From NCBI RefSeq assembly GCF_002162835.1, contig NZ_MAAX01000154.1, forward strand, positions 10,496-74,495: a stretch of DNA of 64,000 bases, written 5' to 3'. Positions 1 through 64,000 of the stretch are shown here, one piece after another (positions within the stretch are counted from its first letter, which is position 1; each line of letters begins with the position of its first letter). The notes under the pieces were generated by a model. It was not told the DNA's origin. It made no database searches and was given only the letters and a program-made list of their open reading frames with translations. Made by a program: the position numbers and the translations under genes. Source of the DNA: Nonlabens dokdonensis. Lineage in GTDB: Bacteria; Bacteroidota; Bacteroidia; Flavobacteriales; Flavobacteriaceae.

Positions 1-1283
1 GACTTAAAAACACCATTGAGAAAAGAGAAAATGATGTTTATGCAGCTCTTGAAAACGATCTTGGTAAAAGTGAGTTCGAAGCATTTCTTACCGAATATAA
101 TGTGATTATAGCTGAGTTAAAGAAATTTATTTACCGCACTAAAAAGTGGTCGCAGCCCATTAAAGTTTCCTCTTCCATTCTTAATTTTCCTAGTAAGGCT
201 AGAAAATATCCAGAGCCTTATGGCAACGTATTAATTATATCGCCTTGGAATTATCCATTCCAGTTAGCGCTGGCTCCTTTGATAGGTGCTGTTGCCGCTG
301 GGAATACAGTAGTTTTAAAACCTAGTGAATTTTCCACCGCAACAAGTTCTTTACTTCAAGAAATTATTGAGGAAGCTTTTGACCAAGAACACGTTTCTGT
401 GCAACTAGGTGATGCAAACGTAGCCCAAGAGTTAACTGCCTTATCATGGGACTATATTTTCTTTACAGGTAGTCCTGGCGTAGGTAAAAAAATCTATCAA
501 GCCGCTGGAAAACATCTTACTCCAGTAACTTTAGAATTAGGCGGTAAAAACCCATGTGTGGTACATGAATCTGCAGCGATTAAAGTCACCGCAAAACGAA
601 TTGTTTGGGCAAAATTTCTTAATGCCGGACAGACTTGTATAGCACCAGATTATCTGCTAGTGCATCATTCTATCAAAGATCAGTTAGTTACTGAGATAAA
701 AAAACAACTGAAAGAATTCTTTGGACAAGAAATTAAAAAATCTCCCGATTACCCTAGAATCATAAGAGAAGCACACTTTGACCAGTTGCTTGAAATGATA
801 TCTGGCGAGTCCATTTTAACCGGTGGTACTCATGATAAGGCATCGCTTTATCTTGCACCTACTTTGATTGATGAGCCATCACGAGATTCAAAAGTCATGC
901 AAGACGAGATCTTCGGCCCTATTCTTCCAGTGATAAGTTACAAGACCCAGCAAGAATTAGAAACCTGGATCGAGAGCTATGAAAAACCATTAGGCGCCTA
1001 TTGTTTTACTAATGATTCTAAATTTGAAGATTGGTTTGTACAGCGATTCTCCTTCGGTGGTGGCGTGATTAATGACAGCATTGTACAGTTCATTAACGAT
1101 CGTTTACCCTTTGGTGGCGTGGGCAATAGCGGGATAGGGTCTTACCACGGTAAGCATAGCTTTGAAACTTTTTCCCATTATAAAAGTGTGGTGCATCGTG
1201 GCACGTGGATTGATCTACCAGTAAAGTACGCACCATATGCTAATAAATTAAAATGGGTTAAGAAGCTCATGAGCAAATTATAA
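1..1283 (+). CDS. Aldehyde dehydrogenase (ALDH3/fatty-aldehyde-like), 5'-truncated by the window edge
   Basis: PWNYP, FTGS, ELGGKNP, catalytic GQTCIAPD, EIFGP and PFGGVG motifs; the frame is open back to position 3 (LKNTIEKRENDVYAALENDLGKSEFE), so 102 is not the real start. Confidence 0.95.
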   Translation, partial: LKNTIEKRENDVYAALENDLGKSEFEAFLTEYNVIIAELKKFIYRTKKWSQPIKVSSSILNFPSKARKYPEPYGNVLIISPWNYPFQLALAPLIGAVAAGNTVVLKPSEFSTATSSLLQEIIEEAFDQEHVSVQLGDANVAQELTALSWDYIFFTGSPGVGKKIYQAAGKHLTPVTLELGGKNPCVVHESAAIKVTAKRIVWAKFLNAGQTCIAPDYLLVHHSIKDQLVTEIKKQLKEFFGQEIKKSPDYPRIIREAHFDQLLEMISGESILTGGTHDKASLYLAPTLIDEPSRDSKVMQDEIFGPILPVISYKTQQELETWIESYEKPLGAYCFTNDSKFEDWFVQRFSFGGGVINDSIVQFINDRLPFGGVGNSGIGSYHGKHSFETFSHYKSVVHRGTWIDLPVKYAPYANKLKWVKKLMSKL

Positions 1284-1340
1284 GTAAAACAGGCTCAGCT
1301 CTTAAAGTTCTATTAATGTGAGGTTAATATGTTGTTAGCA

Positions 1341-1356
1341 CGCTTTCGCGAAAGCG
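1341..1356. repeat. 16-bp palindrome CGCTTTCGCGAAAGCG (intergenic)
   Basis: Exact copy. Confidence 0.97.
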
Positions 1357-1385
1357 GTATCGCATCTATCTTTAAAGAAAAAATC

Positions 1386-1598
1386 ATGATTAAAGAAGGA
1401 ACAAAAGTTAAATGGAACTGGGGAAATGGAACTGCAGAAGGAAAAGTACAGTCTACATTTACTAAATCGGTAACCAGAACCATTGATGGAAACGAAGTGA
1501 CTAGAAAGGGTGAAGAAGGCAACAAAGCCTTATATATCAAACAAGACGATGGTGATAGTGTTTTAAAACTTGAAAGTGAAGTAGAACGTGTAGATTAA
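1386..1598 (+). CDS. DUF2945 / Hva1-type Tudor-like small protein
   Basis: KVKWNWGNGTAEGKV...VTRKG...YIKQDDG...LKLESEV pattern; ATG 1386 preferred over 1329, whose extension is the palindrome repeat. Confidence 0.75.
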   Translation: MIKEGTKVKWNWGNGTAEGKVQSTFTKSVTRTIDGNEVTRKGEEGNKALYIKQDDGDSVLKLESEVERVD

Positions 1599-1638
1599 TC
1601 AATTTTATTGATTAAATTTATCAAATAAATAATCCCTC

Positions 1639-1947
1639 TTGAATTTATTACAGACCATATCTCAACAAGTATTACAATCCAGCATTAGTAACATGATAGG
1701 GATGATATTCCTTACTATTGTTGTAATTGCTGCATGGTACTGGTTTGTCAAGAATCACAAGTCAGATGCTGATGATGCAAAAAGCAGGCTTGCCATAAAG
1801 ATAGATCGCAACGGTAAACACCGTTATGAGGTGATACCTAATTTTGGGAATAGTAATCTCAAATTTTGGATCAAGATTGTAATTGCAATTATTGCTTTAT
1901 TATTTTTATGGTTGCCGTTTAAACTTTTATTCCAACCTCAATACTAG
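1639..1947 (+). CDS. Hypothetical membrane protein (2 TM)
   Basis: Two hydrophobic segments; co-oriented with neighbours; start uncertain. Confidence 0.55.
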   Translation: MNLLQTISQQVLQSSISNMIGMIFLTIVVIAAWYWFVKNHKSDADDAKSRLAIKIDRNGKHRYEVIPNFGNSNLKFWIKIVIAIIALLFLWLPFKLLFQPQY

Positions 1948-1952
1948 TTGCC

Positions 1953-2570
1953 ATGGCAGAGCTTGTTAAGATTTACGAAGATAACCCCAATCAAAAAGAG
2001 TTAGCACGCATCGCCAAAGCCATGAAAAATGGTGCATTAGTCATTTACCCAACAGATACAGTGTATGGATTAGGTTGCGACATCACTAATAAAAGTGCTC
2101 TAGAAAAAGTAGCCCGTCTTAAAGGTGTAAAATTAGAAAAAGCCAACTTCTCTTTTATCTGTGAAGATCTAAGTAATTTGAGCGACTACGTAAGCCAGAT
2201 AGATTCCAATACATTTAAAATTCTTAAACGCAACTTGCCTGGACCATATACTTTTATACTTCCAGGAAATAATAACCTACCTACAGTTTTTAAGAAAAAG
2301 AAAACGGTAGGTATACGTGTTCCCGATAACAAAATTGCTGTAGAATTAGTGAAATTACTCGGTAATCCTATTATCTCCACCTCTATTAAAGATGAGGATG
2401 AGGTAATTGAATACACCACAGACCCTAGTCTTATTGTTGAAAAATGGGAACACCTAGTAGATTATGTTATTGATGCCGGTTATGGTGGTAATATAGGTTC
2501 TACGATTATAGATCTTACTGGAGACGAACCTGTTTTAGTAAGAGAAGGAAAAGGATCAACTGAATTATAG
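1953..2570 (+). CDS. L-threonylcarbamoyladenylate synthase family (Sua5/YrdC/YciO-like)
   Basis: IYPTDTVYGLGC, LPGPYTFIL, VGIRVP, STS, STIIDL motifs. Confidence 0.93.
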   Translation: MAELVKIYEDNPNQKELARIAKAMKNGALVIYPTDTVYGLGCDITNKSALEKVARLKGVKLEKANFSFICEDLSNLSDYVSQIDSNTFKILKRNLPGPYTFILPGNNNLPTVFKKKKTVGIRVPDNKIAVELVKLLGNPIISTSIKDEDEVIEYTTDPSLIVEKWEHLVDYVIDAGYGGNIGSTIIDLTGDEPVLVREGKGSTEL

Positions 2571-2572
2571 AT

Positions 2573-3052
2573 TTGCTATCTAAGTTTCATAAAATAGAGT
2601 TTTTTTCAAGTGCTATCTTTCTGTTTCTAAGCTTTTTTCTATTCTTGTACGTCTATGGCTATACATTGAGTTTAGCAGATTCTACTATAGATCTCAATAT
2701 ACATGATACTTACTTTGTAGTTGAATCCTACGATGCATTCAAAACTTTTTTAATCTGCGGAATCACTATAAGTGGCCTATTATTTTTTTTAAGTCAGAAG
2801 AAGTTCTCAAAATTCCATTTTCTTTATGCCATTCTGGTATTGTTGAAATTATTATGGGTATTTGCATACATTAAGACTTATACTTTTTTCTCTCCAGACC
2901 ATTTTCCATCTAGGTATTATACCAATTCTGTTTTAGAATTAGAAATGGTTTATCAAACAGCTAGTATTCTCATTGTTCCTATTTTACTATTTCTAATATT
3001 GATCCTAGTTATTGTCAAGCTTTTTAGTTTAAGAAAAAGACATAAATTATAG
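2573..3052 (+). CDS. Hypothetical 4-TM membrane protein with HDTYFVV motif
   Basis: Four hydrophobic segments; start TTG 2 nt after the upstream stop. Confidence 0.6.
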   Translation: MLSKFHKIEFFSSAIFLFLSFFLFLYVYGYTLSLADSTIDLNIHDTYFVVESYDAFKTFLICGITISGLLFFLSQKKFSKFHFLYAILVLLKLLWVFAYIKTYTFFSPDHFPSRYYTNSVLELEMVYQTASILIVPILLFLILILVIVKLFSLRKRHKL

Positions 3053-3182
3053 TGATCTGATTATTTATTTGGTGAAACGATTCTCATCTAACTATAAGTC
3101 TTAATTTCATACTATTTCACATTTTCTTACCACACTCTTAAGTGGTAATGTTCTAAATTTATTGTGATTAAAAATTATAAAA

Positions 3183-4016
3183 ATGCCATACTTGGAAAAA
3201 ACAACAGCACAAAAAGACGCAGACGTTAATATATACTACGAAGACCACGGCAGTGGTAAACCTATCATCCTTATTCATGGATGGCCATTAAGTGGCGCTA
3301 TGTGGGAATATCAAGTCCCAGCGCTCATAGAGTCTGGACATCGAGTGATTACTTACGACCGTAGAGGATTTGGAAAATCATCACGTCCTTATACAGGTTA
3401 TGATTATGATAGTATGGCAGAAGACCTGCACGACCTGATCAAAAAATTAGACCTAAGAGATGTTATTCTTGCTGGTTTTTCTATGGGTGGTGGAGAGCTG
3501 GCACAATATGTAGGTACCTTCGGTACGAGTAGAATAAGCAAGTTGATTTTTATAAGTTCTATTGCTCCTTTCCTTTTAAAAACAGAAGACAATCCCGATG
3601 GTGCTCCTGACGACGTATTCAAAGGAATGGAAGACAATGTAAAAAATGACCGCTTGGGATTCTTAAAAGGTTTTGGTGAAGGTTTTGTAAATTATGAAGA
3701 TAACAAAGACCGCATCTCTCAAGGGCAGCTGGACTATAATTTCCAGATTGCCGCAGCAGCAAGTCCTAAGGGAACTCTAGACTGTATCAATGCCTTTGGT
3801 AGAACAGATTTAAGAGACGCACTTAAGAAAATAGACGTTCCTACCCTATTTATTCATGGCGATGCCGATAATATCGTACCTATAGAACCTAGTTCTAAAC
3901 AAGGTCACGAGCTGGTAGAAGACTCCAGATTAGAAATTATCAAAGACGCTCCTCACGGATTATATGTCACACATACTGAAGAACTGAATGAGATCTTACT
4001 CGATTTCTTGAAATAG
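3183..4016 (+). CDS. Alpha/beta hydrolase, non-heme chloroperoxidase/arylesterase family
   Basis: LIHGWP, YDRRGFG, nucleophile GFSMG, HGDAD, APHG. Confidence 0.92.
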   Translation: MPYLEKTTAQKDADVNIYYEDHGSGKPIILIHGWPLSGAMWEYQVPALIESGHRVITYDRRGFGKSSRPYTGYDYDSMAEDLHDLIKKLDLRDVILAGFSMGGGELAQYVGTFGTSRISKLIFISSIAPFLLKTEDNPDGAPDDVFKGMEDNVKNDRLGFLKGFGEGFVNYEDNKDRISQGQLDYNFQIAAAASPKGTLDCINAFGRTDLRDALKKIDVPTLFIHGDADNIVPIEPSSKQGHELVEDSRLEIIKDAPHGLYVTHTEELNEILLDFLK

Positions 4017-4040
4017 ACTCCTTTCCCTAAAGGTAAAAAC

Positions 4041-4072
4041 CGCTTCATCTCTATTAATGAAGCGTTTTTTTT
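4041..4072 (+). terminator. Rho-independent terminator
   Basis: CGCTTCAT/ATGAAGCG stem followed by T8. Confidence 0.8.
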
Positions 4073-4106
4073 ATGCCTTGAAACGTTGCGGTGTTGGTAG
4101 TGCATC

Positions 4107-4122
4107 CGCTTTCGCGAAAGCG
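4107..4122. repeat. 16-bp palindrome (intergenic)
   Basis: Exact copy. Confidence 0.97.
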
Positions 4123-4249
4123 CAATCACATCCATCATCCTGCCTTTATTTTGCATTTTACACAAATTAAAAATTATAGATTACTTGATTTGCGCAAATT
4201 GAAATCTGTAAGATGCTTATAGATTTGGTAGGACTTAAAAGGATGAATT

Positions 4250-4849
4250 ATGAATATTCCAAAAGCTTTGATATTTTTTAGATTACTGCTAGCTCCTATA
4301 ATTTTGAGCCTTGCTTATTTTATAGGCGACACTTCAAAAACAGTAATTGTGGTATTGATGTACTTAGGATTGATCTCTGATATCTTAGATGGCATCATTG
4401 CTCGTAAACAAGGTGTTTCAAGTGCTCAATTGAGAAGAATGGACAGCCAGACCGATATGGTGTTTTGGCTCTCGATAGGTTTTGCAACTTGGATCTTGTA
4501 TCCAGAACTTATTGCAACTCATGCCACGGCTATTTATGCCATTCTCGCAATGGAAGTCGCTTGTTATGTGATAAGCATTGTCCGGTTTAAAAAAGAAACT
4601 TGTACGCATGCCTTTTTATCAAAATTATGGGGAATTACACTATTGATAGCTTTTACCTCGTTAATAGGTTTTAATCATGCTGGGATACCATTTACCATAG
4701 CTATAATTATGGGATTGATCTCTCACATTGATCGCATTTTGATCACGCTTATACTACCTAAATGGACGCATGATATTCCAAGTGCCTATCATGCTTATTT
4801 GATAAGAAAAGGAATAGATTTTAAAAGAAACGACTTACTTAACGGTTAA
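4250..4849 (+). CDS. CDP-alcohol phosphatidyltransferase family protein
   Basis: SDILDGIIAR...S...DSQTD signature; multi-TM. Confidence 0.88.
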   Translation: MNIPKALIFFRLLLAPIILSLAYFIGDTSKTVIVVLMYLGLISDILDGIIARKQGVSSAQLRRMDSQTDMVFWLSIGFATWILYPELIATHATAIYAILAMEVACYVISIVRFKKETCTHAFLSKLWGITLLIAFTSLIGFNHAGIPFTIAIIMGLISHIDRILITLILPKWTHDIPSAYHAYLIRKGIDFKRNDLLNG

Positions 4850-4863
4850 TAAATGCTCGAATT

Positions 4864-5217
4864 ATGAAAAAACTAGCCCAACAATACTACGCGATAATAA
4901 GTGATAAAGTATGTACAGCCACATATGCCACATTATGGACCGCATTGCAACACAAACTAGGTGTCACCTATCTTGATTTAAAAATGGAGCAATTTGACAA
5001 GCAGAAAAGAAGAGAATTGCTCTCCTTAGTTCCTAAACACATTAAAAAAGGAAAACAATCCATTTTAAGCATACAGCTTACTAATTCTAGAATCAAAGAA
5101 CTAAGAGAGGTTCTTACTGAATCTGGATTATCAGTTATTAAATTAATACGAATTCCAGCAAATATGAAAGAACAAGAACTGGCGATTCCTTCTCACATTA
5201 TGAGAGATTTGTTCTAA
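4864..5217 (+). CDS. Hypothetical protein
   Basis: 117-aa ORF 14 nt after the upstream stop; no recognised motif. Confidence 0.55.
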   Translation: MKKLAQQYYAIISDKVCTATYATLWTALQHKLGVTYLDLKMEQFDKQKRRELLSLVPKHIKKGKQSILSIQLTNSRIKELREVLTESGLSVIKLIRIPANMKEQELAIPSHIMRDLF

Positions 5218-6438
5218 CTATTCGGCTAGAAGTTCTTCTATAAACGAATAAAATTCTTGCTGAAACCTTTCATGCTTACTGCCTGTTGCAAGACCGTTAT
5301 ATCCAGTGTGAATGCGTCTTACCTTTCCTGTTTTATCTATATAAATACTTGTAGGATAAGATAATACATGATTGAGCATCGGTAACTTTTCATTTGCTGT
5401 TGTTTTATCTGTTGTACCATATTGAGCTAACAATATAGGATACGTGATATCTTCAGATTTTATTAATCGTTGAATAGAATTCATTGCCGCTTTTTCACTA
5501 CGTGCATATTCAAAGGCAAGTCCTATAAATTTTACATCATTATTTTGCTGGTTCAAATATTCTTGATAAAACCTAGTTTCTTCTAGACAGTTAGGACACC
5601 AAGTTCCTAATAGTTGTACGATCACAACTTGATTCTGGAATTCAGAATCATTGATACTTACAACTTCTCCATCTACATTTTTAAAACTAAATTCTATGGT
5701 ATCATATCCTTCTTTGAGATACGTCAATTCCTTTGCGTCAGGTAGTTCATAATTGTTGTTTAACCTTGCTTGAAAAGGTTCTTTCCAGTGATTACCGCTA
5801 TAAAAATCTCCTATGATCGTACTATCGGTGATTGCTGCCTCAAAGAGAAAGGCGTGTGCACCATCAAAAGTGGATAGTTTTAAAGAATCATTTGTAACGA
5901 TTCCTTCTAGAAACCTATAATCACCAGTAGTGGTCTCAAAAGTTCCTGTTACTTGATTACCTGTTTGAGTAAAAACACCTTTGGCAATGTAGCGATCGGT
6001 ATCATTATTAGGACTGAAAACAGTCTCGTAGCTTCCGGTTATATTTTTAACGACAGGTTTAGAAGAGACATTTTCAAATCTCGCAGCCTTATTTGCTAGC
6101 ATCTTAAAAGGTACTACTCGATCTAGACTAGGTTTGATATGAACGCCGGTAATCAAGTTCTTTGATTCAAATTTACCTTTAAAAACACCTTCAAAAACTG
6201 GTGGTTGAATAAATATAGAATCTTGTTTTATAGAAACTTCTGTCACGACTATTTCTTCACTAGCGTTTTTAATGGTAATGCTTTGATCTTTATTTACAAT
6301 AACATTTACCGGTAATTGTTTACCAGATCCTAAGTCTAGTACTAAACGCCAATTTCCTTCTTCTAATTGATATGTAGCCGGTTGATTCTCGCAAGAGTAT
6401 AAAAATAGAACCGAAAGTAGTAAGATGATCTTTTTCAT
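5218..6438 (-). CDS. TlpA/ResA-like thiol-disulfide oxidoreductase lipoprotein
   Basis: Lipobox FLYSC; C-terminal thioredoxin fold with WCPNC and YPTSIYIDK. Confidence 0.9.
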   Translation of the reverse strand: MKKIILLLSVLFLYSCENQPATYQLEEGNWRLVLDLGSGKQLPVNVIVNKDQSITIKNASEEIVVTEVSIKQDSIFIQPPVFEGVFKGKFESKNLITGVHIKPSLDRVVPFKMLANKAARFENVSSKPVVKNITGSYETVFSPNNDTDRYIAKGVFTQTGNQVTGTFETTTGDYRFLEGIVTNDSLKLSTFDGAHAFLFEAAITDSTIIGDFYSGNHWKEPFQARLNNNYELPDAKELTYLKEGYDTIEFSFKNVDGEVVSINDSEFQNQVVIVQLLGTWCPNCLEETRFYQEYLNQQNNDVKFIGLAFEYARSEKAAMNSIQRLIKSEDITYPILLAQYGTTDKTTANEKLPMLNHVLSYPTSIYIDKTGKVRRIHTGYNGLATGSKHERFQQEFYSFIEELLAE

Positions 6439-6533
6439 AATGCAAGATTAAAATTAAATTATCACGTAATTATCATACATTATTTTATTAGTAATTATTT
6501 AGCACTTGTGTGATAATTCAAGACCTTTGCCAC

Positions 6534-7112
6534 ATGAGTCACCGACACTTTTTAATCTACAAACCTTATAAAATGCTCAGTCAGTTCATGACTAACGATA
6601 GGCATCAAAAAAACAAAAAGTTTTTAGGTGATTTACACGATTTTCCAGGAGGCAGCATGGCAGTAGGAAGACTGGACGAAACCAGTGAAGGATTACTACT
6701 CATCACTACCGACGGCCAACTGAGCAGCCATATCAACAAAAAAGGAAAAGTAGAAAAAGAATACTACGCTCAAGTAGATGGAATCATCACCGAAGAAGCC
6801 GTTCAAAAAATGACCTCTGGAATCGAGATCAGCATTAATGGTAGTTTATATCAAACTAAAGAGTGTAAAGCACAAATTTTAAAAGAGGTTCCCAATCTAC
6901 CAGAAACGCATCAGCGTATTAGAGATGAGCGCCATGGTCCTACTTCTTGGGTTTCTGTAACATTAAAAGAAGGGAAATTTAGACAAGTGCGTAAAATGTG
7001 TGCTGCAGTTGGTTTTCCCGTATTGCGACTGGCTCGTGTACGGATAGGTGATTTTACTCTGGAAAGTTTGGATGACAAAACCGTAAAAGAGGTTACTAAT
7101 CAAATGGATTGA
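6534..7112 (+). CDS. Pseudouridine synthase (RsuA/RluE family)
   Basis: YKPY, GRLD catalytic motif, EGLLLIT, EGKFRQVRKM; ATG 6534 preferred. Confidence 0.92.
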   Translation: MSHRHFLIYKPYKMLSQFMTNDRHQKNKKFLGDLHDFPGGSMAVGRLDETSEGLLLITTDGQLSSHINKKGKVEKEYYAQVDGIITEEAVQKMTSGIEISINGSLYQTKECKAQILKEVPNLPETHQRIRDERHGPTSWVSVTLKEGKFRQVRKMCAAVGFPVLRLARVRIGDFTLESLDDKTVKEVTNQMD

Positions 7113-7142
7113 TTTGGTTTACAACCCAAAATAAGGATTTAT

Positions 7143-7757
7143 CTACTTATCATTCTTTAAAATAATCAACGTAGCTCGTACACCAGATGCAAGATTCCAG
7201 ATGTTTTGTTGCACTACTTTGCCTTTCATATCCATCACCTTAAACTCTGCAGTGTTGGGTCCTGAAGTCCCTTGATTTAAGGCTTCGATTTCTAGTTTAT
7301 TAAATCCATCTTTCAGCGGTATTCCTACTCCTTGATAAGCGTTACGTAGATAGATTTTATCGACTAGGATTTTATCATCTTGCCAGATGCGCACCATATC
7401 GCCATCTTCAAATTGGTGATCTCTACAAACTAATCTTAGAATTTTCTCACCAGTTCTTATCTCACCTAAAAAGGTATCACTTCTAAAACCAGCACCTACC
7501 GGAGCATCTTTCTTGAACTTTTGATTTTTGTATTTGATGCCTGGATCTACAAGATCTGTCTCCATACGCATCTTGATCTCGTTATTTTCTTTAGGTCTCG
7601 TATAGGTCTTAGACTCGGTCTTTTCTGGAAACAGCATAGAACCGCCACTTTTAGTTTGTGGTACAGGTTCTATAGTTCTAGGTGTGGTTTTAGGCGTCTC
7701 TTGCGCCATGGAAACACCGAGTGAAAGCATAAAAATAAATACAACTAACTTTTTCAT
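7143..7757 (-). CDS. Hypothetical secreted protein
   Basis: Signal peptide MKKLVVFIFMLSLGVSMA; beta-rich C-terminus. Confidence 0.75.
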   Translation of the reverse strand: MKKLVVFIFMLSLGVSMAQETPKTTPRTIEPVPQTKSGGSMLFPEKTESKTYTRPKENNEIKMRMETDLVDPGIKYKNQKFKKDAPVGAGFRSDTFLGEIRTGEKILRLVCRDHQFEDGDMVRIWQDDKILVDKIYLRNAYQGVGIPLKDGFNKLEIEALNQGTSGPNTAEFKVMDMKGKVVQQNIWNLASGVRATLIILKNDK

Positions 7758-7977
7758 ACTTGCAAGTTATCAAATTCCTTGCCCAAAGTGATCACAAAGA
7801 AGTTATTTTTAGTTAAAGCTTGTGTTCTAAGTACATCATCTTCAGCTTGCCTAACTTAAAATACAAGAGATGGCATCACTTTCTAAATTTGGAAATAGTG
7901 TTTTAAAATAAAAACACCTGTTATGGAGTGGCTACCATTACAGATGTTTCTATATATTCTTATGCTTATATGTATCT

Positions 7978-7993
7978 CGCTTTCGCGAAAGCG
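7978..7993. repeat. 16-bp palindrome (intergenic, just downstream of murA)
   Basis: Exact copy. Confidence 0.97.
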
Positions 7994-8007
7994 GAAACCT
8001 AAAACAC

Positions 8008-9318
8008 TTAGTCTAAACGAGTGATCTTTGCTCCTATCGCCTGTAAACGCGTGTCTATGTTTTGATAACCACGGTCTATTTGCTCAATGTTGTGGATGGT
8101 GCTGGTACCTTTGGCACTTAAAGCAGCGATTAACAACGAGATTCCGGCGCGTATGTCTGGGCTGGTCATGGTTGTTGCTTTTAATTGCGACTGGAAATCA
8201 TACCCTATAACACTCGCTCTGTGCGGATCACAAAGAATAATTTTGGCACCCATGTCGATCAGTTTATCAACGAAAAACAATCGGCTTTCAAACATCTTCT
8301 GGTGAATCAACACACTACCTCTAGCCTGCGTTGCTACTACTAGAACAATACTCAATAAATCTGGCGTGAAACCTGGCCATGGCGCGTCAGAAATAGTTAA
8401 AATAGAACCGTCGATGTAATTCTGGATCTCATAACCATCGGTATGTGCAGGAATATGAATATCATCGCCCTGACGCTCGATGGTGATTCCTAGCTTTCTA
8501 AAAGTCGCTGGGATAATTCCCAACTCGTCATAAGAAACATTTTTAATCGTGACCTCAGATTTAGTCATCGCAGCAAGACCTATCCAGCTACCTATCTCGA
8601 TCATATCTGGCAGAATGCGGTGCGTGGTACCACCTAATTTCTCAACTCCTTCTATGATCAACATGTTAGAACCTATTCCAGAAATATTTGCGCCCATGCG
8701 CACAAGCATGTTACACAATTGCTGTAAATACGGCTCGCAAGCAGCGTTGTAAATGGTGGTTTTTCCTTTGGCAAGAACGGCAGCCATCACGATGTTTGCT
8801 GTTCCTGTTACTGATGCTTCATCGAGTAGCATGTAAGCACCATGAAGCTCGTCTGCTTCTACACCGTAGAAGTATTCTTCTTTGTTGTATCTGAATTTTG
8901 CACCTAGTTTGATAAAACCTTCAAAGTGCGTGTCTAGACGACGACGACCGATTTTATCACCACCAGGACGCGGAATATATCCTTTTCCAAAACGAGCCAG
9001 TAATGGCCCAACTAACATGATAGAACCACGCAAGCCACGACCTTGGATTTTATATTCTTCAGACTGTAACCAGTCCAAGTTGATATTATCGGCTTGAAAG
9101 GTGTAGGATTCTTTACCGTTTTTAGTCACTTTAACGCCTAGATTGTTGAGTAAAGCGATCAATTTATTGACATCTATAATGTCAGGAACGTTATTGATTT
9201 CTACTGGCTGGTCGGTTAATAAGACTGCACAAAGTATTTGAAGCGCTTCATTTTTAGCACCTTGAGGTTGAATTTCTCCTTTTAATTGATGTCCACCTTC
9301 TATGATAAATGTTCCCAT
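8008..9318 (-). CDS. murA: UDP-N-acetylglucosamine 1-carboxyvinyltransferase
   Basis: GAKNEAL, PGGDKIGRR (Asp at the Cys115-equivalent position), PWPGFTPD, SPDIRAG, IDRGY. Confidence 0.97.
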   Translation of the reverse strand: MGTFIIEGGHQLKGEIQPQGAKNEALQILCAVLLTDQPVEINNVPDIIDVNKLIALLNNLGVKVTKNGKESYTFQADNINLDWLQSEEYKIQGRGLRGSIMLVGPLLARFGKGYIPRPGGDKIGRRRLDTHFEGFIKLGAKFRYNKEEYFYGVEADELHGAYMLLDEASVTGTANIVMAAVLAKGKTTIYNAACEPYLQQLCNMLVRMGANISGIGSNMLIIEGVEKLGGTTHRILPDMIEIGSWIGLAAMTKSEVTIKNVSYDELGIIPATFRKLGITIERQGDDIHIPAHTDGYEIQNYIDGSILTISDAPWPGFTPDLLSIVLVVATQARGSVLIHQKMFESRLFFVDKLIDMGAKIILCDPHRASVIGYDFQSQLKATTMTSPDIRAGISLLIAALSAKGTSTIHNIEQIDRGYQNIDTRLQAIGAKITRLD

Positions 9319-9403
9319 GAATAATTTTAATTGTAATTTTTAAAAATAAAGAACTTGGAGTGGTTTGTAAAGCGATCTACTGTGAAGTATTCACAAGTAA
9401 TGA

Positions 9404-9490
9404 ACAGTTGAAAGTCTCAGTTTTTAGTGGCAGGATTTAGTATTCAGTTTTCAGTGGCAGTAGGCAGTAATTAGTAGTTAGTAGTCAGAT
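9404..9490 (+). repeat. Degenerate 6-7-mer (YAG-periodic) tandem tract
   Basis: ctcagtt tttagtg gcag gatttag tattcag ttttcag tggcag taggcag taattag tagttag tagtcag. Confidence 0.7.
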
Positions 9491-9736
9491 TATTAAATTG
9501 TCATCATGCTGCATAGCGGAATCTCTTTGGGTCTTTCGCAAAATATTTAAGATGAAATGAATGCCGCTGTTTGTAAACCCTTTTTTAAGACGTATATCAA
9601 CTAGATTTTAAACGCTTTACAACTACCTACTAATGGGTATTTCTACCCAATTTTTAATCAAACGTACGAAATACCGCTCTTATTCAATTTAATTGCTATA
9701 AATTTCAAGAATCATTTGCTGCTGCAATGCTCCTTA

Positions 9737-9752
9737 TTACGGTTTCCCGTAA
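9737..9752. promoter_or_regulatory. Inverted repeat TTACGG-N4-CCGTAA at the head of the island
   Basis: Seen directly; function unknown. Confidence 0.35.
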
Positions 9753-9922
9753 AGGATATGGATTTTGAGGTTGTACTTTGGGCGGTGGAATGGTGAGTTG
9801 AATGTGCGCCTATCCCGGTAATTGATATAGGATAAAGTGTACGTTTGGGATTGTATAACGATTTAGCAATAATTATAGACGAACATTGTAACTTAAGGAT
9901 AAATCAATTTACAAAACAAATT

Positions 9923-10150
9923 ATGGGATTATTAGATGATTTAATGAAAAGCACGGAAAAAATGATTGATGAAATGGATTCTGGTTCTGAAAAGAGCAGA
10001 AGTCAATCTTTTCTTGAAGAATTCTGGGACAAGCGAAATGAGTTGCAAGACGCAAAAGACACTAGTTACGGAAATGAAAAAAAAGGAATAAGCCAACTTC
10101 TTGATTTATTCAACAGAAAAGGAAGAGACAACGATATGGAACCATATTAG
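9923..10150 (+). CDS. Small acidic hypothetical protein (75 aa from ATG 9923)
   Basis: MGLLDDLMKSTEK...; ATG preceded by an A-rich leader. Confidence 0.6.
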   Translation: MGLLDDLMKSTEKMIDEMDSGSEKSRSQSFLEEFWDKRNELQDAKDTSYGNEKKGISQLLDLFNRKGRDNDMEPY

Positions 10151-10188
10151 GAATTGACAAAAAGAAAAATGACTTTTAAATATTAAAT

Positions 10189-10866
10189 ATGGCAGAAGAA
10201 ATAAATAAAGGAGTAATTATGAAAACTCTGGATTGGACTTACGATAAAGCCGTAAGTGGTTTTCCAGGAATAGATTCCGCCTATGAAATGGCTGAAAATT
10301 ACTTAAAAAATCAACCAGACAAAATAAAGGCAGCGGATAGTTTAATCCGCTGGCAAAATACTAAATCCGGTACAAGTGGGTTTTTAGCAGGACTTGGAGG
10401 ATTTATAACTTTGCCTGTAACTATTCCAGCAAATTTAGCAAGCATAATGTATATTCAAATTAGGATGATTGCTGCAATCGCAGTTATTGGTGGTTATGAT
10501 TTGAAAGATGACAGAGTTAAGTCATTAATTTATGCTTGTATGACTGGTAACGCTGCTAAAGAAATTATTAAGGATGTTGGACTTGCAGCTGGTAAAAAAT
10601 TTGCTATAGTTGGAATTAAGAACATATCAACCAAAACAATTATTGCTATCAATCAAAAGGTTGGTTTTAGATTGATAACTAAATTTGGCGAGAAGGGAGT
10701 TGTAAATTTAGGGAAAGCCATACCGATTGCTGGTGGAGTAATTGGTGGCGCAATTGATTCCTACACTACTAACGTAATTGGTAACATAGCGAGAAATACC
10801 TTCGTAGGAAAAAAAGTTAAGTATTATCCGTATGTCACTATTTTTGGATATGATATTACTTACTAG
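10189..10866 (+). CDS. EcsC family protein
   Basis: LIRWQ...SGFLAGLGG..TLPVTIPA, QIRMIAAIA..GGYD, GKAIP..GGVIGG pattern. Confidence 0.85.
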   Translation: MAEEINKGVIMKTLDWTYDKAVSGFPGIDSAYEMAENYLKNQPDKIKAADSLIRWQNTKSGTSGFLAGLGGFITLPVTIPANLASIMYIQIRMIAAIAVIGGYDLKDDRVKSLIYACMTGNAAKEIIKDVGLAAGKKFAIVGIKNISTKTIIAINQKVGFRLITKFGEKGVVNLGKAIPIAGGVIGGAIDSYTTNVIGNIARNTFVGKKVKYYPYVTIFGYDITY

Positions 10867-10875
10867 GCGAAAATA

Positions 10876-11080
10876 ACTGTTGCTAAAAATGTATAAAAAC
10901 AATAAGGCAATTGTAGCAAAACCGAATGGTTCGGAAACATTTGCAAGGTTGCCAAATTTTTAAATTTGGCTTATTCAGAAAAAAAAGATTATAAGAAAAA
11001 TTAGAAATATGGCTTGTGCTAAACCGAGGTTTAGTGCTTCTTAATCGCCTACTTTTCATATACTAACCGTTGCCATTAAT
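10876..11080 (+). repeat. Inter-cassette spacer, family A (most complete copy)
   Basis: Imperfect terminal IR (tgtataaaaacaataaggc / gcctacttttcatatac), central GCCAAATTTTTAAATTTGGC 10951-10970, GGCTTGTGCTAAA 11011-11023, GTT at 11069. Confidence 0.7.
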
Positions 11081-11093
11081 TAGAACTAACTTT

Positions 11094-11609
11094 ATGAAAA
11101 CAATATTTCTTTTTCTTTTTAGTCTGCTGATTTTTACCACAAATAATTTTGAGATTAATAATGGGGAAGTTCTCTGGCGCAAAGTTAATCAACAATCGAT
11201 TTTAATTGAAACTCTTGAGGAAACTATGATTAAGTCTGGTAGATTTACTAATCTCACTATAACCGAAAATTTAATAACTGCTGAAATACAAAACTTACCA
11301 ATAGATTACAAAGGTGCTGGCGAATCCGAAATGTCAATACCAATGTACATTGCTCGCAGTTCTATTAATGCTTACATAGTGATTGAAATAAAAGAAAACA
11401 GATACAGAGTAACAGTCAAAAACATAAAACTAGTTCAAAATTATTCAGATGCTTTGAGCGAGCAAGGCGAAATAACAGCTCTTGAAGTTTATGCGTTGCG
11501 AAAGAAAAATACTGAGTTCAAAAAAGGATTTATGAAAAAAACTTCCAGAATCCTAGATCATACTTTCGAAAAGCTAATAGTGTTTGAAAATGATAATGGT
11601 AAGTGGTAA
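11094..11609 (+). CDS. Hypothetical secreted protein (DUF4468-like, tentative)
   Basis: Signal peptide MKTIFLFLFSLLIF; IEIKENRYRVTVKNI segment; ATG 11094. Confidence 0.65.
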   Translation: MKTIFLFLFSLLIFTTNNFEINNGEVLWRKVNQQSILIETLEETMIKSGRFTNLTITENLITAEIQNLPIDYKGAGESEMSIPMYIARSSINAYIVIEIKENRYRVTVKNIKLVQNYSDALSEQGEITALEVYALRKKNTEFKKGFMKKTSRILDHTFEKLIVFENDNGKW

Positions 11610-11618
11610 TTAATGAAT

Positions 11619-11740
11619 GTGCTACAACAACATAAAAAAATAATAGGCAATAAGTGCTTAATCAAATGAAAAAGGCACTTTTACGAGATCGCCAAATTTT
11701 TAAATTTGGCTAAAGAAAGATTAAAATAAAGCGATAATAA
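11619..11740 (+). repeat. Inter-cassette spacer, family A (left half only)
   Basis: GCTACAAC...aataggcaa, then an identical 20-mer GCCAAATTTTTAAATTTGGC at 11691-11710; right arm missing. Confidence 0.65.
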
Positions 11741-11752
11741 GAACTGAAAATA

Positions 11753-12244
11753 TTGAAAATAATAGTCAAAGAAATATCAAAAGGGTTAGATGACAATAAT
11801 TGGTTTAAAGAAATCACAAATTCTTTACAAGGTTTAGATTGTAAAAAATATGTTGAAGGACTAATAAATTTTTCTCAAAAAAAACAGAAGAGAAAAGTCG
11901 CTAAATTGCAAAATTTTATATTAAAAATTCTAGAAGAACAGTTTGTAGACTTTCAATGGCAAACTGAATTTAAAGTTAGTGAAAAAAGAGACGCAATTGA
12001 TATTTATGGAAAACGTGAAAATGATATTTTAATTATTGAATTAGATAAATGGAGAGCGGATCAAGTCGCAAAAAAACTAATTTCAAGAACTGCACTTTTA
12101 AAAGAAAATAATATAGGTTTTGTATCTTTATGTTATGCAGGAACACCAAGTATGAATAAGTCTGAATGTTTAAAATATTTTCAGTATGGAAATATAGTTT
12201 TAACTGAACTAAATAACTATTACGCTGGAATGATAATAGAATAA
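11753..12244 (+). CDS. Hypothetical protein with PD-(D/E)XK-like pattern
   Basis: TEFKV...DAIDIYG...IIELDKWRADQ; TTG start. Confidence 0.55.
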   Translation: MKIIVKEISKGLDDNNWFKEITNSLQGLDCKKYVEGLINFSQKKQKRKVAKLQNFILKILEEQFVDFQWQTEFKVSEKRDAIDIYGKRENDILIIELDKWRADQVAKKLISRTALLKENNIGFVSLCYAGTPSMNKSECLKYFQYGNIVLTELNNYYAGMIIE

Positions 12245-12440
12245 CTAACGACTAAAACGTATTAATCAAATATATCGTTAGTCACATAGTCAAAGTTAAG
12301 GTCTAATTCAAAAGAAGCCAAATTTTTAAATTTACCGATTTTCAATAGAAAGATAAATAGTAAAAATTGAAAAATTCGGCTTGTGCTAAATCGAAAAGTC
12401 AGTACATTTTTAAAAGCTACGAGCCATATGCAGAGATGTT
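12244..12440 (+). repeat. Inter-cassette spacer (short IR plus family A core)
   Basis: ACTAACGA/TCGTTAGT IR 12244-12282; GCCAAATTTTTAAATTT 12317-12333; GGCTTGTGCTAAA 12378-12390 at the same spacing as the first copy. Confidence 0.65.
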
Positions 12441-12475
12441 TTGCTTAAAACCTAAAATTATCAAATAAAACAATT

Positions 12476-13021
12476 GTGAGCGAAGAAAAAGATGAACTAA
12501 TAGATAAACTAACCAAACTCAGTGAAAAACCTGGAGGAAAACAAGCTGTGAGATATATCCTAAATACATTAGGAGCAGTTCCATTTGCTGGTGGAGCAAT
12601 TGCTGGAGCTGGACAACTTTGGGGAGAAAAAGAACAACAAAAATTTAATGACACATTGGCTGAATGGGCTGCAAAAACAGATAGTGATTTAAAAATAATC
12701 ACTAACAATATTGATAAATTACTTCAGACACCGACTAGAGCTAAACTGAGTTTATTAATGGGAGAAATTTTAGGAGATGAATTAGCTAAAGGTTTTTTAT
12801 CAAAACCAAATCAATACATACCAATTGCTTTACATAATCAAACTCTTAACGAATTAGAACCTTTTATTGAAAAGAGTTGGATTAAAATTCAACCTACTCA
12901 CAGTACCGTTCAAATGGGCGGTGGAAATCGAGTTGGAAATAACATTGAAGAATTAAAAAGACCATATGGTTTTGGTAGTACTTTTAATATCCAAATTAAC
13001 GAGTCATATTTTAATGATTAA
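12476..13021 (+). CDS. Hypothetical protein
   Basis: 181-aa ORF with GTG start; GAVPFAGGAIAGAG glycine-rich helix. Confidence 0.7.
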   Translation: MSEEKDELIDKLTKLSEKPGGKQAVRYILNTLGAVPFAGGAIAGAGQLWGEKEQQKFNDTLAEWAAKTDSDLKIITNNIDKLLQTPTRAKLSLLMGEILGDELAKGFLSKPNQYIPIALHNQTLNELEPFIEKSWIKIQPTHSTVQMGGGNRVGNNIEELKRPYGFGSTFNIQINESYFND

Positions 13022-13034
13022 AAAGAAAAAAACT

Positions 13035-13170
13035 TAAGCGCAATAATGGCGCGAAGTAATTGCTTGTTCTCGCCTACTTCTTAAAATCCTCGCGGATTTT
13101 CAGTTTGTTGCGTACTGGCTGAGTTTCGTGTTAACCCATGTAGCTACACATAGCCGAGACCTTTTAATGC
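13035..13170 (+). repeat. Inter-cassette spacer, family B
   Basis: taattgcttgttctcgcctacttc, AAAATCC-TCGC-GGATTTT hairpin 13083-13100, ends atagccgagacc. Confidence 0.6.
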
Positions 13171-13195
13171 AATTTTAAAGAAATATCGTGTATTT

Positions 13196-13918
13196 ATGAA
13201 AGAGAAAATAATTTATTTGACCGTCATATTTGGGTTACTCATTTTTATAGGATTTTTGATAGAAGTTGTTTTTTACGTAAATACTGCCTTGAATGATTTT
13301 GTGAGATTTCTGTTTGTATTACCTTGGATTTTAATAATTGGATTTTTCGTATACCGATTTATTAACAAAATTGATGATATTACCATTGGTACATTTGCAG
13401 GGGCATCTGTTTTAATAGGATTGCTATTATCAATCGTTACATTGATTTTAAACTTGTCTTTAGGTCTTGATAAAATAATTGAAAAGAATTATGTGGCAGT
13501 TTATGGAATAACAACAGGTTTTGATAGCCGTTCTGATAGCGAACAAGACATCAAACATAAAACAAACGTATATAAAATTAACGATAGCAGAGCGAAAAGG
13601 GAAATTAATAAAATGGAATATGTATATGAAGATGCTTCGACAAAAGAATTCTTGTTTTGGCAGACAGCATTTGCAAGCGGATTTGAACCAATCAATATAT
13701 CGGAATACAATGGCTCAAATTCCTTTGGTAAAATCATAACCTTATTTTTTACCGTAGGACCAATATTTATTCTTGAACTATTTATAAACGCTATTATGAG
13801 TTCTTGGATTTTATTTATAATACCGATTATAGGATTGTTTTTTAAGAGAATGCTTTTTGAAAAAGAATTGAAACCTTTTACAAACTACTTTACAAACAGT
13901 GTAAAAAAAACTGCATAG
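13196..13918 (+). CDS. Hypothetical multi-TM membrane protein
   Basis: 3 N-terminal and 2 C-terminal hydrophobic segments. Confidence 0.75.
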   Translation: MKEKIIYLTVIFGLLIFIGFLIEVVFYVNTALNDFVRFLFVLPWILIIGFFVYRFINKIDDITIGTFAGASVLIGLLLSIVTLILNLSLGLDKIIEKNYVAVYGITTGFDSRSDSEQDIKHKTNVYKINDSRAKREINKMEYVYEDASTKEFLFWQTAFASGFEPINISEYNGSNSFGKIITLFFTVGPIFILELFINAIMSSWILFIIPIIGLFFKRMLFEKELKPFTNYFTNSVKKTA

Positions 13919-14110
13919 AACAATGTATCTAAAAAATAGCGCAAGAAATTACAAAAAAGGTAACATGCACATTTCCAAGGCAACCAAATTTAAAATTTGG
14001 CTAATTGAAAAAATGATAATAAGAAAAGTAAAAAATACCGCACGTGCTTAATCCTAAAATCATTTTATAATTTACACGCTACGAGAAATATACAAGACCT
14101 TTGTCATTAA
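13914..14110 (+). repeat. Inter-cassette spacer, family A (diverged)
   Basis: aacaatgtatctaaaaaatagcg ... CCAAATTTAAAATTTGGC 13984-14001 ... cgctac...atatacaagacctttgtcattaat. Confidence 0.65.
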
Positions 14111-14122
14111 TAAACATCAAAC

Positions 14123-14629
14123 ATGAAACATCTTCTAACACTTTTGATTTTATTTAGCACTATTCCCATAATAGCAAATGGACAAAATTTTGTCTTTATT
14201 GGTGAGAACAGCTATCCAAGTACTAAAAAGTATACTTTAAAATCTAATTCCGATGATGAGAATATCAATGATTTAAAGCTTGTTTTCGCCAAGGATGGCG
14301 AAAAGGGACTTATCGTTGTTAGTTCAAAACTAACTGACGTTGTTAAAATCGCAAATAAACTAATTATATATCTTGATGATGGGACCGTAATCTCTTGTAT
14401 TGACAGAGGTATTAATGACAATGTTGATGATATCGCAATTTCTGCATATAGTTTAACAAAAGCAGAATTTACTAAAATTAAATTTAGTAATATTAATACA
14501 ATTAGATATCAAATTGTATGTTCTGTATGCGGACCATTTAATTCATGGGAAGGCACTTACTCAGCATCAAATAAAGGAAACTCGAAGACCGACTTTACTG
14601 TAGTTGTCTCTAAGTTTTATGAAAAATAA
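14123..14629 (+). CDS. Hypothetical secreted protein
   Basis: Signal peptide MKHLLTLLILFSTIPIIANG. Confidence 0.75.
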   Translation: MKHLLTLLILFSTIPIIANGQNFVFIGENSYPSTKKYTLKSNSDDENINDLKLVFAKDGEKGLIVVSSKLTDVVKIANKLIIYLDDGTVISCIDRGINDNVDDIAISAYSLTKAEFTKIKFSNINTIRYQIVCSVCGPFNSWEGTYSASNKGNSKTDFTVVVSKFYEK

Positions 14630-14635
14630 AATAAT

Positions 14636-15514
14636 ATGGGAAAGAAACTTACAGTTTACATGATTGACGGAACTGCTTATGGACCTCGTTTGAGCGAAAT
14701 TGGTAATTGGGTCGGTAAAGCAATCTATTCACCTAGAGCATCAGTCAACAAAATAATGAATCGCCCTGAATTTGACAATCCTGGAATCTATTGTTTAAAA
14801 GGTGACCCAACAGACGATGCTTTTGATGAAAAAATATATATCGGCGAAGCAGAAAATATTAAGACAAGATTAAAGCAGCACCTAAGTGATTCTAATAAGG
14901 ATTTTAAAGAGCTTATCTTTTTTGTAAGTAAGGACGAGCTGCTGACTAAAACTCAAATTAGATACTTAGAATCTAGACTTGTTCAAATTGCATTAGAGGC
15001 AAAAACGGCACAAATAGACAATGGCAACTCACCTAGTTTACCAACACTTCATGAAGCGGATATTTCTGACATGGAATATTTTCTTGAGCAGATCAAACTG
15101 ATTCTTCCAGTAATGGGTTTTAAATTTTTAATTTCTTCAACTGTTTCTGCGAATAGTAAATTAGAATCAAATAGTAAAGGAGAAGTACATGAGACTTACT
15201 TGATTAAAACGAAAACGTTTAAAGCAACAATGATTGAAACGGATCAAGGATATATTGTCGCGAAAGGAAGTGAAGCTAAGAAAGACCTGTCCCCTTCTTG
15301 CACAGAAACTTATCGAAATATGAGAAGAAAGCTAATTGAAACCAAAATCATGATTGAAAATAAAGATAAAATGATTTTTACGGAAGATGCAGTTTTCAAT
15401 AGTCCAAGTGCAGCATCAAATATGGTTCTAGGTCGTAATTCAAATGGTTTTACAGAATGGGTTACGAAAAAAGGGGAAACATTTAAGAAAGTTCAAGAAA
15501 AAATAAATAAATAA
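14636..15514 (+). CDS. GIY-YIG nuclease fused to DUF4357 domain
   Basis: GIYCL...IYIGEAENIKTRLKQH and YLESRL (GIY-YIG); C-terminal FNSPSAASNMVLGRNSNGFTEW (DUF4357). Confidence 0.88.
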   Translation: MGKKLTVYMIDGTAYGPRLSEIGNWVGKAIYSPRASVNKIMNRPEFDNPGIYCLKGDPTDDAFDEKIYIGEAENIKTRLKQHLSDSNKDFKELIFFVSKDELLTKTQIRYLESRLVQIALEAKTAQIDNGNSPSLPTLHEADISDMEYFLEQIKLILPVMGFKFLISSTVSANSKLESNSKGEVHETYLIKTKTFKATMIETDQGYIVAKGSEAKKDLSPSCTETYRNMRRKLIETKIMIENKDKMIFTEDAVFNSPSAASNMVLGRNSNGFTEWVTKKGETFKKVQEKINK

Positions 15515-15605
15515 TGCTTAACAAAGTACTATGGTAAAAAACAAATAAATCCTGATACGATACAAATAAGGAGCCGTTATTAAACATTAAAACAGAGATA
15601 AAAAA

Positions 15606-15983
15606 ATGGGACTATTTAATAAATTGATGGGAAACGCCAGTGAAGTTTCTTCTGAGAAATTGAACGAAAAATACGGTAGACTCCTTATAGAAGGTGAAAC
15701 TATAGAATTAGGTTTTAAGCTATTGCGTGATACGTTTATGTTTACCAATAAAAGGTTGATATTAATTGATGTACAAGGACTCACAGGAAGCAAAGTAGAG
15801 TATAAATCTTTACCTTATAAAAGCATTTCAAGACTTTCCTTAGAAACTGCTGGAACATTTGATCTGGACGCTGAGTTGAAAATTTATATCTCAAGTGAAA
15901 ACATACCTTCTGTAAGTAAAAAGTTCAATAAAAGCATTGATGTTTATGAAGTCCAAAAATACCTAGCGTCGAAGATCATGTAG
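15606..15983 (+). CDS. Bacterial PH-domain protein (bPH_1/DUF1696, YvbH-like)
   Basis: RDTFMFTNKRLILIDVQGLTGSKVEYKSLPY, ETAGTFDLDAEL. Confidence 0.9.
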   Translation: MGLFNKLMGNASEVSSEKLNEKYGRLLIEGETIELGFKLLRDTFMFTNKRLILIDVQGLTGSKVEYKSLPYKSISRLSLETAGTFDLDAELKIYISSENIPSVSKKFNKSIDVYEVQKYLASKIM

Positions 15984-16033
15984 GGAATGAAAGGTGTGTT
16001 TAATTTATCCGTTTAGCAATTCATAATTAATTC

Positions 16034-16309
16034 ATGCAGCACAAATCGAGCGAGTATTGTCCTTGTTGTGGTTATAACAGGTTTGACCTAGAAGACAGAT
16101 TAAATTATTCTATTTGTCCCATCTGTTTTTGGGAAGATGATCCAGTTGCTTTTAAGGACATCAATTATAAAGGTGGAGCAAATAGAGTTTCATTAAGACA
16201 AGCACGAGAGAATTATAAAGCATTTGGAGCTTGTGAAGTTTCTATGATTCCTAATACAAGAAAAGTAACTGGTAAGGATATTTTAAATCCTCAATGGAAA
16301 GCTCAATAA
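16034..16309 (+). CDS. CPCC cysteine-rich family protein
   Basis: CPCCG...ICPICFWEDD...GGAN.VSLRQAREN. Confidence 0.88.
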   Translation: MQHKSSEYCPCCGYNRFDLEDRLNYSICPICFWEDDPVAFKDINYKGGANRVSLRQARENYKAFGACEVSMIPNTRKVTGKDILNPQWKAQ

Positions 16310-16324
16310 AGCATCAATTTTTCT

Positions 16325-16645
16325 TCAAAAAGAACTATACCTTATCAAGATATAAATTACTAACAGTCCTAATAATCCAGTTGTGACGTAACCAAAAAAG
16401 ATGCTTACTAAAAGCAGTAAGCACAATATCAAAGTAATGATTTTTAAAACTTTGCTGGTATTATTAGTAGAAGCAGTTTCATTTTTTTTAGGACTCGTCA
16501 TTTGATTAAAAAACAACTCGTCAGATTTTTTAAGGTAATATTGAATTTGGGACTCCTCTACTCCATCTTCTTCCAGCTTTTGTCTTATCTCGCTAGAGCT
16601 TAATCCTTTCTTGCGCAATGACACGATATCGTTTAGTTGGCTCAT
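16325..16645 (-). CDS. Hypothetical protein with C-terminal TM hairpin
   Basis: Helical N-terminus (GLSSSEIRQKL) and two hydrophobic segments. Confidence 0.65.
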   Translation of the reverse strand: MSQLNDIVSLRKKGLSSSEIRQKLEEDGVEESQIQYYLKKSDELFFNQMTSPKKNETASTNNTSKVLKIITLILCLLLLVSIFFGYVTTGLLGLLVIYILIRYSSF

Positions 16646-16803
16646 GTAGCTCTAGAATTATGACAGGTAAAGAATAGCATTTGATTCAGTAGTATTACTG
16701 GCCTTAAGTAACTGCTGGTAACGTCTATCTGTCGCTAAAATAAACTTAAGTCTTGATAGGCACAAATTTGTTTATTATATTAAAGTTGTATTAATTCATT
16801 TTG

Positions 16804-16830
16804 ACATATCGGTAATTATAGATATGTTTG
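16804..16830 (+). promoter_or_regulatory. ArsR operator candidate overlapping -7 box
   Basis: ACATATC-N10-GATATGT inverted repeat overlapping TATGTTTG (TAnnTTTG) at 16823-16830. Confidence 0.6.
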
Positions 16831-16834
16831 CGGT

Positions 16835-17137
16835 ATGAATTTAAAACACGCTACCGAAATAGGAAAATGTTTATCTAATCAAACGAGATTTCAGATTATG
16901 GAATGGCTCAAAGAACCAGAAAAGCATTTCCCACCACATGAAACTTTAAAACATTTTAATGATGGTGTTTGCGTCACATATATTCAAGAGAAGACAGGAT
17001 TATCACAATCTACCGTATCAACCTATCTCACAAATATGGAAAAATGCGGTCTTCTCATTTGCACCAGACACGGTAAATGGTCGTATTTGAAAAGAAATGA
17101 AGAAACTATAAAGCTGTTTACAGAATTCTTAAAATAA
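16835..17137 (+). CDS. ArsR/SmtB family transcriptional regulator
   Basis: LSNQTRFQIMEWL, GVCV..IQEKTGLSQSTVSTYL, GKWSY. Confidence 0.9.
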   Translation: MNLKHATEIGKCLSNQTRFQIMEWLKEPEKHFPPHETLKHFNDGVCVTYIQEKTGLSQSTVSTYLTNMEKCGLLICTRHGKWSYLKRNEETIKLFTEFLK

Positions 17138-17150
17138 AAAATTTAAATAA

Positions 17151-17164
17151 ACATATCGATAATT
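17151..17164 (+). promoter_or_regulatory. Second copy of the ArsR operator-like sequence
   Basis: ACATATCGATAATT, 13/14 identical to 16804-16817. Confidence 0.5.
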
Positions 17165-17180
17165 CGCAATATAACAAAAT

Positions 17181-17450
17181 ATGAAACTACTTATTGATGT
17201 ATTGGGTTGGTCAGGATCTTTATTTGTAATTATGGCTTATGCTTTAACCCTAATAGAAAACTAAAAATACTTAAATTATGCGAAGTATTTAAACTTGTTA
17301 GGTGGTTTATTTATAGCAATAAACTGTTATTACTACAATGCTATTCCATCTTTTGTAACTAATTTAATATGGAGTGTAATAGCAACTTTGACAATTTACA
17401 AAGCAAGAAACAAGAATCAACATTGCAATAAAAATCAATGTCTAACATAA
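17181..17450 (+). pseudogene. Small membrane protein (CBU_0592-like) interrupted by an in-frame TAA
   Basis: MKLLIDVLGWSGSLFVIMAYALTLIEN*KYLNYAKYLNLLGGLFIAINCYYYNAIPSFVTNLIWSVIA...; stop at 17262-17264; not in ORF track. Confidence 0.75.
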
Positions 17451-17460
17451 AACAATAACA

Positions 17461-18063
17461 ATGAAAATTTTAATAATAGGTGGAAATGGTACCATAGGTA
17501 AAACGGTAGCTGCACACTTCAAAGAAAAGAATGACATCTTAATTGCTGGACGTACTAATGGAGATGTTACGGTAGATATAGCTGACAGTAATTCTATAAG
17601 AAATATGTTTGAGAAAATCGGTAAACTGGATGCAATCATTTGCATCGCAGGAGAGGCAAAATGGGATGATTTTAATAACCTAACTGAAGATGATTACTAT
17701 ATAGGTTTAAAAAGTAAATTAATGGGACAGGTTAATCTTGTACGTATAGGACAAGATTTTTTGAACCCTAAGGGCTCGATCACTTTATCTACAGGTATTC
17801 TAGCAGATGATCCTGTAGTTAAAACAACAAGTGCATCAATGGTAAATGGCGGTATTCATAGTTTTGTACAAGCCGTTGCTCTAGAAATTGAGAATGGAAT
17901 AAGAGTGAATGTAGTTTCTTCTGGTATGGTAGAAGATGCTTATGAAAAGTATAAAGACTACTTTCCAGGACACAATCCTATTCCTATGACTAAGGTCATT
18001 AATGGCTACGTAAGAAGCGTAAAGGGAAAAGGCAATGGAGAAGTCATCAGGATTTACGATTAA
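17461..18063 (+). CDS. Short-chain dehydrogenase (short ~200-aa type)
   Basis: IIGGNGTIG Rossmann motif, SKLMGQVNLV, GIRVNVVS. Confidence 0.9.
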   Translation: MKILIIGGNGTIGKTVAAHFKEKNDILIAGRTNGDVTVDIADSNSIRNMFEKIGKLDAIICIAGEAKWDDFNNLTEDDYYIGLKSKLMGQVNLVRIGQDFLNPKGSITLSTGILADDPVVKTTSASMVNGGIHSFVQAVALEIENGIRVNVVSSGMVEDAYEKYKDYFPGHNPIPMTKVINGYVRSVKGKGNGEVIRIYD

Positions 18064-18274
18064 AACGCAATTACCTATATACATTAGATGCTTACAAATG
18101 ACAAAAGCAACCTTAACTGATCAAAGAATTTAAAACCGTATTTCTCTTAAAATAGATGGTAGAGTGAAATGCTTATTTAGGTAAAATAGGTGATTATATT
18201 ATAATTTTTGTAATAGAGCGGATTTAAAGTGCATTGAGACTTACGACTTATATTGAAAAGCAAATTGGATATAA

Positions 18275-18290
18275 ATCTTTCGCGAAAGCG
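18275..18290. repeat. 16-bp palindrome variant (intergenic)
   Basis: ATCTTTCGCGAAAGCG, 2 mismatches. Confidence 0.8.
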
Positions 18291-18303
18291 AAACTATTAC
18301 CAT

Positions 18304-18334
18304 AAAAAACGCCTCTATAAAAGAGGCGTTTTTT
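18304..18334. terminator. Bidirectional terminator
   Basis: AAAAAACGCCTCT-ataaa-AGAGGCGTTTTTT. Confidence 0.85.
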
Positions 18335-18356
18335 AAGTTAATGACTATAAATCAGT

Positions 18357-19175
18357 TTAATACTGCTCATCTTCATTAGGAAAGTCAACTGCTTTCACAT
18401 CTTTAACATAACTAGCAACCGCATTACCCATATCTTCATAGAGATTCAAATAACGACGTAAAAAACGTGGGTTGAACTCGTGCGTCATCCCAAACATATC
18501 GTGAGAAACCAGTACCTGACCGTCTACATTTGCTCCTGCTCCTATTCCTATGACAGGAATGGTAAGCTGGTCTGCTACTTTTTTTGCTAGTGCTGCTGGC
18601 ACTTTTTCTAGAACTAAGGCAAAACAACCCCAGCGCTCCAGCGCTAGTGCATCTTCTACTAGTTTTGCCGCTTCTTCTTCTTCTTTGGCTCTTACTGTGT
18701 AGGTACCAAATTTATAAATGGATTGAGGTGTAAGTCCCAAATGTCCCATTACCGGTATACCAGCATGCAGGATGCGTTTTATGGATTCCTTTACTTCTCT
18801 TCCACCTTCTAGTTTTACAGAGTGGCCACCGCTTTCTTTCATGATACGTATCGCACTGCGCAATGCTTCCTTAGGGTCACTTTGATAACTACCGAAGGGT
18901 AAATCTACCACTACAAGAGCACGCTCTACAGCACGCACAACACTACTGGCATGATAAATCATCTGGTCCAGCGTTATAGGTAAAGTGGTCTCGTGTCCTG
19001 CCATTACATTACTGGCACTATCGCCTACAAGAATGACGTCTATTCCTGCGCTATCGATAATCTTTGCCATGGTATAATCATAGGCAGTTAACATCGATAT
19101 CTTTTCATCGTTGCCCTTCATTTCTACAAGGGTTTTAACGGTCACTCTTTTATATTGCTTCTTTGCGGTAGACAT
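18357..19175 (-). CDS. panB: 3-methyl-2-oxobutanoate hydroxymethyltransferase
   Basis: [31 protein letters not shown]; ATG at 19175 (MSTAKKQY). Confidence 0.97.
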
Positions 19176-19195
19176 AAAACTTATTTTAAGTCTAG

Positions 19196-19203
19196 CAAAA
19201 GTA
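19196..19203 (-). promoter_or_regulatory. Bacteroidota -7 promoter box for panB
   Basis: TACTTTTG on minus strand, 20 nt before ATG. Confidence 0.6.
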
Positions 19204-19235
19204 CTAATATTACAGTTCAAATTAATTGAAACCCT

Positions 19236-19712
19236 ATGAGACTTCTATTTACTGTTATTTGTGTTCTCGCTTTCGCGAAAGCGTACTCACAACAACCTAT
19301 CGCACAAGATTCTACCGTTGTAACTATTAAAAAACCTAGTCCTGTAGATGCGGTGAAGACCTTTTTTAAGAATTTTCACGCACAAGATACAGTGGCGTTA
19401 AAAGAGTCCATTCTAGCAGATATAACACTCACGTCGCTATCAATAAGAGGAGATGAGCGCAGGATAAGCAACACTCAAATAGCTGGATTTTTAAAAGGCA
19501 TTGCGAGTATACCTGATAGTATTCCTTTTGAGGAGCGCCTTATTGAGATAGATTACAGTAATGATACTCAGGTAGCAACGGTTTCTACCACCTATGAATT
19601 TTATTACAATAATAAATTATCGCACATAGGAACAAATAAGTTTACCCTATTTTTTATAGATGATAAATGGGTGATCGTAGGTATTGCAGACACGCGTATT
19701 TATGGGTCGTAA
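19236..19712 (+). CDS. Secreted NTF2-like (DUF4440-type) protein
   Basis: Signal peptide; [30 protein letters not shown]. Confidence 0.8.
19268..19283. repeat. 16-bp palindrome (in signal peptide of the NTF2-like CDS, AFAKA)
   Basis: Exact copy. Confidence 0.97.
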
Positions 19713-20356
19713 TTTAAATTTAAGTTTAAACTTAAGTTGAAGTTGAAGCTGAAGTCTAAGTCTAAGTCTATGCTAAAAATCAAGTTGAAGTTGAAGTTGA
19801 AAATTGCCGTGCAAGCAGATTCAAGGCTTCTTTCCTTAAAATATTCTGTAAAGCGCTTTTATTACTTGCAGCAATGCGCATTGCAAATTCAATTAGTTTC
19901 AACGTAGCACAGATGTGCTCGACATAAATCGTAATTTAAATTTAAGTTTAAACTTAAGTTGAAGTTGAAGCTGAAGTCTAAGTCTAAGTCTATGCTAAAA
20001 ATCAAGTTGAAGTTGAAGTTGAAAATTGCCGTGCAAGCAGACTCAAGGCTTCTTTCCTTAAAATATTCTGTAAAGCGCTTTTATTACTTGCAGCAATACA
20101 CGTTGCAAATTCAATTAGTTTCAACGTAGCACAGATGTGCTCGACATAAATCGTAATTTAAATTTAAGTTTAAATTTAAACCTCAACTTAAGTTAAAGTT
20201 TAAGCTGAAGTCTAAGTCTATGCTAAAAATCAAGTTGAAGTTGAAGTTGAAAATTGCTTTGTAAACAGATTCAAGGCTTCTTTCCTTAAAATATTCTGTA
20301 AAGCGCTTTTATTACTTGCAGCAATGCGCATTGCAAATGCTCAACTAGTTCAACGT
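19707..20356. repeat. Three tandem copies of a ~222-bp unit
   Basis: Units start at 19707, 19929 and 20151; units 1-2 nearly identical, unit 3 diverged; each has hexamer runs (aagttg/aagtct) and a palindrome-rich core. Confidence 0.95.
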
Positions 20357-20558
20357 ATGACTAATAAAGTCAACTTAGTAAGAATTAAAAATGTCTTTAG
20401 AATTCAAAAATTTCAGGAGGAATTTATAATAATATCTAAATAAAGTATTTCCCTTCAGATGAAGGGAAAAAAGTTAAGTAGCTAGCTACTAACGAAAAGG
20501 GTTTGACACGTTGCTAGTTCATGATCTAAGAGCTTAACTACATAACCCTAAAGAATCT

Positions 20559-22241
20559 TTATTTCTTAATAAACTTCAACGTCTCCTGACCTTGATCGCT
20601 TTTTACAATAAGAAAATAAACACCTTTACTTAACTTTACGATAGAAATAGGTGATTCAAAATCAGTTGTTGAGGCATCATATTGAGACTGCAGTCTTCCT
20701 TGAACGTCGTATATCTCAAGAGAATTAATCGCGTAAGAGCTATTAAGTTGTATCAAATCTTGAGATGGATTAGGAAATAGCAAGATGCTATTTTCAGTAG
20801 GATCAGCAACACTTGCTGTAGTTGAAATAGTTACTGTCTCTGTATTAGTAATAATAGGAAAGTTGAAGTCAAAATAGATTTCGGCTGTATTATCAAAGCT
20901 ATCGCCTACTGTTAGAGAGTTTAAGGTTTTGATTTTAAATAGAACATAACCATCATTAGTCGCATCATTAAAATCTAAGTTAATGTCGTCAAAGTAAAAT
21001 TCAATTTCGTTACCATTTGTAATGCTAGCATAATACTCATGACTTGAGCTAAGAGGAACAAAACTATCTATATCAAACTTTGATGTATCAATAACATCTT
21101 TGACTCTTACATTAATCGCGCTTGCCGTTCCTGTGTTTTCAAAACGTATCATATAATCCAGGTACTCGCCTATCATATCGGGCGCAATCGTCTTGCCTTC
21201 TAGACAGGTTTTATCATTGGGATCGTAGCTGTTTACAAGGGTTTGGTATAAGTTGTCTGTATTGTTTAATAAATTCACATCGGCTCCTGTGAGATATGTA
21301 GACGCGCTTAAATTAATTACATCACCTGCATTAAGCGGAAAATTAGGGTCAGTAGGCGTGTTTAGATTAAAGCTAAGTTCGTAGGTAAGTGTTTGTAAAG
21401 GTTGTAAAGAATAGGTCCAGCTCAAAGTATTTGCCGTTGATGCAGTTACCGCAGGAACAGCTGTAAGCAATGTCATTAGATCGTTAGGATAGGTAAATTG
21501 AAGCGCATCTGAAACTGGTACCGTTCCTTGATTCATAACTCTAACGTCATAACTAACATCAAATCCAGGCCTTGCTTGAAGTAATGGGATGATACTTACT
21601 GCTATATCTTGTGCTACAGCGATAGGTGTTAAACAGAAGTCTTGTACTGCGCTGTTAGAAGGATTGGGAAAATTAATAGTGGCAGAAACTGGTGATGAAG
21701 TGATACTAGAAGTTAACATCGTGCTGCTTACATCAAAAATACCATCAGGAACATATAAACTATAAGCACCGTTAACATCGGTAACTGCTTGAAAAGCTAT
21801 TCCTGAAGATGAGTCTGTAGCGGTTATTTGTAAACCTACAGCCGCAGGATCAGTAGTAGTGCATCCATTCATATCAACATCATAGGAAACATTTCCTGAA
21901 ATAAAATTATAATTTCCTGGAACATACAAAGGTCCTGTAAATACAGATGATTGATTACCACATATAGATCTTATATAAAATTCATATTGAACACCAGGAG
22001 TTAAACCTGATATAATCATATTGTTTGCCGCTGTGGCAATTATAACTCCGCCAGAACCTTGTGTATAGGGAGCAACACCGAATTCAACTTCCCAAAATGT
22101 GGCTGATCCTGTACTCTGCCAGTTTAACTGCACAGAAGTTCCTGTAAAATTAGAAAACTCAAATTGAGTTGCTGGTGTACACTGGGATTGCGCAAATTGA
22201 AAACCTAACGTAATAAGAATTAAAAGTAAAAATCTAGACAT
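20559..22241 (-). CDS. T9SS type A cargo protein (FN3-like + NSYDPNDK/DUF7619-type domain + CTD)
   Basis: Signal peptide, LTPGVQYEFYIRSIC, NSYDPNDK, YFDFNFPIITN, C-terminal LFPNP...GVYFLIVK...KFIKK. Confidence 0.88.
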   Translation of the reverse strand: MSRFLLLILITLGFQFAQSQCTPATQFEFSNFTGTSVQLNWQSTGSATFWEVEFGVAPYTQGSGGVIIATAANNMIISGLTPGVQYEFYIRSICGNQSSVFTGPLYVPGNYNFISGNVSYDVDMNGCTTTDPAAVGLQITATDSSSGIAFQAVTDVNGAYSLYVPDGIFDVSSTMLTSSITSSPVSATINFPNPSNSAVQDFCLTPIAVAQDIAVSIIPLLQARPGFDVSYDVRVMNQGTVPVSDALQFTYPNDLMTLLTAVPAVTASTANTLSWTYSLQPLQTLTYELSFNLNTPTDPNFPLNAGDVINLSASTYLTGADVNLLNNTDNLYQTLVNSYDPNDKTCLEGKTIAPDMIGEYLDYMIRFENTGTASAINVRVKDVIDTSKFDIDSFVPLSSSHEYYASITNGNEIEFYFDDINLDFNDATNDGYVLFKIKTLNSLTVGDSFDNTAEIYFDFNFPIITNTETVTISTTASVADPTENSILLFPNPSQDLIQLNSSYAINSLEIYDVQGRLQSQYDASTTDFESPISIVKLSKGVYFLIVKSDQGQETLKFIKK

Positions 22242-22306
22242 AGGAATTGTTTAAATGTTCAATAAAGATAAGGAAATATTTCACAATCAATATTTTAGAA
22301 ACAAAA

Positions 22307-22334
22307 AAAGCGCAAATCATGAGATTTGCGCTTT
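22307..22334. terminator. Terminator hairpin after the SPFH gene
   Basis: AAAGCGCAAATC/GATTTGCGCTTT with an A-run on the left (T-run on minus). Confidence 0.8.
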
Positions 22335-22355
22335 CTATATTATCAATACTATTTT

Positions 22356-23171
22356 TTACTGATTTCCTAAAATAATCGGTAAACCGCCGCTCTCGCCACC
22401 ACCTACAACGATGACTTTAGAATTAGGAGATTCTGCTAATTTTAAAGTTGCTTCAATTCCTTTTTCAGTAAGAATTTTGTCTGTTAAAGAAGCGCTCAAA
22501 ATTTTGTTGGCTACCGCTTTACCTTCAGCATCAATTTTTTGTCTCTGTGCTTCTTTAGTTGCTCTAGCAAGACGGAATTCATATTCTAATGCTTCTTGCT
22601 CTTGCTCTAATTTACGTTCAATAGCGTCCTTAATTTTAGGTGGTAAGGTCACATCTTCTACAAGAACTCTGTTTACTTGTATGTATTGAGCAGATAGTTC
22701 TTTTTGAACCTCGTCTAGAATTTCGTTTTGAATCACATCTCTTTTACTAGAATATAATTGCTCCGGCGTGTAACGACCTACCACACTTCTGGCTGCTGCA
22801 CTTATTGCTGGTGCAAGGATTTGCGATTCATACTCGCGTCCTTTTTCTTGATGTAAATAAGGTAATTTATCATATTCTGGCTGGTACCATACGGTTCCAT
22901 CTACAGTTACTTCAAGACCGTTTACAGAAAGTACTCTCATTTTATCGCTTACAGATAACTGTCTTACTGGATAAATGATCATATCATTCCATGGTGCGAT
23001 GATGTGAAACCCTTCACCATACGTATTCTCTCTATCGACACCGTTACTTAATGTCTTAAACAGCACACCAGCCTGACCAGACTCGATCACAACCGAACTT
23101 TTAATAATAACAATAGCAAGTATCACTAGTCCTATTAAGGATAATACTGCTGCTTTGGGTAATTTTTCCAT
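22356..23171 (-). CDS. Prohibitin/SPFH (band 7) family protein
   Basis: N-terminal TM, EGFHIIAPW, ARSVVGRY, AIERKL, DAEGKA coiled coil. Confidence 0.92.
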   Translation of the reverse strand: MEKLPKAAVLSLIGLVILAIVIIKSSVVIESGQAGVLFKTLSNGVDRENTYGEGFHIIAPWNDMIIYPVRQLSVSDKMRVLSVNGLEVTVDGTVWYQPEYDKLPYLHQEKGREYESQILAPAISAAARSVVGRYTPEQLYSSKRDVIQNEILDEVQKELSAQYIQVNRVLVEDVTLPPKIKDAIERKLEQEQEALEYEFRLARATKEAQRQKIDAEGKAVANKILSASLTDKILTEKGIEATLKLAESPNSKVIVVGGGESGGLPIILGNQ

Positions 23172-23181
23172 AATTCTCTTT

Positions 23182-25200
23182 TTAAACTAATCCGTTATAT
23201 TTTCTTAAAAACCACTCTAGTCCTAATAGTAGTAATATAAGGCCTAAAAGGTATTCCCAGTCTATTAAACTGGTTTGTTTTACAATCGCTCTCTCAATTG
23301 TTTGTAATAATGGGTTCTTCTTAAGATCGGCAATCAATTCTTCTGTTTCACCTTGATAATAGACACTAGAACTACCGACTAACTTTTTCATGCCGGCGTC
23401 ACTCGCACTTACCTGTTGCTTTTCTATATCATATTCTAGTATGCTAAAAGAGCCACTGCGTGATAATTGATCATTTTCTACTTGCACTGTAAATTTATAA
23501 TCGCCCGCTTTGAGACCACTTAAATCCACAACATAAGAATTACCACTCAAAACAAATGGCCTTGTGATCAATTCTTTACTTTCTGTATGAGTCACATTCA
23601 AATTCAAGATACCATTATCTTCAAACTCATAATTCTTGTCTAGGTATTGAGCGTTTATTAGAATGCTTTTATTTTGATAATAGAACGGCTCGTAAGATAA
23701 CTCTAGCCTATTGCGCTTTTTATTACTTGCTAGATATTGCACCTGACTGCTCACTAAATCATCAAAATTTTTAAAATCTTGTTGATCCAGATAGCTTTGA
23801 GCTCTCCATCTCCATAAACCACTTGCTAGCGTTACTGCATGTTTAGTGTCGCCATCTTCATAATTGAACCATATAGGTTGTGTAGTCGTAATGGTACCTA
23901 TTTTCTTATAAAAAAGTACATCAACATTGGTATTAAAAATCAATTCACCGAAAGGTACTTGCACTGGTGGATAATCATCAAAACTTATTTGATCTAGATT
24001 AAAGGTAGTATAAGACGTATTAAGAATGGGCTGTGCTTCATCAAAATCATTACTATCTTCTAAGTTAAAGCTTTGGTACTTGCCATTCAAGTAATCAATA
24101 TCTGGATCGCTACCAGTAATTACCCAAGTATTTTTGTTGAGTTGGCTAATTTGTGCGTACGCTTTCGCGAAAGCGGAACTTACCCCATACATCACGACTA
24201 GATTGTACTCGTTGAGATTATAATCTTCACTAGTACTTTTAATAGTTACTTTGCGCTGCTGGTTAGACTCAATTGCTTTTTTCAAAGCACCGATATCTGG
24301 ATGAACTTGATCAGATAAAATAAGTACATTAGTTTGCTGATCTATTACCTCAACAGCAAAACTTCGGTAATTGTTTTGAGTATTCTTTTCGTTAGGAAGT
24401 GGTTCTATAGAAGCCACCATAGATTGAGTTCCTACAGCGGTACTGGTAAGGTTAAAACTTACGATTGCAGCTCTTTCCTTTTCATTAAAGGAGAGCGTCT
24501 CTGAGTACAAGGTGCGATTACCTTGTGTGACTTTAAATATACGAGACTCTTGTTCCTGACCTTGATAAGCTACAAAAACCTCTACCGGAAACTCATTATT
24601 GAGGTAAGAATACCTGTTAACATTGATGTTAGTAATCTTTAAATCTGCATACTGTGTGGTGTCGCCATAAATTACAGGATACAGACTCGTTTTCTCATTA
24701 ATTTGCGTATAAGAATAACTACTACCTGTGGTTTGATTACCATCTGTAAGGACAACCACCGCTTTATTTCTATTCTTAAATAACTCTTGTGGTTCACTTA
24801 TAGCAATATTTAAATCTGTCTCTGTAGCTTGAAAACTTAAAGAATCAAGCGGCGCTATGGTTTCAGAAAATTTAAATGTCTGGATTTCAAATTTAGAATT
24901 TAAGTCTGAATCGTTAACGATCAATGCCAAATCTCTTTTTACAGCATCACCAGATTTTAAATAGTCAATAGACTTAGAATCATCTACTAGCACTACTAAC
25001 TGCGGCAAAAGCGTTTCATAGGTTTTTGAATCAAACCTAGGGGCAATGAAAAGTAATAGAATAGAAAAAACCGTGAGAAAGCGCAATAACGCAAACCACG
25101 GTTTTTTTCTTGTACTTTTTGAGGTACTGATATAACCATACTGATAAAGAGCTATTAAGGCAGCAATACCTGCAGCTACAATCATCAAAACTACGGTCAT
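23182..25200 (-). CDS. VWA-like domain membrane-anchored protein
   Basis: LVDDSKSI MIDAS-like motif, VVVLTDGNQT, N- and C-terminal TMs (EWFLRKYNGL). Confidence 0.8.
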   Translation of the reverse strand: MTVVLMIVAAGIAALIALYQYGYISTSKSTRKKPWFALLRFLTVFSILLLFIAPRFDSKTYETLLPQLVVLVDDSKSIDYLKSGDAVKRDLALIVNDSDLNSKFEIQTFKFSETIAPLDSLSFQATETDLNIAISEPQELFKNRNKAVVVLTDGNQTTGSSYSYTQINEKTSLYPVIYGDTTQYADLKITNINVNRYSYLNNEFPVEVFVAYQGQEQESRIFKVTQGNRTLYSETLSFNEKERAAIVSFNLTSTAVGTQSMVASIEPLPNEKNTQNNYRSFAVEVIDQQTNVLILSDQVHPDIGALKKAIESNQQRKVTIKSTSEDYNLNEYNLVVMYGVSSAFAKAYAQISQLNKNTWVITGSDPDIDYLNGKYQSFNLEDSNDFDEAQPILNTSYTTFNLDQISFDDYPPVQVPFGELIFNTNVDVLFYKKIGTITTTQPIWFNYEDGDTKHAVTLASGLWRWRAQSYLDQQDFKNFDDLVSSQVQYLASNKKRNRLELSYEPFYYQNKSILINAQYLDKNYEFEDNGILNLNVTHTESKELITRPFVLSGNSYVVDLSGLKAGDYKFTVQVENDQLSRSGSFSILEYDIEKQQVSASDAGMKKLVGSSSVYYQGETEELIADLKKNPLLQTIERAIVKQTSLIDWEYLLGLILLLLGLEWFLRKYNGLV
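24160..24175. repeat. 16-bp palindrome (in VWA-like CDS, AFAKA)
   Basis: Exact copy. Confidence 0.97.
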
Positions 25201-25214
25201 AAAAGTATTGTTTA

Positions 25215-25961
25215 TTAGGTTAGCATTCCGCCATCTACGTTGAGTGTTTGACCAGTAACATAAGTGGAAAGGTCGCTAGCTAGAAATACACATGCATTTG
25301 CTACATCTTCTGGAGTACCACCGCGTTTTAATGGAATGGCATCTCTCCAGCTTTGAACTGTTTCTTCATTGAGCGCTCCAGTCATCTCTGTTTCTATGAA
25401 ACCAGGAGCGATAGAGTTGCAACGTATATTACGAGAACCTAATTCTAGAGCTACTGATTTACTGAATCCTATGATACCAGCTTTACTTGCTGCATAGTTA
25501 GTCTGTCCTGCGTTTCCTTTAACACCTACTACACTACTCATGTTAATAATGCTACCACTACGTTGTTTTAACATAGTACGTTGCACAGCTTTAGTCATGT
25601 TAAAAACAGACTTTAAATTTACCTCGATTACCTTATCAAAATCTTCCTCGCTTATTCTCATCAAAAGATTGTCTTTTGTAATACCTGCGTTGTTGATCAA
25701 CACATCGATACTGTCAAAGTCTTTAGTCACTTCGGCAATAAGATCTTGCGCTTCTTGAAAATTTGCCGCGTTACTTTTATAAGCCTTTGCTTTGATACCT
25801 AGAGTAGAAAGTTCTTTCTCTAATTCAAGGGCTGGACCTTCAGAACTGGCATATGTAAATGCTACATTTGCTCCGTGTTTTGCAAACACCTCAGCAATAC
25901 CTTTACCTATCCCACGGCTACCACCAGTAATGATGACATTTTTACCTTCTAATAATTTCAT
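25215..25961 (-). CDS. fabG: 3-oxoacyl-ACP reductase
   Basis: TGGSRGIG, NNAGIT, YAASK, IAPGFIETEMT; ATG 25961. Confidence 0.96.
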   Translation of the reverse strand: MKLLEGKNVIITGGSRGIGKGIAEVFAKHGANVAFTYASSEGPALELEKELSTLGIKAKAYKSNAANFQEAQDLIAEVTKDFDSIDVLINNAGITKDNLLMRISEEDFDKVIEVNLKSVFNMTKAVQRTMLKQRSGSIINMSSVVGVKGNAGQTNYAASKAGIIGFSKSVALELGSRNIRCNSIAPGFIETEMTGALNEETVQSWRDAIPLKRGGTPEDVANACVFLASDLSTYVTGQTLNVDGGMLT

Positions 25962-25983
25962 AAATAGTTGGTTTATATAAAAT

Positions 25984-26025
25984 ATCCAGAACAAACACCC
26001 ATTTTAATGGGTATTTGTTCTGGAT
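25984..26025 (-). terminator. 20-bp stem hairpin between sucD and fabG
   Basis: ATCCAGAACAAACACCCATT/AATGGGTATTTGTTCTGGAT; the single mismatch is a G-U pair on the minus transcript; weak U-tract. Confidence 0.55.
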
Positions 26026-26034
26026 GTAGAAAAT

Positions 26035-26907
26035 TTATCCTAATACTTCGGCAACTTTCTTACCGATTTCAGCTGGAGAATCCACTACATGAATTCCACA
26101 TTCTGACATAATTGCTTTTTTGGCTTGAGCTGTATCTTCAGATCCTCCTACGATTGCACCAGCGTGTCCCATAGTTCTTCCTGCAGGAGCAGTTTCACCA
26201 GCGATAAAACCTATAACAGGTTTTTTGTTACCAGTTTCTTTGATCCATTTTGCAGCATCAGCTTCTAGTTGTCCACCTATTTCACCTATCATCACAATAG
26301 CTTCTGTTTCTGGGTCGTTCATAAACAATTCAACAGCTTCCTTTGTAGTTGTACCGATGATAGGGTCACCACCTATACCTATGGCAGTAGAGATACCGTA
26401 TCCTTGTTTTACTACCTGGTCAGATGCTTCATAGGTAAGTGTTCCAGATTTAGAAACAATACCTACTTTACCTTTTTTAAATACAAAACCTGGCATGATA
26501 CCTACTTTTGCTTCTCCTGGAGTAATGACACCTGGGCAGTTAGGACCTACAAGTCTACAGTCTTTATCTTTGATATAGTCTGCAGCTTTTACCATATCAG
26601 CCACTGGAATTCCTTCAGTAATTGTGATAATTACTTTGATACCAGCGTCCGCAGCTTCTTTAATCGCGTCAGCAGCAAAAGCTGGTGGCACAAAAATGAT
26701 AGTTACATCAGCTCCTGCTTTTTCCACAGCTTCTTGAACCGTATTGAATACTGGTTTACCTAAGTGTTCTTGTCCACCTTTTCCTGGAGTCACACCACCT
26801 ACTACGTTAGTTCCGTAATCGATCATTTGACCTGCGTGAAAAGTTCCTTCACTACCGGTAAAACCTTGTACTATAATTTTAGAATCTTTGTTTACTAAAA
26901 CGCTCAT
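26035..26907 (-). CDS. sucD: Succinyl-CoA synthetase alpha subunit
   Basis: [26 protein letters not shown]. Confidence 0.98.
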
Positions 26908-26941
26908 TTTTTATATTTTATTTGTGGAGTATTTTTATTAT

Positions 26942-27316
26942 TTAATCTTGAGAAGGATGACTGGATTGATGCACTTCGATAATTTTCTCGTCCTCTATTT
27001 TAAAAATAGAAACAAAATAACCTACTGGCACTTCTTCTCTAGGGTTTTCATTAGTTCGCACGTAAACTGTAAATCTAGCGGCAACTTGTTTTTTATCATT
27101 AAAAATATGAGAGATTTCTGTTCTCATACTCTCATACGATGCAGATGTAGACTGGCAAAGTCTAAAGTAATCGTCATAATCAAACTGTCTGTAACCAGAG
27201 CTTGCATGCCAGTTTACTTTTAAGTCCTTATGCATGTATTTATCAAAGTGTTGTGAATTTACAAACACATCAGAATCTAAAAAATCCTTTACAATTTTCT
27301 TTGCTGAAACAGCCAT
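26942..27316 (-). CDS. NTF2/SnoaL-like protein
   Basis: Size and pattern (MRTEISHIF...VAARFTV...IFKIEDEKI). Confidence 0.7.
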   Translation of the reverse strand: MAVSAKKIVKDFLDSDVFVNSQHFDKYMHKDLKVNWHASSGYRQFDYDDYFRLCQSTSASYESMRTEISHIFNDKKQVAARFTVYVRTNENPREEVPVGYFVSIFKIEDEKIIEVHQSSHPSQD

Positions 27317-27399
27317 TTATCAACTAGTTTAATTTTGTGCTAAACTAGGTAAGATTGAAATGTTAACCTAGTTTTAAATTCTATCTTTTCGTTAAAATA

Positions 27400-28344
27400 T
27401 TAACGTTTATTATTTATATCCTTAATCAATTGCATCATCTCAGGTACTTGCTTGATAGCAGCAATTTCTTTGTATTTACTCCTGAAGTCGTCTGCAGGAA
27501 TACCAAAGTAATGCTTATTACCTTCTAGCGATTTACTAACACCAGACTTTGCAGATATCACAGCTTTCTTACCTATAGTAATCCCACTTGTAATCCCTAC
27601 TTGTCCCCATATGGTCACCTCGTCCTCAATGACTACACAACCGGCAATTCCCGTCTGACTAGCTATCAAGACATGTTTACCAAGTACGGTATCGTGCCCT
27701 ATTTGCACCTGATTATCTAGCTTTGTACCATAGCCTATAGTAGTGTCTCCAGTCACACCACGATCTATAGTACTGTTTGCTCCGATCTCTACTTGATCAT
27801 GAATTACTACCCTACCATTACTCAATAATTTATCATATCCTTCTGGTCTACGTTTGTAATAAAATGCATCTCCACCTAGGACCACTCCAGCATTTATAAT
27901 CACATTATTACCTATAATCGTACGATCGCCTATACTAACATTTGCATGAATTATAGTATGATCTCCTATAACCACATCTTTACCTATACTAGCAGTAGGA
28001 TGAATGTGTGAATTCTTTCCTATGCTTTTAGGAAGTTCCGCTTTCGCGAAAGCGGAAAAAGGATTAAAGTATTGAGTTAATTTATTGAAATCTTTAAAAG
28101 GATCGTCTGAAATGAGTAATGCTTTTCCTTCAGGAGATTCCACCTCTTTATTAATTAAAACAATGGTAGCAGCGCTTGCCAATGCTTTATCATAGTATTT
28201 TGGGTGGTCTACAAACACAATATCACCAGGTGTAACCACATGGATCTCGTTCATTCCCAAAACTGGAAAAGAAGCGTCACCTACATAGTTGCAATCAATG
28301 ATAGATGCTATCTGGGAAAGTGTATGTGCCTTAGGAAACTTCAC
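27400..28344 (-). CDS. LpxD-like hexapeptide acyltransferase (second paralog)
   Basis: Hexapeptide repeats, IDRG, KLDNQVQIGH; GTG start overlapping the efp stop. Confidence 0.88.
   Translation of the reverse strand: MKFPKAHTLSQIASIIDCNYVGDASFPVLGMNEIHVVTPGDIVFVDHPKYYDKALASAATIVLINKEVESPEGKALLISDDPFKDFNKLTQYFNPFSAFAKAELPKSIGKNSHIHPTASIGKDVVIGDHTIIHANVSIGDRTIIGNNVIINAGVVLGGDAFYYKRRPEGYDKLLSNGRVVIHDQVEIGANSTIDRGVTGDTTIGYGTKLDNQVQIGHDTVLGKHVLIASQTGIAGCVVIEDEVTIWGQVGITSGITIGKKAVISAKSGVSKSLEGNKHYFGIPADDFRSKYKEIAAIKQVPEMMQLIKDINNKR
28039..28054. repeat. 16-bp palindrome (in LpxD paralog, AFAKA)
   Basis: Exact copy; extends to 22 bp, TTCC...GGAA. Confidence 0.97.
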
Positions 28345-28910
28345 TATTGCTTCATTCTCTCGTGGTAGTTCCCTTTTTCAGTATCTATACGGATGATATC
28401 ACCTTCATTAATGAATAGTGGTACCATTACCTCAGCACCAGTTTCTACCGTTGCAGGCTTAGTTGCATTTGTTGCCGTATTTCCTTTTACTCCAGGTTCT
28501 GTGGCTGTTACTTCTAGAACTACATATTGAGGCATGTCTACTGATAATGGTGAATCATCTTCTGTATTGATTTGGATTTTTACAATCTCACCTTCTTTAA
28601 GCAATCCAGGTGCATCAAGAACAGACTCTTGCAAACGTATTTGCTCATAAGTCTCTGTGTTCATGAAATGATATCCTTCTGGATCTTGATATAAAAATTG
28701 AAAAGCTTGAGTTTCTACTCTTATATCTTCAATTTTATGTCCTGCAGAAAAGGTGTTATCTATAACTTTACCAGAAGTTACCGATTTTAACTTTGTTCTT
28801 ACAAATGCAGGTCCTTTTCCTGGTTTTACATGTAAAAATTCAATGATTTTGTAAATATCATTATTGTAACGGATGCATAATCCTTTTCTGATGTCGCTTG
28901 TGCTTGCCAT
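28344..28910 (-). CDS. efp: Elongation factor P
   Basis: HVKPGKGPAFVRTKL, KPATVETG, PLFINEGD. Confidence 0.98.
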   Translation of the reverse strand: MASTSDIRKGLCIRYNNDIYKIIEFLHVKPGKGPAFVRTKLKSVTSGKVIDNTFSAGHKIEDIRVETQAFQFLYQDPEGYHFMNTETYEQIRLQESVLDAPGLLKEGEIVKIQINTEDDSPLSVDMPQYVVLEVTATEPGVKGNTATNATKPATVETGAEVMVPLFINEGDIIRIDTEKGNYHERMKQ

Positions 28911-28913
28911 ATT

Positions 28914-29699
28914 CTATTGTTTGCTGATGTATCCTCTCATGATACCTCGCTTTGTGTTTTTAATAAATTCTAATATTTCGTCTCGTTCTGGAGTGGCACT
29001 CATCTCTGCCTCTATAATTTCTACCGCTTGAGAAACATTGTAATTCTTTTGATAAAGGATGCGGTAAATATCTTGTATTTCTCTAATCTTTTCTAATTCA
29101 AAACCTCTTCTACGCAGCCCAACTGAATTGATACCTACATAACTTAAAGGTTCTCTACCAGCTTTTACATAAGGAGGAACGTCCTTACGCACTAATGAGC
29201 CACCAGATACAAATGCGTGACTTCCTACCTGACAAAATTGTTGTACTGCAGCCATTCCTGCCAGTACTACATGATCACCTACGGTAATGTGTCCGGCTAG
29301 TGTGCTGTTATTTGAAAAGATACAATTATCTCCTACTATACAATCATGAGCTATATGACAGTAAGCCATTATCCAGCAATTTTTACCGATAACTGTCTTC
29401 ATCCTGTCTGAAGTACCTCTGTTAATAGTTACACATTCTCTAATAGTAGTATTATCACCTATTATAGTTACCGTGTCTTCATCTTCAAATTTCTTATCTT
29501 GAGGAATAGCGCTTATAACAGCACCAGGAAAAATACTTACGTTTTTACCGATGCGAGCACCTTCCATTATGGTAACGTTAGATCCTATCCATGAGCCTTC
29601 ACCTATTACTACATCATTGTGTATGGTAGTAAATGGTTCAATGACCACATTTTTGGCGATTTTTGCGCCAGGATGTACGTATGCGAGTGGTTGATTCAT
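28914..29699 (-). CDS. lpxA: Acyl-ACP--UDP-N-acetylglucosamine O-acyltransferase
   Basis: Hexapeptide repeats, IRECVTINRGT, HIAHDC, LAGH. Confidence 0.97.
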   Translation of the reverse strand: MNQPLAYVHPGAKIAKNVVIEPFTTIHNDVVIGEGSWIGSNVTIMEGARIGKNVSIFPGAVISAIPQDKKFEDEDTVTIIGDNTTIRECVTINRGTSDRMKTVIGKNCWIMAYCHIAHDCIVGDNCIFSNNSTLAGHITVGDHVVLAGMAAVQQFCQVGSHAFVSGGSLVRKDVPPYVKAGREPLSYVGINSVGLRRRGFELEKIREIQDIYRILYQKNYNVSQAVEIIEAEMSATPERDEILEFIKNTKRGIMRGYISKQ

Positions 29700-31099
29700 T
29701 ACTTTACTTTTGAAATTTGTGCCATTAACTCAGCTTCGGCACAAAGAATACCATTTGCATAAGCATAAGCTTGCATGTGACATATACCTCTTCTTATAGG
29801 CGATATAAGGTCACATTTAAATATAAGTGTGTCTCCTGGAGAAACTTTTCTTTTGAATTTTACATTATCCATTTTCATGAAAAATGTCAAATAATTTTCT
29901 GGATCTGGTACTGTACTTAATACTAAAATACCACCAGTTTGCGCCATTGCCTCTACTATTAAAACTCCGGGCATTACTGGCTGTCCAGGAAAATGTCCTA
30001 CGAAGAATGGCTCATTCATCGTAACATTTTTTAAACCTACCACATGTGAGTCTGACAATTCAAAAATCTTATCGATAAGAAGAAATGGTGGTCTATGTGG
30101 AAGTACGTTCATTATTTGAACAACATCCATTAGAGGCTCTTTGTTGATATCTACTTGAGGTACATTATCTTTTATGTCCTTCTTGATAATCTTTGATAAC
30201 TTCTTTGCAAATTGCGTATTTACAAAGTGTCCCGGTTTAGTCGCAATGACTTTACCTCTTATTCTATAACCTATTAAAGCTAGGTCACCTATAACATCTA
30301 GCAATTTGTGTCGTGCAGCCTCATTAGGGTGATGCAACTCTAGGTTATCTAGTATACCGTTAGGTCTTATAGTAATATTATCTTTATCAAACGCTTTTTT
30401 AAGACTTTCGGTTGTTTTCTCAGACAGCTCTTTATCTACATAGACAATAGCGTTATTTAAATCACCACCTTTAATAAGCCCATGTTCTAATAACATTTCA
30501 ATCTCATGTAAAAAACTAAACGTTCTTGAACTAGAGATTTCATCTTTAAAATTGCTCAGTTTTTCTAGAGTGGCATTTTGAGTACCTAAAACTTTAGTAC
30601 CAAAATCTACCATCGTAGTAATCTGATAGGAATCTGACGGCATCACAATAATCTCACTACCAGTTTCTTCATCTTTATAAGAAATAACTTCCTTAATGAC
30701 ATATTCTTCTCTAAACTGATCTAGCTCTACTTTACCTGCTTTTTCTAATGCTTCTACAAAAAACTTTGATGAACCATCCATAATAGGTGGCTCGCTACTA
30801 TCTATCTCAATCAAGCAGTTATCAATTTCTAAACCTACTAAGGCTGCAAGAACATGCTCACATGTATTTATTTGAACACCTCTTTTATCTAAAGTAGTTC
30901 CTCTTTTAGTATCAGTTACGTAGCTGGCACTTGCCTCAATAATCGGACTTCCTTCTAGATCAACTCTTTGAAAGGCGTATCCATGATTTTCTGGAGCTGG
31001 CTTAAAGACAAGGGTAACTTTATTACCAGTATGCAATCCTACTCCAGATAGGGTTACTTCGTCTTTTATCGTCGTTTGTTTGAATTCTGTTACCGTCAT
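29699..31099 (-). CDS. lpxC: Bifunctional LpxC/FabZ
   Basis: GVGLHTG, EHVLAAL, HKLLDVIGD (LpxC); LPHRPPFLLID, GHFPG.PVMPGV (FabZ). Confidence 0.97.
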   Translation of the reverse strand: MTVTEFKQTTIKDEVTLSGVGLHTGNKVTLVFKPAPENHGYAFQRVDLEGSPIIEASASYVTDTKRGTTLDKRGVQINTCEHVLAALVGLEIDNCLIEIDSSEPPIMDGSSKFFVEALEKAGKVELDQFREEYVIKEVISYKDEETGSEIIVMPSDSYQITTMVDFGTKVLGTQNATLEKLSNFKDEISSSRTFSFLHEIEMLLEHGLIKGGDLNNAIVYVDKELSEKTTESLKKAFDKDNITIRPNGILDNLELHHPNEAARHKLLDVIGDLALIGYRIRGKVIATKPGHFVNTQFAKKLSKIIKKDIKDNVPQVDINKEPLMDVVQIMNVLPHRPPFLLIDKIFELSDSHVVGLKNVTMNEPFFVGHFPGQPVMPGVLIVEAMAQTGGILVLSTVPDPENYLTFFMKMDNVKFKRKVSPGDTLIFKCDLISPIRRGICHMQAYAYANGILCAEAELMAQISKVK

Positions 31100-31100
31100 T

Positions 31101-32120
31101 TCACCTTATTTTTTTCTCAAGATCAGTGATTCTCGATTCAATTTTTCTTAAATTTTTAAATAAAACATAGCTTCTATTCCAGTCTCCAAAATCAAATGCT
31201 GGAGAACCTTGAACTATAGCGCCGCTTTTTAATTTCCTTCCTATCCCACTTTGGGCTTGTATTCCTACGTTATCTTCTATTTCTATGTGCCCAGCGATCC
31301 CTACTTGTCCACCTATTCTACAGTTTTTACCAATTTTTGCAGACCCAGCAATACCAGTCTGTGCTGCTATGACTGTATTCTCTCCTATTTCTACATTATG
31401 AGCTACTTGAATCTGGTTATCTAATTTCACCCCAGATTTAATTATAGTACTACCTAAAGTGGCCTTATCTATAGTAGTAAGTGCACCAATATTTACATTA
31501 TCTTCAATAATTACATTACCGGTTTGTGGAATCTTTGAATAACTACCATCTTCTTTAGGAGCGTATCCAAAACCATCTGCACCTATAACGCTACCAGAGT
31601 TGATAGAAACTTGATTACCTATAACAGTATCTGCCATTATTTGTGCTCCAGATTGAATAATACAATTACTCCCGATGGTAACATTATCACCTATAGTTAC
31701 GTTAGGATATATTTTTACATTATCACCTATGCTTACATTTTCTCCTATGTAACTAAATGCTGCCAAATAAAAGTCTGCACCGTAAGAAGCACTATCATGA
31801 ACAAAAGAAGGTTGCTCAATTCCCGTCTTATTATTTTTGGCCATTTGATAATACTCGAGCAACTTTGAAAAAGCAAGGTAAGCGTCTTCCACTCTTATTA
31901 AGGAACAGTCTACATCTTGATCTAAGGTAAAATCTTTATTTATGATAACAGCACTTGCCTTTGTAGTATACAAGTAAGGTGTGTACTTTGCATTAGATAG
32001 AAAACTCAAACTTCCTGATTCACCTTCTTCTATTTTAGAGAGTTTATCAACTTCAATAGATGGGTCACCTACAATGGTTCCGTCTAAGATGTCTGCAATT
32101 TGTTTAATGGTAAATTTCAT
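31101..32120 (-). CDS. lpxD: UDP-3-O-acylglucosamine N-acyltransferase
   Basis: LSFLSNAKY, GADGFG, KLDNQIQVAHNV, GGQVG. Confidence 0.96.
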   Translation of the reverse strand: MKFTIKQIADILDGTIVGDPSIEVDKLSKIEEGESGSLSFLSNAKYTPYLYTTKASAVIINKDFTLDQDVDCSLIRVEDAYLAFSKLLEYYQMAKNNKTGIEQPSFVHDSASYGADFYLAAFSYIGENVSIGDNVKIYPNVTIGDNVTIGSNCIIQSGAQIMADTVIGNQVSINSGSVIGADGFGYAPKEDGSYSKIPQTGNVIIEDNVNIGALTTIDKATLGSTIIKSGVKLDNQIQVAHNVEIGENTVIAAQTGIAGSAKIGKNCRIGGQVGIAGHIEIEDNVGIQAQSGIGRKLKSGAIVQGSPAFDFGDWNRSYVLFKNLRKIESRITDLEKKIR

Positions 32121-32143
32121 TATCGCAAAAGTACTAATTTATA

Positions 32144-33370
32144 TCAATCTTGTAGCTTAGGATAGCAACAGTAATATTTTTTCACTTCTTTGAGCAATGC
32201 TTTGAAGCTATCTTCTTTTCCAGCTTTGATAAGTTCTATCAATTTACCTTTTTTATTAAGTATTTGTATGGGTTTTGCTTTCGCGTAAGCGAGATTAACA
32301 ACATCACCAGAAAAAACAAAATAAGATGCTTCCTGCTCTGTCAATTGATATGATTTCTGGAGTTTTTTCAAGTGTTTATCCACTTTTCTTTGCGGAATAG
32401 GCTTGTCTGAAAATTTAATCTTGAGCAATTGTCTATTTAAAATCATCTTACAAAGCTCGCTTAAGACAAAATCACGATGCGCGCTACCTAGTTTAAGTGT
32501 ATATATAATATCAGAATCGTCTAGGAAAGAAAAGCGTTCTAGATCTTTAGAATCAGCCTCAAAGCTGAAGAAATCTTTATTAAAAAAGTATTTCAAGTTA
32601 TCAGGCAACTTTACTTCTACACCATTATCTAACAGTTCTTTTATACGTTTTATTACGGACTGCAAGAGATGCTCTGCACCTATTCCTGTTTTATGAAGGT
32701 ACACTTGCCAATACATTAAACGACGTCCAGACAAGAAGTTCTCCACGCTATAAAGCCCTTTTTCTTCTACGACTAATTGATCATCTACCACATTGAGCAT
32801 GGTTATTAATCGCTGGCTATTTATGTTACCTTCTGCCACGCCCGTGTAAAAACTGTCTCGTTTCAAGTAATCTAAACGATCCATATCTAACTGGCTAGAA
32901 ATTAATTCTAACATAAACGGACGGTGGTATTCACCTTTGAAAATTTGAATAGCGAGCGTTAAACTACCGTTAAACTTACGATTTAATTCATTCATAAAAT
33001 GACATGAAAGTTGCTCGTGAGTGACGTTTTTAATGATTTGATATTCTAATGCATGAGAAAATGGACCATGCCCTATATCGTGTAGCAGTATAGCCTTATA
33101 AAGCGCGTCTTCTTCATCCTCAGATATTTCAACTAACTTAGATCTAAGTACTTGTACGGCTTTTTGCATTAAATGCATACAGCCTAACGCATGGTGAAAT
33201 CTGGTATGATGAGCACCTGGATAAACTAAGTAGCTTAGACCCATTTGTGTAATCCTACGCAGGCGTTGAAAATAAGGATGTTCTATGATACTAAAAATCT
33301 CTTCTGAAGGAATCGAAATAAAACCGTAGATAGGATCGTTTAATATTTTAAGTTTGTTCTGTTGTTTCAA
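32144..33370 (-). CDS. HD-domain phosphohydrolase (dNTP triphosphohydrolase-like)
   Basis: DPIYG, FQRLRRI.Q, HHTRFHHALG, LHDIGHGPFSH, DRLDYLKRD; TTG start. Confidence 0.92.
   Translation of the reverse strand: MKQQNKLKILNDPIYGFISIPSEEIFSIIEHPYFQRLRRITQMGLSYLVYPGAHHTRFHHALGCMHLMQKAVQVLRSKLVEISEDEEDALYKAILLHDIGHGPFSHALEYQIIKNVTHEQLSCHFMNELNRKFNGSLTLAIQIFKGEYHRPFMLELISSQLDMDRLDYLKRDSFYTGVAEGNINSQRLITMLNVVDDQLVVEEKGLYSVENFLSGRRLMYWQVYLHKTGIGAEHLLQSVIKRIKELLDNGVEVKLPDNLKYFFNKDFFSFEADSKDLERFSFLDDSDIIYTLKLGSAHRDFVLSELCKMILNRQLLKIKFSDKPIPQRKVDKHLKKLQKSYQLTEQEASYFVFSGDVVNLAYAKAKPIQILNKKGKLIELIKAGKEDSFKALLKEVKKYYCCYPKLQD
32276..32291. repeat. 16-bp palindrome variant (in HD gene, AYAKA)
   Basis: TGCTTTCGCGTAAGCG, 2 mismatches. 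Confidence 0.75.
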
Positions 33371-33388
33371 GGGAACAGCATTTTAATA

Positions 33389-33396
33389 CAAATATA
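33389..33396 (-). promoter_or_regulatory. -7 promoter box for the HD/lpx run
   Basis: TATATTTG on minus strand inside the 31-bp divergent gap. Confidence 0.6.
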
Positions 33397-33401
33397 CTGA
33401 T

Positions 33402-34952
33402 ATGGCAGAGATCAAAATACTTTGGGTAGATGATGAAGTGGATTTATTAAAACCTCACATAATTTTTTTAGAGAAAAAAGGTTATAAGATAGATACTAGA
33501 ATAAGCGGTACTGAAGCTCTCGAAGCGATTGAAGAGACTAATTATGACCTGATTTTTTTAGATGAAAATATGCCTGGACTTACTGGTCTAGAGACCTTGC
33601 ATGAGATTAAAGAGAAGCAAGCTCAACTACCGGTGATTATGATCACTAAGAGTGAAGAGGAATATATCATGGAAGAAGCAATAGGTTCTAAAATAGCCGA
33701 TTACTTAATTAAACCAGTTAATCCTAATCAAATTTTACTCGCTGTAAAGAAAAATCTAGATCATTCTAGACTTATTAATGATAAAACTATAAGCGATTAC
33801 CAGCGAGAATTTAGAAAGATAGCTATGGACATGTCCATGATCAATAGTTATGAAGAATGGGTGCAACTATATCAGAAATTAGTTTATTGGGAAATAGAAC
33901 TAGAAGATGTGGACGACTCTGGTATGTTTGAAATTTTGCAGGCCCAGAAAAATGAAGCAAATCAGCAATTCTGCAAATTTATAGATAGGAACTATCCAGA
34001 GTGGTTTGATGGTGATGAAGACAACCCTATATTAAGTCATAATTTATTTAAGGAAAGAATAGCACCACATTTAAAAAAAGATCAACCTGTACTGTTAGTT
34101 GTCGTAGACAATTTGAGATATGACCAATATAGAGTATTTGAAAATTTGATCAATAATTATTACAAAAAAGTAGAGGAAGAGACCTATTGTTCCATTCTAC
34201 CTACCGCAACACAATATGCGAGAAATGCTTTGTTTTCTGGTCTAATGCCAGAAGACATGAAGAAAAGACATCCTGATTTGTGGCTAGATGACACTGATGA
34301 AGGCGGAAAGAACATGCATGAAAATGCATTTCTAACGGCTCAATTAAAACGACTGAATTTAAATATCACTCATCAATATCATAAGATTACTAATGAAAAC
34401 AAGGGTCGTAAACTAGCTGACAATTTTAAAAGTCAAAAGGACAATGACTTGACGGTTGTGGTATACAATTTTGTAGACATGCTTTCCCATTCTAAAACGG
34501 AAATGGAAGTAATCAAAGAACTAGCCAGCAACGACAAGAGCTACAGATCTTTAACCTTGAGCTGGTTCAAGAACTCTCCACTGTTTGATATTATACAAAA
34601 AGGTCAAGAACTAGGTTTTAAACTTATCCTTACCACTGACCATGGAACTATAAATGTAACTTCACCTAGCAAAGTAATAGGTGATAAAAACACCAGTTTA
34701 AATTTAAGGTATAAAACTGGTAGAAGCTTGTCTTATGAAGATAAGGACGTACTTGCCGCAAAAGATCCTAGTAGTATTAAATTACCAAAGATTAACATGA
34801 GCAGCAGTTTTATTTTTGCTAAAGGAGATTTGTTCTTTGCCTATCCTAATAATTATAACCACTACGTTAGTTACTATAGAAATACTTACCAGCACGGAGG
34901 TGTTTCTTTAGAAGAAATGCTAATACCTTTTGTCATATTTGAACCAAGATAA
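33402..34952 (+). CDS. porX: PorX-type response regulator (REC + PglZ/alkaline-phosphatase domain)
   Basis: ILWVDDE, FLDENMPG, DNLRYDQ, LPTATQYARN, TTDHG, YQHGG. Confidence 0.93.
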   Translation: MAEIKILWVDDEVDLLKPHIIFLEKKGYKIDTRISGTEALEAIEETNYDLIFLDENMPGLTGLETLHEIKEKQAQLPVIMITKSEEEYIMEEAIGSKIADYLIKPVNPNQILLAVKKNLDHSRLINDKTISDYQREFRKIAMDMSMINSYEEWVQLYQKLVYWEIELEDVDDSGMFEILQAQKNEANQQFCKFIDRNYPEWFDGDEDNPILSHNLFKERIAPHLKKDQPVLLVVVDNLRYDQYRVFENLINNYYKKVEEETYCSILPTATQYARNALFSGLMPEDMKKRHPDLWLDDTDEGGKNMHENAFLTAQLKRLNLNITHQYHKITNENKGRKLADNFKSQKDNDLTVVVYNFVDMLSHSKTEMEVIKELASNDKSYRSLTLSWFKNSPLFDIIQKGQELGFKLILTTDHGTINVTSPSKVIGDKNTSLNLRYKTGRSLSYEDKDVLAAKDPSSIKLPKINMSSSFIFAKGDLFFAYPNNYNHYVSYYRNTYQHGGVSLEEMLIPFVIFEPR

Positions 34953-35368
34953 TGGAGTTTACTTATAAATTATCAGAAATAGATAATGCAGCTGCAAAAA
35001 TTCTAGCACATTTAAAATCACAAGTACTATTATTCAATGCTCCCATGGGAGCAGGCAAAACAACCCTGATTAAAGCGCTGTGCCATCAATTAGGTGTTAC
35101 AGATGAGATCACCTCACCTACTTTCAGTCTAGTAAATGAATATAAGGGTAGTAAAGTTGACGTTATGCATTTTGATTTATACAGAATAGAACATACCGAG
35201 CAGCTATACGATATAGGATTTGAAGATTATCTAATAAAAGATGCATTTCAACTAATTGAATGGCCAGAGCTTGCCATGCCTTTTCTATCTGAATATCAGG
35301 AATTAACTATTGAAATTATCGATAGTAGCACAAGAAAACTTAGTTTAAAACCGGTGCAAAAAGATTGA
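34952..35368 (+). CDS. tsaE: tRNA t6A ATPase TsaE
   Basis: APMGAGKTT, SPTFSLVNEY, HFDLYR, LIEWPE. Confidence 0.96.
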   Translation: MEFTYKLSEIDNAAAKILAHLKSQVLLFNAPMGAGKTTLIKALCHQLGVTDEITSPTFSLVNEYKGSKVDVMHFDLYRIEHTEQLYDIGFEDYLIKDAFQLIEWPELAMPFLSEYQELTIEIIDSSTRKLSLKPVQKD

Positions 35369-35525
35369 AATTTTTAACTCCTGAAATGATTACTATACCT
35401 ATTTAGTAGATTTATGTAGTTTAACATACGGTTATAGAATTTCATCGAAAAGGTGAAAAATTACTGCTAAATTTATGGTTGTTGTTTGTAATTTAGTATC
35501 ACTTATTTACTTAAACCCTTTTATT

Positions 35526-35678
35526 ATGAACAACAAATCTATTAAAGCGTTAGCTTTATTGGCTATCTTCGGTGTATCCCTTGCTAGCGCAGCAGTACAA
35601 TTTCAACCAGAAGAAACAAAAACTTCAAAAATTGAAAAGAAATTACTTGCAAAATTTAAGCCACCAGTAACTGGTTAA
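35526..35678 (+). CDS. 50-aa secreted peptide precursor ending KFKPPVTG
   Basis: ATG after an A/T-rich leader; classic n/h/c signal (MNNKSIKALALLAIFGVSLASA); own downstream terminator. Confidence 0.75.
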   Translation: MNNKSIKALALLAIFGVSLASAAVQFQPEETKTSKIEKKLLAKFKPPVTG

Positions 35679-35696
35679 AATAAATTTGATATAATT

Positions 35697-35734
35697 AAAA
35701 AAGCTCACTACATTTACTTGAAGTGAGCTTTTTT
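35697..35734 (+). terminator. Terminator between the peptide gene and the membrane protein gene
   Basis: AAAAAAGCTCACT-N12-AGTGAGCTTTTTT. Confidence 0.75.
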
Positions 35735-35751
35735 CATTCTAAAAATTATCT

Positions 35752-36243
35752 ATGACTACGAGAAGACAGCCTAGTAAAGGAGCCAAAGCATTAGCAATAG
35801 GTAGCGCTGTTGCTGTGATTATGGCAGTTTTACCTTATGCTTTCTATTATTATGAAGCCTTACCTGACTGGTTATGGGATACTAAGTTATTCAATTCTCT
35901 ATCTAAATCTTTTGATGATAATCGACTAATGGCATCGTGGATCCTTTTTCAAAAGTTAGTGCCATTAATTTTATTGATCATTTGGTTCTTGACATGTAAG
36001 CATTGGTGGTACCATGTTATCATAATTCCTATCAGTCTGTACGCTTTTCAACTTTATAACTTGTTTGACTTCTCTTCTACCTATATTGATTCTGGAGAGC
36101 TTTATTTCATAGTTCCAGTTGTGATTATATCACTATCTCTTACTTATCTCGCGCGAATCAAAGTATTTGATCGTATTCATGGTATAGACATAAGTGAGAT
36201 TGAAGACGATATCAAAAAACCAAGTGATCGCTGGTTCAAGTAG
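35752..36243 (+). CDS. Hypothetical multi-TM (about 4) membrane protein
   Basis: Hydrophobic segments; KLVPL...WFLTCKHWWYH..IIP motif. Confidence 0.8.
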   Translation: MTTRRQPSKGAKALAIGSAVAVIMAVLPYAFYYYEALPDWLWDTKLFNSLSKSFDDNRLMASWILFQKLVPLILLIIWFLTCKHWWYHVIIIPISLYAFQLYNLFDFSSTYIDSGELYFIVPVVIISLSLTYLARIKVFDRIHGIDISEIEDDIKKPSDRWFK

Positions 36244-36277
36244 TCTATTTTTTAAATAAGAAAATATAAATTAAGTA

Positions 36278-37477
36278 ATGTCTTCATTCTCCACACCATT
36301 TACTAAAGACCAACTTATTCCTCAAGAAGAGCGACTAGAGGTGACCATTACAAAGAAAGAATTATTCATAGGAATCCCTAAAGAAACGCAGCATCAAGAA
36401 AAACGTATATGCTTAACGCCTGATGCAGTTGCGGCAGTTTGTGCGCACGGACATCGCATTTTAATTGAAAAAGGAGCTGGGATAGCAAGCAATTTTTCAG
36501 ACAAAGACTATGCTAATGCAGGTGCTGAAATGACATCAGACACTTCTAAAGTATTCTCATGCCCTACCATTCTCAAAGTAGCACCGCCTTCTTTGAAAGA
36601 AATAGAAATGATAAAGCCGCAATCTGTTCTTATATCCGCACTACAGCTAAAAACACAAAACCAACAATATTTTAAAAAACTAGCTGAGAAAAAAGTTACT
36701 GCACTCGCTTATGAATTTATAACTGATGACGAAGGTCAATTTACAGCAGTTAACGCTTTAAGCGAGATCTCAGGTGTAGCTTCAGTATTAATTGCTTCAG
36801 AAATCTTATCTAGTGGAGAAAATAGAACCGGTCAGTTATTCGGTAATATTACCGGTGTTCCACCTATAGATGTAGTAATTCTAGGCGCTGGAGTAGTCGG
36901 TGAGTTTGCCGCTAGAACAGCTATAGGTCTAGGTGCCAATGTTAAAATATTTGATAATTCCATTTCAAAGCTGCGCAATGTGCAGAACAAAGTAAATCAA
37001 CAAGTTTACACATCTACCATACAACCTAAATATCTATCTAAAGCATTGAGAAGGTGTGATGTGGCTATAGGAGCACTCACTGGTGAAAATAGAACTCCTG
37101 TTGTAGTCTCACAGCAAATGGTAGAGAATATGAAAAGCGGTGCTGTAATCATTGATGTAAGTATAGATATGGGAGGTTGTTTTGAGACCAGTGAAGTTAC
37201 AAATCATGATAAACCTACCTATAGTAAATTAGGTGTGACACATTATTGTGTACCTAATATACCATCTAGGTATTCAAAAACAGCTAGTGTTGCATTAAGC
37301 AATATGTTTACACCATACATCATGAATATTGCAAATGATGGAGGAATTGAACACGCCATACGCATGGATCAAGGTCTCAAATGTGGTATTTATCTATATC
37401 ATGGAATTGTTACAAACAAATCAGTAGGTCAATGGTATGATTTATCGCATACCGATGTAAATTTGCTCATATTTTAA
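36278..37477 (+). CDS. ald: Alanine dehydrogenase family (Bacteroidota type, N-terminal extension)
   Basis: IGIPKE, LIEKGAG, ILGAGVVG, DVSIDMGGCFETS, HYCVPNIP. Confidence 0.88.
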   Translation: MSSFSTPFTKDQLIPQEERLEVTITKKELFIGIPKETQHQEKRICLTPDAVAAVCAHGHRILIEKGAGIASNFSDKDYANAGAEMTSDTSKVFSCPTILKVAPPSLKEIEMIKPQSVLISALQLKTQNQQYFKKLAEKKVTALAYEFITDDEGQFTAVNALSEISGVASVLIASEILSSGENRTGQLFGNITGVPPIDVVILGAGVVGEFAARTAIGLGANVKIFDNSISKLRNVQNKVNQQVYTSTIQPKYLSKALRRCDVAIGALTGENRTPVVVSQQMVENMKSGAVIIDVSIDMGGCFETSEVTNHDKPTYSKLGVTHYCVPNIPSRYSKTASVALSNMFTPYIMNIANDGGIEHAIRMDQGLKCGIYLYHGIVTNKSVGQWYDLSHTDVNLLIF

Positions 37478-37483
37478 AACAAT

Positions 37484-37858
37484 ATGAAGTTTATAAAAAG
37501 ACTAGGTTTTTACGGTGGTGGTTTTGCGATAGGTATGGTGTTCTTGATATTTTTTCTAACAGGAAAAAGAACACAATGCACCTGGTTACCTGAAGATCGT
37601 GTTCTAAATGATATACGTAGGAAAAACTTTGTACGCTTCTCTCCAGAAATGCGTACTATGCTAGAAGAAAGAAAAATCGATACTTTAGATATTCAACTTA
37701 TTCTCAAATATGGAAATGTAGATTTTTCAAAATCTAATACAGATACAATTCCTTGTAATTTTTATCATATTTCTGGAAAGAAAGAACTCAAAAACACCTC
37801 ACTTTGGGTTCAAAATTGCGAGCGATACGTAAAAGTCGTGAAAGTCTTAAGTCAATAA
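37484..37858 (+). CDS. DUF4258-like conserved protein
   Basis: RLGFYGGGFAIG TM, WLPEDRVL, LKYGNVDFSKS. Confidence 0.7.
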   Translation: MKFIKRLGFYGGGFAIGMVFLIFFLTGKRTQCTWLPEDRVLNDIRRKNFVRFSPEMRTMLEERKIDTLDIQLILKYGNVDFSKSNTDTIPCNFYHISGKKELKNTSLWVQNCERYVKVVKVLSQ

Positions 37859-37865
37859 AAGCACA

Positions 37866-37897
37866 AAAAGAAGAGGAATTTAAATTCCTCTTCTTTT
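37866..37897. terminator. 32-bp perfect palindrome, bidirectional terminator overlapping the proline dehydrogenase stop
   Basis: AAAAGAAGAGGAATTTAAATTCCTCTTCTTTT. Confidence 0.75.
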
Positions 37898-39049
37898 CAT
37901 TTCTTGTTTTATAAGTGTTAATTCTCTACCAGTTTGCCCTGCTACTGAAGTATTCTCTTGAGCTCTTCTTATAAGATAAGGCATCACATCTTCTATAGGT
38001 CCAAAAGGCAGAATCTTGAACGTACGATGTCCTAAAGCAGCAAGATTAAATGTAAGGTTATCACTCATTCCATATAATTGACCAAACCATACGTCTTCAG
38101 TATTAGGTTCTAGACCCTTATTTTCAAGAGTTTTCATAGCATCTAGTGTGCTGGCTTCATTATGAGTTCCTATGCATAATTTTATGACATCTAGTCTGTC
38201 CAGAATGTAATGCATTACATAGTTAAACATCTCATCTGTAGCCTCTTTGTCTTTACAAATAGGGCTATCGTATCCATATTTAATAGCTCGCTCGCGCTCC
38301 TTTTCCATGTATGCACCTCTTACAATTTTTGCGCCTACTATATAATTATTTGCTTTTGCATCTTCATATAATTCCATGATATAATCTAGACGATCATGTC
38401 TATAACACTGGATGGTATTATAGATGTATGCCTTTCCATGGTTATATTTCAACATCATCTCGCGTATTAAATCATCAGCCGCATCTTGCATCCAGGTTTC
38501 TTCACCATCAAATAAGAGCGCGATATCATTATCTACAGCAGTTTTGCACAGTAAGTCTACTCTATTATAAATACGCTCCCATTCTAGCTCTTCAACTTCG
38601 GTAAGAGGCTTTTTTTCAGTAATCTTTTGCCATATATAAAAACGTCCTATACCAGTAGGCTTCACTACTTCAAAGGGCAATGCATTATTTTCACTTGCCA
38701 TATGAATAAGTGTTAATTTTTTACCTACCACAGCATCAAAATCTGCCTCATTTTCTTTACCTTCTACAGAATAATCTAGAATGGAACTCACACCTTTCTC
38801 AAACATTTTTTCTACTAGCGGCATACACTCCTCGTCAGTCGTACCACCGCAAAACTGCTGGAATACAGTGTCCTTTATTACACCTTTGACCGGTAGATTC
38901 CATTTTAAAGCCAGCATGGTAGCCTTTGATCCTAGATCTACCAGCCATGGCTTAGACATAGAACTAAAAATAAAATGAGCCTTCTTAAGTTCTTTGTCAG
39001 ACTTTAAAGAAAAAGCGTTTGCTGTATTATTAAAAGGGTTTTCGTTCAT
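37880..39049 (-). CDS. Proline dehydrogenase (monofunctional)
   Basis: LDYSVEG, FDGEETW, KIVRGAY, GTHN, FGQLYGM, YLIRRAQEN. Confidence 0.93.
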   Translation of the reverse strand: MNENPFNNTANAFSLKSDKELKKAHFIFSSMSKPWLVDLGSKATMLALKWNLPVKGVIKDTVFQQFCGGTTDEECMPLVEKMFEKGVSSILDYSVEGKENEADFDAVVGKKLTLIHMASENNALPFEVVKPTGIGRFYIWQKITEKKPLTEVEELEWERIYNRVDLLCKTAVDNDIALLFDGEETWMQDAADDLIREMMLKYNHGKAYIYNTIQCYRHDRLDYIMELYEDAKANNYIVGAKIVRGAYMEKERERAIKYGYDSPICKDKEATDEMFNYVMHYILDRLDVIKLCIGTHNEASTLDAMKTLENKGLEPNTEDVWFGQLYGMSDNLTFNLAALGHRTFKILPFGPIEDVMPYLIRRAQENTSVAGQTGRELTLIKQEMKRRGI

Positions 39050-39133
39050 ATCACAAATATAATTGCATATATATTTATTTTAATCATATAGACGCTACTT
39101 TTGGGGTTTCATAACAAGATCTATTTTGAATCT

Positions 39134-39149
39134 CGCTTTCGCGAAAGCG
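39134..39149. repeat. 16-bp palindrome (aroB leader)
   Basis: Exact copy. Confidence 0.97.
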
Positions 39150-39180
39150 GAACAAATATAATTTTTACAGTTACTATTCT

Positions 39181-40245
39181 ATGGACTCCATTATTAATGA
39201 CAATTACACTATACATTTTAATTCTAACGCCTATTCTGAGCTGAATAATTTTATAGCTACTAAAGAACCTAGTTGTATTTTCATATTAGTTGATGAAAAC
39301 ACTATGGAGAATTGTTATCCTTTATTTATGCCTCAATTAAATACTACTGCTCGCATAGAAGTAATTGAAATTGATGCTGGTGAAGAATTTAAAAATATAG
39401 AGACGTGCAGCGGCGTATGGAGCGCAATGGTAGAACTAGGTTGTGATCGCAATAGTTTACTTATAAACTTAGGTGGTGGCGTTATTACTGACCTAGGAGG
39501 TTTTGTGGCATCTACTATTAAAAGAGGTATTGCGTTTATTCATATCCCTACTACAGTTTTAGGTATGGTAGACGCTGCTATAGGAGGTAAAAATGGTGTG
39601 GATTTAGGTCATCTTAAAAATCAAATAGGAGTTATTGCTCCACCACAAATGACTTTAATAGATACAAGATTCCTAAAAACTTTAGACCAAAGACAATTAC
39701 TTAATGGCTCTATTGAAATGTTTAAACACGGATTAATCGCAGATCGTATTTACTGGGATAACATGGTAGAGATTGAGGATAATTATTTTTCAGAATTATT
39801 TGAAAGTCTAATTTATCAAAGCGTGGTTATTAAAAATGATGTGGTGAAAAGCGATCCTTTTGAAAACGGAGCTCGTAAATCTCTTAACTATGGGCATACT
39901 ATAGGACATGCAATTGAATCCTACTGTTTATCAAGTGAAAATCAACCTCGTTTATTACACGGTGAAGCTATAGCTGCAGGTTTGTATCTTGAGTCATATT
40001 TAAGTCATTTACATACTGGCTTAAGCAAGAATGAGTTTCAAGAAATAGAAAGCTGGTATAAAAACTTAAATTTAAAACTTTCTTTTTCTCAGTCAGAAGT
40101 CTCTAAAATGTTAGAATTAATGACACATGACAAGAAAAATGTAAATGGACAGATACGTTTTGTTCTACTACAGTCAATAGGCAATTTTGTTACAGATCAA
40201 GTGGTGCCACAGGAAGATGTAATAGCAGCCTTTAAATTGCTATAA
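39181..40245 (+). CDS. aroB: 3-dehydroquinate synthase
   Basis: LGGGVITDLGGF, PTT.LGMVDAAIGGK, LNYGHTIGHAIE, LLHGEA, DKKN. Confidence 0.97.
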   Translation: MDSIINDNYTIHFNSNAYSELNNFIATKEPSCIFILVDENTMENCYPLFMPQLNTTARIEVIEIDAGEEFKNIETCSGVWSAMVELGCDRNSLLINLGGGVITDLGGFVASTIKRGIAFIHIPTTVLGMVDAAIGGKNGVDLGHLKNQIGVIAPPQMTLIDTRFLKTLDQRQLLNGSIEMFKHGLIADRIYWDNMVEIEDNYFSELFESLIYQSVVIKNDVVKSDPFENGARKSLNYGHTIGHAIESYCLSSENQPRLLHGEAIAAGLYLESYLSHLHTGLSKNEFQEIESWYKNLNLKLSFSQSEVSKMLELMTHDKKNVNGQIRFVLLQSIGNFVTDQVVPQEDVIAAFKLL

Positions 40246-40324
40246 TTTAATAATTATACCCTTTTATTTGTTTTGTAAATTAAAAAAAAGCATCTACTTT
40301 CGGTAGGAATAATACGTGTTTACA

Positions 40325-40633
40325 ATGAGAAATATAATTGTTGATTACAAAAAACTTACGCCAGAAGTTCTGGCTTTATTAGTAGAAAAATATCCTGATG
40401 GATATGGTGATGATGATGTGATATCATTTAAAAACCATAAGTATGAAACTATAGAAGCAGTAGAAGTCATTACTGAAGACACAAAATATTTAGTAAAAAT
40501 TTCTAAACGTCTTTCTATGCAAATGGAATCCTTTGATGAAGATGATTATTCTGAAAAAGAAATGGCAGATCCTGATGCTCTTCCTGAAATAACTGTCGAG
40601 GACATTAAAAAAGCTGAACAGGACGAGGATTAA
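40325..40633 (+). CDS. Conserved hypothetical protein with acidic tail
   Basis: IIVDYKKLT..L..L.EKYPDGY; very D/E-rich C-terminus; ATG 40325. Confidence 0.75.
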   Translation: MRNIIVDYKKLTPEVLALLVEKYPDGYGDDDVISFKNHKYETIEAVEVITEDTKYLVKISKRLSMQMESFDEDDYSEKEMADPDALPEITVEDIKKAEQDED

Positions 40634-40703
40634 AAATACTGACCTTGATGACAATCTTCGATTATTTCATTCAATTTGCGTCTTAGTAAAAGCAACAGTA
40701 CTT

Positions 40704-40934
40704 ATGAAAAAGGCGCCTTATAAGATTTTGGTAATTATCGCTATTATCACAATGCTTATCGCTAGTTTATTCTACTTGAGTGACATTCATTTTCAACTGC
40801 AATATTTTAAATGGAAAAACTTTTTAAGTGAAGTAATCATGATAAGCCTACCTATAATTTTAAGTACTGCTATAACGATTTACATGAGCTACAAAGCTCA
40901 AAAGAATAGGGAGACAAATGATACCTTAGTATAA
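40704..40934 (+). CDS. Small 2-TM hypothetical protein
   Basis: Two hydrophobic segments; ATG start. Confidence 0.5.
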   Translation: MKKAPYKILVIIAIITMLIASLFYLSDIHFQLQYFKWKNFLSEVIMISLPIILSTAITIYMSYKAQKNRETNDTLV

Positions 40935-40976
40935 AAATCAAACATTAGTTTAATTCAAACCGTTTCTAGACAAACA

Positions 40977-41007
40977 AAAAAAGCCACGCAAATTGCGTGG
41001 CTTTTTT
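40977..41007. terminator. Bidirectional terminator
   Basis: AAAAAAGCCACGCA-aat-TGCGTGGCTTTTTT. Confidence 0.88.
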
Positions 41008-41028
41008 ACTATAAATAGTGTTATCTAA

Positions 41029-42225
41029 TTATTTATTCAATACTGCTTGAACTTTGTCAGCCGCTTCTTGAAATTCTACAGCACTTTGAACATCTAGTCC
41101 TGAGCTGTCGATTAATTCTTTTGCGATTTCGGCATTTGTACCTTGTAATCTTACGATAATAGGCACTTTGATTGCATCACCCATATTTTTATAAGCATCT
41201 ACAATACCTTGTGCAACACGGTCACACCTTACGATACCACCAAAAATGTTTACAAGAATTGCCTCTACTTTATCATCTTTAAGAATGATACGGAACGCTT
41301 CTTCTACTCTCTTAGCATCTGCAGTACCACCTACATCTAAGAAGTTTGCTGGATCACCACCAGCTTGTTTAATAAGGTCCATTGTTGCCATAGCAAGTCC
41401 TGCTCCATTTACCATACAACCTACGTTACCATCTAGATCTACATAGTTCAAGCCTACCGCTTTTGCCTCTACTTCAGTAGGGTTTTCTTCACGAGTGTCT
41501 CTTAACTCAGCAAGATCTTTGTGGCGGAATAATGCATTCTCATCTAGAGTGATCTTACAATCTACTGCTATAATAGTATTATTAGACGCTTTTAAAACTG
41601 GGTTGATTTCAAATAACGCGCTATCAGATCCTACGTATGCATTGTATAGAGAGTTAACAAATTTAGTCATCTCTTTAAATGCTTTACCGCTTAAACCTAA
41701 GTTAAAAGCAATGCGTCTTGCTTGAAAACCTTGTAATCCATGAGCTGGATCAATAGTTTCAGTAAAAATTAAATGTGGCGTTTCTTCTGCAACAGTTTCA
41801 ATATCCATTCCACCTTCAGTAGAATACATAATCATGTTTTTACCTTGAGCACGGTCTAGGAGAACAGACATGTAAAATTCTTCTATTTCTGCCTCTCCAG
41901 GCTCATAAACATCCTCTGCTACAAGTACTTGATGTACTCTCTTACCTTCGGCACTAGTTTGTGGCGTTACAAGATCCATTCCTATAATCTCACCAGAGAT
42001 TTCTTTTACTTGATCAAGGTTTTTTGCTAGTTTAACTCCACCGCCTTTACCACGTCCACCTGCATGAACTTGTGCTTTAATAACGTGCCATCCTGTACCG
42101 GTTTCCTCAGTTAGTGCTTTTGCTGCGGCAACTGCCTCGTCTGATGTGGTTGCGACTTTACCTCTTTGTATGGTTACTCCATAACTAGCGAGAATTTCTT
42201 TACCTTGATATTCGTGAAGATTCAT
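41029..42225 (-). CDS. sucC: Succinyl-CoA synthetase beta subunit
   Basis: MNLHEYQGK, KAQVHAGGRGKGGGVK, GCMVNGAGLAM, NFLDVGG. Confidence 0.98.
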   Translation of the reverse strand: MNLHEYQGKEILASYGVTIQRGKVATTSDEAVAAAKALTEETGTGWHVIKAQVHAGGRGKGGGVKLAKNLDQVKEISGEIIGMDLVTPQTSAEGKRVHQVLVAEDVYEPGEAEIEEFYMSVLLDRAQGKNMIMYSTEGGMDIETVAEETPHLIFTETIDPAHGLQGFQARRIAFNLGLSGKAFKEMTKFVNSLYNAYVGSDSALFEINPVLKASNNTIIAVDCKITLDENALFRHKDLAELRDTREENPTEVEAKAVGLNYVDLDGNVGCMVNGAGLAMATMDLIKQAGGDPANFLDVGGTADAKRVEEAFRIILKDDKVEAILVNIFGGIVRCDRVAQGIVDAYKNMGDAIKVPIIVRLQGTNAEIAKELIDSSGLDVQSAVEFQEAADKVQAVLNK

Positions 42226-42400
42226 AAATGTTCTTTAAAGTTCAATTTAAGTAGAGCAAAAATAAGCAAGTGAGTCATTAAAGAAAAAGAATTCTTTCTA
42301 AAAGAATGTTTAAATCGAGATATAAAATAATCGATTTCATTATTTCTATTTCTATTGAAAAACTTTAAGATTTTATTCACTTTTATTTTTCACACTCTAG

Positions 42401-42408
42401 TACTTTTG
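42401..42408 (+). promoter_or_regulatory. -7 promoter box for lysA
   Basis: TACTTTTG 18 nt before ATG. Confidence 0.6.
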
Positions 42409-42426
42409 TAGGCTTAAGTTTTTAAC

Positions 42427-43650
42427 ATGAATAATCAAGATTTATTAAGCATAGCTCGAGAACACGGTAGTCCGGTCTATGTCTATGATGCAAATGTCAT
42501 TGTAGCGCAGTATGAACGTTTAGTTTCCGCTTTCGCGAAAGCGAAAAACCTAAGAATACACTATGCTGTAAAAGCACTGTCTAACATCTCCATCTTGAAA
42601 CTTTTTAAACAGTTAGGCGCTGGACTCGATACCGTGAGTCTACAAGAGGTAGAATTAGGCCTAGCCGCTGGTGTAGATCCTAAAAAAATAATTTTTACAC
42701 CTAATGGAGTATCTCTTGAAGAGATTGAAAAGGTGGCAGAAAAAGGAGTGCAAATAAATATTGATAATCTATCCATCCTAGAACAATTCGGCTCTAAACA
42801 TCCTAGAACGCCAGTTTGTATTAGAATCAATCCTCATGTAATGGCTGGTGGTAATGCAAATATTTCTGTAGGACATATAGATAGTAAATTTGGTATTTCA
42901 ATTCACCAGATACCTCATATTTTAAGAATTGTAGAGAATACAGGTATGACGGTAAACGGTGTGCATATGCATACTGGTAGTGATATCTTAGATATAGGTG
43001 TGTTTTTATATGCTACAGAAATTCTTTTTGAAACTGCGGCTAAGTTTAAAGATCTAGAGTTTATAGACTTCGGTAGTGGATTTAAAGTACCTTATAAAGA
43101 AGGTGATGTTTCTACAGACATAGAAGATCTAGGCGAGCAGCTAAGCGAGCGCTTTAATGCTTTTTGTAAAAGTTATGGTCGTGATATAACTATGGCGTTT
43201 GAACCTGGTAAATTTCTTGTAAGTGAAGCTGGTCATTTTCTAGCACAAGTAAATGTTGTGAAACAAACTACATCTACCGTGTTTGCAGGAGTTGATTCTG
43301 GTTTTAATCATTTAATTAGACCTATGCTCTATGGCTCTTATCATGGGATTAAGAATATTTCAAATCCAGGAGGTAAAAATAGATTTTATAGTGTGGTAGG
43401 ATATATTTGTGAAACAGATACTTTTGCAAACAACCGTCAGATCTCAGAAATTACAGAAGGCGACATACTTTCATTTTCAAATGCTGGTGCCTACTGTTTT
43501 TCTATGGCGAGCAATTATAATTCCCGATATCGTCCTGCAGAGGTGCTATGGTATGATGGAGCGGCTCACCTTATAAGAGAGCGAGAAACTATGAAGGATA
43601 TTTTAAAAGGTCAACATCAACTAAACTTTGAAGAGCTAGTTATTTCTTAA
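42427..43650 (+). CDS. lysA: Diaminopimelate decarboxylase
   Basis: YAVKAL (PLP Lys), SKFGI, HMHTGS, EPGKFLV, GYICETD, SNYNSR. Confidence 0.96.
   Translation: MNNQDLLSIAREHGSPVYVYDANVIVAQYERLVSAFAKAKNLRIHYAVKALSNISILKLFKQLGAGLDTVSLQEVELGLAAGVDPKKIIFTPNGVSLEEIEKVAEKGVQINIDNLSILEQFGSKHPRTPVCIRINPHVMAGGNANISVGHIDSKFGISIHQIPHILRIVENTGMTVNGVHMHTGSDILDIGVFLYATEILFETAAKFKDLEFIDFGSGFKVPYKEGDVSTDIEDLGEQLSERFNAFCKSYGRDITMAFEPGKFLVSEAGHFLAQVNVVKQTTSTVFAGVDSGFNHLIRPMLYGSYHGIKNISNPGGKNRFYSVVGYICETDTFANNRQISEITEGDILSFSNAGAYCFSMASNYNSRYRPAEVLWYDGAAHLIRERETMKDILKGQHQLNFEELVIS
42528..42543. repeat. 16-bp palindrome (in lysA, AFAKA)
   Basis: Exact copy. Confidence 0.97.
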
Positions 43651-43674
43651 TTAGTATCTATTTCTATTATAATC

Positions 43675-43702
43675 AAGCTCAACTAAAACGTTGGGCTTTT
43701 TT
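43675..43702 (+). terminator. Terminator after lysA
   Basis: AAGCTCAAC/GTTGGGCTT stem plus T-run. Confidence 0.7.
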
Positions 43703-43791
43703 ATTTTTCTATGGTCCTGCTTACTTCAAGTTTTCATGGTCTACCCATTGAAATAAATTACTTTTGTTTCTTAATCAATAATAAATAATTA

Positions 43792-44676
43792 ATGGCTTCA
43801 GGATTTTTTGCTTTACTAGATGATATAGGTGTTCTCATGGATGACGTAGCCTCGATGAGTAAAATTGCTACTAAAAAAACTGCTGGTATTCTAGGAGATG
43901 ATCTAGCTGTAAATGCTGAAAAAGCCTCTGGTTTTGTTTCTTCGAGAGAAATTCCTGTTCTATGGGCAATTACTAAAGGATCATTTTTAAACAAATTAAT
44001 TATTTTACCTGTCGCTTTCTTGCTGAGTGCATTTGTCCCTATAGTGGTAACAATTATTTTGCTATTAGGTGCTATCTACCTGGCTTTTGAAGGAGCCGAA
44101 AAAATTTATGAATGGATCATCCCGCATGAAAAATCTGAAACAGCTATTGCTGCTCCAGAAATGACAGAAAAAGAAATTCTTGAACTAGAAAAGGATAAAA
44201 TAAAGAGCGCCATCGTGACTGATTTCATACTGTCAGTTGAAATAGTAATCATCGCCTTAAGCACTGTAACTGAAGAACCTATACTAAATCAAATTTTAGT
44301 GGTTTCTGTGGTTGCCATAATTGCTACTATAGGAGTTTATGGAATAGTTGCTGGAATAGTAAGAATGGACGATCTAGGAATACGGTTAATAAGATTAAGT
44401 AACGGTAAAAAAGGTTTTTCAAAAATTATTGGAACCTTTCTAGTAAATGCGTTACCATGGATCATCAAGAGTCTTTCGGTAATAGGTACTATCGCCTTAT
44501 TACTAGTCGCTGGTGGCATCTTTTTACATAACATACATATGATCGAAGAATTATTGCATGGCCTTCCATCTATAGTCGCAGAGTTCTTGACTGGACTAGT
44601 TGTAGGAATTATTTCTCTAGGAGTTTTTAAACTTTTTAAAGCTATATTCTTGAGAGGTAGAGCAGCAAGTCATTAA
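43792..44676 (+). CDS. DUF808 family inner-membrane protein
   Basis: GFFALLDDI, AGILGDDLAVNA, TDFILSVEI, GIVRMDD. Confidence 0.92.
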   Translation: MASGFFALLDDIGVLMDDVASMSKIATKKTAGILGDDLAVNAEKASGFVSSREIPVLWAITKGSFLNKLIILPVAFLLSAFVPIVVTIILLLGAIYLAFEGAEKIYEWIIPHEKSETAIAAPEMTEKEILELEKDKIKSAIVTDFILSVEIVIIALSTVTEEPILNQILVVSVVAIIATIGVYGIVAGIVRMDDLGIRLIRLSNGKKGFSKIIGTFLVNALPWIIKSLSVIGTIALLLVAGGIFLHNIHMIEELLHGLPSIVAEFLTGLVVGIISLGVFKLFKAIFLRGRAASH

Positions 44677-44718
44677 AATTTTAGCTATCTATTTATTTAA
44701 GGATGTCGGTTATGATCT

Positions 44719-44734
44719 CGCTTTCGCGAAAGCG
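44719..44734. repeat. 16-bp palindrome (intergenic)
   Basis: Exact copy. Confidence 0.97.
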
Positions 44735-44890
44735 GAACTACTATAGAGCATTTAACAGATGAACTAATGTCTGTACGGACCAACTTACCTTTAATCAAAT
44801 AGGAGCTTTAATCTAGCCCGTACTAAAATACTTTTCTTAAGAAGCTTAACGTATCATATAGTAAGTGCACACCTAAAGGTAAGAAAAAAG

Positions 44891-44921
44891 AAAGCCTGCT
44901 TTAAATAGCAGGCTTTTTTTT
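44891..44921. terminator. Terminator between convergent genes
   Basis: AAAGCCTGCT/AGCAGGCTTT plus T-run. Confidence 0.8.
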
Positions 44922-44944
44922 GTTAAGATAAAAAGTGATTACTA

Positions 44945-47900
44945 TTACTCAATAATAACTTTTCTAGTTATCACACCGAGATTAGAATTCAACTTTACAA
45001 TGTAATTACCACTTGCGATCTGTGATATATTTACGTTGATAATAGTGTCGTGATTAGCAACATCATAAGTTTTTACTTGCTGTCCTAACATATTGATGAG
45101 AGTTAAGTCTTCTAACAAAATGGTGTTTGATGTTTTTACATGAAGTTCTTTTAAACCTCTAGGCGTGTAAAATATAAGATCACTATCACTTACTTGAGTC
45201 GTTTCTGTACTCAATGTACCTTGTTGAGAGAATGTTATATAGAAACGATCATTATAATTCCCAGCGCTAAGCATAGGACTTGTATAAGTCGTGTCCTTGA
45301 TATTAACATAGGTATTTAATAAGGCATCTTTTACAAATATATCTTGATCTACAGGAACATTCTTTAACTCGTCTATCACGATATTAAATGTGCTGTTATT
45401 ATTTAATTTAATAAATAACGGTAGCTCTGTTTGATCTCCTATAGCTGGAACTCCTTGAATAGTCAGTTTTTCGTTAGCTGTTTTCCATGCCATATCATCA
45501 ATTTGCTCATCAAGTAGTTTACCGTCAAAACCTCTATCTATTCCAAAAGTTGCATTATTATCCACGGTTACTAACAACTGTCTATGTATTAAGTTTGAAG
45601 AGTCAAAACCTAATCTAATTTTCATACGTGGATCGCTAGGTGTATTTATATCACCAGCCGCTGCAACAGGAGTAGCTCCAGGAGCTGAAACAAAGAGACT
45701 CTGTCCACTAGATTCTTTTACAAACTGTCTTTGATCATTTCTAAAACGTATCTGACCATTATCATTAATTCCTGTCACAAAGAAACCTTGACCTACAGGA
45801 ATGTATTGCTCTGGTCTCTTAGTAGGAATTCCTCCTTGGTTAACGTCTGGATTAGAAGTTCCAATTGTAGCATTACCTACTCCGCCAGAAAAATTATAAG
45901 TAGCATATCCACCTTGATAGTTTGCAAGAATATGCGTGTTTCCACCCCAATGTTCCCAGAAATATACAGTACCATCAGTATCTGGATTATCGCTGATAAA
46001 CTCGTGAGCATCTAATGCACTAGGATACGGATTACCTACTAAATAATCGTTACCACTGTCTATATCTAAATTGATATTACCATTATTAGGTTTACCAACG
46101 AAAACATAGTTTTGAATGGTACCAGTTGCTCCTGTTCCTTTCATAGTCCATCCTTCTCCAGAAACCTGATTACCATTAGGCCCAGCATATTCCCAGTTTG
46201 CATAGGTATTACTAGTAGTATTACCATATTTAAATAACCATCTTCCAGAGATAGTAGCTGCGGTAGTAGCGTCTCCAGGCGCTCCATCACGAACATTTCG
46301 AGATGTAAAATTCAAATCTCTAGGATTATTTACCAAAGTACCATCCTTTAACACCTCAGCAATAGAGAATCCATTGTTGTTAGAATTATTACTAATTCTA
46401 CTTACAGGTGAACTCCAGTAGTTATAATCATATTTGTTTGAAGTTCCTTGTTGATCGATCTCAATTTTACCAGTAGTTGAAGAAACTAAATCACTATTAT
46501 TATGTTGAATAAGCTGAGACTCTCCAACTAAATCAATTATTCCGTCTAGTTTGAGCTGGTGAGTAAGTGTTAAACCTCTATCGTTTTCTACCAGAAGTTT
46601 TCCAGGGTTACCGACCTCTAAACTTAGAAGCGTATAATTTCTATTATTTGCAACAATCTCGTGATTAACCACCGCAATATTCCAATTTATTGCTCGATTC
46701 CTACCATTTATTAATCTAGGAGTACCAGGCATGAATAAAGAATTTCCATTTTGCCATGCTGCAGGAGAATTCCAGTTTGCGTCACTTTCAGATATATAAG
46801 GCAATGGTGCTGTTTGCTCATTAATATTGAAAACATCTGGTTGTATTAAACTACCTCTGTGTTTGTTTCCAGAAGCGTCATTTAAATGAGTACCTATGTA
46901 TGTATTCATATTAAAATAAGCTTCTAGAGAATCCCAGTTAAGACCAGAAATATCATTTCTTGTAATAGTATTAGGTATAATAGCTCCCTTAATTCCATTA
47001 CCGTCTTTTTCAATTTCTTGATTCATCATGAATCTAATTTGACGCTGAGTAATTGCTTGATTGAAAATTCTTATTTCATCCAGACTTCCTGAAAAGTTAT
47101 CTAGAATATTATTTTTATCTACATATCTAGAACCAATACAAAACTTAGAAGTATTTAATAATGGCGCATCTATATTTACTCTTCTATCTCTATGTCCGTC
47201 AATGTATAAACTAGCCTGTCCTGAACTATAGACAATTGTTAAATAATACCATACATCATTATTTAAAGCTGTGTTACTAGTAATTGTAGAATTACCATTA
47301 TGTGTCATTTCTACACGATTATCGTCTCTTAAATAAAAATGATAACCATCAACACCAGAAGCACGTTTAGACACAATGGTTTTATTTGATGTAGAAGTAT
47401 TTGAACCGTCAGTCTTTACCCATGCAGATATGGTATAATCACCAGATAATTCCAGCTCGTCACCCATTGCTACATAATCATTAGTACCATCAAAAAGAAT
47501 ATCTTTTGATGCGATTACCTCGTGAGCTACTCCAAATTTCACGTAACGAGTACCATCAAAGTCGTAATATGTAGTTTGATTAGTTCCTTCTGTTTCTAGA
47601 AAAACTGTTTCTACGTTTGTAGTAAAAGAATCATCATCTGCAAGTATCATAACATATGCATCGTTACCAACTAATGGTGGTAATGAAGCAAGACCTGTAG
47701 TAGATACCGATAATTTTACTTGTGGTATATCATTACCTACTTGAGAAATTTCTTTAAACTTCCAGGTACGTTCTGTGACATCTGTAAACGTAGTAACTAA
47801 ACTAGGTCCTAATGTAACCTCTAGTGGATCTGGTAATGCCGTAAGAGTTGAACGTGTGCTTCCCCACATTAGGAAGTCGCCACTTGATTCAAATGTACTT

Positions 47901-49609
47901 GGGTTAGCACTATTTGTATCATATATATCTCCTAAACCGATAGTAATAAAAGTAAATGGATCTACACTTTTTGCCTGTTTTTGATTTAACAAAGAACAAT
48001 CATCATAACCTATTCCTGCAACATTGTAAGTATAGCCATTATCAGTTACAGCATTCCATAGTGGATTACCATCTGAATCAAAGTAAGAACCTGGAACATG
48101 AGGAAGACCAATTTGAGGAACAGCAAATAGCCCTAATGTGATTCCATATTTTACAGCTAAGTAAGATTCCAATCGCTGTCTGTCGATATCTGGCTTACGC
48201 TCTGAAAAAGACATAATTTCTAAAATATCTCCTGTAAAACTAGGACCAAAAAATTCTGATCTACCTAACCAGTATCTAGAATTAAGAATATCTTTAAAAG
48301 TATTAGCATTCTCTTCTCTCATAAGTGCTGGGTCTAATGTAAGACCTAAGTCTACACCATCCAGATATAAATCCATTCCATCACCAGCAGCATTAAGTCG
48401 CGCATTAAAAATAACTGGTCTATCATATACTAATGTTGGATGTACAATAGCACGACCATAAGTACCACTAGAGCCTTGATTATAAGCGGCGATATCCGGA
48501 TATGGACCGTATCTTGCGGATGTGTCATTTATAGAAATCCCTGTAACGTCTTCAGTACCTATTCCATCAAGATAATCATCACCTAAAAAAACGTCTTCTG
48601 TAGGTCTTGCGGCAGATATTGTAGCTGTAGGATTTATTACTATATAAATGTCTCTATTATAAAAACCTGACTTACCAAACATTTCATTGGTACCATCAAA
48701 AGACACTACAGGATTGAAGTTGGTGTTTTTCGTAGGGTTATCATAATAGGTAGGACGTAAATTTCCGCTTGAAGTTGCGCTGGTCCACTCGGCACTAATA
48801 TTAGACAATGGATTTAAAGAAGAAATATTAGTCCATTGACTCACACGATCACCATCAGATAGACCTGCAAGTGTTCTCGTATTCAACCATAGTTCAAGAT
48901 TTTGCCCTATTCCCAGCCCACAATCAGAATAATTTTTAGTTAATTTATTATATCCGATGATTTTAAAATTGTCAAAAGCAAATCCATTAGCAGCATGACT
49001 ATTTCCATCACTTTGAAATATGAATCCAAAAACAATACCAGATTTATCATCAAAACCTTGTGAAGGTAAATCAATAGAAGCTGTCACCCATCCACCAGTA
49101 TCCGTTCCCCATCCACCTAAACCGTCGATAGATGTCAAAGCGCTAATATTTCTAGTTGTATACCAGTTGATTGCTTCATCATTTTCTTTCCCAAGAGTTT
49201 GAAAAGTATTACCATTATCCGTACTGTAAATAACTTTCACTCCATCTACATTAGTTCTCGCAACATCTAAATACATTTCAAAAGACAGATTTAACTTATC
49301 GTAACCAGTAAGATTAATTGTAGGTGAAAGCGTATAAGCAAACTCATTAGGTTGATACGTATAATTTCTTCGGTTACGATAGTTGCGTTGAAGATATTTG
49401 TAACTCCCCAATCTAGTAAATCCGAGGGCGTCATTTCCTCGGACCCAATTACCATTTGCTACGTCTGTCCAGGCATTATCTCCTGTACCATTGTTAAAAT
49501 TTGCATTAAAAATTGTGACTTGCCCAATCGATAATTGTAGGACAAAAAAGAAAAATGTTAGGACTGAGATCCTGTGGTTTAAGTATACTGTTTTATTCAT
49601 GTTTTCCAC
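44945..49609 (-). CDS. Large T9SS type A cargo (LamG-like jellyroll, adhesin-like), 1554 aa
   Basis: Signal-like N-terminus; FDGTNDYV...YTISAWVK...GSLDEIRIFN LamG; YNYWSSPV; GNPYPSALD; C-terminal GNYIVKL...RKVIIE; start may be ATG 49600. Confidence 0.88.
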   Translation of the reverse strand: MENMNKTVYLNHRISVLTFFFFVLQLSIGQVTIFNANFNNGTGDNAWTDVANGNWVRGNDALGFTRLGSYKYLQRNYRNRRNYTYQPNEFAYTLSPTINLTGYDKLNLSFEMYLDVARTNVDGVKVIYSTDNGNTFQTLGKENDEAINWYTTRNISALTSIDGLGGWGTDTGGWVTASIDLPSQGFDDKSGIVFGFIFQSDGNSHAANGFAFDNFKIIGYNKLTKNYSDCGLGIGQNLELWLNTRTLAGLSDGDRVSQWTNISSLNPLSNISAEWTSATSSGNLRPTYYDNPTKNTNFNPVVSFDGTNEMFGKSGFYNRDIYIVINPTATISAARPTEDVFLGDDYLDGIGTEDVTGISINDTSARYGPYPDIAAYNQGSSGTYGRAIVHPTLVYDRPVIFNARLNAAGDGMDLYLDGVDLGLTLDPALMREENANTFKDILNSRYWLGRSEFFGPSFTGDILEIMSFSERKPDIDRQRLESYLAVKYGITLGLFAVPQIGLPHVPGSYFDSDGNPLWNAVTDNGYTYNVAGIGYDDCSLLNQKQAKSVDPFTFITIGLGDIYDTNSANPSTFESSGDFLMWGSTRSTLTALPDPLEVTLGPSLVTTFTDVTERTWKFKEISQVGNDIPQVKLSVSTTGLASLPPLVGNDAYVMILADDDSFTTNVETVFLETEGTNQTTYYDFDGTRYVKFGVAHEVIASKDILFDGTNDYVAMGDELELSGDYTISAWVKTDGSNTSTSNKTIVSKRASGVDGYHFYLRDDNRVEMTHNGNSTITSNTALNNDVWYYLTIVYSSGQASLYIDGHRDRRVNIDAPLLNTSKFCIGSRYVDKNNILDNFSGSLDEIRIFNQAITQRQIRFMMNQEIEKDGNGIKGAIIPNTITRNDISGLNWDSLEAYFNMNTYIGTHLNDASGNKHRGSLIQPDVFNINEQTAPLPYISESDANWNSPAAWQNGNSLFMPGTPRLINGRNRAINWNIAVVNHEIVANNRNYTLLSLEVGNPGKLLVENDRGLTLTHQLKLDGIIDLVGESQLIQHNNSDLVSSTTGKIEIDQQGTSNKYDYNYWSSPVSRISNNSNNNGFSIAEVLKDGTLVNNPRDLNFTSRNVRDGAPGDATTAATISGRWLFKYGNTTSNTYANWEYAGPNGNQVSGEGWTMKGTGATGTIQNYVFVGKPNNGNINLDIDSGNDYLVGNPYPSALDAHEFISDNPDTDGTVYFWEHWGGNTHILANYQGGYATYNFSGGVGNATIGTSNPDVNQGGIPTKRPEQYIPVGQGFFVTGINDNGQIRFRNDQRQFVKESSGQSLFVSAPGATPVAAAGDINTPSDPRMKIRLGFDSSNLIHRQLLVTVDNNATFGIDRGFDGKLLDEQIDDMAWKTANEKLTIQGVPAIGDQTELPLFIKLNNNSTFNIVIDELKNVPVDQDIFVKDALLNTYVNIKDTTYTSPMLSAGNYNDRFYITFSQQGTLSTETTQVSDSDLIFYTPRGLKELHVKTSNTILLEDLTLINMLGQQVKTYDVANHDTIINVNISQIASGNYIVKLNSNLGVITRKVIIE

Positions 49610-49744
49610 TCTTTAAGTGATTCTCACAAGAATATGTCGCAACACTAGGTAACACAAGAAAAGTATTATGCAGTGAATACAATTATTATGCATGCATAAC
49701 ATAATTATCTAGTTATCAGATACGAAAGAAAATAATGCTAAACA

Positions 49745-49925
49745 ATAAAATCGATGAAATGCATGCCGTTTATCGAAAAATTGTATTTTGAACATATGTT
49801 AAGTTACTTAATTCATCGACAAAACACATATATTAATTAACATATGTTAATTAATTTAACTTTCAAAAGTTAAGTAATGATTAAACAAATCATAAAATCG
49901 ATGAAATGCACAATATAAATCGTGC
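49745..49925. promoter_or_regulatory. Repeat-rich operator region upstream of the T9SS gene
   Basis: 19-bp direct repeat ATAAAATCGATGAAATGCA at 49745 and 49892; ATCG half-sites 22 bp apart; 24-bp perfect palindrome 49832-49855. Confidence 0.7.
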
Positions 49926-49969
49926 TAATCTTTGAAACATAAAATATGGATATTTAACCTAGATTTTGA

Positions 49970-51199
49970 TCAATCAACATTCTTTTCTTCAATCCACTTG
50001 CTCAGATATTTATTAGCTTTTTGGGAATGATAAACAAGCATTTGTATACTAAACGAGCCTTCTAATGTGGTGTTATTTTTGTAGGAAAAAAGCAACTGCA
50101 CTCTTCCTAATAAAGCTTTCGCGAAAGCGGAATACGAATAAAACTCCTCCCATATTACCAAATTTTTACCGCTTAGAGCACACCAGTCATTCTCGTTATT
50201 ATAAACCTCTAAACATTTAGAAGCAAAAGCTTCAGGATTATCTTCTACAAATCCATAAGTATCTGATTTGTTAAACATACCTTCTGCTGCAATAGACGTC
50301 ATGGCTACAGGTGTATTTGCTTTCATGGCATCAAATATTTTTCCTTTTTGACCAGCACCAAAGCGCAACGGAGCTAATAGCAAGCGGTATTTACTTATAG
50401 TTTCTACTGCATCAACTGCATAACCTTTAATGATAAAGCCCAATTGAATGTCATTTAATTGATATATCGCTTGATTTTGGTATGCTCCATATACATGAAC
50501 TTCTACATTTGGGTTGTTTTTTCTAATTTTTGGCCATATAAAGTTTCTCATATAAAATATAGCATCGTAATTAGGCTTGTGCAAAGAATTGCCTATCATG
50601 ACCATATGTGACCTTTCTGAAAAAGTCGTGGCCTTTTCTCTGGCCGCCAGTATTTCTTTTTGATCGATTAAAAAAGGAATGTAAAATACCTTAGAGGCAT
50701 CCATGTCAAATGCGTCCAGTAATAATTGGTATTCTGTCAATGAAATAATCAAGGATAAATCGCATCTATGAATCGCGGCTATCTCGCGCATTGCTACCTC
50801 TGTATACAAATTTATTTTGTTATTTTTCTTAAATGCTTCTTCTCTAGCCTTCCTTAGAAAGTGTAAATCTTCTGTATCGAGTATATGTTTTGTGTGCGGA
50901 GCATTTTCTTTAACACGCCAGCTGTACTGCTCTTCCATCATAAATCGATCATACAGTACGACATCTGGTTGTAACTTTTGAATATAAGTGTCAAAAGAAG
51001 AGTTATTCAATTTTATTTCTTGTTCTGTAATATTTAATCCGGTTAAGTCTACCGAATAATCAGATTTTGCTGCGGCACTTGCAAAATGGACCTCATAACC
51101 ATCACTTTGAAAAATTTTCAATAATTGTAATAATCTAGTTCCAGCAGCGGTTGTGGTAGGTTCTGGCCAGTTATTTCCTATTACTAACAGTCGTTTCAT
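49970..51199 (-). CDS. Glycosyltransferase (GT-B, family 4-like)
   Basis: WPEP..TAAG, LDTEDLHFLR, HKPNYDA, APLRFGAGQKGK. Confidence 0.85.
   Translation of the reverse strand: MKRLLVIGNNWPEPTTTAAGTRLLQLLKIFQSDGYEVHFASAAAKSDYSVDLTGLNITEQEIKLNNSSFDTYIQKLQPDVVLYDRFMMEEQYSWRVKENAPHTKHILDTEDLHFLRKAREEAFKKNNKINLYTEVAMREIAAIHRCDLSLIISLTEYQLLLDAFDMDASKVFYIPFLIDQKEILAAREKATTFSERSHMVMIGNSLHKPNYDAIFYMRNFIWPKIRKNNPNVEVHVYGAYQNQAIYQLNDIQLGFIIKGYAVDAVETISKYRLLLAPLRFGAGQKGKIFDAMKANTPVAMTSIAAEGMFNKSDTYGFVEDNPEAFASKCLEVYNNENDWCALSGKNLVIWEEFYSYSAFAKALLGRVQLLFSYKNNTTLEGSFSIQMLVYHSQKANKYLSKWIEEKNVD
50114..50129. repeat. 16-bp palindrome variant (in glycosyltransferase, AFAKA)
   Basis: AGCTTTCGCGAAAGCG, 1 mismatch. 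Confidence 0.9.
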
Positions 51200-51464
51200 A
51201 CGACAAAGCTATACTTATTGTTTCATATATATGTAATTTGGTTTTTGAAATATTTGTAATGTGAAATGGAAAATGTCAATACAAACTGACGGTTCTGGTA
51301 CCGTGGCAGATAAGTAGAATAAAGTATCTTCATCGATTTTAGGGATTTTACAATAGCTTACTCATACTGAGTGGCTTTAAAATCTTGTTAATCTTATTAT
51401 CATATTTGCCCCATAAATACGAGGTAAAATATTTACTTTAGCATTTTAAAATTTAAATACTTCC

Positions 51465-52229
51465 ATGGGTAAAATAGTTGCAATAGCAAATCAAAAAGGT
51501 GGTGTAGGAAAAACAACAACAGCCGTTAATCTAGCGGCTTGTCTAGGTGTTTTAGAGAAAAAAGTATTGTTAATAGATGCTGATCCACAAGCAAATGCAA
51601 CTTCAGGTTTAGGGATAGATGTAGAGGCAATATCTCAAGGTACATATCAATTAGTTGAAAATTCTGTAGACCCTAGTGAGCTTATTTTATCCACAGACTC
51701 TCCTAACGTTGATATTATCCCAGCACATATAGATCTTGTTGCGATCGAGATTGAACTGGTTGATAAAGATCAACGCGAGTATATGATGAAGGAAGCCTTA
51801 AAAGAAATTAAAAAGAACTACGATTATATCATTATAGATTGTGCACCATCGTTAGGTTTACTAACTCTTAACGCGCTTACAGCTAGTAATTCTGTACTCA
51901 TTCCTATACAGTGTGAATACTTTGCATTAGAAGGTTTAGGAAAACTCTTAAACACAATTAAAAGTGTTCAAAAAATACATAATACAGAACTTGATATAGA
52001 AGGACTATTATTAACCATGTATGATAGTAGGTTGCGATTATCAAATCAAGTTGTAGAAGAAGTAAATCAACATTTTGAAGGGTTAACATTTAAGACAATC
52101 ATTCAAAGAAATGTACGTTTAAGTGAAGCACCTTCATATGGAGAAAGCATTATTAACTATGATGCATCTAGTAAAGGCTCAGAAAATTACTTGAGTCTAG
52201 CAAATGAACTTATACAGAAAAACGCTTAA
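51465..52229 (+). CDS. parA: Chromosome partitioning ATPase
   Basis: NQKGGVGKTTT, DADPQANAT, IIDCAPSLG, EYFALEG. Confidence 0.97.
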   Translation: MGKIVAIANQKGGVGKTTTAVNLAACLGVLEKKVLLIDADPQANATSGLGIDVEAISQGTYQLVENSVDPSELILSTDSPNVDIIPAHIDLVAIEIELVDKDQREYMMKEALKEIKKNYDYIIIDCAPSLGLLTLNALTASNSVLIPIQCEYFALEGLGKLLNTIKSVQKIHNTELDIEGLLLTMYDSRLRLSNQVVEEVNQHFEGLTFKTIIQRNVRLSEAPSYGESIINYDASSKGSENYLSLANELIQKNA

Positions 52230-52234
52230 GCACT

Positions 52235-53131
52235 ATGGCCAAGGCAACTAAGAAACAAGCGCTGGGAAGAGGACTATCTGCTCTATTAAAAGACCCTAGC
52301 AACGACATAAAATCGGCAGAGGATAAAAATGCCGATCAAATAGTAGGAAACGTGATCGATCTTCCTTTAAAGGATATAGACATGAATCCTTTTCAACCTA
52401 GAACCAGCTTTAATGAAGAGCACTTGCGTGAACTTGCCAGCTCAATAAGTGAACTAGGTGTGATACAGCCTATCACAGTGCGCAAAAAAGGATTTGGAAA
52501 ATATGAGCTGGTTTCTGGTGAACGTAGATGTCGTGCTTCAAAATTGCTCGGTATAGAAACCATTCCTGCATATGTGCGTATTGCAAACGATCAAGAATCT
52601 TTAGAAATGGCACTGGTAGAAAATATCCAGCGTCAAGATCTAGACCCTATTGAAATTGCACTTTCCTATCAGAGGTTAATTGAAGAAATAGACCTTACAC
52701 AAGAGCAAATGAGCGATCGTGTAGGTAAATCTCGTAGTGCTATTGCAAATTATTTAAGGCTTTTGAAATTGGATCCTATCATACAGACTGGTATGAGAGA
52801 TGGATTTATTTCTATGGGCCATGGTCGTGCTTTAATTAATTTAGAAAGTTTAGAGCAACAATTAGATGTATATCAAAAAATTCTTGCCGACAGCCTTTCT
52901 GTAAGAGAAACAGAGAAATTAGTTAAGGATTTAAAAGGAGGCACGCTTTCGCGAAAGCAAACTAAAAAGAACTCATTGCCAGAAAATGTGGCTGAGAAAA
53001 CAAGCCATTTGAATTCATTTCTGGACACCAAAGTTACTACTACGATGTCCAGCTCTGGAAAGGGAAAAATTACTATCAATTATGCCTCAAAAGCAGACTT
53101 TGAACGCATAGTAAAATTGATTAATGAATAA
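52235..53131 (+). CDS. parB: Chromosome partitioning protein
   Basis: LGRGLSAL, NPFQPR, GERRCRA, LVENIQRQDL, HTH GKSRSAIANYLRL. Confidence 0.97.
   Translation: MAKATKKQALGRGLSALLKDPSNDIKSAEDKNADQIVGNVIDLPLKDIDMNPFQPRTSFNEEHLRELASSISELGVIQPITVRKKGFGKYELVSGERRCRASKLLGIETIPAYVRIANDQESLEMALVENIQRQDLDPIEIALSYQRLIEEIDLTQEQMSDRVGKSRSAIANYLRLLKLDPIIQTGMRDGFISMGHGRALINLESLEQQLDVYQKILADSLSVRETEKLVKDLKGGTLSRKQTKKNSLPENVAEKTSHLNSFLDTKVTTTMSSSGKGKITINYASKADFERIVKLINE
52944..52959. repeat. 16-bp palindrome variant (in parB, LSRK frame)
   Basis: CGCTTTCGCGAAAGCA, 1 mismatch. Confidence 0.9.
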
Positions 53132-53708
53132 ATATTTATTTTACATATTTATATTTATTTGCTTTCAAGGATGGTCGCAAACAGATCCTGATACCACTGT
53201 GGATCTTAACGATATTATCGTGGCTAAAGACAGTATTTCCAGAGTTTATGATGCAAACCGCCCATCTAAGGCTGCTTTTTACAGTGCTGTGGTTCCTGGA
53301 TTAGGTCAAGCATACAATAAAAAATACTGGAAGATACCACTAGCTCTAGCAGCAGTAGGAATTCCTGTTTACGTATACACTGTAAATGATAAAGAATACA
53401 ACAGGTTTAGGGATGCTTTTAGAATACGTCTCGCCGGTGGTACTAATGACGAGTTCTCTAATGAAGATGGTACTCCCATAATTACTACAGCAGCTCTGGA
53501 AAGAGCACAAAGAAATTCACAGCGCAATAAGGAGTTGAGTATATTATTTACCGCAGGACTGTATGTGTTGCAAATAATTGATGCTAACGTAGATGGACAT
53601 CTAAGTCAGTTTAATGTAGATCGCAACTTGAGCGTTTTACCGTATATAGATTATAACACTCTTGCTATAGGAAACACCTACGGCTTTAATTTAAGTTATT
53701 CTTTTTAA
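53124..53708 (+). CDS. DUF5683 family protein
   Basis: PSKAAFYSAVVPGLGQAYNKKYWKIP, IIDANVDGHL. Confidence 0.85.
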   Translation: MNKYLFYIFIFICFQGWSQTDPDTTVDLNDIIVAKDSISRVYDANRPSKAAFYSAVVPGLGQAYNKKYWKIPLALAAVGIPVYVYTVNDKEYNRFRDAFRIRLAGGTNDEFSNEDGTPIITTAALERAQRNSQRNKELSILFTAGLYVLQIIDANVDGHLSQFNVDRNLSVLPYIDYNTLAIGNTYGFNLSYSF

Positions 53709-53709
53709 A

Positions 53710-54414
53710 ATGAAAATTGCACTTTTAGGTTATGGTAAAATGGGTAAAACCATTGAACGTATCGCGTTAGAACGTGGTCATAGTATCATAGCAAAGTTAG
53801 GGCGTAAAGATTCTATAATAGATGGAATTTCTAATGCCGATTTAGTCATAGAATTCACAAGTCCAGAGAGCGTTCTTGATAACCTTTACAAAGTAATTCC
53901 CACAGGTATCCCATTGGTTTGTGGTACCACAGGATGGAACGATCACCTAAGCGATATTGAAAAATTAGTAGCTGAAAATAATGGAAGTATGGTGCATGCT
54001 TCTAATTTTAGTTTAGGAGTAAATTTGTTTTTTGAGTTGAATAAAAAATTAGCTCAAATGATGCATTCTTTTCCTGAATATGATGTGAGCATGCAAGAAA
54101 TTCATCACACAGAGAAAAAAGATGCGCCTAGTGGAACTGCGATTACTTTGTTTGAAGGTATTTCAGAAAAATTAGATAAAAAAGAGTGGCATTTAGGTAA
54201 GCAGTCTAACGAGCAGTCTATTGCGATAGAAGCGTTGAGAGAAGAAGATGTAAAAGGAACTCATAGCGTTCTTTACAAAAACGAAATAGATAGTATAGAG
54301 ATTATACATAAAGCAAACACCAGAGATGGATTTGCACTAGGTAGTATCATTGCTGCTGAATGGATTAGTAATAAAAAAGGAATATATACCATGAAAGATG
54401 TTTTAGGATTGTAA
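53710..54414 (+). CDS. dapB: 4-hydroxy-tetrahydrodipicolinate reductase
   Basis: GYGKMG, GTTGW, EIHHTEKKDAPSGTA. Confidence 0.96.
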   Translation: MKIALLGYGKMGKTIERIALERGHSIIAKLGRKDSIIDGISNADLVIEFTSPESVLDNLYKVIPTGIPLVCGTTGWNDHLSDIEKLVAENNGSMVHASNFSLGVNLFFELNKKLAQMMHSFPEYDVSMQEIHHTEKKDAPSGTAITLFEGISEKLDKKEWHLGKQSNEQSIAIEALREEDVKGTHSVLYKNEIDSIEIIHKANTRDGFALGSIIAAEWISNKKGIYTMKDVLGL

Positions 54415-54453
54415 CAATCTTGAATCTTATCTTACATACTATAAAATAGTTAT

Positions 54454-56094
54454 ATGAGCTGGACAGAATGGTTAATCACATTTTTAGTAATCCAATTAAT
54501 ACACGGATTAGGAACATGGAAAATGTATGTGGCTGCTGGATTTAAAGCATGGCAGGCATTTGTACCTGTTCTCAATGCAGTTACATTAATGAAAATAATG
54601 AATAGACCTTGGTGGTGGACTATTTTACTATTTTTACCTGTAGTAAATATTATGATGTTTATTGTAATATGGGTGGATACCTTAAGGTCTTTTGGCTACA
54701 ATAAACCCAAGGATACTTTTTTGAGCGTTGTCACCTTAGGTTTTTACATCTACTATATCAATTACACACAACCTTTAAATCACATTAAAGAGAGAGAATT
54801 AACTCCTAGAACTGCTGCTGGAGAATGGACTAATTCTATTTTATTTGCGGTTATTGCAGCTACCATAGTGCATACCTATGTTATGCAACCATTCATTATC
54901 CCGACTTCTTCTTTAGAAAAAACGTTGCTTACTGGAGACTTTTTATTTGTAAGTAAGTTTCATTATGGAGCTCGATTACCTATGACTCCTATTGCAGCGC
55001 CCATGGTGCATGACACCATTCCTGTTTTAGGTGTAAAAAGCTATTTAGAACGTCCACAGTTGCCTTATATGAGATTGCCTGGTTTTCAAAAAATTGAAAG
55101 AAACGATATCGTTGTTTTTAATTTCCCTGCAGACTCTACTAATACGTATCCTTATGACGATGGAAAATATTATTATAAGCCCATCGATAAAAAGTCTAAT
55201 TATGTAAAAAGATGTGTTGCTATAGCTGGAGATAAAATGTCCATGAAAGATGGAGATATTTTTATTAATGGAGAATTGTTAATTCTCCCAGAGCGTGCAA
55301 AACCACAATTCATTTACAATGTAGTAGCACAACGTATAGACCTGATGGCAGATCGTGCCTATATGATTGAAAATTATGATATAACCGAGAATATACAACA
55401 ACCTGATAGAGATAATAATCCTAACGATTTACAGCTTACTGCTACAAGAGCAACTGTTGAGCGTCTTAAAAATGATGGGGTTATTTCTAGCTATGAGCGT
55501 AGAACGCTAGATGTAGGTGCACCATACAAACAATGGAGAAGAGATTTTAAGGATCCTGAAACTGCATTTTTAAAACCTAACGTTTTCCCGTACGACGGTA
55601 GAACTGGAAATAATAATGAGGATCGTGCAGAGTTTATTATTCCTGCAAAAGGTATGACAGTTGATATTGATCAAACTAATATCGCCTATTTTGAAAGAAT
55701 TATAGAGGTCTATGAAGGTAGTGAGATGAACATCTTTAACGACGTCACTTACAAAGGAAATGAGGTATTTCTTAACGGTAAGCCACTTACTTCATACACT
55801 TTCAAGCAAGACTACTACTGGCTCATGGGAGATAATCGCGGTAATAGTCTAGACAGTAGATTCTGGGGTTATGTACCTTTTAATCATGTAGTAGGAAAAC
55901 CAGTTTTTGTATGGATGAGTTACGATAGCAACAAGTCTTTTCCTAGTGGTTTTAGATTTGAAAGAATGTTTACCACCGTAAATGGATCTGGACAGCCTAC
56001 CTCTTATTTAGTATATTTCTTAGTCGTACTTGCTGGTTATTTTGTGGTAAGAAAGATTATGAAAAATAAGAAAGCTAATAAAGAGAAGTCTTAA
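54454..56094 (+). CDS. lepB: Signal peptidase I with N-terminal membrane (DUF5684-like) domain
   Basis: IPTSSLEKTL (catalytic Ser), YVKRC (Lys), MGDNRGNSLDSRFWG. Confidence 0.94.
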   Translation: MSWTEWLITFLVIQLIHGLGTWKMYVAAGFKAWQAFVPVLNAVTLMKIMNRPWWWTILLFLPVVNIMMFIVIWVDTLRSFGYNKPKDTFLSVVTLGFYIYYINYTQPLNHIKERELTPRTAAGEWTNSILFAVIAATIVHTYVMQPFIIPTSSLEKTLLTGDFLFVSKFHYGARLPMTPIAAPMVHDTIPVLGVKSYLERPQLPYMRLPGFQKIERNDIVVFNFPADSTNTYPYDDGKYYYKPIDKKSNYVKRCVAIAGDKMSMKDGDIFINGELLILPERAKPQFIYNVVAQRIDLMADRAYMIENYDITENIQQPDRDNNPNDLQLTATRATVERLKNDGVISSYERRTLDVGAPYKQWRRDFKDPETAFLKPNVFPYDGRTGNNNEDRAEFIIPAKGMTVDIDQTNIAYFERIIEVYEGSEMNIFNDVTYKGNEVFLNGKPLTSYTFKQDYYWLMGDNRGNSLDSRFWGYVPFNHVVGKPVFVWMSYDSNKSFPSGFRFERMFTTVNGSGQPTSYLVYFLVVLAGYFVVRKIMKNKKANKEKS

Positions 56095-56105
56095 GAAGAA
56101 ATCTC

Positions 56106-56720
56106 ATGCAGGAACTTGTTATTCATCCATCGTATTTTCCTGATGTTATTTCATTGATACATATACACAAGTCAGCTTCTATTACATTTGAAGTGAACGA
56201 TAGTTATGTAAAACAAACCTATAGAAACCGTGCAAATATTGCTGCAGCAAATGGTAAGCTAGCGCTTAACATACCCATAATACATCAAAAAAAAGGACAT
56301 TCTGTTCCTTATGCCTCCATAGAAATAGATCATTCTCAAAACTGGAAGTCTATTCATTTGAAAAGTATAAAAAGTGCTTATTACAGTAGTCCATACTATG
56401 AATACTATCAAGATGAATTAGAAAAATTATACAATGATGTGCCAAAGTCTTTATTGAAATGGAACATAAAGACTACCCTATTTCTACTAGAACATTTGAA
56501 TATAGATAAGGATGTAGATGAAACTACGACCTATATTAATGACACTACAGCAAAGGTACTAGTCACCGCAAAAGGTACTCCTAGCATCGAGCTCGATTCT
56601 TATATTCAAGTTTTTCAAGAAAAGCATGGGTTCCTGCAACCGCTCAGTGGACTAGACCTTCTTTTTAACTTAGGTCCAGCAGCTGGTAGTTATTTAAAAA
56701 GTCAGCATTCTAAAATTTAA
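56106..56720 (+). CDS. WbqC family protein
   Basis: KQTYRNR, AYYSSPYYE, Y.QVF, LSGLDLLFN. Confidence 0.88.
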   Translation: MQELVIHPSYFPDVISLIHIHKSASITFEVNDSYVKQTYRNRANIAAANGKLALNIPIIHQKKGHSVPYASIEIDHSQNWKSIHLKSIKSAYYSSPYYEYYQDELEKLYNDVPKSLLKWNIKTTLFLLEHLNIDKDVDETTTYINDTTAKVLVTAKGTPSIELDSYIQVFQEKHGFLQPLSGLDLLFNLGPAAGSYLKSQHSKI

Positions 56721-56725
56721 GATTC

Positions 56726-57574
56726 ATGAACAACAACTTTGCGCGTTTTAAAGCATTTTATAAAACAGCAAGTTTGTGGTCTGGCTCTCTTTTAGGATTA
56801 CAACAGTTTCCTCTTAAAGAATTTGATTTTTCCTACCTTAATGAAGAAGAGGCATTAGAGTTACCTGCTATACCTCAAGGAACTGTATTAGGCAAAAGAG
56901 CTGAGTACTTTTTTAAATTTTGCATAGAAAAGTGTCAAAATTATGATCTAGTTCTTTCTAACGCTCAAATTTTTAATAAAAAAGTTACCATAGGAGAATT
57001 AGATTATATAGTACAAGAAACTACAACTGGCCAATTAGTTCATATTGAACTGGTCTATAAATTTTATATTTATAATCCAGATTTTCAATCTAGTGAGAAA
57101 GATGATCGTTTAATTGAATTAAGTAAATACAGAGGTCCTAACGGGAGAGATAACTTAATTAGAAAAATCAACCACCTTAAAAACCATCAACTTCCATTAC
57201 TTTATCATACAGAAACTGAGGCGCTTTTAAACTCTCATTCTATATCCATTGAAAACATAAAGCAGCAAGTATGTTTTCTAGCTCATGTATTTATCCCTCA
57301 TAAATTTTGGAATTTTAAATTCAAATACATCAATAAAGCATGTATTGTAGGTTATTATTTTAATATATCCGCTTTCGCGAAAGCGGAAACACAAAACACC
57401 TATTACCTACCAGAAAAATTTGCATGGAAAATGTCTCCTTACCCTACTGCCCTTGAACACACCTTTCAGGAAGTACTTGAAAGCGCTACACAAAGCTTGG
57501 AGCGAGGTTTTGCGCCGTTAGTATGGATGCAACTGGAAACAGGCAAATTCGAAAGATTTTTTATTGTTAAGTAA
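56726..57574 (+). CDS. DUF1853 family protein (PD-(D/E)XK-like)
   Basis: LGKRAEYFF, IGELDYI, HIELVYKFY, GPN.RD.L. Confidence 0.85.
   Translation: MNNNFARFKAFYKTASLWSGSLLGLQQFPLKEFDFSYLNEEEALELPAIPQGTVLGKRAEYFFKFCIEKCQNYDLVLSNAQIFNKKVTIGELDYIVQETTTGQLVHIELVYKFYIYNPDFQSSEKDDRLIELSKYRGPNGRDNLIRKINHLKNHQLPLLYHTETEALLNSHSISIENIKQQVCFLAHVFIPHKFWNFKFKYINKACIVGYYFNISAFAKAETQNTYYLPEKFAWKMSPYPTALEHTFQEVLESATQSLERGFAPLVWMQLETGKFERFFIVK
57370..57385. repeat. 16-bp palindrome (in DUF1853, AFAKA)
   Basis: Exact copy; extends to 20 bp. Confidence 0.97.
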
Positions 57575-57706
57575 ATTATTATCTTATAATAAATTAAGAC
57601 TATAGCTGTATATGTCCATATGATTTGTGATAATGTAAACATCATTTAACTCAATTTTCATTAAAACAGGCGTTACCTACTTGTATCTTTATAAAAAATA
57701 AACGCC

Positions 57707-57835
57707 ATGAACAAAAAATTTGAAAGAAAGACAAAAGACCAACCTTTATCAAGTTTTGGAGATACTAAAACAAAAAATAGAGATTTCAGCTTAGAGACTG
57801 AAACTATTAAAGACAAACAAGAAAAATCTAAATAA
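57707..57835 (+). CDS. 42-aa charged small ORF upstream of dps (not in ORF track)
   Basis: MNKKFERKTKDQPLSSFGDTKTKNRDFSLETETIKDKQEKSK*; A-rich leader; stop 3 nt before the dps ATG. Confidence 0.6.
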   Translation: MNKKFERKTKDQPLSSFGDTKTKNRDFSLETETIKDKQEKSK

Positions 57836-57838
57836 AGA

Positions 57839-58330
57839 ATGAACTACCTAAACTTTGACATAGACAAAGCAAAAGATACTAGTAAAGAATTAAATATATT
57901 ACTTGCTGACTATCACTTATACTATCAAAAATTAAGAAATTACCACTGGAATATTGTTGGGCATTCCTTTTTTGATCTTCATGAGAAGTTTGAAGAAATG
58001 TATGACGATGCAATCATTAAAATTGATGAAATTGCAGAGAGAATCTTAACATTAAGATTTCAGCCTACTTCTAATTACAGTGAGTATTTAGAATTATCAA
58101 ACCTGAAAGAAACTAAATCAGAACTATCTGATAGAGAAATGGTAGATAATTTAATAGAAGATCACGGTCACATTTTAAGTCAGATGACCAAAGTTGTAGA
58201 AACTGCTGACAAGTGTGGAGATGAAGGTACTATTGATTTAATAGGAGCCTATATAAGAGAATTAGAGACTACTTCATGGATGTTAGATGCCTGGAGAATG
58301 AAAACTGAAGACACTAGAAAATCCATTTAG
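57839..58330 (+). CDS. dps: Dps family DNA starvation/stationary phase protein
   Basis: NYHWNIVG, FFDLHEKFEE, DEIAERIL, WML. Confidence 0.95.
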   Translation: MNYLNFDIDKAKDTSKELNILLADYHLYYQKLRNYHWNIVGHSFFDLHEKFEEMYDDAIIKIDEIAERILTLRFQPTSNYSEYLELSNLKETKSELSDREMVDNLIEDHGHILSQMTKVVETADKCGDEGTIDLIGAYIRELETTSWMLDAWRMKTEDTRKSI

Positions 58331-58350
58331 AGTTGTAATTTTATTATTTT

Positions 58351-58387
58351 AAAAATCCCATTTCAATAAATTTGAAATGGGATTTTT
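58351..58387. terminator. Bidirectional terminator
   Basis: AAAAATCCCATTTCAA/TTGAAATGGGATTTTT. Confidence 0.85.
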
Positions 58388-58409
58388 TATGTTTTGAAGT
58401 ATAACAAAC

Positions 58410-59078
58410 TTAATTTCTACGGCGTCTATTGTTAGTATTTCCTCTACCGTTCTTTTTAGTATGCTGCCTTTTATTGCTATTAGATCTAGAGCGGTTGGTA
58501 CTTGTATTACGATAAATTAAGGCTTTTGATTCCAGAAGGTCTTCTTCCTTTGCCGCAAGATTAATTTCTCCATCGCTCAATTCAAATAAATGTTTAAATA
58601 TTACAGAATCATCAACAGAATCTTTATTCCAGTTAAGGAAGGACTTCTTCATATGATTTGCTATGATATAAGCGAGTGCTTCTCTTTTCTCTCCTTTTTC
58701 CCATCCTAAGGCCACGTTAATCATACCTTGAATATTGTTTCCATAGAAACGGTAACGAGGACGCTTTTGTGGATATGCCATTTTCTTAGGTCTTGCCGCG
58801 AGCTCTTCTTTATCTGGTATAGGGTAAGGAGAATCAACATCAAGATCAAATCCTGCTATAACAAATAATTGATCCCAAAGCTTATGTTGAAAATCTGCAA
58901 CATCTCTTAAATGAGGATTCAAGTTACCCATAACGCCTATAATAGCAGTCGCCATGCGGTTGCGCTCTTCCTTTGTTTCCAAGGTTTTACAATGCTCTAC
59001 TAATTTTTGAATATGTCTTCCATATTCAGGTATGACAAGCTGGTTGCGCTCAGTATTGTATTCTAATGATGATATCAA
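58410..59078 (-). CDS. DUF4290 family protein
   Basis: LEYNTER..L.IPEYGR.IQKLV, HKLWDQL, YGNNI; TTG start. Confidence 0.9.
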   Translation of the reverse strand: MISSLEYNTERNQLVIPEYGRHIQKLVEHCKTLETKEERNRMATAIIGVMGNLNPHLRDVADFQHKLWDQLFVIAGFDLDVDSPYPIPDKEELAARPKKMAYPQKRPRYRFYGNNIQGMINVALGWEKGEKREALAYIIANHMKKSFLNWNKDSVDDSVIFKHLFELSDGEINLAAKEEDLLESKALIYRNTSTNRSRSNSNKRQHTKKNGRGNTNNRRRRN

Positions 59079-59139
59079 ATTGAAATGTATTTCTTAATAT
59101 GAAGAGCTGCAAAATACGCAAAATAGTATTAATAATGAC

Positions 59140-59427
59140 TTAAAGTGAAATAACACCTTCAACTTTACTAACCTCTTTATATTTTGCGATGACAGCATCT
59201 GGGTTTTTCATGTTAACGACTATAGAAACACTGGTATAAGTTCCTTTACTAGATTGCTTTGTGTTTATAACCGCTCCGGTATTATTAAAAATATCTTCTA
59301 TATCTTTAATCTGAGTGCCTGAAGATGGCACTATAAACTTATACAAGTACTTTGACGGCCATAAACTAGTGTCTAAAAGTTGACTTTTTAACTTAGCATA
59401 AAACTCGTCTGATTTCTTTCTATCCAT
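59140..59427 (-). CDS. DUF493 (YbeD-like) family protein
   Basis: WPSKYLYKFIVP, SSKGTYTSVS, VEGVISL. Confidence 0.88.
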   Translation of the reverse strand: MDRKKSDEFYAKLKSQLLDTSLWPSKYLYKFIVPSSGTQIKDIEDIFNNTGAVINTKQSSKGTYTSVSIVVNMKNPDAVIAKYKEVSKVEGVISL

Positions 59428-59496
59428 AACTATTGTGCAAATATAATTAATGATACTATCGATTGCTATCCTTAGATTTAGTTATTTTGTAACCTT

Positions 59497-60024
59497 ATGG
59501 AAAAAACCAAACGAATTTTAATAATAGGTGGTCCTGGATCTGGAAAAACGAGCGTTTTACAAACGATTGAAAAGAACAATTTTAAGGTACATCACGAGAT
59601 TTCAAGAGAAGTGACTGCAAATGCTCAGAAGAGTGGCATAGAGCAACTTTTCCTTACTGATCCGTTTGCTTTCAGTAACCAGTTGCTCGATGGTAGAATA
59701 CAGCAATTTAAAAACGCTGCTTCAGGGATTAATTTTTATGATCGAGGCATTCCAGATGTACCTGCTTATCATGTTTTTACAGGAGATAAAATACCAGAAG
59801 TGTTTATGAAAGCCTGTAAAGAATATAGGTATGATCAAGTCTTTTTCTTACCACCGTGGGAAGAAATATATGAAAGTGATAATGAACGCTATGAAACTTA
59901 TGATCAAGCTGTAGTTTTAGGTGATATTTTATTAGATTTTTATAAAAAGTTAGACTACTCTCCTATCTCTGTACCTAAATCTTCTATTGAGAACCGCTAT
60001 AATTTTATCATAGAACAACTATAA
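59497..60024 (+). CDS. AAA_28/NadR-like small ATPase
   Basis: GGPGSGKTS, FYDRGIPD, FFLPPWEEIY. Confidence 0.88.
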   Translation: MEKTKRILIIGGPGSGKTSVLQTIEKNNFKVHHEISREVTANAQKSGIEQLFLTDPFAFSNQLLDGRIQQFKNAASGINFYDRGIPDVPAYHVFTGDKIPEVFMKACKEYRYDQVFFLPPWEEIYESDNERYETYDQAVVLGDILLDFYKKLDYSPISVPKSSIENRYNFIIEQL

Positions 60025-60026
60025 TA

Positions 60027-61913
60027 TTGATTGAAAAATCCTTACATATTCTCAAAAATAGATTTGGCTATGAGTCTTTTAGACCTCTTCAACAAGAAAT
60101 AATTTCTACGGTTTTAGAAGGTAAAGATTCCTTAGCACTGCTACCTACCGGTGGTGGAAAATCCATTTGTTATCAAATACCAGGTATACAATTAGATGGA
60201 ATATGTATTGTTATTTCACCCTTAGTGGCTCTGATTAAGGATCAAGTAGATCAATTGAAAAAAAAAGGTGTCAAAGCAAGCGGTATTACCGGTGGTATTT
60301 CCTATAGAGATCTAGATGACATCCTTGATAATTGTGTTTTTGGCAATTATGATTTTTTATATTTAAGTCCAGAAAGATTAAAGCAAGATTTAGTACAAGA
60401 ACGCATTCTTAAAATGAATGTTAACCTTATTGCAGTAGATGAAGCGCATTGCATTAGTGAATGGGGACATGACTTTAGACCAGCCTATCGAGAAATTAAT
60501 ATTCTTAGAGAGTTGCACCCACAAATTCCTGTGATCGCAGTTACAGCAACGGCTACAAAAGAAGTGCAGCAAGATATCATCTCCGTACTAGCACTTAAAA
60601 ATCCACAGGTGTTTAAATCCAGTTATGAAAGAGCTAATATTCATTACCATATCCTGAACACCGCAGATAAACGTCAGGCCCTTAAAAAATTCTATGCGCA
60701 ACATTCAGGTTCCAGCATAAGTTATGTACGTAGTAGAAAAAACGCAGTAGAATACAGTCTTTTACTACAGCAACAAGGTATAACTTCTGCATTTTATCAT
60801 GGAGGCCTTACTAACAAATTGAGATCTACCACGTCTGACGCATGGTTACATAATAAAACACAAGTTATTGTTGCGACAAATGCCTTTGGTATGGGAATAG
60901 ATAAACCAGATGTGCGCACTATAGTTCATTTACAGCTTCCTGATAGTATAGAAAGTTTTTATCAAGAGACCGGTAGAGCTGGTAGAGATGGTAAATTAAG
61001 CACGGCTCAGTTCATATATAATCGCAACGATATACAGCATGCTTATAATCAATTTGTAAAATCACAACCTACTGCAGCTTTTTTAAAATTCATTTATCGT
61101 AAGTTATCTAACTATTTAAGAATAGCGTTAGGAGAAGGTGAAGGAGATTCATTCCCATTATCATTCTCTCAATTTTGTAAAGCATATGATCTTAATGGGA
61201 TGCAGGCATACAGTGCCTTAAACGCCTTAGATCGCTTTAGTGTGATACAGCTCGCCCAAGGATTTCATAGACGGTGTAGTATCCGCTTTCGCGAAAGCGG
61301 AACACAAATAATTAACTTTGCACAACATAGACCTGAAGTTAACGCTATCATTCAATCCATTTTGCGAACTTACGGCAGCAGTAAAAACCAAACACTTCAA
61401 ATCAATCCATCACTTATTGCGACGAGAAGTAACACCAGCGAGGAGCTCGTTTTTGAAACTATCGATTTACTTCAAAGTCGTGAACTGATAGATGCTAGTA
61501 TTGTTCATACAGATTTGCAAGTAACTTATTTAATACCTAGAGACGATGATCGCACCATTAACTCCTTTTCTAAAGAACTAGAACGACAAAATCGCATACG
61601 TCTAGAAAAATTAAAATCTATTATACAACTGGTAACGGAAACAGATAAATGTATTAATAGGATGATATTAGAGTATTTCAATGAAGAGAACGTTTCAAAT
61701 TGTAATCATTGCAGCAATTGTTTAAAGTCAAGACACGAGACAGTAACAAGTTCTACCTTATTGAGATCAATAAAAGAAAAGCCGTTAAATATTCAAGAGA
61801 TTATAAGTGTTACAGGTGCTTCACAAGAGTCGGTAATTGTAGAAATTAAAAGACTATTAGAACAACAATTAATTATCCTGACAGATAATAATAAATACAT
61901 AGTAAATGAATAA
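60027..61913 (+). CDS. recQ: RecQ family ATP-dependent DNA helicase
   Basis: LPTGGGKS, DEAHCISEWGHDFRP, ATNAFGMGIDK, QETGRAGRDG, Zn-site C...CNHCSNC. Confidence 0.96.
   Translation: MIEKSLHILKNRFGYESFRPLQQEIISTVLEGKDSLALLPTGGGKSICYQIPGIQLDGICIVISPLVALIKDQVDQLKKKGVKASGITGGISYRDLDDILDNCVFGNYDFLYLSPERLKQDLVQERILKMNVNLIAVDEAHCISEWGHDFRPAYREINILRELHPQIPVIAVTATATKEVQQDIISVLALKNPQVFKSSYERANIHYHILNTADKRQALKKFYAQHSGSSISYVRSRKNAVEYSLLLQQQGITSAFYHGGLTNKLRSTTSDAWLHNKTQVIVATNAFGMGIDKPDVRTIVHLQLPDSIESFYQETGRAGRDGKLSTAQFIYNRNDIQHAYNQFVKSQPTAAFLKFIYRKLSNYLRIALGEGEGDSFPLSFSQFCKAYDLNGMQAYSALNALDRFSVIQLAQGFHRRCSIRFRESGTQIINFAQHRPEVNAIIQSILRTYGSSKNQTLQINPSLIATRSNTSEELVFETIDLLQSRELIDASIVHTDLQVTYLIPRDDDRTINSFSKELERQNRIRLEKLKSIIQLVTETDKCINRMILEYFNEENVSNCNHCSNCLKSRHETVTSSTLLRSIKEKPLNIQEIISVTGASQESVIVEIKRLLEQQLIILTDNNKYIVNE
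61284..61299. repeat. 16-bp palindrome (in recQ, RFRES frame)
   Basis: Exact copy; extends to 20 bp. Confidence 0.97.
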
Positions 61914-62859
61914 ATCTTTAAAAATTATATTTTTTGGAACACCAGAATTTGCAACCGGTGTATTAAATGAGTTGCATCATTCCATTCATGAAATAGTTGT
62001 GGTAGTAACAGCTCCGGATAAGCCAGCAGGTAGAGGAAGAAAAATAAATGAAAGTGATGTAAAAAAATATGCTGTAGAAAATCAAATTCCTGTTTTACAA
62101 CCCAAAAATCTCAAATCAGAGGAGTTCCTTAAAGAACTTAGATCCTTCCATGCAGATCTTCAAGTCATAGTTGCTTTTAGAATGTTACCGAAACAAGTCT
62201 GGGACATGCCGCCATTAGGCACTTTTAATTTACATGCAAGTTTATTACCTCAGTATCGCGGTGCAGCACCTATCAATTGGGCTATTATTAATCAAGAATC
62301 AAAAACTGGTGTAACTACTTTTTTCATAGATGAAAAAATAGATACAGGAGCTATAATTGCAAATAAAGAAACTGAAATTTTACCTAATGAAAATGTAGGC
62401 AGTCTCTATAGTCGTTTAATGGTAATGGGCGCACAACTGTCACTTGAGACAGTACATATGATAGCGCAAGGCAACGTTTCTACCACAATTCAAGAAGAAA
62501 ATAAACAACTTAAACCTGCGCCCAAACTTAATAACCAAAACACATTAATTAATTTTGATAAGTCTGCAACTGAAGTTGATGCTCTTGTTAGAGGGCTCTA
62601 TCCCTATCCAGTAGCAAAGGCTGTTTTACAAGATCAAGATGAGAAAATTGTAAAAATCCACAAATCAAGCATTGTTCATAAAAAACATCAAATGATACCA
62701 GGCAGTTTTGTAATTGAAAACGGCTGCATACTTATTGCATGTAAAGAGGACATGATAGTAATAGAAGAGATGCAATTACCTAACAAAAAACGAATGAAAG
62801 TAAAAGATCTGTTAAATGGTTACACCTTTGATCAGGATGCTAGATTTGGCAAGGCTTGA
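61906..62859 (+). CDS. fmt: Methionyl-tRNA formyltransferase
   Basis: FFGTPEFA, PDKPAGRG, NLHASLLPQYRGAAPI. Confidence 0.97.
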   Translation: MNKSLKIIFFGTPEFATGVLNELHHSIHEIVVVVTAPDKPAGRGRKINESDVKKYAVENQIPVLQPKNLKSEEFLKELRSFHADLQVIVAFRMLPKQVWDMPPLGTFNLHASLLPQYRGAAPINWAIINQESKTGVTTFFIDEKIDTGAIIANKETEILPNENVGSLYSRLMVMGAQLSLETVHMIAQGNVSTTIQEENKQLKPAPKLNNQNTLINFDKSATEVDALVRGLYPYPVAKAVLQDQDEKIVKIHKSSIVHKKHQMIPGSFVIENGCILIACKEDMIVIEEMQLPNKKRMKVKDLLNGYTFDQDARFGKA

Positions 62860-63012
62860 GAGGAAATCTCTTCAAATGGCATATAGTTATTAACAATTTG
62901 TTAGTTTTATGAACAAAAGAAAGAGATTTAGCTTGTAATCCTTGTGTGGTCGCATAATCCGTATAAATTTGTTTCACGTTTTAGTTTAACCAACATTAAT
63001 TTAAATTCAATT

Positions 63013-63285
63013 ATGAACAAAACAGATTTAATCGAAGGAATGGCAGAGCACGCTGGTATTTCAAAAGCAGCAGCAAAAAAAGCATTAGAATCATTCTTAG
63101 GTAACGTAGAAGGATCTCTTAAAAAAGGTGACAGAGTATCACTTGTAGGATTTGGATCATTTTCAGTTTCTAAAAGAGCTGCACGTGAAGGTAGAAATCC
63201 ACAAACAGGAAAAACTATCAAAATTGCTGCTAAAAAAGTTGTAAAATTCAAAGCAGGTAGCGATTTACAAAAAGCAGTAAACTAA
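63013..63285 (+). CDS. hup: HU DNA-binding protein
   Basis: MNKTDLI, LVGFGSF, GRNPQTG; ATG 63013. Confidence 0.97.
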
Positions 63286-63307
63286 TTTTTTTTTTAGTTT
63301 ATTTATT

Positions 63308-63344
63308 AAAATCCCTTCTTAATATAATTAAGAAGGGATTTTTT
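63308..63344 (+). terminator. Terminator after HU
   Basis: AAAATCCCTTCTTAA/TTAAGAAGGGATTTT plus T-run. Confidence 0.85.
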
Positions 63345-63509
63345 TATACCGCTAATATTAGAAGGAGAGAAAAGTTACTGGTATAAAACAAAGGAATGGC
63401 ACTGTAATACTATTTAATGACTTTGACAGACTTGAAAAACAGTAATTTTTAAAAGTTTGCGGTTAATCCACAAATTTTGTTTATGTTTAAACATATCTTT
63501 TGAGATTTT

Positions 63510-64000
63510 ATGAAAAATAAAGCGCCTGAAAGAGGTAACCTTTTAGTATCAGAACCATCCATTATAGGAGACCATTCTTTTTCACGATCAGTTGTGCTAC
63601 TTACTGAGTTCAATACTGAAGGTGTTGTAGGGTTCATTCTTAACAAACCGCTAGGCTGCACATTAGATCAATTAATTCCAGAAATCTCTACAGAACTTGA
63701 AGTTTATCAAGGTGGTCCTGTGGATACTGATAATCTTTATTTTCTACATAATATACCAGAACTTATTCCAGGATCCCATCTAATTGAAGATGGAATTTAT
63801 TGGGGTGGAGATTTTCACGCGGTAAGTGATCTTTTAAACAAAGGATTAATTACCGGTGAGGAAATTAAATTCTTTCTAGGGTACTCAGGTTGGGAAACGC
63901 ATCAATTGAGTGAAGAACTAGAAGGTAATTCTTGGGTTGTTGTTGAAAATACTGATAGTAAAAACATTCTATCCAATAATATGCAAGATATCTGGAAGAA
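63510..64000 (+). CDS. YqgE/AlgH family protein, 3'-truncated by the window edge (not in ORF track)
   Basis: MKNKAPERGNLLVSEPS...FSRSVVLL...GFILNKP...YQGGPV...FFLGYSGW. Confidence 0.92.
   Translation, partial: MKNKAPERGNLLVSEPSIIGDHSFSRSVVLLTEFNTEGVVGFILNKPLGCTLDQLIPEISTELEVYQGGPVDTDNLYFLHNIPELIPGSHLIEDGIYWGGDFHAVSDLLNKGLITGEEIKFFLGYSGWETHQLSEELEGNSWVVVENTDSKNILSNNMQDIWK

Follow-up and report, generated by a model that had tools for sequence, protein, structure and literature searches.

A 16-bp palindrome repeated throughout Nonlabens and Dokdonia genomes: a candidate DNA recognition signal in marine Flavobacteriaceae

Among the closest described counterparts of the repeat reported here is HIP1 of cyanobacteria, a conserved and quasi-periodic word that boosts transformation efficiency when methylated. 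In the Flavobacteriales, natural transformation is known to favour self DNA, a preference for which no sequence basis has been described. Riemerella columbina, a member of this order, is transformed preferentially by its own DNA and has no known uptake sequence. In the literature searched, Bacteroidota yielded no signal iterated genome-wide in this manner.

The uptake sequences USS (Pasteurellaceae) and DUS (Neisseriaceae) have a GC-rich core between AT-rich flanks, and the genomes around them are AT-rich too. They are created in place by point substitutions, show a reading frame bias and occupy variable protein segments, and they are enriched between genes, evenly spaced and scarce in foreign DNA. 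The palindrome described below shares these properties.

In the window (the whole 64-kb stretch of DNA analysed here), the palindrome CGCTTTCGCGAAAGCG was found in 11 exact and four near copies, the latter with one (50114 and 52944) or two mismatches (18275 and 32276), which reproduced all 15 positions reported in the first-pass annotation. The count was compared with dinucleotide-preserving shuffles (n=100); with up to two mismatches allowed, the chance expectation was a mean of about 0.01, and 0 of 100 shuffles reached 15. The window is AT-rich (GC 0.31 to 0.37), contains about one copy per 4–5 kb, in and between genes, and has no other repeated GC-containing word. Fourteen of its 15 TCGCGA sites fall within the motif.

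The hard core of the motif is the 14-mer GCTTTCGCGAAAGC, and its 14–16 bp form can be written (C)GCTTTCGCGAAAGC(G). The distribution of matches showed a sharp peak with scarce intermediates; mismatches were found chiefly at the two outer positions, and internal one-off variants were rare. The flanks of the core are weaker and symmetric (T[A/C] to the left and [T/G]A to the right), with a preference that extends to about 22 bp, confirming that the flank bias noticed earlier is real and adding that it is symmetric. On both strands, the sequence is rich in T before the core and in A after it. Since the full palindrome is the enriched unit, half-sites are not enriched, and the flank preferences are sequence-specific with no compensatory covariation at symmetric positions, the signal is probably recognised in double-stranded form by a symmetric protein, a dimer.

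Six of the 15 copies in the window are intergenic although the coding fraction is 0.865, an enrichment between genes (P=0.01), and they were found between genes in all three arrangements, divergent, tandem and convergent. Copies described here are exact unless stated otherwise. One lies between genes for an aldehyde dehydrogenase and a Hva1_TUDOR protein (1341..1356), and another between those for an alpha/beta hydrolase and a CDP-alcohol phosphatidyltransferase (4107..4122). The copy at 7978..7993, 15 nt beyond the stop codon of an EPSP_synthase-family gene, is retained at L031:4904 and L246/L247:6877 and has decayed to CGCTTTCGCATAAGCA in L062. Two copies lie between convergent genes: that at 18275..18290 is ATCTTTCGCGAAAGCG, with mismatches at outer positions 1 and 2, and that at 44719..44734, between genes for a DUF808 protein and a 1554-aa T9SS cargo protein, is retained in N. 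dokdonensis (L240:14294). The copy in the divergent region between proline dehydrogenase and aroB (39134..39149) is retained in N. dokdonensis, MB-3u-79, Ci31 and N. arenilitoris, and has one mismatch in N. ulvanivorans. It was also observed that the copies at 7978, 18275 and 44719 lie closely past stop codons.

The other nine copies are within real genes, mostly read in the (S)AFAKA frame; in a wider set of coding copies, 67 of 108 give AFAKA. SAFAKA is encoded within a minus-strand ORF of 672 aa (24160..24175), in an LpxD-like gene (28039..28054), at codons 34–39 of lysA (42528..42543), in a glycosyltransferase gene (50114..50129, one mismatch at outer position 1) and in a DUF1853 gene (57370..57385). 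The copy at 19268..19283 lies in a gene for a protein of 158 aa, gives LAFAKA within its signal peptide ([16 protein letters not shown]/YSQQ) and has one mismatch in the ortholog L031:7497, while the two-mismatch copy TGCTTTCGCGTAAGCG in an HD-domain gene (32276..32291) gives LAYAKA. Two genes use other frames, namely parB, with TLSRK in a linker (52944..52959, one mismatch at outer position 16), and a RecQ-family helicase gene, with RFRES (61284..61299). Spacing between copies was more even than random (CV 0.52, P=0.006); the largest gap stems from a low-GC block of small hypothetical genes without any copy (9400..17300).

Across Nonlabens species, identity in 16 orthologous comparisons was 0.97 within the motif and 0.76 in the flanks. 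The lysA copy is exact in four further Nonlabens species, while N. ulvanivorans and N. arenilitoris have a single mismatch in its core, which gives AFAQA. The window belongs to the chromosome of a marine Nonlabens, its LysA protein being 97% identical to that of N. dokdonensis. The glycosyltransferase copy is exact in N. dokdonensis and keeps its core in MB-3u-79, and the core of the parB copy is retained in both. The DUF1853 copy is retained in N. dokdonensis and also in N. tegetincola, at 47% local amino acid identity. In RecQ, RFRES or a one-residue variant was found in 63 of 63 Nonlabens-type orthologs, down to 53% identity. Because the same places are held across species while the surrounding DNA has diverged, the palindrome resembles a recognition signal spread over the whole genome, one not described before but akin to HIP1 in cyanobacteria and to the uptake sequences of Haemophilus and Neisseria. 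Retention was not uniform: the ratio of decayed to intact copies was 5:2 in N. ulvanivorans plus N. arenilitoris versus 0:9 in N. dokdonensis (Fisher P=0.005).

Filled and empty sites were equal in length in tsaE (L100 compared with the window), the LpxD linker, parB and RecQ. The LpxD-like copy occupies the variable linker that joins the N-terminal domain to the hexapeptide repeats, and the protein is no longer there than in 60 orthologs; 57 RecQ orthologs from other genera lack the copy at the same protein length, the change being xFxVS to RFRES. No target duplication was found at the copies, no added residues in the LpxD linker or RecQ, and no common element beyond about 22 bp. The 64-kb window contains no gene for a transposase, a RAYT (IS200/IS605-like TnpA), a methylase or a ComP-type pilin. 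Copies thus arise by base substitution in place, in variable protein parts and spacers, and once made they persist unchanged over long periods. The earlier view of a sequence-level chromosomal signal, with no longer element, target duplication or transposase around its copies, is supported by this length-neutral gain and orthologous retention, and within the window it is borne out. The frame bias in coding copies, the conservation across species, the regular spacing and the limitation to one clade are additions to that view.

The palindrome occurs mainly in Nonlabens, Dokdonia and unnamed Flavobacteriaceae, which supply 103 of 116 genome matches, and no copy of the core GCTTTCGCGAAAGC was found in 927 kb of other marine Flavobacteriaceae. 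A word confined to a few regions is contradicted by copies on many contigs and at far-apart positions on complete Dokdonia and Nonlabens chromosomes, and the sampled copies showed no regional bias. There were no copies in the low-GC island, in two 10-kb accessory blocks or in the lytic Nonlabens phage P12024S. Other phage contigs carry copies, including some inside portal and terminase genes, and one family of these contigs has an integrase. The signal acts at the level of DNA and is specific to Nonlabens, Dokdonia and close relatives, and copies are lacking in recently acquired DNA.

That the palindrome is the target of an undescribed sequence-specific system of marine Flavobacteriaceae, either an uptake or recombination signal or an array of architectural sites, is given slightly less than an even chance. 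By analogy with HIP1 and with USS/DUS, the preferred reading (probability about 0.4) is a duplex-DNA recognition signal that most likely marks DNA as self during natural transformation or recombination. The palindrome would tag the species' own DNA and favour its uptake, its recombination or both, possibly with methylation at the central TCGCGA/CGCG. Alleles with an intact copy would then be over-transmitted, and conspecific DNA would restore lost copies. As with USS/DUS, a short word was found to be strongly over-represented in a single clade, both within and outside coding sequence, with substitution in place, frame bias, variable protein segments and even spacing; as with HIP1, a hyper-abundant perfect palindrome was found whose sites are conserved between genomes above neutral expectation. 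Several points count against the transformation reading: known USS and DUS are shorter, denser and not palindromic, all of the sequence features would equally fit a binding site for a chromosome-structuring protein, single sites look more tightly retained than is known for USS, and the depletion of TCGCGA outside the motif is only weak (10 observed against 18.7 expected). Of the four candidates proposed in the first-pass annotation, the DUS-like and HIP1-like ones fit the data and a minimal REP and a parS-type site do not, leaving the broader class of nucleoid-protein sites as a contender.

An array of binding sites for a chromosome-structuring or nucleoid-associated protein is the less probable form of such a system and, together with upkeep by repair, a main rival of the transformation reading. 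A dimer would sit on each copy, the regular array of about 4 kb would organise or mark the chromosome, and each site would be kept by purifying selection, weak but effective because marine populations are very large. A motif that is perfectly palindromic, as long as dimer sites typically are and enriched only as a whole would suit this, as would the even spacing and the very tight retention of single sites, and the periodicity of HIP1 has been interpreted likewise. However, the density in the window corresponds to some hundreds of copies per 3–4 Mb genome, far above the numbers known for parS, NBS, SBS or matS sites. Moreover, phage portal and terminase genes also bear copies, sampled copies are without regional bias, and no candidate protein is known.

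Upkeep by repair that is methylation-linked or otherwise sequence-specific, along the lines of Elhai's model for HIP1, appears improbable. Here a methylase and a mismatch nuclease would revert one-off variants, and abundance and conservation would be by-products. The centre TCGCGA/CGCG is a typical methylase target, both words are mildly depleted outside the motif, internal one-off variants are rare, and the greater decay in N. ulvanivorans and N. arenilitoris looks as if upkeep were weaker there. Nevertheless, a specificity of 14–16 bp, with flanks to about 22 bp, far exceeds that of known very-short-patch systems, and even spacing is not produced by repair alone. A bias acting on all cellular DNA should also have marked the lytic phage P12024S, which has no copy, and the window encodes no methylase.

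Three further readings are very improbable. Sites for the window-encoded ParB, of the parS or Noc type, were suggested by a 16-bp palindrome with one copy inside parB itself and by the lack of a canonical parS within 64 kb of parAB; they were rejected because the sequence differs from the consensus TGTTNCACGTGAAACA (direct reading gave a match at only 3 of 8 half-site positions), because a density of one per 4 kb, seen on many contigs, is far in excess of a few near-origin sites, and because a perfect canonical parS, TGTTTCACGTGAAACA, is present in a motif-bearing genome (L017:414); the parB gene of Dokdonia (L103) also lacks the copy. An RNA hairpin, acting as transcription terminator or mRNA stabiliser, could draw on the 9-bp stem into which the 22-mer of motif plus flanks folds (-8.4 kcal/mol as DNA) and on the three copies shortly past stop codons, but most copies are in coding sequence, the intergenic contexts are mixed, covariation and an Rfam match for the motif are lacking, and the A-rich downstream flank is the opposite of the T-run that follows the GC-rich hairpin of an intrinsic terminator at gene ends. 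A very short mobile element spread by transposition (REP/RAYT, MITE, or an in-frame element like the Rickettsia RPE) would, as REPs do, account for hundreds of clade-specific palindromic copies; against it, 9 of 15 copies are within genes, filled and empty sites have the same length without target duplication or extra residues, sharing ends at about 22 bp, the window has no transposase or RAYT, and copies are old and orthologous rather than recent. The minimal REP was therefore discarded, most copies being genic with neither insertion polymorphism nor a 5' head sequence, and both extragenic location and length-changing insertion failed as marks of REP/RAYT.

If the uptake or recombination form is correct, the palindrome would be the first such signal known in Bacteroidota, unusually long and palindromic, and its receptor would be dimeric and perhaps sensitive to methylation. 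The alternative form would be a new chromosome-wide array of architectural sites. In either case, keeping a DNA word would override protein evolution at hundreds of codon positions, and the peptides AFAKA and RFRES provide a clear example of DNA-level constraint fixing segments of unrelated proteins. An easily synthesised 16-bp word, two cultivable genera and fixed sites offer a direct experimental handle. The palindrome should also be useful for genetic tools in marine flavobacteria, and it is an independent second case on which general explanations of HIP1 can be tested.

Compared with known systems, parS and Noc-binding sites are likewise perfect palindromes of 14–16 bp read by dimers, but their numbers range from a few to about a hundred, with a regional bias, whereas the present motif differs in sequence and coexists with canonical parS. 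REP/BIME elements with their RAYTs are also short, palindromic, clade-specific and present in hundreds of copies; they are, however, extragenic and imperfect, begin with a conserved 5' head and multiply by insertion, while the motif is mostly genic, perfect and length-neutral. The USS and DUS cores are asymmetric, 9–12 bp long and, at about one per kb, 3–4 times denser than this longer, sparser palindrome, and their hosts are proven to be competent, with measured uptake bias. HIP1 is alike in being a GC-rich perfect palindrome that is hugely over-represented in one clade, genic and intergenic, conserved between orthologs, non-randomly spaced and not mobile. Its core has 8 bp and reaches up to one copy per gene, as against 14–16 bp and about one per 4–5 kb here, and the motif is neither GCGATCGC nor a cyanobacterial variant of it, being a different word in a different phylum, Bacteroidota. 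The palindrome is an analogue of HIP1, not HIP1 proper.

Exactly the 15 places claimed for the palindrome by the first-pass annotation were recovered in the window, namely 11 exact copies of CGCTTTCGCGAAAGCG, two with one mismatch and two with two mismatches, against a mean of 0.01 chance matches in dinucleotide-preserving shuffles. The GC content of the window is 31–37%, and an unbiased k-mer count returned the motif as its sole repeated GC-containing word; 14 of the 15 TCGCGA sites in the window lie within it. No longer shared element was detected, since in the repeat search the sequence common to the copies was limited to about 22 bp. The genes are ordinary housekeeping ones (murA-like, panB, lpxD, efp, tsaE, ald, aroB, sucCD, lysA, parAB, dapB, lepB, recQ and fmt), and transposase, which had also been reported missing, RAYT and methylase genes were not found among them. 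Rfam gave no match at gathering thresholds, and metatranscriptome cover of the window consisted of sparse assembled contigs only. Nearest-neighbour folding omits the special GCGAAAGC mini-hairpin, and bears neither way on the earlier remark that each strand of the motif contains it. When metagenome contigs were placed on window positions 36001–56000, depth spikes and spurious 'joints' between copies appeared at each motif copy, because contigs of other loci align through the motif alone; such a word can distort read-mapping summaries.

Motif anatomy was analyzed in a pool of 845 kb comprising the clade loci and the window. Exact 16-mers numbered 156 in this pool, and there were 38 single-mismatch, 15 double-mismatch and 11 triple-mismatch copies, where chance predicts about 0, 0.002, 0.06 and 1, respectively. 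Intermediates between motif and background were scarce and 29 of the 38 single mismatches lay on the two outermost positions, indicating that the hard core is the 14-mer GCTTTCGCGAAAGC. The flank bias described previously was borne out, and is symmetric, weaker than the core and about 12 nt in extent, the left flank being T-rich and C-poor and the right flank A-rich and G-poor. T is the base at position -2 (0.85 in non-coding copies), A or C occupies position -1, and the right side mirrors this. Complementarity of symmetric flank positions was no higher than base frequencies predict; the flanks are kept in sequence, not in base-pairing. The half-site fragments GCGAAA, CGAAAG and GAAAGC showed no enrichment outside the motif, so the whole palindrome is the unit, and its form suggests that duplex DNA would be recognized by a symmetric dimer.

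Real coding sequence holds nine of the 15 window copies. Seven of these are in the frame xxC GCT TTC GCG AAA GCG, encoding (S/L)AFAKA with at most one residue changed, and one AFAKA-frame copy falls within a signal peptide that ends before YSQQ. The other genic frames give RFRES in recQ and TLSRK in parB (one copy each). Across the pool, the AFAKA frame was used by 67 of 108 coding copies. Intergenic copies were enriched (6 of 15, though the coding fraction is 0.865; P = 0.01) and adjoined tandem, divergent and convergent genes. Since most copies are genic, there is no extragenic confinement of the kind seen in REPs.

At sites where motif-bearing and motif-free relatives were compared, the sequences were of equal length. 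In tsaE, CGCTTTCGCGAAAGCG in comparison locus L100 aligned with AGCACATTTAAAATCA in the window, and in DUF5683 the window sequence opposite a Dokdonia copy was unrelated to it and of nearly equal length. The LpxD-like protein has SAFAKAE in a variable interdomain linker with no added length relative to about 60 orthologues, and in RecQ-family helicases from other genera the motif columns read LFKVS, QFIVS or LFTVT, gap-free. There was no target duplication at the copies, as noted before, which together with the equal lengths excludes transposition and in-frame insertion. Copies also decay by point substitution, examples being CGCTTTCGCATAAGCA in comparison locus L062 and AFAQA in lysA of N. 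ulvanivorans. The ratio of decayed to intact copies was 5:2 in N. ulvanivorans versus 0:9 in N. dokdonensis (P = 0.005), and decay was commoner in N. ulvanivorans and N. arenilitoris (loci L243, L245, L246 and L247) than in N. dokdonensis and the window (Fisher P = 0.002–0.005). Upkeep of the motif may be weaker in this lineage, which in that case would serve well as a contrast in the search for the cognate gene. One orthologous copy in these sister species (L246:4079 and L247:4080) had single mismatches at mirror positions, GCTTCCGCGAAAGC versus GCTTTCGCGGAAGC, and this may reflect an ancestral symmetric double variant or arm-to-arm correction.

An all-against-all blastn of motif-selected loci gave too few orthologous pairs, and protein-level comparison and gene-targeted syntenic loci were used instead. 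The window showed 71–81% nucleotide identity to six other Nonlabens species. In 16 orthologous site comparisons the identity was 0.97 in the motif versus 0.76 in the 60 nt on either side, and the copies at 7978, 39134, 42528, 44719, 50114, 52944, 57370 and 61284 had same-place counterparts in other species. RFRES or a one-residue variant was present in 63 of 63 Nonlabens-type RecQ orthologues, down to 53% amino-acid identity (RFRES in 52; SFRES, a tolerated outer-position change, in nine; RFCES or RFREN in two). The surrounding protein segment is highly variable, and conservation in such a setting indicates that synonymous positions are held at the DNA level. Between Dokdonia and Nonlabens the motif was found at different places of orthologous genes in all three cases seen (DUF1853, parB and L051/L111); in these cases the sites are stable within the genus and unshared across genera.

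LysA of the window is 97% identical to N. dokdonensis LysA, and its close homologues are all from Nonlabens. With one genome scanned per species, the exact 16-mer was found in at least 116 stretches. Among the matches listed, Dokdonia accounted for 45 stretches, Nonlabens for 32 and unnamed Flavobacteriaceae for 26, and many of these stretches had 2–3 copies within 8 kb. The other 13 listed were single matches, two in Aquimarina-labelled assemblies and the rest in further or unrelated taxa, in line with chance. On complete chromosomes the matches were far apart (e.g. in Dokdonia sp. R86516, at 880, 1384, 2152 and 2824 kb), and the roughly 190 kb of nine gene-targeted Nonlabens loci, chosen without regard to the motif, contained 24 distinct exact cores. 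In 927 kb from other marine Flavobacteriaceae (80 efp-centred loci) there was no copy of the 14-mer core and no other iterated palindrome; only two one-off variants of the core occurred. Literature searches on the 16-mer, its 12-mer core, Dokdonia palindromes, iterated palindromes in Bacteroidetes and uptake sequences in Flavobacteria found no description.

The lytic Nonlabens phage P12024S (35.7 kb) had no copy with up to two mismatches. In IMG/VR, 42 stretches contained the 16-mer, forming a few families of related contigs with 2–6 copies each at conserved places. PHROGs confirmed their phage identity (portal, large terminase, sheath, baseplate and major head proteins), and one motif-bearing family encodes an integrase. 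Contig UViG_3300040781_000495 (37 kb, GC 0.42–0.48) has at least six copies. Phage copies sit within portal and terminase genes, and those at L138:4125, L138:5885 and L155:1287, 7847 and 9086 are in frames other than the AFAKA frame preferred by the host. The signal is thus present in some phage lineages, at least one of them probably temperate, and missing from the one lytic phage examined.

Gaps between window copies were more even than random (coefficient of variation 0.52, P = 0.006; 0.40, P = 0.0002, once the low-GC block was removed). This block (9400–17300, GC 0.31) is motif-free and has small, mostly unannotated genes, with GIY-YIG/DUF4357, EcsC, bacterial PH (bPH), Cys-rich CPCC and small HTH families; it is probably an acquired island. 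Copies were likewise missing from two 10-kb accessory blocks of N. ulvanivorans and N. arenilitoris and from both very large adhesin-like genes encountered.

Other features of the region were recorded. In N. ulvanivorans and N. arenilitoris (L246 and L247) the murA-like gene is followed directly by DUF4290-DUF493-AAA_28-recQ, and in the window (9318–58410) and N. dokdonensis the same genes are about 49 kb apart, indicating a large rearrangement or insertion, the breakpoints of which are without the motif. A 222-nt unit occurs in three tandem copies at 19707–20378 (98% and 76% identical to the first), between a small secreted-protein gene and an fn3/DUF7619/T9SS-tail gene. T9SS-tailed cargo genes lie at 20559–22241 and 44945–49609, and the product of a gene at 33402–34952 joins a response-regulator receiver to a PglZ domain, an arrangement seen in PorX-type regulators of type IX secretion.

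The first-pass annotation had proposed a sequence-level chromosomal signal, and what the data show is a recognition signal at the level of DNA, made and maintained in place. Three readings of its function remain, in each of which the functional step is drawn by analogy. At a probability of roughly 0.4, the motif would tag self DNA in natural transformation or recombination, as USS/DUS do and, going by recent evidence, HIP1 too. Pointing to this are the composition of the motif (a GC-rich core between AT-rich flanks), the in-place origin of its copies, their frame bias, even spacing and siting in variable parts of proteins, their enrichment between genes, and their absence from foreign DNA and the lytic phage.

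A less probable reading is that the copies form a binding array for a chromosome-structuring protein. The palindromic form, even spacing and tight retention would fit such an array, but copy number and the phage copies fit less well. It is doubtful that methylation-linked, site-specific repair maintains the copies. Hints of this are the motif centre (TCGCGA/CGCG), the commoner decayed copies in N. ulvanivorans than in N. dokdonensis, and a mild depletion of TCGCGA (10 observed versus 18.7 expected) and CGCG (150 versus 225) outside the motif in the masked window and loci L240–L248, where TCGCGA had the lowest observed/expected ratio among palindromic hexamers with meaningful expectation. However, such repair is hard to square with a specificity of 14–16 bp, with copies so evenly spaced and with a lytic phage free of them.

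The data exclude a REP/MITE (filled and empty sites are equal in length and copies are genic), a terminator (flank polarity is reversed, T-rich upstream and A-rich downstream on both strands), parS (a perfect canonical parS coexists with the motif in L017) and a peptide-level function (one DNA word is common to intergenic copies and three reading frames), and a transcription-factor regulon was rejected, as perfect sites are too many and mostly in coding sequence. Two earlier candidates fall with these, the minimal REP, on the same grounds as REP/MITE, and the parS-type site. In L017, a motif-bearing Flavobacteriaceae contig, the perfect TGTTTCACGTGAAACA is at position 414, 133 bp from a motif copy; the window, with parA and parB at 51465–53131, has no canonical parS even with three mismatches.

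All sequence features found match the class of self-DNA tags represented by USS/DUS and HIP1. HIP1 is conserved and quasi-periodic, co-varies with DNA-uptake genes and, when methylated, boosts transformation up to 100-fold. In the same order as Nonlabens, a self-DNA preference of which the sequence basis is not known was reported for Riemerella columbina. The motif lends itself to direct testing in cultivable strains. The likeness to both systems would be one of mode of working: the motif differs from each in sequence and phylum, is twice the length of HIP1 and, unlike USS/DUS, is palindromic, and is thus a member of neither.

Follow-up and report, generated by a model that had tools for sequence, protein, structure and literature searches.

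[quoted passage not shown] 2019, 10.1101/471110; preprint 10.1101/2025.05.03.651265). These clusters have already been described as integron-like (10.1101/471110; 10.1101/2025.05.03.651265), and the mechanism by which they arise was, according to the 2025 preprint, unknown (10.1101/2025.05.03.651265). Both systems contain repetitive intergenic sequences described as 'reminiscent of integrons', and both carry diverse, strain-variable cargo including immunity-type proteins, represented here by SUFU, MORN and WG-repeat proteins. rAID-1 is described only from gut Bacteroidales, with its cargo read as orphan T6SS immunity genes. The flavobacterial system, in contrast, belongs to marine Flavobacteriaceae; its sites form a defined 202-nt family, its cassettes have explicit boundaries, and it carries much cargo of defence type. 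Complete integrons are essentially absent from Bacteroidetes in IntegronFinder surveys (PMC9024848), and an integron-like system of this site family has barely been described so far. We consider it likely that the 64-kb stretch of Nonlabens DNA analysed here (the window) holds a recombinase-less, partly eroded cassette array of such a system, found widely among marine Flavobacteriaceae and, with different site sequences, in further bacteria, probably other Bacteroidota.

The ORF list revealed ten ORFs, all of one orientation, at 9923-16309, as the original prediction had stated; the array as a whole spans 9860-16309. Between these ORFs, an nhmmer search found four co-oriented copies of an element of ~202 nt (10871-11081; 11619-11723, 5' half only; 12240-12447; 13906-14111) that is absent from the rest of the window. 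The four repeated spacers of the prediction are real, with the start of the third having been set ~50 nt too late (12290). Their common central hairpin was recovered as the core palindrome CCAAATTTWWAAATTTGG, occurring three times in 64 kb against 0.06 expected and only within the array region; in the fourth copy, the palindrome loop is shorter by one base. The motif said to follow in two copies, GGCTTGTGCTAAA, was located in copies 1 and 3, at 60-61 nt past the palindrome. Neither an ORF nor a tblastn trace of a tyrosine recombinase was detected in the 64-kb window, in line with the claimed lack of an integrase.

Strain comparison identified the conserved non-coding left flank from murA to the array (9319-9859) as the edge of the variable region: locus L001 shares 95% identity with the window as far as about 9840, beyond which its genes differ, and L210 and L001 have ...GTTTG(A/G)GA in common in this flank before diverging. 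All features from here onwards are on the + strand. Cassette 1, and with it the array, begins at an R'-like box (9860-9870) that reads G(A)TTTAGCAAT with AAT after it; this box, TTTAGCAA, has its reverse complement, TTGCTAAA, within R'' of site 1 (10878-10887) and recurs as GTTTAGCAAT at 16011-16020. Site 1 (10871-11081) is a full-length attC-like unit according to alignments and the 108-copy profile (nhmmer E = 4.5e-41), with R'' TGTTGCTAAA at 10878-10887, the palindrome at 10951-10970 and R' GTTGCCATTA at 11069-11078. Site 2 (11619-11723) covers nhmmer model positions 9-121 only, ending just past the palindrome (11691-11710); its L' and R' boxes are absent, and its R'' box GTGCTACAAC is mismatched to R' of site 1. 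Site 3 (12240-12448; E = 7.6e-29) is diverged but of full length, having a palindrome degraded to GCCAAATTTTTAAATTTACC (2 mismatches) and R' GTTTTGCTTA at 12439-12448. Site 4 (13906-14111; E = 6.2e-29, and alignment) is of full length, with R'' TGCATAGAAC at 13912-13921 overlapping a stop codon and R' TTTGTCATTA at 14100-14109 carrying a G to T change.

Reading of the sequence revealed three further features. A divergent site of a second family (13022-13195) starts with AAC-TTAAGC-GCAAT and ends with CATAGCCGAGACC-TTTTAATGCA-AT, with TTT instead of GTT; its internal sequence is also present in sites of L095 and L109, and metagenome X3 contains positions 13054-13116 in extreme abundance. An attC-like site of only ~73 nt (15513-15585) consists of R'' AATGCTTAAC at 15513-15522 and R' GTTATTAAAC at 15576-15585, and L077 and L075 likewise have short sites with this arrangement of boxes. 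Of two short AAC...GTT inverted repeats proposed originally, this one is genuine, while that at 12244-12282 is merely the 5' part of copy 3. A junction without a site body (15998-16020) comprises R''-like GTTTAATTTA, matching the reverse complement of GTTATTAAAC at 7/10 positions, then CC and GTTTAGCAAT.

The predicted decay was confirmed in that the 3' half of copy 2 is missing and GTT is altered at two sites (14100, 13162), the altered triplet reading TTT and not CTT as supposed. Across each ORF, the window boxes expected to be complementary match at only 7-8/10 positions. The truncated site, the GTT-to-TTT changes and these box mismatches would reflect decay of an array served in trans, if at all. 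Lacking a recombinase and with boxes eroded to this degree, the window array thus resembles a CALIN.

At 109/120 genome loci with the core palindrome, loci that nearly all belong to marine Flavobacteriaceae, the whole unit is present, and the family comprises 164 copies (E-values down to 1e-42), always co-oriented within one locus. The order of the unit is N6'-YAAC, 3 nt, an 18-bp long-range stem arm, a 150-nt insert, the 3' arm, 5 nt and GTTR-N6. This gives an attC-like site of R'', 3-nt spacer, an L''/L' stem closing either a ~10-nt loop or the conserved ~150-nt insert, 5-nt spacer and R'; insert-bearing units measure 195-206 nt. The terminal AAC and GTT noted in the window are family features, found at 138/154 site starts and 123/145 site ends, and the canonical integron consensus was met with in 8/154 (RYYYAAC) and 11/145 (GTTRRRY) sites. 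The L''/L' stem showed compensatory changes in 11/15 pairs with 94% of cells paired, and its covariation was 0.237, as compared with 0.096 in shuffles (0/500 reaching 0.237) and 0.014-0.052 in slid controls; such covariation in inverted repeats could also arise from a cruciform or from a protein that binds double-stranded DNA symmetrically. Folding of the bottom strand, proposed as a check, was more stable in 97/108 copies. Two stem mismatches that are A.C in the top strand (101/108 and 105/108 copies) turn into G.T pairs when the bottom strand folds; mismatches stand where the check envisaged extrahelical bases. An IS110-family element and another IS are inserted at a single fixed point of the sites, reminiscent of the IS1111-attC elements that target integron sites. 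Contigs frequently break at unit copies.

The decisive result is the complementarity of boxes across ORFs, which is the integron cassette rule. In other genomes carrying the family, the N6'-YAAC that opens a unit exactly repeats, in reverse complement, the GTTR-N6 that closes the unit before it, and a cassette consists of one or few ORFs with the 10-bp box GTTR-N6 first and its exact reverse complement N6'-YAAC last. The 7 variable positions were perfectly complementary in 19/48 pairs of adjacent units and in 16/29 pairs less than 1.6 kb apart (chance 0.006), with boxes inside a single unit being complementary at random level. Exact 10-mer pairs in cassette configuration numbered 260 versus 75-76 in two controls. 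Sedentary chromosomal integrons and CALINs likewise combine one ORF with one imperfect palindromic site, and their cassette-start core box pairs with the inverse core of the site that belongs to the same cassette; AAC/GTT triplets, the R-box/spacer/L-box/variable-loop architecture, strand asymmetry, diverse and often defence-related cargo and the existence of integrase-less arrays are further points in common. In contrast to integrons, the R boxes are 10 bp long and lie outside RYYYAAC/GTTRRRY, the sites reach 195-206 nt with a conserved 150-nt insert, stem mismatches replace extrahelical bulges, and site bodies are not inherited together with the ORF on either side. The single crossover at G|TT of classical integrons does not predict the latter.

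Complete systems in other genomes are headed by a conserved tyrosine recombinase, whose gene is co-oriented with the cassettes. A search for such linkage, suggested along with the original prediction, placed the arrays directly behind this gene in 9/9 recombinase-bearing loci (5/5 from the genome scan and 4/4 genomes found by starting from the recombinase), with the first GTTR-N6 about 45-130 nt past the stop codon. There, 3' of the gene, is an attI-like site (short hairpin, 4-8 nt, GTTR), whose GTTR-N6 pairs exactly with the first R'' box, and chains of exact pairs continue beyond; Maribacter CP138991.1 is one strain with an intact array. The catalytic residues R, K, HxxR, H and Y are invariant. 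The best match of the core is archaeal XerA (4a8e, 1e-43; within NCBIfam NF040815), to which it aligns without gaps, and an extra N-terminal domain of ~105 aa, absent in XerA, XerC and XerD, precedes it. Against the integron integrase model TIGR02249, the recombinase scored 196-209 bits (cut-off 265) with the match split in two pieces, and ~43 residues are absent where VchIntIA has its specific insertion. By these sequence criteria, the linked recombinase is XerA-like and not IntI. Xer-dependent modules, e.g. pdif on Acinetobacter plasmids, similarly have genes between oppositely oriented recombinase sites; unlike in those, the sites here are long folded palindromes and not 28-bp dif-like cores, and the arrays lie directly behind the recombinase gene.

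Recombinases at 34-58% identity from other metagenomes, with the N-terminal domain kept, head arrays of identical layout with unrelated site sequences, and their hosts are probably other Bacteroidota; among Xer-like matches without this domain, the layout was not found. Together with the integron-like rAID-1 of Bacteroidales, this contradicts the original claim of a Flavobacteriaceae-specific architecture. The claim of an integron-like cassette system is supported by the exact complementary boxes, the covarying stem, the recombinase-headed arrays with their attI-like junction and the strain differences in gene content at the window's own locus. In such a system, the recombinase would excise and insert cassettes by crossover in or beside the GTT/AAC triplets; as in integrons, its substrate would probably be a folded single strand, the bottom one being favoured. 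The following cassette may be transcribed from a promoter of Bacteroidetes type (TTTG-N17-TAAATTTG) in the 150-nt insert. Neither circles nor excision junctions were found in reads.

That the repeats are regulatory units only, i.e. a promoter plus leader or terminator before each gene of a defence/immunity island without a role in recombination, is very unlikely. The palindrome right half TAAATTTG does fit the promoter motif TAnnTTTG, TTTG is conserved 17 nt upstream of it and units share the orientation of the genes, but exact 10-bp complementarity across ORFs, the long-range covarying stem, insert-free short sites and the fixed array position behind the recombinase are left unexplained; a promoter role may exist alongside recombination. 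Selfish MITE/REP-type miniature repeats, spreading alone among ordinary resident genes, would account for the many copies across genera, the terminal inverted repeats and the common contig breaks at copies. We regard this as very improbable, given that the terminal variable hexamers of one unit are neither complementary nor duplicated and find their partner in the neighbouring unit across the ORF, that copies are clustered, co-oriented and array-restricted, the only four of the window being at one locus, and that the intervening genes vary among strains.

It is hardly more probable that the array is a classical integron relic (CALIN) of IntI-dependent attC sites whose IntI gene was lost. The AAC...GTT ends, the R/L-box hairpin architecture, obedience to the cassette rule, the diverse cargo and the NCBI name of the linked recombinase ('site-specific tyrosine recombinase/integron integrase') are set against its sub-threshold, two-piece TIGR02249 match, the missing insertion with gap-free XerA alignment, the extra N-terminal domain, a gene co-oriented with the cassettes, the scarcity of the canonical consensus and the 202-nt sites. 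Arrays built and shuffled mainly by homologous recombination between site bodies (e.g. after transformation), with the recombinase only moving or resolving the whole island, would be consistent with the site bodies on both sides of one and the same cassette differing from genome to genome, and with a joint in related strains (10985->12362) at homologous positions of two units; the strain joints, including this one, are differences between assembled contigs. This remains very improbable, as such exchange would neither generate nor preserve exact inverted 10-mers specific to each cassette and does not account for the fixed GTTR of the first cassette behind the recombinase, and bodies are no more alike within a locus than between loci. 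Homologous recombination may contribute beside the site-specific recombination that we favour.

Fixed gene order among strains had been named as evidence against a cassette array; gene content at the Nonlabens locus was found to vary among near-identical strains. Cassette 1 (9923-10866) comprises a 75-aa ORF (9923-10150) and a 225-aa EcsC-family protein (10189-10866; Pfam EcsC 1e-11; PADLOC candidate defence family PDC-S29 2e-88). Cassette 2 encodes a 171-aa protein with a signal-peptide-like N-terminus (11094-11609), for which the Pfam search gave nothing above threshold, and cassette 3 a 163-aa ORF without a Pfam family (11753-12244). The ORF list and Pfam search gave a 181-aa ORF for cassette 4 (12476-13021) and a 240-aa multi-pass membrane protein for cassette 5 (13196-13918). 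Cassette 6 (14123-15514) carries a 168-aa secreted protein (14123-14629) and a 292-aa GIY-YIG/DUF4357 protein (14636-15514; both Pfam domains; PADLOC PDC-S14 5e-97), the ORF of which is 76% identical in nucleotides to a single-ORF cassette in L083 with an identical R'' box. Cassette 7, encoding a 125-aa bacterial PH-domain protein (15606-15983; Pfam bPH_1 1.7e-50), is the sole cassette in common with other strains at the murA locus (L210, L208, X4). The last co-oriented ORF, for a 91-aa Cys-rich CPCC protein (16034-16309; Pfam Cys_rich_CPCC 2.9e-29), is missing from the X3 and X4 strains, which part from the window exactly at 16008 and rejoin it at 17461. No exact box pairs were found in the murA-locus arrays of other Nonlabens strains, which suggests that the array at this locus may be inert. 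Across the family, 108 Pfam families were represented among 150 cassette ORFs, including TIR, Shedu, SieB, GmrSD, restriction enzymes, SUFU and beta-lactamase-fold proteins.

Ten ORFs in one shared orientation were listed between 9923 and 16309 of the window, in a stretch of 29–33% GC against about 35% in its flanks, with murA (8008–9318, minus strand) as the left and panB (18357–19220, minus strand) as the right neighbour. Alignment of the window spacers revealed a unit of about 200 nt common to four of them, and a profile from 108 family members placed the copies at 10871–11081, 11619–11723 (5′ half only), 12240–12447 and 13906–14111. The original prediction of co-oriented ORFs with repeated spacers and no integrase was borne out. 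The core palindrome which the spacers were said to share occurs three times in the 64 kb, every time within the array region (0.06 expected), GGCTTGTGCTAAA follows it after 60–61 nt in two copies, and neither an ORF nor a tblastn trace of a tyrosine recombinase was detected in the 64-kb window. Searches of the window for tRNA and tmRNA gave no hit. Rfam yielded no match at the gathering threshold anywhere in the window, nor any at E ≤ 1 in 9300–16700, so the unit is no described RNA family such as Flavo-1.

A genome scan for CCAAATTTWWAAATTTGGC, with one genome per species, returned at least 120 stretches. Among the matches listed, nearly all stem from marine Flavobacteriaceae (Aequorivita, Nonlabens, Dokdonia, Maribacter, Aquimarina, Zobellia, Psychroserpens, Lacinutrix, Polaribacter and others), and the whole unit was found at 109 of the 120 loci, in at least 164 copies with E-values down to 1e-42. 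Copies at the same listed locus are always co-oriented and spaced 0.65–5.8 kb apart, and the ORFs between and around them run in the copies' direction. These ORFs are extremely diverse, 873 of them giving only a handful of recurrent clusters.

In an alignment of 108 family copies (A2), the consensus opens with AAC, N6, YAAC, AAY and GTRTATAAAACATAGC, followed by a variable hairpin; the centre consists of GCATATTTGCAAG.TC, the palindrome GCCAAATTTTTAAATTTGGC and an A-rich stretch, and the 3′ part of AAAATTTAAAAATTCGGCTYGTG and CACGCTACGTTTCATATAC, then AAGAC, CGTTR, N6 and AAT. The median length is 202 nt (range 195–206). The 5′ box N6′-YAAC is referred to as R″, the 3′ box GTTR-N6 as R′ and the site between them as the site body. 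GTRTATAAAACATAGC and GCTACGTTTCATAYAC are the two arms (L″ and L′) of a long-range stem of 18 bp, which encloses an insert of about 150 nt. Both-side changes were seen at 11 of 15 stem pairs, with 94% of the cells paired, and the covariation score was 0.237, compared with 0.096 for shuffles (0 of 500 reaching the observed value) and 0.014–0.052 for slid controls. Two stem positions are A·C in 101 and 105 of the 108 copies, i.e., G·T on the opposite strand, and DNA energy parameters revealed the bottom strand to be the more stable one in 97 of 108. Short sites of about 70–75 nt at two loci of other genomes (L075 and L077) keep boxes and stem with a 4–10-nt loop in place of the 150-nt insert, which is, therefore, an optional module. 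Within the insert, TTTG-N17-TAAATTTG is a putative promoter, the TAnnTTTG motif having been taken from PMC10309648.

About 45 nt past the palindrome, TTTAAAAATTCGGC is a direct copy of the palindrome's right half (A2 columns 85–106 and 144–158; 10951–10970 and 11003–11016 in the window). Both change together from T-A to C-G in three copies, which would point to alternative pairing or to one protein with three binding sites.

When an outer stem within the unit was tested, the variable hexamers of one unit did not pair with each other, and the boxes were, therefore, tested against the neighbouring unit. It was found that GTTR-N6 at the 3′ end of unit n − 1 is the exact reverse complement of the N6′-YAAC opening unit n, across the ORF. 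All seven variable positions are complementary in 19 of 48 pairs of adjacent units, rising to 16 of 29 when these are separated by under 1.6 kb; a perfect match would arise by chance with a probability of 0.006, and same-unit pairs behave as random. Over 870 kb of loci, exact 10-mer pairs numbered 260 in the cassette configuration, 75 in the outward configuration and 76 with an unrelated locus, the latter two being used as controls instead of the opposite strand, which is symmetric by construction. Median cassette length is 830 bp, and 208 of 226 cassettes have their longest ORF on the array strand. The core site with which an integron cassette starts and the inverse core of the site belonging to that cassette are complementary; the box complementarity across the ORF is this integron cassette rule. 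If confirmed, GTTR-N6 … N6′-YAAC would be a simple annotation rule for these cassettes.

In the window, the start box G(A)TTTAGCAAT (9860–9870) pairs with TTGCTAAA of site 1, and the box match at later junctions is only about 7 of 10 positions. A loose box-pair scan of the window gave 309 matches against a background of 126–220, mostly A/T-rich noise, and only the pair 9862/10878 was kept. The 3′ half of site 2 is missing, as claimed for a decaying array; the two altered R′ boxes, previously given as CTT, read TTT instead of GTT. The spacer at 13022–13195 is a member of a second site family, and 15513–15585 is a short site. With four family sites and two or three others in 9860–16020, the window combines two or more co-oriented sites with the lack of an integrase in their vicinity, which is the definition of a CALIN; its sites being non-canonical attC, the label applies by analogy only. 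The array is best described as eroding, recombinase-less and CALIN-analogous. Within the divergent spacer, the assembler depth of 13054–13116 is about 1700 for one metagenome with a related strain (X3), against single digits in its surroundings; this second site family is very abundant and is also present in L095 and L109.

In other genomes, arrays are linked to a tyrosine recombinase. It is one recurrent protein cluster, located upstream of the arrays in the same orientation. At five loci (L040, L041, L051, L077 and L110), the first cassette opens at GTTR-N6 50–130 nt past the recombinase stop, the first N6 matching the first R″ box at 9–10 of 10 positions, and a short perfect hairpin and then 4–8 nt lie ahead of this GTTR-N6. 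Four further genomes reached from the recombinase protein side (L122, L123, L125 and L127) carry CTATA(C/T)ACAATT directly before GTTR about 45 nt past the stop, followed by chains of exact box pairs, with at least 13 sites within 10 kb in L123. An integron has its attI beside the integrase gene, and its cassettes begin there; here, hairpin, 4–8 nt and GTTR-N6 about 45–130 nt past the stop, with N6 pairing to the first R″, were found at nine of nine loci, and we read hairpin, 4–8 nt and GTTR behind the recombinase as an attI-like site. Among the recombinase-led genomes, the chromosomal flanks are unlike one another. A divergent gene for about 124 aa, whose zinc-ribbon/treble-clef matches stay below threshold, always precedes the array recombinase at a distance of about 65 bp (L122 9559–9948, L123 9563–9934, L125 9562–9936 and L127 9562–9936, minus strand); the putative zinc-ribbon protein may be an accessory factor or regulator.

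Against NCBIfam NF040815 (XerA-type 'recombinase/integron integrase', cut-off 220 bits), three of four array-linked recombinases scored 227–230 bits and one 212, these all being from other loci, as the window has none. TIGR02249 (integron integrase) gave 196–209 bits in two stretches against a cut-off of 265, which places the recombinase outside the IntI of classical integrons. The alignment with XerA is gapless, whereas 76 residues of the integron integrase VchIntIA (2a3v) face 33 query residues, with about 43 missing at the IntI-specific insertion of the catalytic domain. At its N-terminus, the recombinase has an additional domain of about 105 residues; relatives down to 38% identity all share its catalytic R, K, HxxR, H and Y, and close homologues at 76–88% identity occur in many Flavobacteriaceae genera. 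Its structure prediction was of low confidence (pLDDT 64.6, pTM 0.33). In L041 (array-oriented 6574–7881), a degenerate tyrosine-recombinase-like protein of 435 aa is itself cassette cargo, bounded by GTTAGGCAAC and GTTGCCTAAC; it has GLE at the active-site GLR position and no HxxR.

When metagenomes were scanned with an alignment of distant recombinase members, 80 loci were obtained. Recombinases of 34–58% identity with the N-terminal domain are followed by GTTR-N6 57–155 nt past the stop and an exact partner downstream, with four consecutive cassettes of about 650 nt at one locus (L146); for Xer-like matches without this domain, no such box pair was found in 3–8 kb downstream. The sites at the distant loci are 125–205 nt long and unrelated in sequence, and they have in common the layout N6′-YAAC, 3 nt, L″ … L′, 4–5 nt, GTTR-N6. 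Since distant recombinases with the N-terminal domain head arrays of the same layout, the architecture is not Flavobacteriaceae-specific, and on this point the original prediction has to be given up.

Classical integrons and CALINs have the architecture and the complementarity rule in common with these arrays. They differ in IntI, in the orientation of the integrase relative to the array, in which the recombinase here is unlike most integrons, in the site length (202 nt here) and in the heptamers RYYYAAC and GTTRRRY, to which only 8 of 154 and 11 of 145 sites conform. We rate the system as one that would work like an integron and stands outside the IntI/attC family in the strict sense. Surveys with IntegronFinder found only one complete integron in Bacteroidetes (PMC9024848), and our literature search returned no description of such arrays in Flavobacteria. 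The rAID-1 architecture of Bacteroidales comprises a 5′ XerD-like recombinase, co-oriented low-GC genes and repeats 'reminiscent of integrons' (10.1101/471110), with a recombinase at least 44% identical to BF9343_RS08045 as a criterion (Ross et al. 2019); its mechanism was still called unclear in 2025 (10.1101/2025.05.03.651265). Its at least two co-oriented downstream low-GC genes with conserved intergenic motifs are found in the window (ten ORFs at 29–33% GC), and this layout also lies behind the recombinases in L122–L127. A further rAID-1 criterion is cargo consisting mainly of orphan immunity genes against interbacterial toxins; in the cargo here, some families are of the immunity type and many others are phage-defence or unrelated families. 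A relationship of the system to rAID-1 is probable.

Gene capture by bacteria is modelled on integrons, and the arrays point to a widespread functional integron analogue in marine Flavobacteriaceae, with thousands of recombinase homologues, arrays of at least 13 sites within 10 kb, explicit boundaries, an attI-like site and a recombinase without the IntI insertion. In the proposed mechanism, the recombinase would move the cassettes, with the crossover at GTT/AAC and the folded bottom strand as the presumed substrate. Neither of the flanking ORFs is co-inherited with its site body. Concerted evolution of the site bodies was considered and rejected, as their identity within a locus equals that between loci; their independence could result from exchange on both site sides or from homologous recombination within the conserved boxes. 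A wider reading builds on two-sided exchange, with an 'ORF plus its two R boxes' shuffling apart from the site bodies: a second phylum-wide integron-type gene-capture lineage in Bacteroidota, with gut rAID-1 as one branch, a XerA-like recombinase with its own N-terminal domain in place of the IntI insertion, and long sites with a promoter module. We put this forward tentatively and consider it rather doubtful as a whole; if true, two-sided exchange would be a mechanistic variant that classical integrons are not known to have. If confirmed, the integron analogue would offer a concrete molecular model for the building of rAID-type immunity and defence arrays, an independent test of the essential features of attC recombination (folded strand, asymmetry, R/L boxes) and a large stock of defence and immunity cassettes that are still unannotated in ocean bacteria.

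In the cargo, 150 cassette ORFs matched 108 Pfam families, with at most five members in any family, including beta-lactamase fold, MORN_2, TIR, SduA_C, SieB, GmrSD_N, DpnII-MboI, SUFU, NADAR and transporters. SUFU, MORN_2 and WG_beta_rep are of the immunity type, and many others are phage-defence or unrelated families, including restriction enzymes. The window cargo matches the candidate defence families PDC-S29 (EcsC-like) and PDC-S14 (GIY-YIG/DUF4357), and further comprises bPH_1 and Cys_rich_CPCC; its GIY-YIG gene is a single-ORF cassette with the same R″ box in L083. The window, of seawater-metagenome origin, stems from a Nonlabens very close to N. dokdonensis (MurA 100% identical). The gene order at the murA locus is not fixed, as anticipated for a cassette array. 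L001 has a gene for an 873-aa ATPase and a 244-aa gene with a degenerate family unit between them; L210 has 328-, 242-, 584- (Shedu-like) and 176-aa genes, bPH_1, FMN_bind and a 157-aa gene; and DSW-6 (L208) has a further, different gene set. In other strains, a search for exact box pairs at the murA locus gave none. Contigs of two metagenomes with related strains (X3 and X4) revealed forms without 10985–12362 and without 16008–17461. In these strains, 16008 is joined to 17461, the start of an SDR gene, with 30 other bases between, so the CPCC ORF, a convergent 106-aa ORF and an HTH_5 gene are also variable; on the right, the island ends near 17460 and not at 16309. Nonlabens strains whose MurA is 97% identical (L213 and L214) have no array at this locus and hold a 694-aa DUF3857/transglutaminase-like gene in the murA–panB interval instead; the array there is, therefore, a recent, lineage-restricted feature.

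A CzcD-like cation-efflux cassette with the boxes GTTGTAAGTA and TACTTACAAC is present in five genomes (L075, L087, L095, L109 and L118) at 85–94% nucleotide identity, and the flanking site bodies differ on both sides among them. A cassette protein of L123 (15995–16297) matches Pfam Hfx_Cass5, whose name goes back to surveys of integron cassettes, and the L127 array contains a full HaeIII-type restriction-modification unit together with an HTH regulator (11836–14186).

Members of two IS families have inserted into attC-like sites, always at a single position immediately behind YAAC-A(AC) and ahead of the L″ box. IS110-family insertions (L040, L065, L096, L118, L122 and L125) are always antisense, the junction running from CAAACTTAAG into A(T/C)GTATA, and the second is a DDE_Tnp_1/DUF772 element with the end AACGGTAACCGTTGCACAAG (L044, L079 and L122). 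A 'bodyless' terminal junction, CAACAACGGTAACCGTTG, was first taken as an array terminus or double-stranded core site and proved to be where an IS that had entered a site ends. The insertions parallel the IS1111-attC elements of classical integrons.

Follow-up and report, generated by a model that had tools for sequence, protein, structure and literature searches.

A 14-base palindrome in genes and spacers of Nonlabens, a candidate chromosomal self signal

The analysed window, a 64-kb stretch of DNA from the marine flavobacterium Nonlabens (Flavobacteriaceae), contains fifteen matches to the palindrome GCTTTCGCGAAAGC. Thirteen are exact and two, at 18276 and 32277, have one mismatch. Dinucleotide-preserving shuffles of 64 kb yield 0.01 matches on average and one at most. 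Thus the repeated palindrome within coding sequences and spacers, noticed in the initial annotation, is real. Among palindromic 10- and 12-mers it is the sole case of a word repeated within the window. The palindromic core GCTTTCGCGAAAGC is usually adjoined by C and G, which extends it to 16 bp. As in HIP-type words, a perfect palindrome is in excess by orders of magnitude. This 14-base palindrome has apparently not been described earlier.

Several copies are intergenic. The exact copy at 4108..4121 lies in the spacer of hydrolase and carbonic anhydrase genes and is lineage-specific: in both N. ulvanivorans and N. marinus the orthologous spacer is without the word. The exact copy at 7979..7992, 16 nt 3' of the EPSP synthase stop codon, is present in the corresponding spacers of both these species, being the only conserved block there. 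Spacers of convergent genes contain the one-mismatch copy TCTTTCGCGAAAGC (18276..18289) and an exact copy at 44720..44733, 44 nt 3' of the stop of a DUF808 gene. The exact copy at 39135..39148 occupies the divergent spacer of the proline dehydrogenase gene and aroB, downstream of a conserved TAnnTTTG box. It is conserved in seven species, the flanks in this spacer being 56% identical.

Nine copies are coding, or ten if an ambiguous copy at 1342 is included, and the encoded peptides are AFAKA or AYAKA (n=7), RFRES (n=2) and LSRK (n=1). On the plus strand, exact copies encode AFAKA in the N-terminal signal-peptide-like segment of a 158-aa secreted-looking protein (19269..19282), in LysA nine residues ahead of the RIHYAVKA motif (42529..42542), and in a DUF1853 protein (57371..57384). 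On the minus strand, exact copies encode AFAKA in a 672-aa protein (24161..24174), in an LpxD paralogue, within the linker between the N-terminal domain and the hexapeptide repeats (28040..28053), and in the C-terminal region of a group-1 glycosyltransferase (50115..50128). The second one-mismatch copy, GCTTACGCGAAAGC on the gene strand (32277..32290, minus), encodes AYAKA in an HD-domain protein. LSRK is encoded by an exact copy in the linker between the HTH and dimerisation domains of ParB (52945..52958, plus), and RFRES by one in the variable region of a RecQ-family helicase (61285..61298, plus). Finally, the exact copy at 1342..1355 encodes RFRES in codons 5-9 of an ORF at 1329-1598 (Hva1_TUDOR protein). 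The N. marinus gene call includes this copy, with the exact 14-mer at the same position. On the other hand, an internal Met as the true start could put it in the 5' leader.

The initial annotation had given the same frames, with AFAKA six times, AYAKA in the HD protein, RFRES in RecQ and LSRK in ParB. Its nine coding copies stand, with copy 1342 a possible tenth. Pfam search agrees with its naming of the LpxD/Hexapep, HD, DAP-decarboxylase fold, Glyco_trans_1_4, ParB, DUF1853 and RecQ proteins. The labels "NTF2-like" and "VWA" found no Pfam match, and the latter (the 672-aa protein) rests on database names only.

The only long gap between copies (7979-18276) includes a copy-free stretch at 9800..17200. 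It has the lowest G+C content of the window (0.31) and its ORFs mostly belong to no known family, and thus it is probably accessory DNA.

The 14-mer occurs 76 times in Nonlabens genome loci totalling 385 kb, and 187 distinct copies were found in metagenome contigs totalling 666 kb. The density is about 0.2 per kb, alike across all sampled Nonlabens regions. The frequency in Nonlabens chromosomes is about one copy per 4-5 kb, genome-wide figures being extrapolated from samples of about 20 kb. Mismatch classes are sharply peaked, with 168 exact, 18 one-mismatch and 21 two-mismatch copies. Alignments of short assembly contigs break off at the word.

Coding copies account for 62-67% of the total, and spacer copies for 38% in one count, with ORFs called by a simple longest-ORF rule. 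As in HIP-type words, all coding frames and non-coding DNA contain copies. The three frames are used in the ratio 62:28:26, the favoured AFAKA frame being the one with the fewest rare codons. The word had been called coding-neutral. Indeed, none of the three frames contains a stop, and this is true of both strands because the word is a palindrome. However, the frames are used unequally, and the amino acids have been changed and then frozen. Copy density in spacers is 3-4.5 times that in genes. Head-to-head spacers contain 1.05 copies per kb and tail-to-tail ones 0.68 per kb; of 37 copies found in tandem spacers, 28 are nearer to the upstream stop codon.

Alignments with orthologues contain no insertion or deletion at any coding copy, and thus the word was made there by substitution. 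Length differs from that of the orthologues at none of the ten coding sites, outgroup genera being included for LysA, RecQ and the 672-aa protein. About 120 LysA homologues have no length change, and other genera read AFxK[V/A] at the site. In other genera RecQ reads LQFEVSS or VLFKVSN, and the 672-aa protein SFASVF or NFARAY, in each case at equal length. Within-genus comparison revealed no indels at the copies in ParB and the glycosyltransferase, or at those in LpxD2 and the HD, DUF1853, 158-aa and TUDOR proteins. Substitution, as opposed to insertion, had been proposed in the initial annotation, and this holds at every site where orthologue alignments allow a test. Clean insertions of a longer element were not found at the coding sites, and the contrast that had been drawn with the inserting Rickettsia palindromic elements is upheld by the unchanged length of these proteins. 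The further suggestion that the word replaced a similar native segment applies to LysA but not to RecQ, where three of five residues were overwritten. In LysA and the 672-aa protein the word arose by substitution at sites with partial matches; in several lineages the LysA copy has been wholly lost (3-4 mismatches). The copies occupy poorly conserved stretches of otherwise conserved proteins. For the spacer copies at 4108 and 7979, comparison with N. ulvanivorans and N. marinus does not allow scoring of indels, as the spacers are too diverged. The pattern fits accumulation in the manner of uptake sequences such as USS (PMC2817400), as had been thought, but it fits HIP1 equally (PMC5861425).

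The exact 14-mer is retained in 23 of 35 orthologue comparisons between species, which are not phylogenetically independent, against 1.34 expected for the same gene pairs. At the synonymous sites of the motif, to which the initial annotation had pointed, conservation is pronounced: third codon positions are identical in 127 of 133 cases (95.5%) inside the word and in 24169 of 44377 (54.5%) outside. Sites and codons are thus conserved across genomes beyond background, as in HIP-type words. Several copies illustrate this. The exact word at 19269 is retained in N. dokdonensis, and also in N. spongiae despite a protein identity of only 43%. Two species have the copy at 24161 in exact form and N. 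dokdonensis has it with one mismatch, and the HD-protein variant GCTTACGCGAAAGC is retained in identical form in four other species. The copy at 50115 is retained despite the glycosyltransferases being only 57-64% identical. The RecQ 14-mer is exact in all four genomes checked, and among about 60 RecQ sequences of Nonlabens, which are 53-100% identical, nearly all contain FRES.

These comparisons indicate that the word is kept by selection at the DNA level. Being held at that level, it has frozen rare codons and the peptides AFAKA, RFRES and LSRK while their surroundings diverge. The word uses TTC and GCG, which represent only 20% of phenylalanine codons and 12% of alanine codons, respectively. 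All 20 AFAKA peptides in the Nonlabens loci are encoded by the exact palindrome, and the same residues with unrelated codons were not found among them. The three unrelated word-encoded peptides are each enriched 3 to 13 times, and AFAKA-like peptides in other genera number 6 in 381,000 residues. FRES, the most conserved peptide in a variable part of the Nonlabens RecQ, owes its existence to the DNA word and not to the protein. DNA signals can thus override protein evolution, which calls for caution when function is inferred from conservation.

As in uptake sequences, the spacing of copies is more even than random. The coefficient of variation of intervals in the window is 0.52 and only one interval is shorter than 2 kb (P ~0.005). 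In two data sets a copy is followed by the next with a chance per kb of 0.03-0.1 over the first 1.5 kb, rising to 0.2-0.5 at distances above 2 kb. Thus the copies repel each other at short range, about 1-2 kb. Two lytic Nonlabens phages (about 35 kb each) contain no copies at two or fewer mismatches, whereas about seven would be expected, and the word is rare or absent in accessory DNA. No copies were found in about 70 loci of other genera. Other flavobacterial lineages, at least two in number (L080 and L298), have accumulated the same word at different sites.

The palindrome is surrounded by a weaker two-fold symmetric signature, with A at positions +3, +4, +7, +10 and +13 and G nearly absent from +4 to +12. 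This A-rich signature is about 40 bp wide, is seen in spacer copies too and was repeated in an independent sample. The flank preferences vary by lineage (GGAA, GAAC, GTAA). The half-site GCGAAAGC is not enriched outside the palindromes (2 occurrences against 1.8 expected), nor are the inner words when counted outside the 14-mer: there are 22 occurrences of TCGCGA where 28.5 are expected, and 284 of CGCG where 384 are expected. With TCGCGA and CGCG at expectation there, a restriction-modification footprint was rejected. The arms TTTC..GAAA resemble those of parS and the Noc-binding site. However, the word is neither of these sites (TGTTTCACGTGAAACA or ATTTCCCGGGAAAT), as its arms are separated by 2 bp rather than 4 bp. 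No match to the parS consensus within three mismatches was found in the 64-kb window around parAB, and each sampled locus contains the word at a density of about 0.2 per kb.

The best explanation, to which we give a probability of about 0.4, is a chromosomal "self" signal recognised by a dimeric protein, of the uptake or recombination kind. In the preferred reading (35-40%) the word would tag DNA for uptake or recombination, in the manner of USS, DUS and HIP1. Firstly, a putative two-fold symmetric, probably dimeric, sequence-specific protein would recognise the duplex word. Secondly, word-bearing alleles would be favoured in uptake or homologous replacement, and the word would therefore spread and be restored at tolerant positions. 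Finally, the benefit of the signal would saturate at one site per few kb, and a second copy near the first would bring no gain. Substitution at tolerant sites, frame bias, spacer enrichment and absence from recently acquired DNA, here the phages and the block of family-less ORFs, parallel traits of USS and DUS (PMC2817400, PMC2397512). Riemerella columbina is reported to be naturally competent and to prefer its own DNA (PMC7965970), and the HIP1 palindrome raises transformation efficiency in cyanobacteria (bioRxiv 10.1101/2024.09.10.611283, 10.64898/2026.06.24.733823). Against an uptake tag, a perfect 14-16 bp palindrome would suit dimeric DNA-binding proteins whatever their role, and classical uptake sequences have no symmetry, a length of 9-12 bp and a density about four times higher.

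A binding site of a nucleoid protein is almost as likely as an uptake or recombination signal. The even spacing, the conservation of positions and the lack of copies in phages are no less compatible with a site that organises the nucleoid. Specifically, and still short of probable, the word may be bound by a putative protein that organises the nucleoid or partitions the chromosome, for example a ParB/Noc-like clamp, a condensin loader or another dimeric nucleoid protein. Roughly 800-900 evenly spaced high-affinity sites would then anchor or structure the chromosome, each kept by selection. The symmetric 14-16 bp core with its flank signature of about 40 bp has the size of a protein footprint, half-sites are not enriched by themselves, and the short-range repulsion, the conserved positions and the zero copies in lytic phages are all consistent with such a role. 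The same reading has been reached for HIP1 (Xu et al., PMC5861425). However, nucleoid sites are usually degenerate, and of the Nonlabens copies with no more than one mismatch about 90% are perfect. The parS-like arms, with no canonical parS in the 64 kb around parAB, would suggest a partitioning role, but their gap is 2 bp and not 4 bp. Depletion in accessory DNA would be explained only by the age of that DNA.

It is rather improbable that the word is useless to the cell and arises from a sequence-specific conversion process, selfish or neutral, such as biased mismatch repair or nicking followed by templated repair. Such a process would convert near-matches to the perfect word and repair copies that have mutated. 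Substitution at partially matching sites and the large excess of perfect over one-mismatch copies are consistent with this, and independent accumulation in several lineages would be expected of a transferable writing enzyme. However, conversion predicts neither even spacing nor short-range repulsion. The one-mismatch variant of the HD gene has remained unchanged in five species instead of being "repaired", the LysA copy has been lost outright in several lineages, and phages replicating in the host have neither a copy nor a near-match. No repair system is known to read 14 bp.

Even less probable is a single-stranded RNA or DNA hairpin acting as a terminator, an RNA processing or stability element, or a priming or nuclease-resistant mini-hairpin. 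The word with its flanks can fold into a 6-8 bp stem with a CGCG loop, identical from either strand because of the palindrome, and each strand contains GCGAAAGC, a DNA mini-hairpin known for its unusual stability. The position of tandem-spacer copies close to the upstream stop agrees with such a role. However, the hairpin is predicted to be only modestly stable (-2 to -10 kcal/mol), in many cases no more so than shuffled sequence, GCGAAAGC alone is not enriched, and the 64-kb window has no Rfam matches. What is conserved is the sequence and not the pairing, with no compensatory changes observed. An intrinsic terminator in particular is ruled out by the missing T-run, the A-rich 3' flank, a head-to-head density at least as high as the tail-to-tail one and the location of two thirds of the copies within ORFs.

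An inserting miniature mobile element (MITE, REP or similar to Rickettsia palindromic elements) is very unlikely. It would account for many near-identical copies with partly conserved flanks, and the spacer copies are unscorable for indels, but the unchanged length at 10 of 10 coding sites largely refutes insertion for the coding copies, where it would shift the frame, as 14 is not a multiple of three. Target duplications are absent, and the flank signature also surrounds coding copies plainly made by substitution. Chance, or selection on peptides rather than DNA, could appeal to the AFAKA-like peptides of other genera and to the resemblance of AFA|KA to a signal-peptidase site in one protein, but is refuted by the synonymous-site and spacer data: shuffles give 0.01 copies, one third of copies are non-coding, three unrelated peptides are enriched, third positions are conserved, and the rare TTC and GCG are used in 20 of 20 cases.

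Other short scattered palindromic repeats, such as Rickettsia palindromic elements (which also occur inside ORFs), REP/BIME and MITEs, are imperfect, 20-150 bp long, and insert, adding residues, whereas the Nonlabens word is a length-neutral, perfect 14-mer. The parS, Noc, matS and SlmA sites are, like the word with its putative binding protein, dimer-type palindromes of 12-16 bp, some of them within genes. However, they number tens rather than hundreds and have macrodomain-specific placement, whereas the density of the word is similar in all sampled regions.

Returning to the uptake or recombination signal, USS of Pasteurellaceae and DUS of Neisseriaceae are similarly genus- or family-specific, with hundreds to thousands of copies. 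They too were made by substitution at tolerant, poorly conserved protein positions with a frame bias, are over-represented in spacers and do not occur in genes that lack homologues. The peptides that they encode are enriched in the proteome (PMC2817400), and the distances between copies are linked to a length scale (PMC2397512). The lineage-specific flanks of the Nonlabens word recall DUS dialects. Unlike USS and DUS, the word is palindromic, longer and about four times sparser, and its spacer copies are single palindromes without association with terminators.

A further close parallel is HIP1 of cyanobacteria (GCGATCGC). Both words are perfect palindromes, vastly over-represented in all three frames of genes and in spacers, with a non-random arrangement along the chromosome, and with positions and codons conserved between genomes more than controls. 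For HIP1, such conservation was considered evidence of selection (Xu et al., PMC5861425). The role of both is debated between nucleoid structure and transformation or uptake. However, HIP1 is an 8-bp word of Cyanobacteria, whereas the Nonlabens word is 14-16 bp long, of unrelated sequence, and belongs to Bacteroidota; thus it is an analogue and not a member of HIP1 proper. It is also 4-10 times sparser and limited to one genus and a few other lineages, whereas HIP1 is phylum-wide. HIP1 has cognate orphan methyltransferases; none is known for the Nonlabens word, whose inner CGCG and TCGCGA are at expectation. HIP1 has a reported periodicity of 10-90 kb, whereas the Nonlabens word is characterised by repulsion over 1-2 kb.

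Few genomic words are as abundant as USS, DUS, HIP1 and Chi, and debate over what HIP1 does continues. The Nonlabens word provides an independent, longer and sharply defined second system in which to set uptake against nucleoid structure. Since the hosts are culturable, the 30-year-old HIP-type question becomes testable in it. The word is also a sharp taxonomic signature, usable for binning. More tentatively, the sequence data would be consistent with several marine Flavobacteriaceae (Nonlabens, a MAG labelled Dokdonia, and a genus whose RecQ is 45% identical to that of the window) sharing an undescribed sequence-specific system, its 14-16 bp palindromic word introduced through substitution and maintained at a density of one copy per 2-5 kb. 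Such a system would be a Bacteroidota counterpart of HIP1 and USS, possibly the first palindromic uptake or self-recognition signal outside cyanobacteria.

The word GCTTTCGCGAAAGC is a highly iterated palindrome that was made by substitution and is maintained at the level of the DNA. What is recognised is the entire symmetric unit; its copies are evenly spaced and specific to a few lineages. The palindrome is perfect and 14 bp long. The window contains 13 exact copies and two with one mismatch (18276 and 32277), against 0.01 expected from dinucleotide-preserving shuffles. The string TTCGCGAA was seen 14 times in the window, every time within the word, and the usual flanking bases are C at -1 and G at +1. 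Translation of the ORFs and Pfam searches bear out the peptides and proteins listed in the initial annotation, as well as its statement that the word has no stop in any frame. It is read as AFAKA in a 158-aa protein with a signal-peptide-like N-terminus, a 672-aa protein, an LpxD paralogue, LysA, a group-1 glycosyltransferase and a DUF1853 protein, as AYAKA in an HD protein, as RFRES in a RecQ-family helicase and as LSRK in ParB. A tenth copy (1342) covers codons 5-9 of an Hva1_TUDOR ORF; its coding status is ambiguous. Pfam gives no support to the labels "NTF2-like" and "VWA"; the latter name stems from database records.

The window encodes proteins with T9SS tails, which fit Bacteroidota. 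Its LysA is 97% identical to N. dokdonensis LysA, and all close homologues are from Nonlabens; RecQ identity to N. dokdonensis is lower, at 82%, which points to a related species that is known from metagenomes of marine origin. Two LpxD paralogues (27400-28344 and 31101-32120) flank an lpxC-fabZ fusion, lpxA and efp, and this order is kept in five Nonlabens genomes. The genes found at 1-9 kb of the window (TUDOR, Sua5, hydrolase, carbonic anhydrase, EPSP synthase) adjoin the DUF4290-RecQ block in both N. ulvanivorans and N. marinus, whereas in the window that block lies 50 kb away from them. The differing placement indicates a rearrangement. A 222-bp unit built of AAGTTG and AAGTCT hexamer runs forms 2.9 tandem repeats with 93% matches at 19707-20357, between the gene of the 158-aa protein and the next gene.

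Seventeen Nonlabens loci, 385 kb in all, contain 76 copies with no more than one mismatch, and the density is 0.13-0.27 per kb in every species. Coding sequence makes up 85.5% of these loci; 51 copies are in ORFs (frames 33:11:7) and 25 in spacers. A metagenome scan with the 16-mer, that is, the word with its flanking C and G, yielded 102 low-GC loci totalling 666 kb (88% coding) with 187 distinct copies, 116 in ORFs (frames 62:28:26) and 71 in spacers. With duplicate sites not removed, 168 sites are exact and 18, 21 and 32 have one, two and three mismatches, respectively, the last being about the number estimated by chance. The frames are used according to how rare their codons are: GCG and TTC are required in frame 0, CGC in frame 1, and both TCG and CGA (4.7% and 10% of their codon families) in frame 2. 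The density per kb is 0.63 in tandem, 0.68 in convergent and 1.05 in divergent spacers. These densities are not terminator-like and the 3' flank is A-rich, which rules out a terminator.

For the intervals between copies in the window the coefficient of variation is 0.52, with a single interval below 2 kb (P = 0.004-0.006 for random placement). In a censoring-aware analysis, the hazard of meeting the next copy in the genome loci is 0-0.03 per kb in the first 2 kb and 0.18-0.61 per kb beyond; in the metagenome loci it is 0.03-0.10 per kb in the first 1.5 kb and 0.21-0.48 per kb beyond 2 kb. Since the short-range hazard is low in both data sets, copies repel one another at short range. The benefit of the word would saturate locally, and its reader is probably a dimeric sequence-specific protein. 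Our tentative reading is that the word is a self tag for uptake or recombination, with a probability of about 40%. A binding site of a nucleoid protein is somewhat less probable. The one long gap, between the copies at 7979 and 18276, includes a block (9800-17200) whose G+C, 0.31, is the lowest in the window. Most of its dozen or so small ORFs have no Pfam match or known family; among the encoded proteins are one with GIY-YIG and DUF4357, one that is EcsC-like and one with a bacterial PH domain. The block is devoid of the palindrome and resembles accessory DNA.

Among loci of other Flavobacteriaceae genera, 69 of 72 have no copy. The exceptions are a MAG labelled Dokdonia with three copies in 13.8 kb and two loci each with a single in-frame AFAKA copy. 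None of the other-genus loci has its own repeated 10- or 12-mer palindrome, so a family-wide habit of genus-specific palindromes is ruled out. One metagenome locus of another genus (L298), whose RecQ is 45% identical to that of the window and reads INFKVND at the RFRES site, has three exact copies in 13.7 kb. These are at other places, and therefore the same word accumulates independently in several lineages. L298 also contains three two-mismatch sites (1548, 8395 and 12822 of that locus), all altered at the same end, two as GCTTTCGCGAAATT and one as GCTTTCGCGAAAAT; this set may be a lineage-specific variant. The lytic phages P12024S and P12024L, about 35 kb each, have no copy at up to two mismatches, while about seven would be expected at host density (P ~8e-4). 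Most IMG/VR matches are single ones that seem due to chance; two or three copies are present in a few low-GC contigs, one of them prophage-like. The latter (IMGVR_UViG_2617271332_000001) encodes a depolymerase, an S49 protease and an amidase, and has three exact copies in 11 kb, a host-like density in contrast to the lytic Nonlabens phages. A selfish conversion process is unlikely as the origin of the word. Several metagenome assembly contigs align to a point just past a copy (39155, 44738 and 57388 of the window) and then continue as unrelated sequence; these matches probably involve only the shared word and flank.

Parts of the palindrome are not enriched on their own. Outside it, the half-site GCGAAAGC was seen twice (1.8 expected under a Markov model), TCGCGA 22 times (28.5 expected), and CGCG is likewise at expectation. 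Therefore the unit is the whole symmetric word, and both a mini-hairpin GCGAAAGC and a restriction-site footprint are ruled out. A hairpin element is quite improbable: single-stranded DNA of the word can fold, at a modest -2 to -10 kcal/mol, and no Rfam match was found in the window at gathering thresholds. The pooled half-sites have outward flanks with G at +1 (84-89%), A at +3, +4, +7, +10 and +13 (52-72%), while G is nearly absent between +4 and +12, a pattern seen also in spacer copies and in an independent sample. The base preferred at +2 depends on the lineage: the group of the window has GGA, N. marinus GAA and the ulvanivorans group GTA. A single tolerant position, 5/10, was seen in our own count of the genome loci; the metagenome sample bore this out only in part, its most variable position being the outermost. 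The genes parA and parB are present at 51465-53131, yet nothing within three mismatches of canonical parS (TGTTTCACGTGAAACA) occurs in the 64 kb, which rules out a parS reading.

The initial suggestion that the word replaced native sequence rather than being inserted is supported by unchanged length at the coding sites, and a mobile element is thus very improbable. The LysA site has the same length in 120 homologues and reads SAF[A/S/D/Q]KA in Nonlabens and AFxK[V/A] in other genera. FRES is retained in nearly all of about 60 Nonlabens RecQ sequences at overall identities of 53-100%, preceded usually by R and sometimes by S, with freely variable flanks; in other genera the site reads LQFEVSS, VLFKVSN and similar, at equal length. 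Most Nonlabens 672-aa proteins have AFAKA where other genera have SFASVF or NFARAY of equal length. No indel was found in within-genus alignments of the ParB and glycosyltransferase sites, nor in those of the LpxD2, HD, DUF1853, 158-aa and TUDOR sites. The further claim that a similar native segment was overlaid holds for LysA but not for RecQ, where three of five residues were overwritten. Compared with solved structures, the LpxD and LysA sites are in segments of variable length, each spanned gap-free by at least one structure. In the RecQ-family helicase (60027-61913) about 190 residues separate Helicase_C, ending at 322, from the Zn-binding domain, starting at 516, a layout common to 620-636-aa homologues across Flavobacteriaceae genera. 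Location of the copy within an inserted domain is ruled out, as this region is common to the whole family. In alignments of the spacers with copies 4108 and 7979, the flanking sequence is too diverged for scoring insertion versus substitution.

Codon-level alignments of the window genes with 16 Nonlabens loci gave 35 site-by-species comparisons. These share phylogeny and are not independent, but the effect is very large all the same: the exact 14-mer is kept in 23, whereas 1.34 would be expected if it were perfectly conserved as often as other 14-mers of those gene pairs. Among codons with unchanged amino acids, third positions agree in 127 of 133 cases within the word and in 24169 of 44377 outside. 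The same residues written with unrelated codons, which the initial annotation associated with chance, were not seen: each of the 20 AFAKA peptides found in Nonlabens ORFs is written with the exact word, even though TTC and GCG make up 20% of Phe and 12% of Ala codons. Of six AFAKA peptides in other genera, four use GCYTTTGCAAAAGC. Relative to ORFs of other genera, those of Nonlabens are enriched about 13-fold in AFAKA, about 12-fold in FRES and about threefold in LSRK. Five species share the identical one-mismatch variant in the HD gene, and lost LysA copies have three or four of 14 positions changed, synonymous ones included. The spacer copy at 39135 is retained in seven species within a spacer that is 56% identical and indel-rich, and the 7979 copy is the sole block of its spacer that is conserved. 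Chance, or selection on the peptides themselves, is hardly credible as an explanation. Just upstream of the 39135 copy, seven species share the block TAGAnnGnTACTTTTGA (39080-39135, alignment A2). It fits the -7 promoter box of Bacteroidota, TAnnTTTG, which would put the palindrome near the aroB transcript start.

In the literature searched, neither the 14-mer nor, in this context, the 10-mer was found, and nothing relevant linked Nonlabens or Flavobacteria to iterated palindromes. For a related family, competence that favours own DNA has been reported (PMC7965970). As to the self tag reading, known uptake sequences share with the word its preferred frames and positions, the enrichment of its peptides and its absence from genes that lack homologues (PMC2817400), and also spacing tied to a length scale (PMC2397512). 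HIP1 shares conservation beyond controls in both genes and spacers (PMC5861425), and a role in transformation was recently proposed for it (bioRxiv 10.1101/2024.09.10.611283; 10.64898/2026.06.24.733823). The word differs from HIP1 and from the classical USS, though it is of their kind.
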